Below are positions 1 through 34,278 of a DNA stretch of 34,278 nucleotides, in pieces. The notes below the pieces were generated by a model. The model searched no databases. It saw only the letters and a list, made by a program, of their open reading frames with translations, and was not told the DNA's origin. The stretch is from assembly GCA_021824055.1 (NCBI GenBank), contig JAKALV010000003.1, positions 1-34,278 on the forward strand, given 5' to 3'. The DNA is from Acidobacteriota bacterium (GTDB lineage: Bacteria > Acidobacteriota > Vicinamibacteria > Vicinamibacterales > SCN-69-37). Position 1 is the stretch's first letter. The number at the start of each line of letters is the position of its first letter. A program made the position numbers and the translations under genes.

Positions 1-1
1 G

Positions 2-2782
2 CTCGCGTCGGCCGGGTCAATGGCGCAGGTGGCGCAGAAGCCTGCGCCGCCGGCCGTTCGGACCGCGCCACGACCGGCGGTGGCCCGCATCACCACGCCG
101 AAGGAGGAGTTCGGCCACAACTTCGGCGACGACTACTTTCTCGCCAACTATCAGCAGATCTCCGCCTACTGGAAGAAGCTCGCGAAAGAGTCCAACCGGA
201 TCGTCCTCGAGGACATCGGCAAGACGGCCGAGGGACGCACCCAGCTCATGGCGATCGTGACGTCGCCGGAGAATCAGAAGAAGCTGGCGCGCTACAAGGA
301 AATCTCGCAAGAGCTGGCGCACGCTCGCGGGCCCGACGGCGTGGTATTGACCGAGGCGCAGGCGCGACTGCTGGCCAAAGAGGGCAAGACGGTCGTGTGG
401 ATCGACGGCGGCCTGCACGCGACCGAAGTGCTCGGCGCGCAGCAGCTCGGTGAGATGGTCTATCAGTTCGTCACCCGGAATGATGACGAGACGACGAGGA
501 TTCTGCAGGACTGCATCATCCTCTTCGTGCACGCCAATCCGGACGGCAACGATCTGACGGCCGATTGGTACATGCGCAATCCGGTGCCCGAGCAGCGTAC
601 GCTGGCCGGCCTGCCGAAGCTGTATCAGAAGTACATCGGCCACGACAACAACCGCGACTTCTTCGGGTCGACGCAGGCGGAAACCGAGAACATGAATCGC
701 GTGCTCTACCGCGAGTGGTTCCCGCAGATTCTCTACAACCACCACCAGAGCGGTCCCGCGGGCACGGTGCTGTGGTCGCCGCCGCTGCGCGACCCGTTCA
801 ACTACAACCAGGATCCGCTGCTCGTGCTGGGTATTCAGACGGTCGGGCTCGCGCTGCACACGCGCCTCGCGGCGGAAGGGAAGCCGGGCGCCACGATGCG
901 TAGCGGCGGTCCGTACGACGGATGGTGGAACGGCGGGCTGCGCAACACCGCCGCGTTTCACAACATCATCGCGATTCTGACGGAAATGATCGGCAGCCCC
1001 ACGCCGCAGCGCGTGCCGCTCGTGATGGATCGGCAGTTGCCGTCGAGCGATCTGACCTTTCCAGCGCCGCCGACCACGCCCGCCGCGCTGTGGCACTTCC
1101 GGCAGTCGATCGACTACTCGGTGGCGACCAACCGCGGCGTGCTCGACATCGCGTCGAAGATGCGTGAGAACTTTCTCTACAACATCTACCGGATGGGCAG
1201 GAACTCGATCGAGCGCGGCTCGGAGGATTACTGGACGCCGCGGCCGCACCGGTTGCAGGCGATCGCGACGGCGGCCGGCCTGGCCGGTCCGGCCGGGGGC
1301 GCGGCCGGCGGCCGCGGCGGCAGCACGCCCGAGCAGGATGCGGAGGTCTGGGCCGCGATGCACAGACCCGAGGATCGCGATCCGCGCGCGTTCATCATTC
1401 CGTCGAGTCAGCGCGACTTCCTGACGGCGAACACATTTATCGACGCGCTGCTCGAGACCGGCATTACCGTCGAGCGCGCGACACGCGCCTTCACGTTCGC
1501 CGGCACGACCTATCCGGCCGGATCGTTTGTGGTGAACACGAACCAGGCGTTCCGTCCGCACGTCATCGACATGTTCGAGCCGCAGGATCACCCCGACAAC
1601 TTCGCGTATCCCGGCGCGCCGCCCACGCGCCCATACGACAACGCCGGCTGGACGCTCGCCTTTCAGATGGGCGTCGAGTTCGAACGGGTCTTCGACACGG
1701 TGAAGGATGCGTCGCTCGAGGTGGTGAAGGACTGGAACATCACGCCGACGCCCGGCGTTGTCCGGCCGGCCGGTGCGGGTGGTTATCTCCTGAGCCACGA
1801 CGTGCTCGATTCGTTCCGCGCGCTCAACGCGCTCGCGGGGAGGCAGATCGCGATGACGTCGGCGCCGATGGTGATCGACGGCCGGACGTGGCCGACCGGC
1901 ACGTTCTGGGCCGAGGCGGGCGCCGAGCCGGTGCTCGCCGGCCTGGCGCAGAGGACCGGGATCAGCGCGCGCGCGTTGACGGCGATGCCCGATGGCCTCG
2001 TGCCGACGCGGACGCCGCGCATCGGACTGTGGGATCAGTACGGCGGTTCGATCGATGCCGGGTGGGCCCGCTGGATTCTCGAGCAGTTCGATTTCACGTT
2101 CGATCGCGTGTTCGCGCCGCAACTCGATGCGGGTAATCTCAACGCGAAGTATGACGTGCTGGTCTTTGTCGGCGGCGCGATTCCCGCGGGAGGCCTGGGC
2201 CGCGCCGGACGCAGTGGCGCTGGCGGCGGGGCCGTGGGCACCATCCTGCCGGTTCCGGCGGAGTACGTGAATCAGCAAGGATCGATCTCGGCCACCACGA
2301 TGGCCGCGCTGAAGACGTTCGCGGAGGCCGGCGGCACGATCATCGCCATCGGGTCATCGGCGACGAACCTCGGCGCCTATCTCGCCCTGCCGATGGAGAA
2401 CCACCTCGTCGAGAACGGCCAGCCGTTGCCGCAGACGAAGTTCTACACGCCCGGCTCGGTGTTGCGCGCGCGCGTCGACACGACGAGCCCGTTTGCGTAC
2501 GGCATGCAGGAACACACCGATGTGTTCTTCGACAACAGTCCGGTGTGGACGCTCGGGCCCGATGCGGCCGCGAGAGGCGTGAAGCCGATCGCCTGGTTCG
2601 ATTCGAAGACGCCGCTCAGGAGCGGATGGTCCTGGGGGCAGGCGTATCTGGACGGCGGCGTGATCGGCGTCGACGCGAAGGTGGGGCAGGGGCGGGTGCT
2701 GCTGTTTGGCGCGGAGATTCTGCAGCGCGCGCAGCCGCACGGCACGTTTAAACTGCTATTCAATGGCATCTGGACGAAATAG
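2..2782 (+). CDS. Secreted M14-family zinc carboxypeptidase with C-terminal extension (probably 5'-partial)
   Basis: 920-aa ORF from ATG 20. The frame is open to the window edge (LASAGSMAQ, resembling a signal peptide end), so the true start is probably upstream. M14 motifs: GLHATE (HxxE), ANPDG, DNNRD, YNHHQ. Confidence 0.85.
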   Translation, partial: LASAGSMAQVAQKPAPPAVRTAPRPAVARITTPKEEFGHNFGDDYFLANYQQISAYWKKLAKESNRIVLEDIGKTAEGRTQLMAIVTSPENQKKLARYKEISQELAHARGPDGVVLTEAQARLLAKEGKTVVWIDGGLHATEVLGAQQLGEMVYQFVTRNDDETTRILQDCIILFVHANPDGNDLTADWYMRNPVPEQRTLAGLPKLYQKYIGHDNNRDFFGSTQAETENMNRVLYREWFPQILYNHHQSGPAGTVLWSPPLRDPFNYNQDPLLVLGIQTVGLALHTRLAAEGKPGATMRSGGPYDGWWNGGLRNTAAFHNIIAILTEMIGSPTPQRVPLVMDRQLPSSDLTFPAPPTTPAALWHFRQSIDYSVATNRGVLDIASKMRENFLYNIYRMGRNSIERGSEDYWTPRPHRLQAIATAAGLAGPAGGAAGGRGGSTPEQDAEVWAAMHRPEDRDPRAFIIPSSQRDFLTANTFIDALLETGITVERATRAFTFAGTTYPAGSFVVNTNQAFRPHVIDMFEPQDHPDNFAYPGAPPTRPYDNAGWTLAFQMGVEFERVFDTVKDASLEVVKDWNITPTPGVVRPAGAGGYLLSHDVLDSFRALNALAGRQIAMTSAPMVIDGRTWPTGTFWAEAGAEPVLAGLAQRTGISARALTAMPDGLVPTRTPRIGLWDQYGGSIDAGWARWILEQFDFTFDRVFAPQLDAGNLNAKYDVLVFVGGAIPAGGLGRAGRSGAGGGAVGTILPVPAEYVNQQGSISATTMAALKTFAEAGGTIIAIGSSATNLGAYLALPMENHLVENGQPLPQTKFYTPGSVLRARVDTTSPFAYGMQEHTDVFFDNSPVWTLGPDAAARGVKPIAWFDSKTPLRSGWSWGQAYLDGGVIGVDAKVGQGRVLLFGAEILQRAQPHGTFKLLFNGIWTK

Positions 2783-4292
2783 CAAACCTACCGTCTTCAC
2801 GGTTCTCTTGGCCGTCGGGATGGGCGTTGGCGCGTGGGCGCAGCAGGAGCCCGTGGATTCGGCGGCGATCGCGAAGATCCGCGACGAGGGCCTGAACCGA
2901 TCGAAGGTGACCGAGCCGTTCGACATGTTCGCCAACACTATCGGCCCGCGCCTGACCGGATCGCCGGCTCACAAGCGCGCGGCGGAATGGGCCCGCGACA
3001 CGCTCACGAAATGGGGCATCTCGAACGCGCATCTCGAGGCGTGGGAATTCGGTCGGGGGTGGGAGCTGCAGAAGCTCACCATCGAAATGGTGGAGCCGCG
3101 CTACATGCCGCTCACCGGGTTCGCCGAGGCCTGGACCCCGTCGACGCCAGGGGAAATCGTGATTCCGGCGGTGTCCACCGCAGGCAAGACGCCTGAGGAA
3201 GTCGCGGCGCTGCCGATCAAGGGCGCGGCGCTGCTGCAGCAGGGCGTCGTGACGGCGTTCATTGACAAGGATCGGGAACAGCCGGAGCTCGTTCAGGGCG
3301 CCCGCATCGGCGCGCCCCCTGCGCCGCGAGAACCAGGTTCGGCTCCTGCCGCGCGAGGTTCGGCTGCGGCCGCTCCTCGTTCAGGGGGCGCTGGGCGTGG
3401 TTCGGGGGACTCCGCCGGTAGTCCGGTTCCCAACCCCGCCTCTGCCGCCGCTGTCCTGATCAAGCCGAGCCGTGGCATGCAGGGCACAGTGTTCGTGCAG
3501 GCCGGGCGCGAGACGCCCGCCGCGACCCAGCCGGCCATCGTGCTCATGGCCGAGCACTACAACATCGTGGCGCGCCTGCTGGCCCAGGGCGTGCCGGTCA
3601 CGCTGCGCGTCAACGTTCAAGCGAAGTTCTACGAGGCCGACCGCAATTCATACAACGTCGTCGCCGAGATTCCCGGCACCGATCCGGTGCTGAAGAACGA
3701 CGTGGTCATCCTGGGCGCCCATCTTGATTCGTGGCACACGGCGACCGGCGCGACCGACAACGCGGACGGGGCCGCCGGTGTCATGGAGGCGTTCCGAATT
3801 CTGAAAGCGACAAGACTGCAGCCCAAACGCACGTTGCGTCTCGCGCTCTGGAGCGGCGAGGAAGAGGGTTTGTACGGATCGAAACACTACGTGGACGACC
3901 ACCTCGCCGGCGACATGCACGCGGCCGACCGCGAGCAGGTCAGCGCGTACTTCAATATCGATCCGGGCACGGGGCCGATCTACGGCTGGTACTGCGAGGG
4001 CAATGCGGCTGCCAAGGCGATCTTCGACGCGTGGCTGACGCCCTTCAAGGACCTGGGGGCGCGCCAGAACGTGCTGCCGGGAATCGGCAACACCGACCAC
4101 CTGAGCTTCAGGGCGGTCGGCATCCCGGCGTTCAATGCGATCCAGGACTATACCGCCTACGATACGCGCCTGCACCACACGAACGTGGACACGGCCGAGT
4201 ATGTGAACGTGGCCGATCTGAAGCAGACGGCTGTCGTGCTGGCGGGATTCGCCTTCCAGGCGGCACAGCGACCGGAGCGCATTCCGAGGTAA
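2763..4292 (+). CDS. Secreted M28-family metallopeptidase (carboxypeptidase Q-like)
   Basis: ATG 2763 gives a signal peptide (VFTVLLAVGMGVGAWA-QQ). Motifs: IGPRLTGS, GAHLDS, TDNADG, GEEEGL, NTDH, HHTNVD. Overlaps the upstream stop, consistent with an operon. Confidence 0.88.
   Translation: MASGRNSKPTVFTVLLAVGMGVGAWAQQEPVDSAAIAKIRDEGLNRSKVTEPFDMFANTIGPRLTGSPAHKRAAEWARDTLTKWGISNAHLEAWEFGRGWELQKLTIEMVEPRYMPLTGFAEAWTPSTPGEIVIPAVSTAGKTPEEVAALPIKGAALLQQGVVTAFIDKDREQPELVQGARIGAPPAPREPGSAPAARGSAAAAPRSGGAGRGSGDSAGSPVPNPASAAAVLIKPSRGMQGTVFVQAGRETPAATQPAIVLMAEHYNIVARLLAQGVPVTLRVNVQAKFYEADRNSYNVVAEIPGTDPVLKNDVVILGAHLDSWHTATGATDNADGAAGVMEAFRILKATRLQPKRTLRLALWSGEEEGLYGSKHYVDDHLAGDMHAADREQVSAYFNIDPGTGPIYGWYCEGNAAAKAIFDAWLTPFKDLGARQNVLPGIGNTDHLSFRAVGIPAFNAIQDYTAYDTRLHHTNVDTAEYVNVADLKQTAVVLAGFAFQAAQRPERIPR
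3336..3419 (+). repeat. Four degenerate 21-bp in-frame repeats encoding a Gly/Ser/Ala/Pro linker
   Basis: Units begin at 3336, 3357, 3378 and 3399 (ggttcggct, ggttcggct, cgttcaggg, ggttcgggg), giving GSAPAAR/GSAAAAP/RSGGAGR/GSGDSAG. Confidence 0.55.
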
Positions 4293-4339
4293 AGTTTTCC
4301 TCAGGCCGCCGGGCGAAATCCGCGGTCTAAAGAGGTGCC

Positions 4340-4882
4340 ATGACTCCCCAGTCACCACGTAGGTCTCAGTCCGCCCAGCGCGGTTTCACGCTCATCGAGC
4401 TCCTGATCGTCGTCGCCATCATCAGCATCATCGCCGCGGTGGCCGTGCCGAACCTGCTGCGCTCGCGCCAGACGGGCAACGAGGTGTCGGCGGCCACGTC
4501 GCTGCTGGCCATTTCAAAAGCCCAGGTCATGTATTCGGTCTCGTGCGGCGGTGGCGGTTATGCGGCTTCGTTGCCCACCCTGGGCGTCCCGTCGCCAGGG
4601 ACCACCGAGGCGTATCTCTCGGCGGATCTCACCATGTCGCCGACGCCCTTCAAAGCCGGCTACAACTTCACGATGGGCCCCGGAGCCGGGGCCAGCGCCG
4701 GCGCAAACGACTGCAACGGCACCGTCACGCAGAGCAACTACTACGCGACCGCCGTGCCCCAGACCTTTGGGACGAGCGGATCACGCTCCTTTGCGATCAA
4801 CGCGTCGGGGACCGTGTGGATGAACAATACGGCAGCCGCGCCGACAGAGCCGTTTGGCGCGCCGGCGACGACGTATCGATAG
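4340..4882 (+). CDS. Type IV pilin / pseudopilin with prepilin N-terminal cleavage-methylation motif
   Basis: Basic leader, then G|FTLIE followed by a hydrophobic helix (LLIVVAIISIIAAVAVP). Two Cys in the globular domain. RBS gaggtg precedes the ATG. Confidence 0.9.
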   Translation: MTPQSPRRSQSAQRGFTLIELLIVVAIISIIAAVAVPNLLRSRQTGNEVSAATSLLAISKAQVMYSVSCGGGGYAASLPTLGVPSPGTTEAYLSADLTMSPTPFKAGYNFTMGPGAGASAGANDCNGTVTQSNYYATAVPQTFGTSGSRSFAINASGTVWMNNTAAAPTEPFGAPATTYR

Positions 4883-4889
4883 TCAGGCA

Positions 4890-5120
4890 ATGGGGCAGTG
4901 GGGCATCCTTCCTCTCGTTTTTGCTCTCATTCTTCCGGCGGCGCAAGCCGCTCAGACGCCATCACAGCCCGCTCCGGTTCGCCTGAATGGAGTGTGGGAC
5001 CTCGACAAGGCCCTCTCAACCAAACCAATGGCCGCGCCCGGTGAGCAGCCCGGCGACGACGGCGGGCGGCGTTCATGCGCTTCGTGTACGACCATTCTTT
5101 GGTGCAATACGAATCGCTGA
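4890..5120 (+). pseudogene. Probable truncated or internally deleted secreted-protein gene
   Basis: 76 aa: signal peptide (ILPLVFALILPAAQA), then LNGVWDLDKALS and a Gly-rich stretch, then an abrupt switch to an unrelated-looking tail. Confidence 0.45.
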
Positions 5121-5174
5121 CGCCGGTGGCGCGCTGCGCCCGCGACCGGCGCCGTCATGCGGTAATCTCGACGG

Positions 5175-5582
5175 ATGAACGAGCGAGTTCTCCTCAGTGC
5201 GGTAGCCGGCATTTGTTTTGGACTGTGGCCTCTGGTCATGAACCGCGTGCGCCTCGACCCCTACGTGACCGTGATCGTCTTTCTCGCCGGCTCGCTGCTC
5301 TTCGCGTTGCCGGCCGCCTTCTTCGGAAACTGGTCGGGGATCAGCGGCAGCCAGCTGCGCGTGGCGGCCATCGCGTGCGCGATTTCCGCGATAGGCAGCA
5401 TCAGCTTCAATCGCATGCTCGCCACCACCACCGTTGCCGAGGTGGCGAACATGTTTCTTGTGATGCTGGTGGTGCAGGTCGCGGTGCCGGCCGCCGTATT
5501 GCTGCGATCAGGCGCGTCGACCCGTCAGATCGCGGGGCTATGCGCCGCCGCGCTGGCCGTGGTGCTGCTCGGGAAGCGATAG
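5175..5582 (+). CDS. Small integral membrane protein, single-domain EamA/DMT-like
   Basis: 135 aa with about 5 hydrophobic segments. N-terminal GxxFGxW and C-terminal QIAGLCAAALAVVLL patterns resemble EamA. TAATCT lies 6 nt before the ATG. Confidence 0.65.
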   Translation: MNERVLLSAVAGICFGLWPLVMNRVRLDPYVTVIVFLAGSLLFALPAAFFGNWSGISGSQLRVAAIACAISAIGSISFNRMLATTTVAEVANMFLVMLVVQVAVPAAVLLRSGASTRQIAGLCAAALAVVLLGKR

Positions 5583-5587
5583 CCGCG

Positions 5588-8248
5588 CTACCGCAGCGCA
5601 GCGGCGAGGAGTTCGCGGGCCTTCGCCAGCAATTCCTCGATCTTTGACGCGTCCTTGCCGCCGGCTTCCGCGAAATCCGGACGGCCGCCACCGCCACCGC
5701 CGACGATCGGCGCCAGTTCCTTCACAAGCGCGCCAGCTTTGACACGATCCGTCAGGTCCTTCGTGACCGATACGAGCAGCGACACCTTGCCGTCAGTCTC
5801 CGCGGCGATGACCACAACGCCTCGCTGGAGGCGGTCTCGAAGCGAATCCGCCAGGCCGCGCAGCGCGTTCTTTTCAAGTCCGCTGACGCGCCGCGCCACG
5901 AACTTCGCATCGCCCATCGTCACCACGTCATCGTCGCCGCCGCCCTTGGCGTTGCCGCCCAGCGCCAGCGTCATCTTGAGCTGCTCGTTCTCGCGCGCGA
6001 GCTTCCGGGCCTCGCTCTGCAGCTTCGCGATGGCCTCGGCCGCGTGCTCCGCCGGCACGTTGAGCGCCTCCAGCGTCCGGCCGAGCGTGTCACGCTGGGC
6101 CTGGATGTAGGCGACCGCGCCGGCGCCCGTCAGCGCCTCGATGCGGCGGATGCCGGCCGCCACGCCGGCTTCCTCGGTGATGACAAAGGGTCCGATGTCG
6201 CCGGTGGCGCCCACGTGCGTGCCGCCGCACAGCTCGGTCGAGAAGCCCTCGACGCTGACCACGCGCACGCGGTCGCCGTATTTCTCGCCGAAGAGGGCCA
6301 TGGCGCCGGACTTCATCGCCTCCTCAGTGTTCTTCTCCGTCGTCGTCACAGTGACGTTGCGAAAGATCTCCGCGTTGACGATCCGTTCGATCTGCTGCTT
6401 CTCGTCGTGGCCGACCGCGGCATCGTGCGCGAAGTCGAAGCGCAAGCGGTCGGGCGCCACAAGGGAACCCTTCTGGCGCACGTGCGTGCCGAGCGTCCTG
6501 CGCAGCGCGGCATGCAGCAGGTGGGTTGCCGTGTGGTTGCGCCGGGTGGCGTCACGCCGCTCGGCGTCCACGGCGGCCGTGACGATGTCCCCCACGGACA
6601 GCGTGCCGTCTTCGATCTCGACGAAGTGCACGCGCGATCTGCTGAACTTCTTCGACACGTCCAGCACGAGCGCCCGCGCGTGCGGGGACACGAGCGTGCC
6701 TTCGTCGGACACCTGCCCGCCGGACTCGACATAGAACGGCGTCACGTCGAGCACCACGCCGCCACGCTGGCCCTTGGAGAGGGCGGCGACCGGCGACAAT
6801 TTCTCGTCCACCAGGTGCAGGACGCGGGATCCCGCGTGGGTCGTGGCGTCGTACCCGACGAATGTCTCGTCGAAGTCCTTCACAAAGGCCGAGCCGTCGA
6901 CCTTGAACTTCGCCGACGCCCGCGCGCGCGCCCGTTGCGCGTTCATGGCCGCATCGTAGGACACACGATCGATCGTGAGGCCGCGCTGGCCGGCCAGGTC
7001 CTCGGCGAAATCAAACGGCACGCCGAGCGAGTCGTACAGCTTGAACACTTCGTCGCCCGGCACGGTCCTGGCCCTGGCGGCAATCGTACGATCGATCAGG
7101 TCCTCCAGTCTGGGCAGGCCCGTGGTCAGCACCATGTCGAAGCGTTCTTCTTCCGACCTGATTGCGCGTACGATCGCTTCGCGATTGGCGCTGAGCTCGG
7201 GATACGCGCCACCCATTTCGCGAATAACGACGTCGGCCAGTTCGAAGAGCACGGGCTCGGTGAATCCGAGTGTCTTGCCGTGGCGCATCGCGCGCCGCAT
7301 GATCTTGCGCAACACATAGCCGCGCCATTCGTTGGACGGCTCGACGCCGTCGGCAATGAGGAACGTCATGGCTCGCAGATGGTCGGCGATCACGCGCATG
7401 GATACATCCGGGTGATCGCCGCCGCCCTCGAATGCGCCATAGGTGCGGCCGGCGCGTTCGCCGATGGCCGTCAGGAGCGGCATGAAGACGTCAGTGTCGT
7501 AGTTGGACAGCTTGCCCTGCAGCACCGCGACGATGCGCTCGAAGCCCATGCCGGTGTCCACCGAGAGGGCGGGCAATGGATGCAGCGTGCCCTGGTCGTC
7601 GCGGTTGAACTCCATGAACACGTTGTTCCAGACTTCGACGTAGCGCTGGCAGCTGCACTCGACGCCCAGACACACGGGCGCGTCGCAGGGGATCTCGTGG
7701 CCGCGGAAGTAGTGGATTTCCGAACAGCGGCCGCACGGGCCCGTCTCGCCCATCTGCCAGAAGTTTTCGGCCAAGCCGAGTGCCGTGATGCGTGCCGCGG
7801 GGACCAGGCCTTTCCAGATGTCGAAGGCTTCGGCGTCACGCGGAATACCGGCCTCGCCCTTGAAGACCGTCGGGTACAGCCTCTCGGGATCGAGTTTCCA
7901 GACTTTGGTGAGGAGTTCCCAGGCAAACGGGATCGCGTCCTTCTTGAAGTAGTCGCCGAACGAGAAGTTGCCCAGCATCTCGAAGAACGTGTGATGGCGC
8001 AGCGAGGGGCCCACGTTCTCGAGGTCGTTGTGCTTGCCGCTGACGCGCATGCACTTCTGCACCGTTGTCGCCCGCCGGTAGTCGCGCCGCTCTTTGCCCA
8101 GAAACAGGTCCTTGAACTGGTTCATCCCCGCGTTGGTGAACAGCAGGGTCGGATCCTCATGCGGTACGAGCGACGACGACGGCACCATGCGGTGGCCGTG
8201 GGATTCAAAGTACTTCAGGAACGACAGCCGGATTTCAGACGAGGTCAT
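5588..8248 (-). CDS. alaS: Alanine--tRNA ligase
   Basis: MTSSEIRxxFLxYF, DPTLLFTNAGM, RHHTFFEMLGNFSFGDYFK, editing domain NHTATHLLH and ELCGGTH, C-terminal GGGGG DHHA1 domain. Alternative GTG start at 8254. Confidence 0.98.
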   Translation of the reverse strand: MTSSEIRLSFLKYFESHGHRMVPSSSLVPHEDPTLLFTNAGMNQFKDLFLGKERRDYRRATTVQKCMRVSGKHNDLENVGPSLRHHTFFEMLGNFSFGDYFKKDAIPFAWELLTKVWKLDPERLYPTVFKGEAGIPRDAEAFDIWKGLVPAARITALGLAENFWQMGETGPCGRCSEIHYFRGHEIPCDAPVCLGVECSCQRYVEVWNNVFMEFNRDDQGTLHPLPALSVDTGMGFERIVAVLQGKLSNYDTDVFMPLLTAIGERAGRTYGAFEGGGDHPDVSMRVIADHLRAMTFLIADGVEPSNEWRGYVLRKIMRRAMRHGKTLGFTEPVLFELADVVIREMGGAYPELSANREAIVRAIRSEEERFDMVLTTGLPRLEDLIDRTIAARARTVPGDEVFKLYDSLGVPFDFAEDLAGQRGLTIDRVSYDAAMNAQRARARASAKFKVDGSAFVKDFDETFVGYDATTHAGSRVLHLVDEKLSPVAALSKGQRGGVVLDVTPFYVESGGQVSDEGTLVSPHARALVLDVSKKFSRSRVHFVEIEDGTLSVGDIVTAAVDAERRDATRRNHTATHLLHAALRRTLGTHVRQKGSLVAPDRLRFDFAHDAAVGHDEKQQIERIVNAEIFRNVTVTTTEKNTEEAMKSGAMALFGEKYGDRVRVVSVEGFSTELCGGTHVGATGDIGPFVITEEAGVAAGIRRIEALTGAGAVAYIQAQRDTLGRTLEALNVPAEHAAEAIAKLQSEARKLARENEQLKMTLALGGNAKGGGDDDVVTMGDAKFVARRVSGLEKNALRGLADSLRDRLQRGVVVIAAETDGKVSLLVSVTKDLTDRVKAGALVKELAPIVGGGGGGRPDFAEAGGKDASKIEELLAKARELLAAALR

Positions 8249-8257
8249 GACCACGAC

Positions 8258-8263
8258 ATTGTA
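8258..8263 (-). promoter_or_regulatory. Putative -10 element (TACAAT) of alaS, near-leaderless
   Basis: TACAAT on the minus strand, 9 nt upstream of ATG 8248, with no Shine-Dalgarno sequence. Confidence 0.5.
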
Positions 8264-8295
8264 CTAGGCAGGCACGGTGAGGCTTGTCGGCAGAT

Positions 8296-8577
8296 CAAGA
8301 GCTTTCACCATGAAGGCCCATGGAGAGCCATGGAGCTGAAACACCGAGGGCCTGGCGGCCGCCTCCGGCGGCCGGCCGGGATGAGGACGAGCGGGAACGA
8401 GAGAGCGTCTCGACCTCACGCGCTCTCTCGTTCCCGCTCGTCCTCATCCCGGCTCGCCCGGCGAAGCCGGGCCACCAGGCCCTCGAGACCTTCATGCCTT
8501 CATGTTGAGCGCTCTTGGACGACGCCCTTGGACGGCGTGCGGCTCCATGGAACTCCATCGCCCTCCATGTTGAGCGC
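8296..8577. repeat. Nested inverted-repeat element between recX and alaS
   Basis: Perfect 33-bp IR 8375-8407/8421-8453. 11-bp IR 8345-8355/8475-8485. Mini-hairpins 8356-8374 and 8456-8472. 18/21 IR 8296-8316/8497-8517. Inverted 10-mer arrays 8308-8336/8541-8570. Confidence 0.92.
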
Positions 8578-8598
8578 CTTGCGACTTGCCACCTTCTG

Positions 8599-9045
8599 CT
8601 ACTTGCGGCTCGCCCGTACTGCCTTGCTGATCGCTTCAGACGTGAAGCCCTTGCGGAGCAGCTGCTGGAAGATCTTCCGACGCTCTTCGGCGGTGGGCCT
8701 GGCCGGGAATCGTTTGCGCGACAGGAACTTCGCGATCGCGGCCGCTTCGTCGTCCGGCGGCAGGTCGGCGATCAACTCGTCGGCGAGGTGCCGGTCGATG
8801 CCGCGCGCGGCCAGTTCCTGGCGGATCCGCAGGCGCCCGCGGCCCTTGATCTGGCTGGACACCCGGACGTGCGCGGCGGCCACGCGGCGATCATCGATCG
8901 TGCGATCTTCGACGAGAGCCGCGACGACGGCGTCGACGTCAGCCGGTGGATGCTCGCGATCGATCAGGCGCTGGCGCAATTCGGCCGTCGTGTAGTCGCG
9001 GCGTCCGAGCAAGGCCAGCGCGGCGCCCCGCACCTTCGCGCTCAC
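8599..9045 (-). CDS. recX: Regulatory protein RecX
   Basis: ALALLGRRDYTTAELRQRL, IDDRRVA, GRLRIRQELAARGI, LLRKGF. GTG start at 9045 with GGAG RBS at 9053-9056. Confidence 0.92.
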   Translation of the reverse strand: MSAKVRGAALALLGRRDYTTAELRQRLIDREHPPADVDAVVAALVEDRTIDDRRVAAAHVRVSSQIKGRGRLRIRQELAARGIDRHLADELIADLPPDDEAAAIAKFLSRKRFPARPTAEERRKIFQQLLRKGFTSEAISKAVRASRK

Positions 9046-9061
9046 GCCGCCACTCCGCACA

Positions 9062-10147
9062 CTAACCCCGGCTGCCCGGCGTGATGCCGCGCAGCCGCAT
9101 CTTGAACTCGTCAACGTTGGTGACCCATCGCAGGGCTTCGTCCACGCTCACAATCTGCTGCTGGCACAACTCCAGGATGGACTGGTCAAACGTCTGCATG
9201 CCGTACTCCGATCCGCCGGACGCGATCGCGGTGGGGATCGACGCGACCTTGTCGCGGTCGGCGATGGCGTCCTTGATGAACGGCGTGCTGATGAGCACTT
9301 CGGCGGCCAGCGCGCGCCCCGTGCCGTCGGCGCGCGGCAGCAGGCGCTGCGAGACGGCCGCCCGAAGCACGCGGGCCAGTTGCAGCCGCACCTGCGCCTG
9401 ATGGTGCGGCGGAAAGACCGAGATGACCCGCGTGATCGTCTCCGCGGCGTCGAGGGTGTGCAGCGTGGAGAGCACGAGGTGACCGGTTTCCGCGGCGATC
9501 AGCGCCGTCTCGATGGTCTCGATGTCCCGCATTTCGCCGACCAGAATCACATCTGGATCCTGCCGGAGCGCGCTCTTCAGGCCCGACGCGTACGACGGCG
9601 TGTCGAACCCGATCTCGCGCTGGCTGATCACGGCGCGCGCGTCCGTGTGCACGAATTCGATCGGGTCTTCAATCGTGAGGATATGCACCGCGCGCGTGCG
9701 GTTGATTTGATCCACGAGGGCCGCCAGCGTCGTGCTCTTGCCGCTGCCGGTGGCGCCCGTCACGATGACCAGACCGCGCGATTCCTCCGACAGCGCGGCC
9801 ACCGACGCCGGCAGCCGCAGCGTTTCGAGCGGCGGCACGGTTGCCGGGATCAGGCGCAGCGCGAGCCCGGTGCTGCCGCGCTGCCGGAAGACGCTGGCGC
9901 GGCAGCGCCCGACCTCGGGGATCTGCCAGGCCACGTCCACTTCCAGGTCGCGCTTCAACCGTTCATGTTGCGCGGGGCTGAGCAGGCGCGCCACGAGGGC
10001 GTCCAGATCGGCGGCGCTGAGCGCGCCGACGTCGTTGACCCGTTTCAACTCGCCGTGCAGGCGCAACAGCGGCGGCTGGCCGGCGCGCAGATGAATATCC
10101 GACGCGCCAACCGCGGCCGCGGAAGAGAGCAAGGCATCAAAGGTCAT
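9062..10147 (-). CDS. pilT: Type IV pilus retraction ATPase PilT/PilU family
   Basis: ASDIHL, Walker A GATGSGKST, TIEDPIE, LRQDPDVILVGEMRD, His box GHLVLSTLH, GMQTFD. Start set at ATG 10147 because the longer ORF-track start translates a repeat array. Confidence 0.93.
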   Translation of the reverse strand: MTFDALLSSAAAVGASDIHLRAGQPPLLRLHGELKRVNDVGALSAADLDALVARLLSPAQHERLKRDLEVDVAWQIPEVGRCRASVFRQRGSTGLALRLIPATVPPLETLRLPASVAALSEESRGLVIVTGATGSGKSTTLAALVDQINRTRAVHILTIEDPIEFVHTDARAVISQREIGFDTPSYASGLKSALRQDPDVILVGEMRDIETIETALIAAETGHLVLSTLHTLDAAETITRVISVFPPHHQAQVRLQLARVLRAAVSQRLLPRADGTGRALAAEVLISTPFIKDAIADRDKVASIPTAIASGGSEYGMQTFDQSILELCQQQIVSVDEALRWVTNVDEFKMRLRGITPGSRG

Positions 10148-10150
10148 GTC

Positions 10151-10325
10151 GTTCGGAGTCCTGGGTCCGGCGTCCAGCGTCCATGGTGCGTTCGGCCACG
10201 GTTCATTGTCCACACTTCTGCGCGGATCGCGCGCGCAAAATGCGCATCGCGCAGGAATGTCACGCGGATTGCGAACGTGGGATCCCGGACCCCGGACTCT
10301 GGACCCTGGACCCTGGACCCTGGAC
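10151..10325. repeat. Inverted heptamer arrays (GTCCnnn ... GGACCCT) filling the ilvE-pilT spacer
   Basis: Left 10151-10185: gttcgga gtcctgg gtccggc gtccagc gtccatg. Right 10280-10325: ggatccc ggacccc ggactct ggaccct x3 ggac. Confidence 0.88.
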
Positions 10326-11266
10326 TACCGAGCCGCGACGGGCGTGTTCACATACGTGAGCCAGCCGTGTTTGTCCGGCGTCTTGCCGTTCACGCAGTCG
10401 AAGAACGCCTGCTGAATCCTGGCCGTGATCGGGCCGCGCTTGCCTTCGCCGATCTTGATCTTGTCGACCGACCTGATCGGCGTCACTTCGACGGCCGTGC
10501 CGGCGAAGAACATCTCGTCGGCGATGTAGCAGAACTCGCGCGGCAGCGCCTGTTCCTTCACCGTGAGCCCCATGTCGTGCGCGAGCGTGATGATCGTGTC
10601 GCGCGTGATGCCGGGCAGCACGGAGGCCGCGATCGGCGGCGTGTAGAGGATCTGGTCGCGCACCAGGAAGATGTTCTGGCCGCTGCCTTCGCTGAGCTGG
10701 CCGCTCACGTCGAGCGCGATGCCCTCGCTGTACCCGTCGGCGACCGCTTCCATCTTGATGAGCCCGGAGTTTGCGTAGTTGGCGACCGACTTGGCCATCG
10801 CCGGGAACGTGTTGGGGGCGCTGCGCGTCCACGAACTGATCTTGACGTCGACGCCTTTCTCGACCGCTTCCGGCCCGAGATACGCGTCCCATTCCCAGAC
10901 GAGAATCATGGCGTCAATCGGGCAGGGGAGCGGGTTCACGCCGAGCGTGTTGTAGCCGCGGTAAATGAGCGGCCGGATGTAGCAGGCCTCGAAGCCGTTC
11001 GCCTTGATCGTGTCGATGACGCCCTGCGTCAACGCATCCTGGCTCTTGCCGTAGTCCATCCGGTAAATGCGCGCCGAGTCGTAGAGGCGCCGCATGTGCG
11101 CATCGAGACGGAAGCACGCCGAGCCCTGCGGCGTCTTGTAACAGCGCGCGCCTTCGAAGACGCCCGTGCCGTAATGAATCACGTGAGACGCCGCGTGGAT
11201 GGTGGCGTCAGCCCAATTGACCAGCTTGCCATTCATCCATACCTTGCCATTACGAGAGAAGGCCAT
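10325..11266 (-). CDS. ilvE: Branched-chain amino acid aminotransferase
   Basis: HYGTGVFEG, YIRP, PLP lysine in AKSVANY, EGSGQNIF, LPGITR, GTAVEVTPI. Confidence 0.96.
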   Translation of the reverse strand: MAFSRNGKVWMNGKLVNWADATIHAASHVIHYGTGVFEGARCYKTPQGSACFRLDAHMRRLYDSARIYRMDYGKSQDALTQGVIDTIKANGFEACYIRPLIYRGYNTLGVNPLPCPIDAMILVWEWDAYLGPEAVEKGVDVKISSWTRSAPNTFPAMAKSVANYANSGLIKMEAVADGYSEGIALDVSGQLSEGSGQNIFLVRDQILYTPPIAASVLPGITRDTIITLAHDMGLTVKEQALPREFCYIADEMFFAGTAVEVTPIRSVDKIKIGEGKRGPITARIQQAFFDCVNGKTPDKHGWLTYVNTPVAAR

Positions 11267-11310
11267 ACAGGCGAGGTTAACAGTACCGGAAAGGTACGGC
11301 TACAGACTTT

Positions 11311-12330
11311 CTACTGTTTCTCGCCGCAGAACGGACAGCGCGTGGCCTTGGCGGGCAGCGGCTTGCGGCACTGCAGACAGAACCGGCCCGCCGACAACTC
11401 GCGCGTGCGCGGTGAACGCTGAATGGCCGGCGTGCGAGCGGCGGGCGCGCGCGGCGGTGGCGACGGTCGTGAGGCCACGGCAGACCCGGGCGCGGACACC
11501 GACGGAATATCGGCAGGCGTTCGGCGTGGCAATGCACGCCGGGCATTCAGCAGGTCGTTGAGCAGATCTTCCGCCCGCTGATAGCGTGACGCCACATCCG
11601 GGGCCATCGCGCGCATGACGATGGTCTCGATGATCTGCGGCACCGACGCGTTGCGGCTGCGCAGGGGCGCCGCCAACTCGCCGCGGCGAAGGCGATCCAG
11701 GTCGCTCGGCGCCGGCGTGTCGTACGGCAGGCCGCCCGTGAGCATCTGGTACATCGTGACGCCCAGCGAATACAGGTCCGACGCAAAGACGGCGCGGCCT
11801 TCGAATTGCTCCGGCGCCATATACGGCGGACTGCCGATGACAGTGGTGCCGTGCGCCGCCACTTCCAGAATGCGCGACGTGCCGAAGTCGCCGACCTTGA
11901 GCAGGCCTTTCTCATTGACGAAGACATTGGCGGGTCTGAGGTCGCGGTGAAGCACACCTTGTTTGTGCGCGTGCTCGACAGCGTTGCAGATCTGGCAGGT
12001 GTAGTCGAGCGACGTCGCCAGATCCAGCCCGCCCTTGGCGCCGATGATGTTCTCGAGGGTTTCCCCCGGCACGTATTCCATGACGATGAAGAACACGTTG
12101 TCCTGTTTTTCCGCCGTGATCACCGTGACGATGTTCGGATGGTTGAGCGAGGCCAGCAGCCGCGGCTCGCGCAGCAACTCGCCGAAGTCGAGACCCTGGC
12201 GATGCGGCACCTTCAGCGCGACGCGCTTGTCGATCCAGGTATCCTCGGCCAGGTACACCGTGCCGAATCCGCCGCTGCCGAGCGGTTCGAGGATGCGGTA
12301 CTTGCCGAGCGTCTGCCCGCGAAACACCAT
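11311..12330 (-). CDS. Cytoplasmic Hanks-type Ser/Thr protein kinase with C-terminal zinc ribbon
   Basis: GSGGFGTV, VALK, HRDLRPAN, DFG, YMAPE, DLYSLG. C-terminal CLQC-x10-CPFC. No transmembrane segment. Start ATG 12330. Confidence 0.92.
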   Translation of the reverse strand: MVFRGQTLGKYRILEPLGSGGFGTVYLAEDTWIDKRVALKVPHRQGLDFGELLREPRLLASLNHPNIVTVITAEKQDNVFFIVMEYVPGETLENIIGAKGGLDLATSLDYTCQICNAVEHAHKQGVLHRDLRPANVFVNEKGLLKVGDFGTSRILEVAAHGTTVIGSPPYMAPEQFEGRAVFASDLYSLGVTMYQMLTGGLPYDTPAPSDLDRLRRGELAAPLRSRNASVPQIIETIVMRAMAPDVASRYQRAEDLLNDLLNARRALPRRTPADIPSVSAPGSAVASRPSPPPRAPAARTPAIQRSPRTRELSAGRFCLQCRKPLPAKATRCPFCGEKQ

Positions 12331-12337
12331 CGGCGAC

Positions 12338-12384
12338 AGTATAGAGGTCCCGGCGCCCACGTACAACGTTCATGGCCCTACAAT
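12338..12384. promoter_or_regulatory. Divergent leaderless-type -10 elements for the kinase (TATACT, minus, 12338-12343) and rsmE (TACAAT, plus, 12379-12384)
   Basis: Near-consensus -10 hexamers lie 7 and 8 nt upstream of the two ATGs, without Shine-Dalgarno sequences. Confidence 0.6.
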
Positions 12385-12392
12385 TCACGGTA

Positions 12393-13109
12393 ATGAGCGC
12401 TCCGCGTGTGCTTGTGCCCGATGTCGAGCCGCCGGAGGTGACGCTGCCGGCCGACGAAGCGCACCACGTCATGCAGGTGCTGCGGCTCGAGGCGGGCGAT
12501 CCGATCGTCGTGTTCGACGGCGCCGGCTGTGAATGGGACGCGCGCCTTGCCTCGGTGGCCAAGCGCGCCGTGACGGCCACAATCCTGCAGGCACGGACGC
12601 CCGTGCCCGAACCGGCGACGCGCGTGATCCTGGCCATCGGGCTGCTCAAGGGCGACGCGATGGATGAAGTGGTGCGCGATGCCACCGCGCTCGGGGTGGC
12701 GGCGATCGTCCCGATGATCACGACGCATTGCGTGGTGCCGAAGCGGGCGCGGGGCGACGAGGCGATCGCGCGGTGGAGGCGGGTGGCGGTGTCGTCGGCC
12801 AAGCAGTGTGGCCGCGCCACGTTGCCGGAGCTCCGGGCGCCGGCGCCGTTCCTCGACGTGTTGCGGGTGGCGGCCGACGTGAAGCTCATCTGTCTCGAGC
12901 CGACGTTTCCGGGAGTGTCGCTTCCGGCGTTCGCGACTGTGCCGCGCACGGCCCTCCTGCTGATTGGTCCGGAGGGCGGCTGGTCGCGTGACGAAGTCGC
13001 GTCGGCGCGCCTTGCGGGTTGTCAGGGACTGCAGCTGGGACCGCTGACCTTGCGCGCGGAACTCGCGCCGGCCGTCGCGCTCAGTCAGTTCTGGGCAGTA
13101 TTCAGTTAA
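12393..13109 (+). CDS. rsmE: 16S rRNA (uracil1498-N3)-methyltransferase
   Basis: EAHHVMQVLRL, KGDAMD..ATALGV, KQCGR, IGPEGG, LGPLTLRAE. Confidence 0.95.
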   Translation: MSAPRVLVPDVEPPEVTLPADEAHHVMQVLRLEAGDPIVVFDGAGCEWDARLASVAKRAVTATILQARTPVPEPATRVILAIGLLKGDAMDEVVRDATALGVAAIVPMITTHCVVPKRARGDEAIARWRRVAVSSAKQCGRATLPELRAPAPFLDVLRVAADVKLICLEPTFPGVSLPAFATVPRTALLLIGPEGGWSRDEVASARLAGCQGLQLGPLTLRAELAPAVALSQFWAVFS

Positions 13110-13355
13110 ACGTGGGTTGACGTAGGCGGCGGGCTTTAGAGCCCGAATGCGAGGATCAGGACGGACGAGAGCCAGTGCATTAACCGTGAAGCTCGTGAAG
13201 AACGTGAAGACGAAACTTGTTGGTTTTCTTCACGCCCTTCGCGTTCTTCACGGTAGATTGCCCTTGAAGGCAAGTAGTCGCTTTTAGCCCTGCGCACAAA
13301 CCGCAGGGCTGAAGATCCTGCGGCCACGTTAACTAACCCTATGTCAACCCACGTT
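13109..13355. mobile_element. MITE/REP-like composite with 18-bp terminal inverted repeats, internal inverted 9-mer arrays and GTAG-type REP-like hairpins
   Basis: aacgtgggttgacgtagg (13109-13126) vs cctatgtcaacccacgtt (13338-13355), 17/18. (cgtgaagNN)x3 at 13183-13210 inverted to 13227-13254, 23/28. Hairpins at 13130-13145 and 13286-13310. Mobility is inferred; no target-site duplication was seen. Confidence 0.6.
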
Positions 13356-13360
13356 CAGGG

Positions 13361-14206
13361 TTAGGCGCGCGCCCAGCTGGCGCCGACCCACTCGTGTTCG
13401 GCCGCTCGTCGCTGCCGCACGAAGCCGGCCCCGATGAGCGCTTGTGCGACCATGGCCTCTTCGTCGATCGTGACGCCGCTCGTGATCAGCAGGCCGGCCG
13501 GCGCCGTGAATCCCGCGAGGGTTGCCGCGAATCGCGCCAGCATGCCGCCCGTGAGGTTGGCCAGGACCACGTCAAATTGCCGGCCGGCGAGCGCCGCTGG
13601 TTCCGCCAGATCCAGTTGCAGCAGCGTGATCGCCGACTCGACGCGGTTCAATTCAAGATTCTCGCGCGCGGACGCGATCGCGTCGGGATCGTAGTCGGCC
13701 GCGACCACCGTGGTCGCGCCGAGGACGCGCGCGGCGATTGCCAGCACGCCCGACCCCGTGCCCACGTCGAGCACGCGCAGGCCGTTGATGAGTGGCAGGT
13801 CCTGCAGCAGTCCAAGGCAGAGGCGCGTCGATTCATGATGCGCCGTGCCGAAACCCATCGACGGCTGGATCACGATGACGGTGGAGCCGTCGTTCGGCAC
13901 GGCCCACGGCGGCGCGACGACGAGCGCGCCGACGCGCACCGCGGTGATCGACGCCTGGCTGCGCTCGGCCCAGTTCTCATCGGAGATCAGCGCGCGCTCG
14001 CAGCGTGCCGACGGATCCACGAGCGGCATGACCGCCGCCGCCCGATCCCGCGCGTCGATGCTGGAGAAGAAGAACCGCGCCGCGCCCTCCACAACGTCGG
14101 CCGCCGTGACGCCGAATTCGTCGAGCTCGGCGAGCAGCCGATCGCGCCGGTCGTCATCGGGCGGCGATGTCCAGCGCAGCACCAGCGCCGGATACTTACG
14201 ATCCAA
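13361..14206 (-). CDS. prmA: 50S ribosomal protein L11 methyltransferase
   Basis: [51 protein letters not shown] start overlapping the dnaJ end. Confidence 0.93.
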
Positions 14207-15338
14207 AGAGATCCTTGACCCGCTCGAAGAACGGCTTCTCGTCGTCGTCGCCATCGATGGCACGCGGCTGGACCTTGTCCAGCGGCATCGCCTTGCCCAA
14301 CTGCTCGACGAGCTTGCGCTGCTCCTTGGTCAATTTCTTCGGCACGTCCACGACGACACGCACGTAGAGGGCGCCGCGGCCCCGGCCCGACACGCTCGGC
14401 ATGCCCTTCCCGCGGAACGGCAGCAGCGTGCCGCTGGCGGTACCGGGCGGGACGTCGATCGTGAGCTCGCCGCCGGGAGGCTCGATCTTGAATGCGCCGC
14501 CCATCGCCATCATCGCGAACGGCACGGGCACCTCCACGAACAGGTCATCGCCCTCGCGATGGTAGATCTCGTGCGGCTTCACGTGCACGACGACGTACAG
14601 GTCGCCCGTCGGGCCGCCGTGCGCGCCGTGTTCGCCTTCGCCGTACATCCGCAGGCGCTGCCCCTCGGCGATGCCCGCGGGAATCTTGACCGTCACCCGG
14701 CGGTCCTTCGTCGTGCGGCCCGTGCCGCGGCACGCCGTGCATGGTTTCGGAATGATCTGCCCGGTGCCCCGGCACTGCCCGCAGGGCCGCGCGACGACAA
14801 GGAAGCCTTGCTGAAAGCGGAGTTGGCCAGCGCCGCGGCACTGCGGGCACGTTTCACGCGCGGAGCCCGGCGCCGCGCCGCTGCCCTTGCACGTCTCGCA
14901 GCTTTCTTCGCGGGGAATCTGGATCGTGGTTTCAGTTCCGGTGAACGAGTCGTTGAAGCTGATCTCGAGGTCGAAGCGCAGATCCGCGCCGCGCTCCGGG
15001 CCGCCGGCCTGGCGGCGTCCGCCGCCGAAGCCGAAGAAGTCGCCGAAGATGTCGGAGAAGTCCGCGAAGATGTCGGGATTGAATCCGGGGCCACCGGGCT
15101 GGCTGGCGGCGCCCGACACGCCCGCGTGCCCGAATCGGTCGTATCGCGCGCGCTTGTCGGCGTCGGCCAGCACGGAATAGGCTTCCGCCGCCTCTTTGAA
15201 TTTCGCCTCCGCCTCGTCGTTGCCCTGATTGCGATCGGGGTGGTACTTCAGCGCCTGCTTGCGGTACGCGCTCTTGATTTCAGAGTCGCTGGCACCTTTG
15301 GCAACACCGAGCACCTCGTAGTAATCACGTGCGCTCAC
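14196..15338 (-). CDS. dnaJ: Chaperone DnaJ
   Basis: J-domain with HPD, G/F-rich region, four CxxCxGxG repeats, GDLYV C-terminal domain. Confidence 0.98.
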
Positions 15339-15820
15339 GCCCGCGCCACCTTGACCATCGACGGCCGCAGCAGGCGGCCGGCCACGCGGTACCCGCGCCG
15401 GAACTCCTCGAGGATCTCGCCGTCGGGTTTGCCCTCGGCGTGTTCCACCGCGACCGATTCGTGCACCTGCGGGTCGAACATCTGTCCGACCGCGTCAATC
15501 GGTTCCACGCCGCGGCGGCGCAACTGTTCGAGCAAGTGACGGTGGGTCAGTTCCACGCCTTGCAGGACGGCGCTCTCGCGGCCGGCGGCTTCCTGGCGGG
15601 AGGCCGCCATCGCGCGCTCGAGATCATCGATGATCGGCAGCAGATCGCGAATCAGGTCGGCGGCGGCGGCTTCGGACAGCTCGCGCCGTTCGCGATCCAC
15701 GCGCTTGCGGTAGTTGTCGAACTCCGCGGTCATGCGGAGCAAACGGTCCTTGAAGTCGTCGCGCTCGGTGGTCAGCGCGTCCAGGTCCAGGGTCGAGGCG
15801 TCGTCAGTCTGTTCAGTCAC
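15335..15820 (-). CDS. grpE: Nucleotide exchange factor GrpE
   Basis: [34 protein letters not shown]...[10 protein letters not shown]. Confidence 0.96.
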
Positions 15821-15838
15821 GTCGATAGTCCGTGGAAA

Positions 15839-16864
15839 TTAGAGCACGCGGCTCACGGCCTGGGACAAGCTGTCCACGACCGAGATCGTCCGCGGATAGC
15901 GCATGCGGGTCGGGCCAATCACGCCGACCGTCGCGCTGCGCGCGCCATCCTGGAACGTGGAGGCCACAATGCTGAAGGGATGCATATCGGGATCGAGGTG
16001 CTCGGACCCGATGACGATCGTCAGGCCGTTGGTGCTCATGTAGCGCGTCAGCAGGTCGAGCAGGCGGTGCTTTTCTTCGATCATCCGGAACAGCGCCCGC
16101 AAGGTTTCGAGCGTCATCCGCTCGTCACGATCGGACAGGCCGTCGAGAAAGGCCGACGTGCCCTGAATGCTGACGGTCTGCGCCGGCGACACTTCGCTGA
16201 GGCCCGACTGCGCCAGTTGCAGTGCCCTGGAGAGCAGCACGTTGTAGAGCACGCGCTCTTCCTGCAGGTGCGCCGCGACCGCTTCGCGGGCTTCGTCGAT
16301 CGTCATGCCCGCAAATTCGCGGTTGATGTAGTTGGCGGCCTCCGCGAGACTCGCGGCGTCGTGCGCCTCGCCGGTCTCCACCATCTTGTGCGTGATGTGG
16401 CCGCCGGTCGATACGACGATCACGAGCACGCGTCTCGCGTCGAGATTCACGAAGTCGACGTGCCGCAACTGCGCGGACGGGCTGGCGGTCAGCGCAAATC
16501 CGATGTGATGGGACTGCCGGGAGAGCTCCTGCGATGCGTTGTCGAGGATGTCGCCAACGGTGCCGGCCTGGCGCAGCCGCGCTTCGACATCGGGGCCCGG
16601 CCGGGTACGCCGCCGGGCGGTCAGCAGGCCCTCGACATAGTGCCGGTAGCCCGAGTCGGTCGGAATCCGGCCGGCTGACGTGTGGGGCTGACGCAGCAGC
16701 CCGTATTCCTCGAGATGCGACAGGATATTGCGGACCGTGGCGGACGAGACGCCCAGGCCGCTGTTCTCCGCGAGCCACGCCGAGGAGATCGGTTCGCCCT
16801 GCTCGATGTACTCCGCCACGAGCCGGGCAAGGAGACGATGCTGACGATCGGTGAGGTCGGACAT
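15839..16864 (-). CDS. hrcA: Heat-inducible transcription repressor HrcA
   Basis: EPISS, SSATVRN, QPHTSAGRIPTDSGYRHYV, GVIGPTRMRY. Confidence 0.97.
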   Translation of the reverse strand: MSDLTDRQHRLLARLVAEYIEQGEPISSAWLAENSGLGVSSATVRNILSHLEEYGLLRQPHTSAGRIPTDSGYRHYVEGLLTARRRTRPGPDVEARLRQAGTVGDILDNASQELSRQSHHIGFALTASPSAQLRHVDFVNLDARRVLVIVVSTGGHITHKMVETGEAHDAASLAEAANYINREFAGMTIDEAREAVAAHLQEERVLYNVLLSRALQLAQSGLSEVSPAQTVSIQGTSAFLDGLSDRDERMTLETLRALFRMIEEKHRLLDLLTRYMSTNGLTIVIGSEHLDPDMHPFSIVASTFQDGARSATVGVIGPTRMRYPRTISVVDSLSQAVSRVL

Positions 16865-16897
16865 TAGCAGTCGGGGTTAGAGACTGCTAACAGTATA
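16864..16897 (-). promoter_or_regulatory. CIRCE operator (variant) plus -10 element of the hrcA operon
   Basis: TTAGCAGTC-N9-GACTGCTAA at 16864-16890 (canonical TTAGCACTC-N9-GAGTGCTAA). TATACT on the minus strand at 16892-16897. Confidence 0.93.
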
Positions 16898-16901
16898 ACG
16901 C

Positions 16902-16991
16902 ATCGGCAATCGGGGAATCTCCAATCGGTAATCTGGGATCGCCAATCGGGCAATTGCGGAATCGGCTGATCGGGGAATCGGGGAATCGGCG
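16902..16991. repeat. Array of about 12 degenerate 7-8 nt units (AATCGG core) downstream of the four-helix-bundle gene
   Basis: aatcgggg aatctcc aatcggt aatctgg gatcgcc aatcgggc aattgcgg aatcggct gatcgggg aatcgggg aatcggcg. Confidence 0.92.
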
Positions 16992-16993
16992 GT

Positions 16994-17395
16994 TCAGCTG
17001 CGCCGAGTGCGGCGCTTGAGTTCTCGATCCGCCGCCTCCCGGCGGCGCGCGGTTGATAGGGCTGCCGTCAGGATTGCCGTGAGCTCGGTGGCCTCGGCGT
17101 AGAGTCCGGCGTGATTGTCAGTGGCGTCCGACGGCACGGCCGCCGATTGCTCCAGGTACTTCAACCAGGCTTGGCTCTCATCGATTTCTTCCACGGCCAG
17201 GCCCAGCTTCGAGGTGAATTCGGCATGCGACCGGGCTCGCCCGGCTGACCGGTGATTGGCCATCGCCGATGACGCCGCGCGACTGAGTTGGCTGGCTGTG
17301 TCCCGCGTCGCGGGGTCCCTGAACAGCGGCCGGCAGAAGATGGCCACTGAAGCTGCGTAGTCGGCGAGGCGATCGCGAAGTTCCTGCGGAGTCAC
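16994..17395 (-). CDS. Four helix bundle protein (23S rRNA intervening-sequence protein / Avd-like family)
   Basis: 133 aa with the family pattern QLSRAASSAMAN...RARSHAEFTSKLGLAVEEIDESQAWL...EATELTAIL. Confidence 0.9.
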   Translation of the reverse strand: MTPQELRDRLADYAASVAIFCRPLFRDPATRDTASQLSRAASSAMANHRSAGRARSHAEFTSKLGLAVEEIDESQAWLKYLEQSAAVPSDATDNHAGLYAEATELTAILTAALSTARRREAADRELKRRTRRS

Positions 17396-17407
17396 GCCCA
17401 GGTTGTG

Positions 17408-17423
17408 TGCACGGCGCCTGCCA
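17408..17423 (-). promoter_or_regulatory. Putative sigma54 (-24/-12) promoter of the four-helix-bundle gene
   Basis: Minus strand TGGCAGGCGCCGTGCA has exact GG-N10-GC spacing (consensus TGGCACG-N4-TTGCW). Predicted +1 is about 17397, 2 nt before the GTG. Confidence 0.5.
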
Positions 17424-17510
17424 CACCCGGTCGCCCGAATTCCCGGGAATTCCGACGCCTCACGACCTCAGCGCGGCATTTATTGCACTCCTCAAGCCCG
17501 CGCCGGACGG

Positions 17511-17647
17511 CAAATTCTGCAATCCCCCAATTCCTCAATTCCTCAATTCCCCGATTCCCCGATTCCCCGATTCCCGATTCCCGATTCCCCGATTCCCGAT
17601 TCCCCAATTGGCAATCGAAGATTGCCGATTATCGATTCTCCGATTCA
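17511..17647. repeat. Array of about 18 degenerate 7-8 nt units (CGATTCC(C)/CAATTCC), reverse complement of the 16902-16991 array
   Basis: caattcct x2, caattccc, cgattccc/cgattcc x7, caattgg caatcga agattgc cgattat cgattctc cgattca. The last unit overlaps the PBP stop codon. Confidence 0.94.
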
Positions 17648-19990
17648 TCGATGGAGAGGGCAGTATTCCCCCGGCTCGGTCCCGGCGAGGAACGCCTCCC
17701 GGATGGTCCGGATGCAGCCCGGCGTGGCGAGCTTGCCGGTGTCCTTGTCGATGTCCACGAACACGAGCCCATCCGGCACGGTGAACGCCTTGTTGCGGTG
17801 TCCGGCGGTGGCGCGCTTCATGAACGCCGTCCAGATCGGCAGCGCGGCCTGGGCGCCGGTGAGACCGATCGGGTTGTTGTTGTCGAAGCCGACCCACACG
17901 GCCGTCAGCAGGTCCGGCGTGAAACCGATGAACCAGGCGTCGCGCTGATCGTTGGTCGTACCGGTCTTGCCGGCCGCGTCGAGCGTGAAGCCCGCCGTGC
18001 GCGCCGCCGCGGCCGTGCCTTCATTGAGCACGCTGCGCATCATGTTCAAGACCAGGTAGGTCGTGTCCGGGCGCGCCACCTGGCGGGCGGGCTCGGGCTT
18101 GATCTTCTTATCCTGGCCGTTTTCGCTGATCCGCGTGATGGCGCGCAGCGGGCGCACGACGCCACCGTTGTCGAAGAGCGTGTAGGCCGACGCCATTTCG
18201 AGCGTCGAGGCTTCGAAGACCCCGAGCGCGATGGACGGATACGGTTTGGCCGGCGAGCCTTCGCCGACCTTGGTCCAGAGATTGGCCACGCGGTCGTAAC
18301 CGGCCTGCTCCGCGACCTTGATGGCGACGATGTTGCGCGAGTGGGCGAGCGCGAACCGCAGGGTGACGGGGCCGTCATATTCGTTCTGATAATTGGTCGG
18401 CGTGTAGGGCTTGCCCTGGTCATCGATCCACGTGGTCGGCTCGTCCACTTCAATCGTAGCCGGTGTCAGGTCGTGGCTGCCGGTCTCGGCCATCTTCTCG
18501 AACGCGGCCAGATACACGAAGGGCTTGAACGTGGAACCCGGCTGCCGGCGCGACGTCACCGCGCGGTTGTACTGCGACTGGTTGTAGCCACGGCCGCCGA
18601 TCATGGCGAGGATGTCGCCCGTCGTCGGGTCGGCGACCACCATCGCCGCCTGCGCGATGTCTTTGCGCTTGCGCGCGAGCAGTTGCTTGTCGACCTGCGC
18701 CAGCCCTTCGGCGAGGGCCTCCTGCGCGAGCCGCTGCAGGTGGACGTCGAGCGTGGTGTAGACGTCCACGGCCGCATCCTTCTTGAGCAGGCCCGCGTAG
18801 CCGTCGTCGACGAGCTGGCTGACGTAGTCGACGAAATACGGCGCCTCGTTCTCCATGGCGCGCGCCGAGATGCCGATCGGCTCGGCCTGGGCTTTCGCCT
18901 TCTCCGCCGGCGTGATGAACCCCGCGTCGGCCATTTCCTTCAGCACGACATTGCGCCGTTCGAGCGCGCGCTCCGGATTGCGGAACGGCGAGAGGCGCGA
19001 GGGCGACTGGATGACGCCCGCGATCGTCGCCGCCTGGGCGATCGAGATGTTGCGCAGGTCCACGCCGAAGAAGATCCGCGAGGCCTCGGCGACGCCGTGG
19101 ATCTCGAACGGGCCGCGCTGGCCGAGCACGACCTCGTTCAGATACAGCTCGAGAATCTGATCCTTGGTCAGCCGCCGCTCCATCACGACGGCGATGAACT
19201 GCTCGGAGAGCTTGCGCCTGAGCGTCTTGGCGGGCGTGAGGAAGGTGTTCTTGACGATCTGCTGCGTCAGCGTGCTGCCGCCGGCCAGATACGTCTTGTC
19301 CCCGCGGAGATTGCGCACCAGGGCGCCGATGGCACCGATCGGATCGATGCCGGGGTGTTCGTAAAAGCGCTTGTCCTCGATCGCCAGCACCGCCTGGATC
19401 ATCCGCTTCGGAATCATGGCGAGCGGCACGTACCGCCGGCGCTCGCCGGTGGCCAGCGCGGCCAGCATGGGCGACTCGAGCGTCAGGCGGGTGAGCGGCT
19501 TGCCCCCCGCGGGCACGATGCGCGTGACCACCGCGCCGGCGCCGCGCGAGAAATCGATCTTGACCAGTTCCGGCGTGGCGCCGGCCTCCGCCTTGGTCAT
19601 CATTTGCAGGCTGGTGGGCGTGGTCGCGAATTCTCCCGGCTGCTCGGCCTTCGGCCGCTCCGAATAGCCCACGTTATTCAGGCGCGACCGCAATTCGGCG
19701 ACCGTGAGCGTCTGCCCCGGATGAATCTCAAAGGCGCGACCGAAGATCCGGGGCATCGGACGGTCCTCGCCGCCGCCGAGCCGCTTGTCGATCATGTGCC
19801 CCACGCTGATCCAGTAGTAGGTCGTGACCGCAATGAGCAGCACCGTGCCGACGCCGACGGCCCACAGCACTCGTTGCATCCACGGGTGCTGACGCCAGGA
19901 GCCCTTGGCTCGCGAGACGGCCGCGGCGCGGGGACGTGCCGGCGGCGTCTTCTTCCGGTCACTGGGCGGGAGGGGCGGACGTGTGGCCAT
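17645..19990 (-). CDS. mrcB: Class A penicillin-binding protein (transglycosylase/transpeptidase, PBP1B-like)
   Basis: N-terminal TM helix and UB2H-like segment. TG motifs EDKRFYEHPG, GGSTLTQQ, LELYLN. TP motifs STFK, SRN, KTG. Assignment to 1B rather than 1A is tentative. Confidence 0.9.
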   Translation of the reverse strand: MATRPPLPPSDRKKTPPARPRAAAVSRAKGSWRQHPWMQRVLWAVGVGTVLLIAVTTYYWISVGHMIDKRLGGGEDRPMPRIFGRAFEIHPGQTLTVAELRSRLNNVGYSERPKAEQPGEFATTPTSLQMMTKAEAGATPELVKIDFSRGAGAVVTRIVPAGGKPLTRLTLESPMLAALATGERRRYVPLAMIPKRMIQAVLAIEDKRFYEHPGIDPIGAIGALVRNLRGDKTYLAGGSTLTQQIVKNTFLTPAKTLRRKLSEQFIAVVMERRLTKDQILELYLNEVVLGQRGPFEIHGVAEASRIFFGVDLRNISIAQAATIAGVIQSPSRLSPFRNPERALERRNVVLKEMADAGFITPAEKAKAQAEPIGISARAMENEAPYFVDYVSQLVDDGYAGLLKKDAAVDVYTTLDVHLQRLAQEALAEGLAQVDKQLLARKRKDIAQAAMVVADPTTGDILAMIGGRGYNQSQYNRAVTSRRQPGSTFKPFVYLAAFEKMAETGSHDLTPATIEVDEPTTWIDDQGKPYTPTNYQNEYDGPVTLRFALAHSRNIVAIKVAEQAGYDRVANLWTKVGEGSPAKPYPSIALGVFEASTLEMASAYTLFDNGGVVRPLRAITRISENGQDKKIKPEPARQVARPDTTYLVLNMMRSVLNEGTAAAARTAGFTLDAAGKTGTTNDQRDAWFIGFTPDLLTAVWVGFDNNNPIGLTGAQAALPIWTAFMKRATAGHRNKAFTVPDGLVFVDIDKDTGKLATPGCIRTIREAFLAGTEPGEYCPLHR

Positions 19991-20046
19991 GTCGGCGAAG
20001 GTCAAGTGTACGCCGAGTGTCGCCCGGCACAGGCCGCCGGCGCGGC

Positions 20047-20075
20047 TTGACAGGGGATGAGGCCGGCACTACGGT
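20047..20075 (+). promoter_or_regulatory. Sigma70-type promoter of the ROK regulator
   Basis: TTGACA (20047-20052), 17-nt spacer, TACGGT (20070-20075). Supports ATG 20090 as the start. Confidence 0.6.
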
Positions 20076-20089
20076 CGTTTCGAACGCGT

Positions 20090-21262
20090 ATGGTCAGCTC
20101 CTCGACGCAACGATTTGATGGGCATGCCGGCACGGGGGCGATCAACGCGCGCCTCGTCCACCGCCAGCGTATTTTCGATGTGGTCCGCAGGTTCGGTCCC
20201 ATCTCACGCGCCGAACTCGCCAAACGGACGCGCCTCAGTCCGCCGACGGTATCGGCCGTGGTGGAGGATCTGGTCCGAGGCGTCCATCTGCTGCGGGAGG
20301 TTGGCGTCGGCGTGGCCCATCGGGGCCGGCCGCCGATGATGCTCTCGACCAATGCCGAATATGGATTCCTCGTCGGCGTGGACATCGGATCCCAAACGCT
20401 GCGCGTGGCACTGGCGGATCTCGAGGGCCGTGTGCTGGCCCGGCTCCGGGCGAAGACCGACGCCGAGTCGCGCGAAGGCGTGCTGCTCCAAATCGAGCGG
20501 TCGATTGAGCGGGTCTTCGCGGACGCGGATCGCGACCTCTCGAAGTTGTTTGCCGTGGGTGTTGGTGCCCCCGGCATGACCAACGTCAATGAAGGCCGCG
20601 TGATTGAGGCGGCGCACCTTCGCGGGTGGGTCGACGTGCCGCTGCGTGACCGTTTGCAGGGCCGGTTCAGCGCGCCCGTGCGCGTGGACAACGACGCGAA
20701 TATGGCGGCGCTCGGCGAGCGGTGGCAGGGCTCGGCCCGCGACATCGACGACTTCGTCTTCATCGCGATCGGCGCCGGCGTGGGCGCCGGCGTCGTCGTC
20801 GGCGGCCGGCTCCATCGGGGCCATCATTGGTATGCGGGAGAAGTCAGCCGCATGAACCTCGACTATCGCGACTGGCAGGTGGACTTCGGCCAGAGCGGAT
20901 ATCTGGAACAACGCGTCGGCGCCGGCGGACCGGGTGGCTGGAAGGCCGTCTTCGATGACGCGGCACGCGGCGACGCGGCCGCGACGGCGATGGTGGAGGA
21001 ACTGGCGATCTATCTGGGCACGGCCGTTGGCAACATCACCACCGTGCTCGACCCGGCGATGGTGGTTTTTGGCGGCGGCTTGAGCCATGCCGGCGCCTCG
21101 CTGATCGAACCGGTGCGCCGCGTTGTCGCGCGCATCGTGCCGAATGTCCCGGCGATCAAGATCTCGGCGCTTGGCGATGACGCCCAGTTGATGGGCGCCC
21201 TGTACTCCGCCCTGGAACTGGCCGAGGCCCGGCTGTTTGCCATCGCCGGGCAGGGCCCATAG
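20090..21262 (+). CDS. ROK-family transcriptional repressor (XylR/NagC-like)
   Basis: N-terminal HTH (ISRAELAKRTRLSPPTVS), GRPP, GVDIG, GVGAPG, DNDANMAALGE, GVGAG, GGG. Lacks the CxCGxxGC zinc motif. Confidence 0.93.
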   Translation: MVSSSTQRFDGHAGTGAINARLVHRQRIFDVVRRFGPISRAELAKRTRLSPPTVSAVVEDLVRGVHLLREVGVGVAHRGRPPMMLSTNAEYGFLVGVDIGSQTLRVALADLEGRVLARLRAKTDAESREGVLLQIERSIERVFADADRDLSKLFAVGVGAPGMTNVNEGRVIEAAHLRGWVDVPLRDRLQGRFSAPVRVDNDANMAALGERWQGSARDIDDFVFIAIGAGVGAGVVVGGRLHRGHHWYAGEVSRMNLDYRDWQVDFGQSGYLEQRVGAGGPGGWKAVFDDAARGDAAATAMVEELAIYLGTAVGNITTVLDPAMVVFGGGLSHAGASLIEPVRRVVARIVPNVPAIKISALGDDAQLMGALYSALELAEARLFAIAGQGP

Positions 21263-21270
21263 GGCGCTGG

Positions 21271-21300
21271 ACTTAATTAAGCTTGTTTATAAAATAGATT
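21271..21300 (+). promoter_or_regulatory. AT-rich candidate ROK operator overlapping the promoter of the TonB-dependent receptor
   Basis: ACTTAATTAAGCTTGTTTATAAAAT is strongly AT-rich in GC-rich DNA and resembles XylR/NagC-type boxes. TAAAAT at 21290-21295 could be the -10. Confidence 0.55.
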
Positions 21301-21456
21301 CCACGAGGACCCCGCTCCGGATGCAGAATGTCCCCAAGCGGTAATCCTGCTGCGTTTCTGAGCACCGGTTTTGGGCCCGGCCGGTGCCACCGCATACTGA
21401 GGCACCGGGTGGCGGATCGGCCGCGAACCCGCGTAGTGAGAGTCAAGGAGCATTGC

Positions 21457-24354
21457 ATGTTTCGTCGAATGATCGGGATGGTGGCGGCGGTGATGCTGGC
21501 CGGGGCGGTTCCGGCGGCGGCGCAGTCGCAGGCGACCAACGGCACGATTGAAGGTATCGTGCGCGACGCGTCCGGAGGAGTGCTGCCGGGGGTGACGGTG
21601 ACCGTCAAGAACGTGGACACCGGCCTGGAGCGCGTTGTGATCAGTAATGAAGCGGGCGCGTTTCGCGCGCCGCTGCTGCCACTGGGCGGATATTCCGTGC
21701 GTGCCGAGTTGCAGGGTTTCAAGAGTTTCGAACAGCAGGGTTTGTCCCTGTCGGCCGGTCAAACCGCCGTCGTCAACGTGACCCTCGCGGTCGGCAACGT
21801 GTCGGAAACCGTGACGGTGACGAGCGAAGCGCCCATCGCGCAGCCCGGAAAGATCGACCTCGGCCGAACGATCAACAGCGAGGAAATCCACAATCTGCCC
21901 CTGCCGTCGCGCAATCCGTACAACTTCGCGTTTCTCCAGGCCAACGTGACCGGCTACGAGAACAATGAGTTCGGCGTCCCGCGCATCAATGCCAATGGCT
22001 CGCAGATGCACACCAACTACCAGCTGGACGGCAACACGAACACCGAGAAGGACCGTGCCGGCCTCCGGTTGCTGCCGGTGTCCGAGGTGCTGGTGCGCGA
22101 GGTCAAGGTCATCACCAACGGCTTCGCGCCGGAATTCGGCCAGACGACGGGCATGGTCTACAACGCCATCACGCCATCGGGCACCAACAAGTTCAGCGGG
22201 TCGGCGAGCTACCGGTTCAAGCGCAACAACATGTCGGCGGCGCCGTTCTACCTCAAGGCCGGCGTGCGCAAGCCCGACACGGTGGCAGACGACGTGACGG
22301 CGACCTTGGGCGGTCCGATTGCAAAGGACAGGACGCACTTCTACGCCGCCTACGAATTCGTGAATCGCAGCCTCATCACGGGGGGGCAGGTCATCACGGT
22401 TGCGGCGGCCGACGCGGCGGCGCTGGGCATCACGCTGCCGGCCGACGGCGTCATTCCGGCGCATCAGCGCGTGAACTTCGGTTTTGGCAAGATCGACCAC
22501 GAACTGAGCAAGAATTCGCACCTCGCCGTGCGCTACTTCCTGTTCAAGAATTTCTCGCCGGCGAACATCGGCGGCGGTCTCACCACGCCGGATCGCGTGA
22601 CCGACTTTACGGACCGCATGGATTCGGCGTCCGCGCAGATGACGACGACCCTGGGCAAGACCTCGTTGAACGAACTCCGCGTCCAGTACGCGCGGCGGCA
22701 TCAGTTCCGCACGGCGGGCGCGACGGCGGCAACGGGGCCCGCGATCGTGGTGTCGGGCAAGGCCAATTTCGGCGGCCCGCGCGCGGGTGGCGGCAACGAC
22801 ATTGGCTTCGACTTCAACCAGGGCATCTGGCAGGTGGTCGACAACGTGTCCGTGCTGCGCGGCCGTCACGCCTTCAAAGTCGGCATCGATGCGCAGCTGA
22901 TCGCCGACGACCGGGTCAAGGGCGATCGGTTCATGTATACCTTCCCGACCATCGCCGCGTATCTCGCGGCGCAGGGCGGGACGAACAAGTACGGTTACAC
23001 GTCCTTGCAGCAGCAGTTCGGCAACGTCAGCGCGAGCTACAACTCGGGCTTCTACGGGTTTTTCCTGCAGGACGACTGGCAGGTCTCGCCGCAGGTGAAG
23101 GTGCTGTACGGCCTGCGCTACGATCTGTTCGACGTGCCGTCGGCGCGGCCGTTTGCGGCCAACAAGTACTCGCAGAATTTCGTGATCGACAAGAACAACA
23201 TCGCGCCGCGCGTGGGAATGTCCTGGTCGATTGACCAGAGCGCGCGCACTGTGCTGCGCGCTTCGACGGGCCTGATGTTCGAGCCGCCGCTGCTGGACTT
23301 CTACGACAACGCCATCCTGAGCAATGGCGATCCGGCCAGCTACACCGTGTCGGTCGCCGGGTCGGCCGCCGGTGCGCCCGCGTACCCGACCAGTCTCGCG
23401 GCGCCGCCGGCTGGGTTCGTCCTGCCGCGTCAGAGCATCATGGCCGTTGACCCGAACTTCAAGACGCAGCAGGCCTGGTTGACCAACGTGCAGCTCGAGC
23501 ACGCGCTGAGCAGCGACATCTCGGTGGCGGCCGGCTACGTCAATTCGATCGGTCGCAACCTGCCGGTGCTCGTCGACGTGAACCTGATTCCGACCGGGGC
23601 GACGCTCGGCGACGGGCGTCCGATCTACTCGACGACGGTGAGCGCGGCGACCCGCGTGGACCCGACGTTTGATCACGTCAACGTGTTTCAGTCAATCGGC
23701 GAGTCGACATACAACGCCGCCACGTTCACGTTGACCAAGCGCATGACGCATGGCTGGCAGGGACAGGCCACCTATACGCTTGCGCGCGGCACGGATACGT
23801 CGCCGTTGACGGGCAGCTATGTCGTCGCCAGCGGAGACGACCGCATGTCGGATCCGTCGAACCTCGCGCGCGACAAGGGCGTGTCGCCCTTCAACCAGAC
23901 GCATACGTTCGTCCTCTCCGCGGTCCTGGCGCCATCGATCAGCGGCAGCGGCCTCGGTGCGATGCTGGCCAACAACAACCAGCTCGGCATCATCCTGCAG
24001 GCCAATAGCGGCCTCCCGTTCAACGTGCGGTCGAACCTGGACCTCAACAAGGACGGCGTGACCAACGACCGGCCGCTGAACATCGACCGGAACACCGGCC
24101 GGTTGGGCAACGTGCTGAATCTGGATCTGCGCTACTCGCGGTTCATTCCTCTCAGAAACGGACGGAAGATCGAAGCGTTTCTCGAGGCCAAGAACCTGGG
24201 GAACCGGCTGAACGTGGCCGGGGTGAACCGCGTGGTGACCACGGATGCGGCCGGCGTTCCGGCGATAGCCATCGCGACGCCCGCGGTGGGCTTTGCCGGC
24301 ACGAGCGCCTACGATCAGCGGCTGGTGCAGGTGGGGTTCAAGTTTGTCTTCTAG
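21457..24354 (+). CDS. TonB-dependent receptor (Oar-like) with N-terminal carboxypeptidase-regulatory-like domain
   Basis: RBS aaggag at 21445-21450, signal peptide (..AAA-Q), G.VRD.SGGVLPGVTV, YQLDG, FAPEFG, FLQDDWQV, YGLRYD, NNIAPRVG, C-terminal FKFVF. Confidence 0.93.
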   Translation: MFRRMIGMVAAVMLAGAVPAAAQSQATNGTIEGIVRDASGGVLPGVTVTVKNVDTGLERVVISNEAGAFRAPLLPLGGYSVRAELQGFKSFEQQGLSLSAGQTAVVNVTLAVGNVSETVTVTSEAPIAQPGKIDLGRTINSEEIHNLPLPSRNPYNFAFLQANVTGYENNEFGVPRINANGSQMHTNYQLDGNTNTEKDRAGLRLLPVSEVLVREVKVITNGFAPEFGQTTGMVYNAITPSGTNKFSGSASYRFKRNNMSAAPFYLKAGVRKPDTVADDVTATLGGPIAKDRTHFYAAYEFVNRSLITGGQVITVAAADAAALGITLPADGVIPAHQRVNFGFGKIDHELSKNSHLAVRYFLFKNFSPANIGGGLTTPDRVTDFTDRMDSASAQMTTTLGKTSLNELRVQYARRHQFRTAGATAATGPAIVVSGKANFGGPRAGGGNDIGFDFNQGIWQVVDNVSVLRGRHAFKVGIDAQLIADDRVKGDRFMYTFPTIAAYLAAQGGTNKYGYTSLQQQFGNVSASYNSGFYGFFLQDDWQVSPQVKVLYGLRYDLFDVPSARPFAANKYSQNFVIDKNNIAPRVGMSWSIDQSARTVLRASTGLMFEPPLLDFYDNAILSNGDPASYTVSVAGSAAGAPAYPTSLAAPPAGFVLPRQSIMAVDPNFKTQQAWLTNVQLEHALSSDISVAAGYVNSIGRNLPVLVDVNLIPTGATLGDGRPIYSTTVSAATRVDPTFDHVNVFQSIGESTYNAATFTLTKRMTHGWQGQATYTLARGTDTSPLTGSYVVASGDDRMSDPSNLARDKGVSPFNQTHTFVLSAVLAPSISGSGLGAMLANNNQLGIILQANSGLPFNVRSNLDLNKDGVTNDRPLNIDRNTGRLGNVLNLDLRYSRFIPLRNGRKIEAFLEAKNLGNRLNVAGVNRVVTTDAAGVPAIAIATPAVGFAGTSAYDQRLVQVGFKFVF

Positions 24355-24356
24355 TT

Positions 24357-24400
24357 AAGGCAGAAGGCAAAAGGCAGAAACACGGCAAAAACAAAGGCAG
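24357..24400. repeat. Short heptamer array (AAGGCAG/AAGGCAA) directly after the receptor stop codon
   Basis: aaggcag aaggcaa aaggcag aaac acggcaa aaaca aaggcag. Confidence 0.7.
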
Positions 24401-24430
24401 ATGCCGGAAACGCCGGCGTCTGCCTTTTTT
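24393..24430 (+). terminator. Rho-independent terminator
   Basis: Stem aaaggcagatgccgg / ccggcgtctgccttt (one G-U pair), loop aaacg, ending in a T6 run. Confidence 0.8.
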
Positions 24431-24453
24431 GTATTATCCGAGAGGACCATGTT

Positions 24454-25908
24454 GTGAAGTTCGATTCCGAGTACGTGCGTATCGTTCTCAATGAGAACTT
24501 CGAGGACGCGAAGCGGTTGCTGCTCGACCCGCTGCTGGCGATCGACGAAGCCCATCTGGTGATGCTGGTCGACACGGGGATTGTGTCCAGGTCTGACGGT
24601 CGCGTCCTGCGCGACGCGATCGGCACGGTGGATGTCGAGGCGCTTCGGGCGGTCCGGTACGACGGTACCTACGAAGATCTGTTCTTCTACGTCGAACGTC
24701 TCGTCCGGGAGGCCTGCGATCCCGACATCGCCGGCCGGCTGCACACCGCGCGCAGCCGCAATGACATCGACATGACGATGTACCGGATGCAGCTGCGGGA
24801 GATGGTGCTGACGCTGCACGAGGCGACGCTGGCGTTGCGCGCCTCGTTGATCGGCGTGGCCGAGCGACACCGCGAGACGGTGTATCCCGCACATACGCAC
24901 ACCCAGCCGGCCCAGCCCTCCACCGTGGCGCACTACCTGCTCGCCGCCATCGAAGAATTGGAGCGAGACGGGCAGCGCCTGGCCGCGGCGTTTGTCTCGA
25001 CGAACCGGAACCCGCTTGGCGCCTGCGCCATTACCGGCACGGGATTTCCGATCGACCGCGACCGGACGAGCGTCCTGCTGGGATTCGACGGCCCGACCGG
25101 CAACACGTTTGGCAGCATCGCCACGGTGGACTACCTGCTCGAGAGTGCCGCGGCGGCCGCTGTCACGCTGGTGGGCGTCGGCCGGATGGTGCAGGACCTG
25201 CTGCTGTGGTGCACGATGGAAATGGGCTATCTGCGCCTGGCCGACGGTTTCGTGCAGACGAGCAGCATCATGCCGCAGAAGCGCAATCCCGTGGCGCTTG
25301 AACACGCGCGGGCGCTCTGCTCGAAGGCGTTTGCCCAGTCGACGGCCATCGCCATGTCGGTGCACAACACGCCGTTCGGTGACATCGTCGATACCGAGGA
25401 TGACCTGCAGCCGCTGGTCGCCTCGGCGTTTCGTGACGCCACGCGCGCCGTCTCCCTCGTGGCCGCGGCGATGGAACACGCAGAGTTCAACGTGGCGCTG
25501 ATGCGCCAGCGAGCCGGCCAGCATGGCGTGTCCATTACCGAATTGGCCGACACGCTCGCCCGCGAACACGGTCTGGCCTTCCGTCTGGCGCACGCCATCG
25601 CCGCGAAGATGGTCACGGGCCTCAGGGAGGAGCCGCAGACGCCGGTCTCAAGGCTCCTGCGGGACGCATCGCTCGAGATCGCCGGGCGGGCGATCGAGAT
25701 CGACGAAGCCGCACTCACCGCGCTGCTCAGCCCGGAGCATTTTGTCGCCGTGCGCCGCACGCTCGGCGGACCGGCGCCCGACGTCACCCATGCGGCGTTG
25801 GCCGCCTCCCGTCAGTTGCTGGAGCGGGACCGCGCAGAGGTGGCCGGAGTTTGCGAGAAGCTGGCTGCCGCGGCTCGGAATCGCAAGGCGGCGCTGAGGG
25901 CGCTCTGA
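24454..25908 (+). CDS. argH: Argininosuccinate lyase family protein
   Basis: LHTARSRND, HTHTQPAQP, NPLGACA, SSIMPQKRNP signature. RBS agagga. The N-terminus lacks the usual LWGGRF. Confidence 0.85.
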   Translation: MKFDSEYVRIVLNENFEDAKRLLLDPLLAIDEAHLVMLVDTGIVSRSDGRVLRDAIGTVDVEALRAVRYDGTYEDLFFYVERLVREACDPDIAGRLHTARSRNDIDMTMYRMQLREMVLTLHEATLALRASLIGVAERHRETVYPAHTHTQPAQPSTVAHYLLAAIEELERDGQRLAAAFVSTNRNPLGACAITGTGFPIDRDRTSVLLGFDGPTGNTFGSIATVDYLLESAAAAAVTLVGVGRMVQDLLLWCTMEMGYLRLADGFVQTSSIMPQKRNPVALEHARALCSKAFAQSTAIAMSVHNTPFGDIVDTEDDLQPLVASAFRDATRAVSLVAAAMEHAEFNVALMRQRAGQHGVSITELADTLAREHGLAFRLAHAIAAKMVTGLREEPQTPVSRLLRDASLEIAGRAIEIDEAALTALLSPEHFVAVRRTLGGPAPDVTHAALAASRQLLERDRAEVAGVCEKLAAAARNRKAALRAL

Positions 25909-25927
25909 TCCGGAATCGACAGGCGCG

Positions 25928-27589
25928 TCAGAGCGTCAGGACGTAGTGCAGGCCCATTTCGAGGGGCAACACGTCCAGCAGCCGGTCGACCACCGCCTGG
26001 CCATACCGATTCATGAAGAACGGCAGATCCACGATCCGCTCCTGCGGTTCGCCCGCCGGAAACGCGAGCGCCTGCGTGCGGGTGAACTGGCGGCGGAGGG
26101 TCTCATCCTTCTTCTTGCTGGCGTGAATGATCTTGTTATGCAGGGTCTTCACCGTGTCCTGCATGCGCTCGCGCGTCGTGTCGGCCGCGCCCGTCAGCGT
26201 CGGGTCCACCTCGGCCACGATGGCCTTGATCGTCTCGATGCGCGCCGAGACTTCGCGGACCAGATCCTCCAGCCCAGGCTCGAGTGTGGGCGGGAGCTGG
26301 CTCTCCAGCAACTTGTTCAGGGCCGTTTCACCTTCGGTATGCAACGATTCGAGCGGCAACGCGGAGCGCTCGAGAAATCGCACGGCCGCTGAATCCAGCA
26401 GCGTGGCGTTGGCGCGCGGATAGAGCAGAGGCGCTTCGACACCGAAGGCGCCATAGATCCCGCCGAGTTGCGCCTGATAGGCGAGCTCACTCGGCCCCGC
26501 CACGTAACAGACCGTGGGGAAGAGGCGATCCTGAACAACAGGGCGGAGCAGCACATTCGGGCTGAACCGCTCCGGATGCTCGAGGGCTTCGGCGCGCAGG
26601 GCGTCTGCCTCATGGACCGTGTCGCCGATGGTGTATCCACCGCCGGAGCGGCGCTTGATGGCCTGCCGGCCGCCACCGCCGAGGTAGAACAAGGCGACGC
26701 TGTCCTCGGACGGTTCCACCTGCGGCGTGTGGCCAAGACGTCGCATGGCCTCACCGGTCTCCTTGGCCAAAGCCGCCGTGTGACAGGGCACCTCCAGTTC
26801 GCGCCGGAACAGATCGGCGACGAGCGGTTTGGCGGCCGGATCCGAGGCTTCGAACACGACCAGTCCGTGCCGTCCGAGCAGGTCGTCAATCCACGCGGCG
26901 AACGCGTCGCCCATGCGCCGGCCGGGTTTGTAGTGCTGCCGCAACCGGGTGATGAGGTCGTCCGTGAATTCGGTCTTTGCGAGGTTCGCCTCGAGCTCGC
27001 CGATCGCGTCATCGATGCCGGCATCGAAGGTCAGGGAGGAGACCGGCCGCTCGCCGGCCCCGTCGAGATGGCCGAGCGTCACGCTGCGAAGGTGCAAGTC
27101 GGCATCGAGCACGTGCGCCGTGCGCACCTCGTCCCAGTCGTGGTCTTCGGACTCGACCCAGAACACGGGAATAGCCGCGACGCCGTGCCGGGCCGAGACC
27201 TTTCTGGCCAGCTGGATGGCCGTAATGGCCTTCAGGAGCGTGTAGAGCGGCCCGCCGAAGAGCCCGGCCTGCTGGCCGGTCACGACGGCGACCGTGGACG
27301 GGTCGGCCAGCCGTCCGGCCACGGCTCGGGCATGCGCGTGCGCACTCCGCCGCTCCAGCTGTCCCGACACGATTCTGGCGATGGCGGTGCGGTCGCGCGT
27401 GCTCTTCTGTACCCGCGCAATCGTGTGTTTCCATGCGGCCGGATCGGCGGGATTTCCGGCGAACAGCGGCGCCACGCTCGCGAAATCCGACGAGTACGCG
27501 CTCACGAGCGGGCGAATCCACGAGAAACGACGGACGTCGAGCGACTGCCGGACGTCGCCGGTCGCCATGGAAGCGGCAGCGGGTTGCAT
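25928..27589 (-). CDS. bshC: Bacillithiol biosynthesis cysteine-adding enzyme BshC
   Basis: VVTGQQAGLFGGPLYTLLKA, PVFW..EDHD..E, FSPNVLLRP..Q..LFP, YVAGPSELAY.AQL, PQER. Confidence 0.94.
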   Translation of the reverse strand: MQPAAASMATGDVRQSLDVRRFSWIRPLVSAYSSDFASVAPLFAGNPADPAAWKHTIARVQKSTRDRTAIARIVSGQLERRSAHAHARAVAGRLADPSTVAVVTGQQAGLFGGPLYTLLKAITAIQLARKVSARHGVAAIPVFWVESEDHDWDEVRTAHVLDADLHLRSVTLGHLDGAGERPVSSLTFDAGIDDAIGELEANLAKTEFTDDLITRLRQHYKPGRRMGDAFAAWIDDLLGRHGLVVFEASDPAAKPLVADLFRRELEVPCHTAALAKETGEAMRRLGHTPQVEPSEDSVALFYLGGGGRQAIKRRSGGGYTIGDTVHEADALRAEALEHPERFSPNVLLRPVVQDRLFPTVCYVAGPSELAYQAQLGGIYGAFGVEAPLLYPRANATLLDSAAVRFLERSALPLESLHTEGETALNKLLESQLPPTLEPGLEDLVREVSARIETIKAIVAEVDPTLTGAADTTRERMQDTVKTLHNKIIHASKKKDETLRRQFTRTQALAFPAGEPQERIVDLPFFMNRYGQAVVDRLLDVLPLEMGLHYVLTL

Positions 27590-27643
27590 CAAGCGAATCT
27601 ACTACAGTCGTCGGCGTGTTACTATTCTTTGGATCGCCAAGGA

Positions 27644-29542
27644 GTGTCCGCACTGCCCTTCGACGAGTCCAACACCTTCACTCCTCCGTCCGCATTTGGA
27701 CCCTATCGGGTCCTTCATCAAATTGGCAGCGGCGTTCTGGGGCCCGTCTTCCGGACCTACGATCCCCATGCCGACCGGCTGGTTGCCGTCAAGGCGTTCC
27801 GCCTCGATTTGTTGCCGGAGGACGTGGCGCACCTTGCGGATGAGCTCCGTAAGCTGGTCGGCACGGCCGGGTATCTCGCCGCCGGTCTTGAAGGGACCAC
27901 GGCGTACCTGGCGATGGACTACCACGCCGCCGAAACACTCGACGTCGCCCTGCGTCATCTCGCGCCCGCGCCGATCGAGACCGCGCTGCCGATCCTCCGA
28001 GCGATGGCCGAGGCCGTCGACGCCGCCTGGGCCGCCGGCGCCGCGTTCGGACATGGAGCCCTGCACCCTCGGGACGTCTTCGTGACGCCCGGTACGGGCG
28101 AACTGCACATCACCGGCTTTGGCATCGCGCCCGCGCTCGAAGCCATCGGCGCGCGCCCCCCGCTGCGCCGCCCGTACACGTCACCGGAACGCGCGGCGGG
28201 CGCCCCGTGGGACATCCGGGCGGACGTGTATGCCCTCGGCGCGATAGCGCATGAGTTGCTCACAGGACGCCGGCCGGCAGGGCCCGGAGAACAGGACGGC
28301 TCGCTGCCGGCTGCCATGGCCCCGGAGCTTCGCGTCCGGATCAGGCGCGTGTTGTCGACAGCATTGGCCGAGTCGCCCGCGGCTCGCTTCGCGTCCGGCC
28401 GCGAGTTCATCGGTGCCCTCGAGGATCCGTCGGCGTTCTCCGAAACAGCCGTCACCCCAACTTCAATCACGGGATTCCCCCCGGCCGCAGACGCACCGGC
28501 GCCCGCGGGTGAGCCGGTTGGCGTCGAGGGCGAAGCGGGTTCCGCTGAACCCCCCGCGCTAGTGCCGGCGCCTCCGCCCCGTCGCCCGCGCGCCCGCGTC
28601 GCAACGCCGGCGCAGCGATCCGTTGCGCGCGCGACGTCACGTGGGAAGGGGCCCGGCGCCGGCGAGGCCCCGCTTCCGGCCGGCGACGCGCCGATCGACA
28701 GCGGCGACATCCTGCTCCGGCCGGAGGTCGGGCCAGATGAAGAAGATGTGCTGCGGACCGCGTCGGACGCGCCGCTGCGGGGTGCGGCCGCGCCTGGGGC
28801 GCTGTCCTTGCCGCCGCCGTTTCCCTGGGTCGCAATGGCGGCGGCGGTGTTGGCCACAGGGATCATCTGCGGAGTTGGTGGTTACCAGTTGGGCATGCAG
28901 CGCGCGGTCACGCTGGTGCCGCCGCCCACCGCGTCTGCGACGTCGACGCAGCCGCCGGCGGCCGTGGGATCGCTGCCGACGTCGCCTCACGACACCGAAG
29001 TGGCAGTGGGTGGCACGGCGGCGGCCGGCGAACCCACGTCGGGAACTCCGGTGCCCGACGCGAAGCCTCCGGCGCTGCCCGGACAGGTCGTGGTACGCAG
29101 TACGCCGGCGGGCGCCGCGGTCAGCATCGACGGCAAGTCCGTCGGCCACACGCCGCTGACCGCCCGTGATCTTGCGCTCGGCACACATCGCGTTGTGCTG
29201 TCGCGTGCGGGATTCGCCAGCGAGGCGCGTCGCGTGGCGTTGACTCGCCGGGCGCCATCGTCGACGATCACTGTCACGCTGAAAGCCCAACGAGCGGCGC
29301 GCGGTGAGACGGCGCCCAAGGCGGCGACGACGGGGGCGATCGCGGTGGACTCGCGTCCGCGAGGCGCACGGGTCACCATTGACGGTCGCGCTGTTGGCGT
29401 GACGCCGCTCAGTGCGCCCGGGCTCGCGCCCGGCGCGCATCGAGTACGTGTGGAGCTTGCGGGCTACAAGCCGGTGGCGACGGCCGTGACCGTGAAGGCC
29501 GGAGAGACGGCGCGCATTGCCGTGACATTGGAACAACGATGA
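27644..29542 (+). CDS. Membrane-anchored Ser/Thr kinase-like (pseudokinase) protein with two C-terminal PEGA domains
   Basis: [22 protein letters not shown], degenerate catalytic loop [12 protein letters not shown] for DFG, YTSPE, ADVYALG. Pro/Ala linker, TM helix, two S.P.GA.V.IDG..VG.TPL repeats. GTG 27644 start is tentative. Confidence 0.85.
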
Positions 29543-30666
29543 TGGAAGCCATTCTGGCGCTGGAGAACGGACAGATATTCCGCGGCAAGGCCGCGGGCGC
29601 CGCCGGTGAGACGGGCGGCGAGGTGGTGTTCAACACCGCCATGACCGGGTATCAGGAAGTGCTGACCGACCCGTCGTACTCGGGGCAGATTGTCACGATG
29701 ACGTCGGCGGAAATCGGCAACTACGGCGTGGCCCGTGAGGATCAGGAATCGCGCGGGCTGCACGTGGCCGGTTTCATCGTGCGCGATGCGTCGCCGATGG
29801 CGAGCAACTGGCGCGCCGACGGCACGCTTCGCGACTACCTGACGTCCCACAACGTCGTCGCGATCTCGGATATCGACACGCGGGCCCTCACGCGCGTCCT
29901 GCGCTCGAGCGGCGTCATGCGCGGCGTGATGGCGACCGGATCACCCGATCCCGAGACGCTGGTCGCGCGCGCGCGCGCGCTGCCGCAGATGGAAGGCAGC
30001 GACCTGGTCACGGGCGTGACCTGCGGCGAGGCCTTCGACTGGATGCCGCCCGCCGACGATCCCGACTACGTCGTGGCGCCCTCGCGGAAGGCCGCGCGCG
30101 TGCTGCGCGTGGCCGCGTACGACTACGGCATGAAATGGAACATCCTGCGCCGGTTCACCGCGCACGGTTGCGCCGTGCGTGTGTATCCCGCGGGAACGCC
30201 GGCGGCCGATGTTCTGGCGACGCAACCGGACGGCGTGTTTCTGAGCAATGGCCCTGGCGATCCGGCGGTGCTCGACTACGCCATCGCGAATGCGAAGGTG
30301 CTGATTGCCTCGGGCGTGCCGGTCTTCGGGATCTGCCTGGGCCACCAGCTCCTCAGCCTGGCCATGGGGGCCTCCACGTTCAAGCTGAAATTCGGCCACC
30401 GCGGCGCCAATCACCCCGTGAAGGAGCTGCGGACCGGCAAGATCGAGATCACGTCGCAGAATCATGGATTCGCGGTGGATCCCGACTCGCTGCCGTCGCA
30501 CGTGCAGGTGACGCATCTGAATCTGTACGACGGCACGATTGAAGGCGTGCGTCACGCGCGCCAGCCGGTGTTCTGCGTGCAATACCACCCCGAGGCGGCG
30601 CCGGGTCCGCACGACGCCGATTATCTGTTCAGCCAGTTTCTCGGGGAGATGGAACATCGTGCCTAA
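29539..30666 (+). CDS. carA: Carbamoyl-phosphate synthase small subunit
   Basis: [47 protein letters not shown]. Confidence 0.98.
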
Positions 30667-33600
30667 GCGCACCGACTTGAAACGCATCCTGGTGCTGGGG
30701 TCCGGTCCGATCGTCATCGGCCAGGCGTGTGAGTTCGACTACTCGGGCACGCAGGCCTGCAAAGCGCTGCGGGCCGAAGGCCTCGAAGTCATTCTCGTCA
30801 ACAGCAATCCGGCCACGATCATGACCGATCCGGAATTCGCGGATCGCACGTACGTCGAACCGTTGACCGTGGATGTGGTGGAGAAGATCATCGCCAAGGA
30901 ACGGCCCGATGCGGTGCTGCCCACCGTCGGCGGCCAGACCGCGCTGAATCTCGCGGTCGAGCTCGCCGAACGGGGCGTGCTCGCGAAGTACGGGGTCGAG
31001 CTGATCGGCGCGTCCATCGAGGCGATTCAGGTCGCGGAAGACCGCCAGAAGTTCAAGGACGCCATGCGCGACATCGGCGTCGACGTCCCGAAGAGCTACG
31101 TCGTACGGTCGATGGACGACGCCGTGATCGCGGCCGAGGAGATCGGATTTCCGATCATCATCAGGCCGTCCTTCACGATGGGCGGCGTCGGCGGCGGGAT
31201 TGCGTACAACGTCGAGGAATTCCGCGAGATCGCCGGGCGTGGGCTCAGCATGAGTCCCGTCCACGAGATTCTGGTCGAGCAGTCGGTGATTGGGTGGAAG
31301 GAATTCGAGCTCGAAGTGATGCGCGATTGCGCGGACAACTTCGTGGTGATCTGTTCGATCGAGAATATCGATCCGATGGGCGTGCACACCGGGGACTCGA
31401 TCACGATCGCGCCGGCGCTGACCCTGACCGATCGCGAGTACCAGCGGATGCGCGACGCCGCGCGCAAGATCATCCGGCGTGTGGGCGTGGAAACCGGCGG
31501 GTCGAATATCCAGTTCGCGGTCAATCCGGCCAACGGCCAGATGATCGCGATCGAAATGAACCCCCGCGTGTCGCGGTCGTCCGCGCTGGCGTCGAAGGCC
31601 ACGGGTTTTCCGATCGCGAAGATCGCGGCGAAGCTCGCGCTCGGCTACACGCTGGACGAGATTCCGAATGACATCACGCGGCTGACACCGGCCTCGTTCG
31701 AGCCCACGATCGATTACATCGTCACCAAGGTGCCGCGGTGGGCGTTCGAGAAGTTTCCGCAGGCGGATCGCACGCTGACGACGCAGATGAAGTCGGTGGG
31801 CGAGGCGATGGCGATCGGGCGCACGTTCAAAGAGTCGTTTCTCAAAGCCTTTCGGTCGCTCGAACTCGGGTCGAGCGGGCGCCTGTTCGGGCAGACGCGG
31901 CCGGGCGGCCCGTTCGCCGATGAAGACGACGCGGCGCTCCAGCGCGCGATCAGCGTGCCGACCGACCGGCGCATGTTCGCGGTGTTCCGCGCGCTTGAGC
32001 GCGGCTGGAGCCTCGATGAACTCCATCGGCTCACCAAGATCGATCCGTGGTTCCTGACGCAGTTTGAAGAGGTCATGGCCATGGCCCGATCGGCGGCGGC
32101 CGAGGGCGCCGAGGCTCTGTCGGCCGAACGCCTGCGCGATCTGAAGCGCGCGGGTTTTGGCGACGCCGATCTGGCCGTCATTCTCGGGGTCGGCGAAGGC
32201 GAGATCCGCGCAGAGCGGCTCGCGGCCGGGCTGGCGGCGTCCTACAAGCGGATCGACACGTGTGCCGCCGAGTTCGAGTCGTTCACGCCGTACATGTATG
32301 GCAGCTACGAACGCGAGTGCGAGGCGAATCCGACGCCGAAGCGGAAGGTCGTGATTCTCGGCAGCGGTCCGAACCGCATCGGCCAGGGCATCGAGTTTGA
32401 CTATTGCTGCTGTCATGCGGCGTTTGCCCTGCAGGCCGAGGGGTACGAGACGATCATGGTGAACTGCAACCCTGAAACCGTCTCCACCGACTACGACACC
32501 GTCGACCGCCTGTACTTCGAGCCGCTGACCTTCGAGGACGTGACCGCGATCATCGATCGCGAGAAGTCCGCCGGCGCGGACGTGTCGTGCGTCGTCCAGT
32601 ACGGCGGACAGACGCCGCTCAAGCTGTCGCTGAGCCTGCACGCGGCCGGCGTGAAAATCATCGGCACGTCGCCGGATTCCATTGATTTGGCGGAAGATCG
32701 TGAGCGGTTCTCGAAGCTGTTGTCGGAGCTCGACATCCCGCAGGCCTCGAGCGGCATCGCGCGATCACCGGAGGAGGCGCGTGAGGTCGCGACGTCGATC
32801 GGGTTTCCAGTGGTCGTGCGTCCGTCGTATGTGCTCGGTGGACGCGCCATGGCGATCGTGTACGACATGGGCACGCTCGAACGCTACATGCGCTTCGCGG
32901 TCAACGCGGCGCCGGAACATCCGATCCTGATCGACAAGTTCCTCGAGGATGCGTTCGAGATCGACGTGGATTGCGTGGCCGACGGCACCGGCGCGGTGAT
33001 GATCGGCGGCATCATGGAGCACATCGAGCAGGCCGGCATCCACTCCGGCGACAGCTCGTGCGTCGTGCCCCCTGTGCAGCTCCCGGAGCGCCACGTGGCG
33101 ACCATCCGCGAGTACACGCGGCGCATCGCGCGCGCCATCAACGTGATCGGCCTCATGAACACGCAGTTCGCCGTGAAGGACGACGTCGTGTACGTGCTCG
33201 AGGTGAATCCGCGCGCGTCGCGCACGGTACCGTATTTGTCGAAGGCCACCGGCGTGCCGCTGGCCAAGGTCGCCGCGCAGGTCATGGTGGGGCGCACGCT
33301 CGCCGACCTCGGGCTTACCGAGGACCTCACCGTGTCGGGACATTTCGTCAAGACGCCCGTGTTTCCCTTCGTGCGCTTCCCGGGCGTGGACACGCTGCTC
33401 GGCCCGGAGATGAAATCGACGGGCGAAGTCATGGGCGGAGCCGAGTCGTTCGGCGCGGCGTTCGCCAAGGCGCAGCTCGGCGCGGGGAACCGTCTGCCGC
33501 TCTCCGGCACCGCGTTCATCAGCGTGAACAACAACGACAAGCACAACGTCGTGCCCATCGCGCGCGATCTGGCGGCCCTGGGATTCAAGCTGATTGCCAC

Positions 33601-33916
33601 GCGCGGCACGGCGGCGTACCTGCGCGCGCACGGCCTCGAGGTCGACATCGTCTACAAGATCAACGAGGGCCGGCCGCACATCGGCGACGAAATCCTGAAC
33701 AAGCGCGTGGCGCTCGTCATCAACACGCCGCTCGGCCGCGAGTCCTTCTTTGACGACCGCACCGTGCGGCGCGTGGCCATGCTGAATGGCGTTCCGGCGG
33801 TGACCACGCTCACCGGCGCCGCCGCCACGGTCAGCGCGATTGCCGCATTGCGTGCGGAAGGACTGACCGTGAAATCCCTGCAGGAATATCACGCGGTCGG
33901 GCAAGGTATCCGCTAA
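30659..33916 (+). CDS. carB: Carbamoyl-phosphate synthase large subunit
   Basis: GTG start giving [30 protein letters not shown]. Duplicated ATP-grasp halves ([19 protein letters not shown]) and a C-terminal MGS-like domain. Confidence 0.98.
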
Positions 33917-33969
33917 GCCTCAGGTTTCCCTGCCACCAGGCATCGTCCGCAGCGGTCGCCGGTCCCATC

Positions 33970-34187
33970 GTGTGATCGCCCATGCGAAGCGCGTGGGCCG
34001 CGTTGAGAGTGGCCATCTTGATGGCCGCGGCCGGAGGAATGCCGGCCAGCACGAGCGCGTGCAGCCCGCGGTGCACGCCGAACCCGGAGAGGTATTCACC
34101 CCAGTTCGGGTGATCGGTGCCGACGGTGATCAGCCGCGCGCCGCTCCGGTCGTAGAAGCGCTTCACTTCCTTCATCGTGGAGCGCAT
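33970..34187 (-). pseudogene. Fragment of an amidohydrolase-family gene
   Basis: LITVGTD...GFGVHRGLHALVLAGIPPAAAIKMATLNAAHAL matches the amidohydrolase C-terminal region. The usual G.IE.GK.AD tail is missing, the frame runs into carB, and the 30 upstream codons look unrelated. Confidence 0.6.
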
Positions 34188-34278
34188 CTTTGCCGTCAGC
34201 GTTCGACCCGGCCTGACGGGACGACGAGTGCGGCCGAGGCGCGCACGGAGGATAATGGGTCCGAGGTGTTGCCATGCG

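Follow-up and report, generated by a model that had tools for sequence, protein, structure and literature searches.

Five intergenic spacers in the analysed window (34,278 nt in total), which derives from a soil acidobacterium, may well represent intercistronic hairpin cassettes that resemble 23S rRNA intervening sequences (IVS), occur in full (gene-bearing) and empty form, and have paired inverted repeats of the kind seen in Xanthomonas and Geobacter. All five elements (el1 to el5; Table 1) contain short tandem units of 7–10 nt in inverted orientation, with a distinct unit in each. A preliminary description had claimed a common architecture with different sequences, which was borne out by unit counts, folds, and an excess of inverted array pairs. 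It was also right in assigning a gene to only one element, el4; an 87-aa ORF within el1 had no Pfam match.

Table 1. Positions of the five elements and their parts in the window (unit copies were counted with up to one mismatch)
Feature	Position	Strand	Description
el1	8255–8598	−	Spacer from recX stop (8599–8601) to alaS start (8254); nested palindrome
el1 outer arms	8305–8336 / 8542–8573		Three units of CCATGGAG (CCATGGAGnn, period 10) in each; forward 8308/8318/8328, reverse 8543/8553/8563
el1 inner arms	8345–8360 / 8470–8485		
el1 inner arms	8370–8407 / 8421–8458		38 nt, 95% complementary
el2	10148–10327	−	Spacer from ilvE-like stop (10325–10327) to pilT-like start
el2 array	10287–10325		GGACCCT ×5.6, period 7; five forward copies at 10287–10315; abuts/overlaps the stop
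el2 left arm	10150–10190		Degenerate, inverted; reverse copies 10162/10176; adjoins pilT-like ATG (10147), the element ending 2 nt before it
el3	13109–13360	.	Convergent spacer between rsmE stop and prmA stop
el3 outer stem	13109–13126 / 13338–13355		18 bp; starts at rsmE stop; several hairpins inside
el3 inner hairpin	13183–13210 / 13227–13254		Inverted CGTGAAGnn pair; CGTGAAG, period 9, forward 13185/13194/13203, reverse 13228/13237/13246
el4, whole	16902–17652		Overlaps PBP1A stop (17645–17647)
el4 arm beside hrcA	16902–16992	−	Degenerate AATCGGG(G) units, 8 copies; AATCGGG forward, 8 copies at 16908–16984
el4 cargo ORF	16994–17395	−	133-aa four-helix-bundle protein, 23S rRNA intervening-sequence protein family
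el4 untranslated stretch	17396–17512	−	Cargo start to PBP-side arm; absent from the empty hairpin of L003
el4 arm beside PBP1A	17513–17652	−	CCCCGATT / CCCGATT units; TRF 11 copies, score 107; AATCGGG reverse: 11 copies at 17526–17639, 13 in the whole element
el5	24355–24437	+	Array, then terminator-like hairpin; starts 2 nt past receptor stop (24352–24354)
el5 array	24357–24379		AAGGCAG ×3.3
el5 hairpin	24393–24427		Followed by a T-run

Inverted arrays in the window and in syntenic loci

The survey covered the window and 32 syntenic Vicinamibacterales loci (labelled L with a number; 622 kb altogether, 34 kb of it from this genome). Inverted array pairs were observed 18 times, compared with 3.95 ± 1.7 in 20 shuffles (4.5-fold). 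Direct pairs occurred at chance level (4 observed, 4.1 in shuffles). RNA folding of each element against dinucleotide shuffles yielded z-scores of −11.97 (el1), −4.02 (el2), −8.66 (el3), −5.30 (el4), and −3.97 (el5), and no shuffle folded as well as the real element in any of the five cases. The TRF scores of the three-unit arrays in el1, el3, and el5 (33–39) were within the shuffle range (maximum 44–52), so that the non-random part is the inverted symmetry and not the tandem score. By our own inspection, about 13 real inverted pairs are present among 69 non-coding arrays; the majority of arrays are therefore single. The window arrays have a period of 7–10 and 3–11 copies per arm. Four of the five elements form a convergent pair on opposite strands, and el5 has a single inverted copy.

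The elements differ in their details. El1 is missing in L002, L003, and L004, whose orthologous spacers measure 6–22 nt. The arms of el2 are 75–79% complementary across 34–40 nt despite the degenerate left arm, and its unit recurs (as GTCCAGG) at an unrelated site in L001 (1894–2041) in an inverted pair of 11 and 10 units. The L003 counterpart of el3 is a mini version of 53–60 nt that shares the outer stem and has two hairpins inside it; in four other close relatives, this junction measures 0–20 nt. In el5, four forward copies of AAGGCAG were counted and only one reverse copy, which forms the 3′ arm of the terminator hairpin; the 5′ arm is a further AAGGCAG copy, and the stem of 15 bp contains nine GC pairs. 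The orthologous spacer of L005 harbors nested inverted AGGGCAG and AAAGGAA arrays, that of L003 a different unit and a terminator. The suggested reuse as terminators fits el5, which combines a GC-rich stem with a T-run, and none of the other four elements.

The arrays are anchored at stop codons. In the window, the distances to the stop are 0, 0, 2, and 25 nt, and the outer stem of el3 lies at 0 nt. The 25 nt separate el1 from the recX stop; the preliminary description had listed no stop codon for this element. Of the anchor points it had named (ilvE, rsmE, PBP, and receptor stops), those of el2 and el4, which overlap the stop, and el5 were verified, whereas at rsmE only the outer stem of el3 is anchored and the arrays begin 74 nt past the stop. 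Across 34 stop/start spacers, the arrays had a median distance of 4 nt from the stop and 61.5 nt from the start, being nearer to the stop in 26 and nearer to the start in 5 (p = 2 ∙ 10−4). Array-free orthologous spacers are 6–48 nt long with conserved start-proximal motifs, which leaves the stop-adjacent position as the only free one. This constraint can account for the anchoring, and a repeat-building mechanism targeting the 3′ ends of genes, as considered previously, is not needed.

Full, empty, and array-free junctions

At 11 gene junctions shared among the genomes, arrays were present in 23 of 231 junction-instances, and the unit differed between genomes. The elements are thus lineage-specific gains or losses and not invariant ancient terminators. 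The PBP1A–hrcA junction carries arrays and the gene in the window, inverted arrays of the same GGGAATC-type unit without the gene in L003 and L005, a single arm in L001, and no arrays in L002 and L004. On the tree, the cargo at this junction requires one gain as opposed to at least three losses, and the arrays are probably older than the cargo gene. In the alignment, the cassette (about 16982–17509) falls at the apex of the empty L003 hairpin. The arms co-vary between the genomes, with GGGCAAT in both L003 arms and GGGGAAT in both window arms. The proposed division of one class into full and empty members is therefore supported at this junction; the other four elements are tied to it by architecture only, as neither cargo nor a cargo remnant was found in el1, el2, el3, or el5 and their units are unrelated. 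A full and an empty form sharing one unit also occur on a Planktothrix plasmid.

The el4 cargo exceeded the cut-offs of Pfam PF05635 (35.1 bits, cut-off 33.8) and NCBIfam TIGR02436 (50.3 bits, cut-off 24) and matched PDB entry 2rld (E = 1.2 ∙ 10−7). It has 67 relatives at E ≤ 1 ∙ 10−5, most of which are named four helix bundle protein. We know of no role for this large family of intervening-sequence proteins. The GC3 of the gene is 0.76, compared with 0.82–0.90 for its neighbors. The arms (47–66 nt) are 74–79% complementary, and the predicted fold pairs both of them around the ORF. No Rfam match was obtained in the window, and its 33 scanned ORFs included no transposase, recombinase, or reverse transcriptase.

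The association of arrays with such genes extends beyond the window. Period-7/8 arrays were found on both sides of all 18 plasmid-borne cargo homologues that were examined, which stem from five phyla; 13 are inverted at up to one mismatch, four more at two mismatches, and one is direct only. Thirteen of the 18 homologues sit between two co-oriented genes, often within restriction/defence operons. Of the 15 period-7 arrays on three plasmids (119 kb), eight are no more than 300 nt away from the three four-helix-bundle genes there. The plasmid units include the A/T-rich TTCAAAA and AATTACG. GATT-type units that resemble each other accompany four-helix-bundle proteins related at 65–88% identity. 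Inverted AATGGGTG arrays flank a second homologue from Vicinamibacterales (L028, 4121–4483). Our literature search retrieved no publication linking paired inverted tandem repeats to four-helix-bundle genes.

Proposed mechanism and alternative explanations

In the mechanism that we propose, the full form is a promoterless S23p/Avd-like (TIGR02436) ORF bracketed by inverted arrays and inserted right after a stop codon, at a hairpin apex and co-oriented with the flanking genes. Read-through transcripts of the upstream gene would cover the cassette, and both arms would pair in the RNA to form a long stem tolerating register shifts. By analogy, this stem might correspond to the terminal stem that RNase III cleaves in 23S rRNA intervening sequences; its cutting would leave the operon unharmed, with the cargo RNA being set free or broken down. 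Empty cassettes may act as intercistronic processing sites or as hairpins protecting 3′ ends, and el5 could be an empty cassette working as an intrinsic terminator. Array length would shift through replication slippage, and recombination inside the arms may exchange cargo among full and empty elements whose units are alike. We thus infer a function at the RNA level, either as an RNase III-type stem or in 3′-end protection. However, divergent spacers with arrays (8/47, based on rough gene calls) count against the read-through model, because read-through is not expected there. Of nine co-directional elements, only six fold better as the sense than as the antisense strand, which lends no support to selection on RNA rather than DNA.

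More tentatively, the cassettes could form a selfish class across phyla, composed of inverted repeat arms and a four-helix-bundle ORF and acting as intervening sequences of mRNA operons. The abundant orphan heptamer arrays in intergenic DNA of prokaryotes, among them those of cyanobacteria, the Xanthomonas GGGAATC repeats, the Geobacter paired sites, and the Vicinamibacterales arrays, would then be empty docking sites or relics, and the cargo would move from one set of arms to another with like units, by recombination or by the protein's own activity.

A less probable explanation is that the arrays are neutral slippage by-products of local sequence at an unconstrained post-stop position and that the gene merely colonised one hairpin. 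The L003 array GCAGATAG copies the last ilvE codons and the stop codon, so arrays can originate from local sequence. The sporadic occurrence, the change of units at one junction between genomes, the short array-free spacers, and the parsimony order of arrays before gene at PBP1A–hrcA point in the same direction, as does the heptamer excess in prokaryotic intergenic DNA, for which polymerase slippage has been proposed (PMC4679880; 10.1101/309039). Slippage alone, however, yields no inverted pairs, and these are enriched while direct pairs are not. The 344-nt nested palindrome of el1 cannot come from an ancestral spacer of 6–22 nt, identical units turn up at sites unrelated to each other (GTCCAGG in both the window and L001; the 9-mer GTTCCCGTC at three L030 spacers), and arrays accompany each of the 18 plasmid cargo genes. 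Recurring units, lineage-specific insertion, and palindromic structure would also suit REP/MITE-type non-autonomous elements mobilised in trans by a transposase of the same genome. We regard this as improbable: no sequence copies of el1, el3, or el5 were detected elsewhere in the 622 kb, of which this genome contributes 34 kb, inspection of the element flanks revealed neither conserved termini nor target duplications, and genes for mobility enzymes are absent from the scanned window ORFs.

It is rather doubtful, although slightly less so than transposase-driven movement, that the arrays are binding sites on DNA, either for a nucleoid protein or global regulator or for the four-helix-bundle protein with one unit per subunit. 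The Geobacter sites, with 3–5 tandem 7–9-mers, have been interpreted in this way (PMC2700814), the family shares homology with Avd, a nucleic-acid-associated protein of diversity-generating retroelements (DGR; PMC10053308), and similar proteins have related GATT-type units. The latter match is equally explained by co-inheritance; moreover, the variety of units, with five in 16 kb and dozens among the relatives, would require as many specificities, and most arrays have no four-helix-bundle gene nearby. Regulation by G-quadruplexes or i-motifs, as proposed for Xanthomonas GGGAATC, is very unlikely as a general explanation. The el4 unit equals GGGAATC / GGGGAATC, which forms quadruplexes in vitro (PMC4692102), and is the only quadruplex-capable G-tract unit (GGGNATC) among the five window elements. 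The units CCATGGAG, GGACCCT, CGTGAAG, and AAGGCAG lack a run of three G, as do the A/T-rich plasmid units and most units of the relatives. This diversity speaks against the general form; the quadruplex reading could hold for el4 alone.

In intergenic DNA of prokaryotes, tandem heptamers are reported to be the most frequent periodic repeats, for whose function there is 'no clear clue' (10.1101/309039). The gene-bearing element could well assign the five spacers to a family of small selfish inserts that is widespread but poorly understood. The rule linking heptamer arrays with four-helix-bundle genes, which held in 18/18 plasmid and 2/2 Vicinamibacterales copies, offers an experimental handle on both puzzles through a junction that has full as well as empty alleles. 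Further handles are the predicted RNA stem (RNase III) and the small protein (binding to its own repeats). For annotation, it is relevant that the cassettes split operons, including restriction/defence operons, apparently harmlessly.

Comparison with known systems

The term 'uncharacterised' used for this element class was too strong, since paired inverted tandem 7–9-mers near stop codons have been published for Xanthomonas (PMC4692102) and Geobacter metallireducens (PMC2700814). The GGGAATC / GGGGA(C/T)T heptamers of Xanthomonas and Nostoc are non-coding, mostly located between co-oriented ORFs and 0–50 bp from or overlapping the stop, variable in repeat number, and arranged in 70–75 convergent inverted pairs per genome (Rehm et al., 2015, PMC4692102). 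The arrays described here share the tandem, non-coding, stop-proximal, and paired inverted organization, and the el4 unit is identical. In contrast to the five units within 16 kb here, Xanthomonas has one dominant unit per genome, and 83% of its repeats keep their context between two species (PMC4692102), whereas the occurrence here is sporadic. The quadruplex role proposed there cannot be fulfilled by most units found here, and the available text of that study mentions no cargo gene.

In G. metallireducens, 3–5 tandem units of 7–9 nt lie on opposite strands at variable distance, with several unit classes per genome and locations in spacers inside operons such as proBA (Aklujkar et al., 2009, PMC2700814). 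The small number of units, the opposite-strand pairing, and the presence of several classes are common to both systems. Each Geobacter class, however, occupies 8–24 sites, whereas each of the five window units was found at one site in 34 kb. The TAACTGA repeats of Beggiatoaceae are likewise tandem heptamers between genes, patchily distributed across the phylogeny, but most of them are direct arrays whose end lies just before a start codon, and only one inverted case was found among 170 sets (PMC4679880). REP/BIME elements and intrinsic terminators are also intergenic hairpins at gene 3′ ends, and el5 is terminator-shaped. Unlike these, the arms described here are tandem repeats of locus-specific sequence with a T-run in one of five elements, and no dispersed sequence family of the REP/BIME kind was found in the 622 kb. 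The DGR protein Avd belongs to a homologous four-helix-bundle fold family (PMC10053308); its reverse transcriptase and template/variable repeats are adjacent in DGRs and have no equivalent beside the el4 gene.

A parallel to el4 in terms of cargo is the S23p-encoding 23S IVS of Coxiella and Leptospira. In Coxiella, the IVS encodes a homologue, RNase III cuts its 28-bp terminal stem, and the stem region contains tandem heptamers in numbers that differ between strains (PMC4990558). In both cases, an ORF of the same family is located in the loop of a long stem, accompanied by heptamers and co-oriented with the host transcript. The 23S IVS resides in a 23S rRNA helix, whereas el4 occupies the PBP1A–hrcA mRNA spacer and has arms of 90–140 nt of repeats instead of the 28-bp stem.

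The inverted array elements and their genomic setting

Pfam scans of 33 ORFs identified the window as a housekeeping stretch (Table), and a match against Rfam revealed no known RNA family anywhere in it. The preliminary description named five intergenic spacers (el1 to el5) that hold short tandem repeats in both orientations, each with a unit of its own, and this was borne out in all five. The elements are located between recX and alaS (el1, CCATGGAGnn), the ilvE-like and the pilT-like gene (el2, GGACCCT), prmA and rsmE (el3, CGTGAAGnn), the PBP1A gene and hrcA (el4, AATCGGG(G)), and the receptor gene and argH (el5, AAGGCAG). All of them fold far more stably than their dinucleotide shuffles (z = −11.97, −4.02, −8.66, −5.30, and −3.97, respectively). 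The elements are not uniform. In el4, long arrays enclose a gene, while el2 is a simple inverted pair. Both el1 and el3 are palindromes that consist of several nested hairpins and have three units in each arm. Only el5, a hairpin whose 5' arm recurs upstream, looks like an intrinsic terminator.

Features of the window, with position (nt), strand, and basis of the assignment
Feature	Position	Strand	Basis
alaS	5588-8254	-	Pfam scan
TAGTACAATG motif	8255-8275		
recX	8599-9060/9114	-	Pfam scan
PilT-like ATPase	9062-10147	-	Pfam scan
ilvE-like class IV aminotransferase	10325-11266	-	Pfam scan
Ser/Thr kinase	between ilvE-like gene and rsmE		Pfam scan
rsmE	12372-13109	+	Pfam scan
prmA	13361-14263	-	Pfam scan
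dnaJ, grpE	between prmA and hrcA		Pfam scan
hrcA	15839-16864	-	Pfam scan
CIRCE-like operator	16864-16890		
Four-helix-bundle protein, 133 aa	16994-17395	-	Pfam scan
PBP1A	17645-20005	-	Pfam scan
ROK regulator	between PBP1A and TonB-type receptor		Pfam scan
TonB-type receptor	21328-24354	+	Pfam scan
argH-like lyase	24454-25908	+	Pfam scan
bshC	last gene, after argH-like lyase		Pfam scan

For comparison, 32 loci were obtained by an HrcA scan of species-representative genomes. All of them are titled as Acidobacteriota, Vicinamibacterales, or Solibacteraceae MAGs (best matches 89% identity), and they keep the order of genes between PBP1A and alaS. In the window and these loci (622,031 bases), TRF (periods 7-11, score ≥30) detected 178 arrays, compared to 100.7 ± 9.6 in twenty dinucleotide shuffles that were made in blocks of 300 nt. 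Inverted pairs numbered 18 versus 3.95 ± 1.7 in the shuffles, and direct pairs 4 versus 4.1 ± 2.0. The top scores of the shuffles were 44-52, and 22 real arrays scored 50 or more according to our own count of the printed scores. Several of the 18 inverted pairs are coincidences in GC-rich coding sequence; about 13 were judged to be real and non-coding when the list was read by eye. Strong arrays and inverted pairing exceed the shuffled DNA, whereas direct pairing does not, and the element finding is real and non-random. A search of the 622 kb for copies of the el1, el3, and el5 sequences found none, and el2 and el4 share only their units with other sites.

Further arrays were noticed during this survey. 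An 8-mer array (GGCAATGG, 2.5 copies) at 4886-4905 in the window, 3 nt past the stop codon of a pilin-like gene (4340-4882), could represent a minimal, sixth member. A short ORF resembling a signal peptide starts at an ATG inside this array. One Vicinamibacterales genome (L030) carries arrays of the 9-mer GTTCCCGTC in three spacers (3767-3823, 7426-7456, and 9670-9725). In another locus of this order (L014, 7773-8627), 9-mer arrays of GGTGCTCAG enclose part of an FtsX-like permease (173 aa), and this fragment is followed by a complete inverted pair. Here, a cassette may have taken up a piece of a gene or have been split by it.

Turnover and position of the arrays

The spacer between recX and alaS measures 344 nt in the window versus 6-22 nt in the five closest relatives (L001-L005), and the one between prmA and rsmE 251 nt versus 0-60 nt. 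Over 11 junctions, arrays were found in 23 of 231 junction instances (5/11 in the window, 18/220 in the other genomes). At the recX–alaS junction, the unit varies by genome (CATGGAGGGC, CGGCACCTGA, or CTGAACC). These length differences, the sporadic occurrence, and the turnover of units refute the alternative that the elements are invariant ancient terminators; they are gained and lost, and units differ at one and the same junction. Signs of continuity were also found: the prmA–rsmE spacer of L003 is a 53-60 nt miniature of el3 with an identical outer stem, and the receptor–argH spacer of L005 carries the el5 unit in fully inverted form.

According to the preliminary description, the elements are mostly anchored at stop codons, possibly by a mechanism targeting the 3' ends of genes. 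The tendency was confirmed. In 26 of 34 array-bearing spacers between a stop and a start codon, the array is nearer to the stop, and in 5 it is nearer to the start (binomial p = 2e-4). The arrays are a median of 4 nt away from the stop and 61.5 nt from the start, with 19 of the 34 no more than 5 nt from the stop codon. Arrays also occur in 10/53 convergent and 8/47 divergent spacers. All of these spacer counts are approximate because the gene calls were GC3-based and rough, with a few window genes missed or merged. A strand bias of the stop-proximal arm was absent (G>C in 18, C>G in 14 of 34). A similar proximity to stop codons is described for Xanthomonas and Nostoc (Rehm et al., PMC4692102).

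Targeting of gene 3' ends is not required by these data. Array-free orthologous spacers are tiny and mostly consist of conserved start-proximal motifs, such as TAGTACAATG ahead of alaS and the CIRCE operator ahead of hrcA, so that the position after the stop codon is nearly the sole free site. In the window, the CIRCE-like operator (TTAGCAGTC-N9-GACTGCTAA) abuts the hrcA start, is conserved in L001-L005, and forms the inner limit of el4. L002 and L004 share both the TAGTACAATG motif, about 10 nt ahead of the alaS start, and the motif GTGGACAAT ahead of pilT; in the window, el2 parts the latter from the pilT ATG. The two motifs may represent −10 boxes of mRNAs with a short leader or none.

The four-helix-bundle gene and its flanking arrays

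The ORF enclosed by el4 is assigned to PF05635 and TIGR02436 with scores above their curated cut-offs and also matches PDB 2rld; 67 relatives were identified at E ≤ 1e-5. Its GC3 is 0.76 compared to 0.82-0.90 in the adjacent genes. Since several database relatives were called at 82-89 aa and cover only the C-terminal two thirds, the start position of the 133-aa protein is uncertain.

At the PBP1A–hrcA junction, the window contains GGGAATC-type arrays and the four-helix-bundle gene. L003 has a 230-nt inverted pair of GGGCAAT/GGGAATC units without a gene, L005 a short inverted pair, and L001 one arm; in L002 and L004, the spacer of 45-48 nt contains nothing of the kind. In a global alignment, each of the two window arms maps to one of the L003 arms, and the unmatched part (about 16982-17509) lies at the hairpin apex. 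The arms co-vary, with 3 + 2 copies of GGGCAAT in L003 and 5 + 3 copies of GGGGAAT in the window. A FastTree phylogeny of four proteins, ((L003,L005),(L004,(window,(L001,L002)))), makes the arrays at this junction most simply ancestral, and the gene was either gained once, at a late stage, or lost at least three times.

Within the Vicinamibacterales, L028 has a second homologue (42% identity). This gene is enclosed by inverted AATGGGTG / CATTCACC arrays, which start 7-8 nt from the stop codons of bshC and argH. PLSDB plasmids were searched by tblastn with two queries (12 and 30 records), and 18 loci (10 + 8) from Cyanobacteriota, Bacteroidota, Chloroflexota, Spirochaetota, and Bacillota were taken irrespective of repeats. 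Period-7/8 arrays flank the gene on both sides in all 18. One of the upstream units is the reverse complement of a downstream one in 13 loci with at most one mismatch and in 4 more with two; one locus is direct only. As background, 15 period-7 arrays were counted in 119 kb of sequence from three plasmids, and 8 of them are no more than 300 nt away from the three four-helix-bundle genes. Proteins with 65-88% identity have related GATT-type units, which indicates that the arrays travel with the gene. The gene sits between two co-oriented genes in 13/18 plasmid loci, and the host junctions include hsdS–hsdR, drmD–MmeI, and an RND efflux adaptor and its permease. On a Planktothrix plasmid, where the gene lies in a DISARM operon, a different junction of this operon has an inverted pair of the same units that encloses no gene. 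The proposed co-occurrence with a recombinase was not consistent: an integrase adjoins the gene in 2/18 loci and XisH/XisI in 1/18.

Several plasmid loci show peculiar arrangements. In L034 (Planktothrix) and L036 (Chlorohelix), a full module of left and right arm is present on each side of the gene, so that the hairpin forms a direct repeat instead of one arm per side. L036, a Chloroflexota plasmid, and the cyanobacterial L033 both contain the operon DUF1156, four-helix-bundle protein, Swt1-HEPN; the small proteins share 71% identity, and both loci have a GATTTTA-type unit, which suggests a transfer of the operon together with the cassette. In L045 (Planktothrix, 18530-19446), a DISARM operon holding a four-helix-bundle cassette also contains a gene for a 94-aa GIY-YIG nuclease, with repeated hairpin modules of longer units (GTCATTCTGAG... 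/ ...CATTCAGGATGAC) on each side. This nuclease is a second type of cargo in a similar layout. Heptamer arrays (AATCAAA, ATTTTAG, AATCAAA) are located inside an annotated DUF1156 coding sequence in L043 (Gloeocapsa, 9870-10088), 2.2 kb upstream of a four-helix-bundle gene whose unit is also ATTTTAG.

Possible origin and known systems

The el4 ORF is co-oriented, apparently promoterless, and situated in the loop of a long stem just past the upstream stop codon. A scan of 8000-25000 for sigma-70-type promoters gave a single site at 21268 and none for this ORF, though the scan may not suit the phylum. Such a layout is expected of an insert that would live on host read-through transcription and be rendered harmless by double-strand-specific processing, as for the intervening sequences (IVSs) of 23S rRNA, and we infer that both apply to the cassette. 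RNA folding gave no sense-strand advantage, the sense strand being better in only 6/9 co-directional elements. Empty cassettes might serve as intercistronic processing hairpins or 3'-protecting hairpins. Slippage would change copy numbers and accounts for their variation, but neither for the inverted pairing nor for a 344-nt palindrome replacing a spacer of 6-22 nt. Recombination between arms of like unit could swap the cargo, and this would agree with both the location at the apex and the existence of full and empty alleles. The proposal that full and empty members belong to one class is supported at the PBP1A–hrcA junction; for the other four elements, a serious rival is that they arose independently of a cargo cassette.

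Related arrangements have been published. In Xanthomonas, GGGAATC arrays form 70-75 convergent pairs per genome near stop codons, and G-quadruplexes were proposed (Rehm et al., PMC4692102). A search of the six supplementary files of that study found no mention of S23, intervening-sequence, or four-helix genes; part 1 of file 3 gives neighbours only as "hypothetical protein". In Geobacter metallireducens, paired sites on opposite strands, each with 3-5 tandem 7-9-mers, fall into three classes, and Aklujkar et al. (PMC2700814) take them for regulator sites. The Coxiella IVS contains a homologous ORF within a 28-bp-stemmed element cut by RNase III, and its tandem heptamers differ in copy number between strains (PMC4990558). 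PF05635 proteins are similar to the DGR protein Avd (PMC10053308). Full-text searches yielded no paper on inverted heptamer arrays flanking non-rRNA four-helix-bundle genes, which curated family notes might cover. The class is therefore not as uncharacterised as first described: most of the finding is a known, but unexplained, kind of element. To this kind, the window contributes a new phylum, an unusual diversity of units (five within 16 kb), and a clean example of one full and one empty form, and the cross-phylum tie to four-helix-bundle genes is the part worth pursuing.
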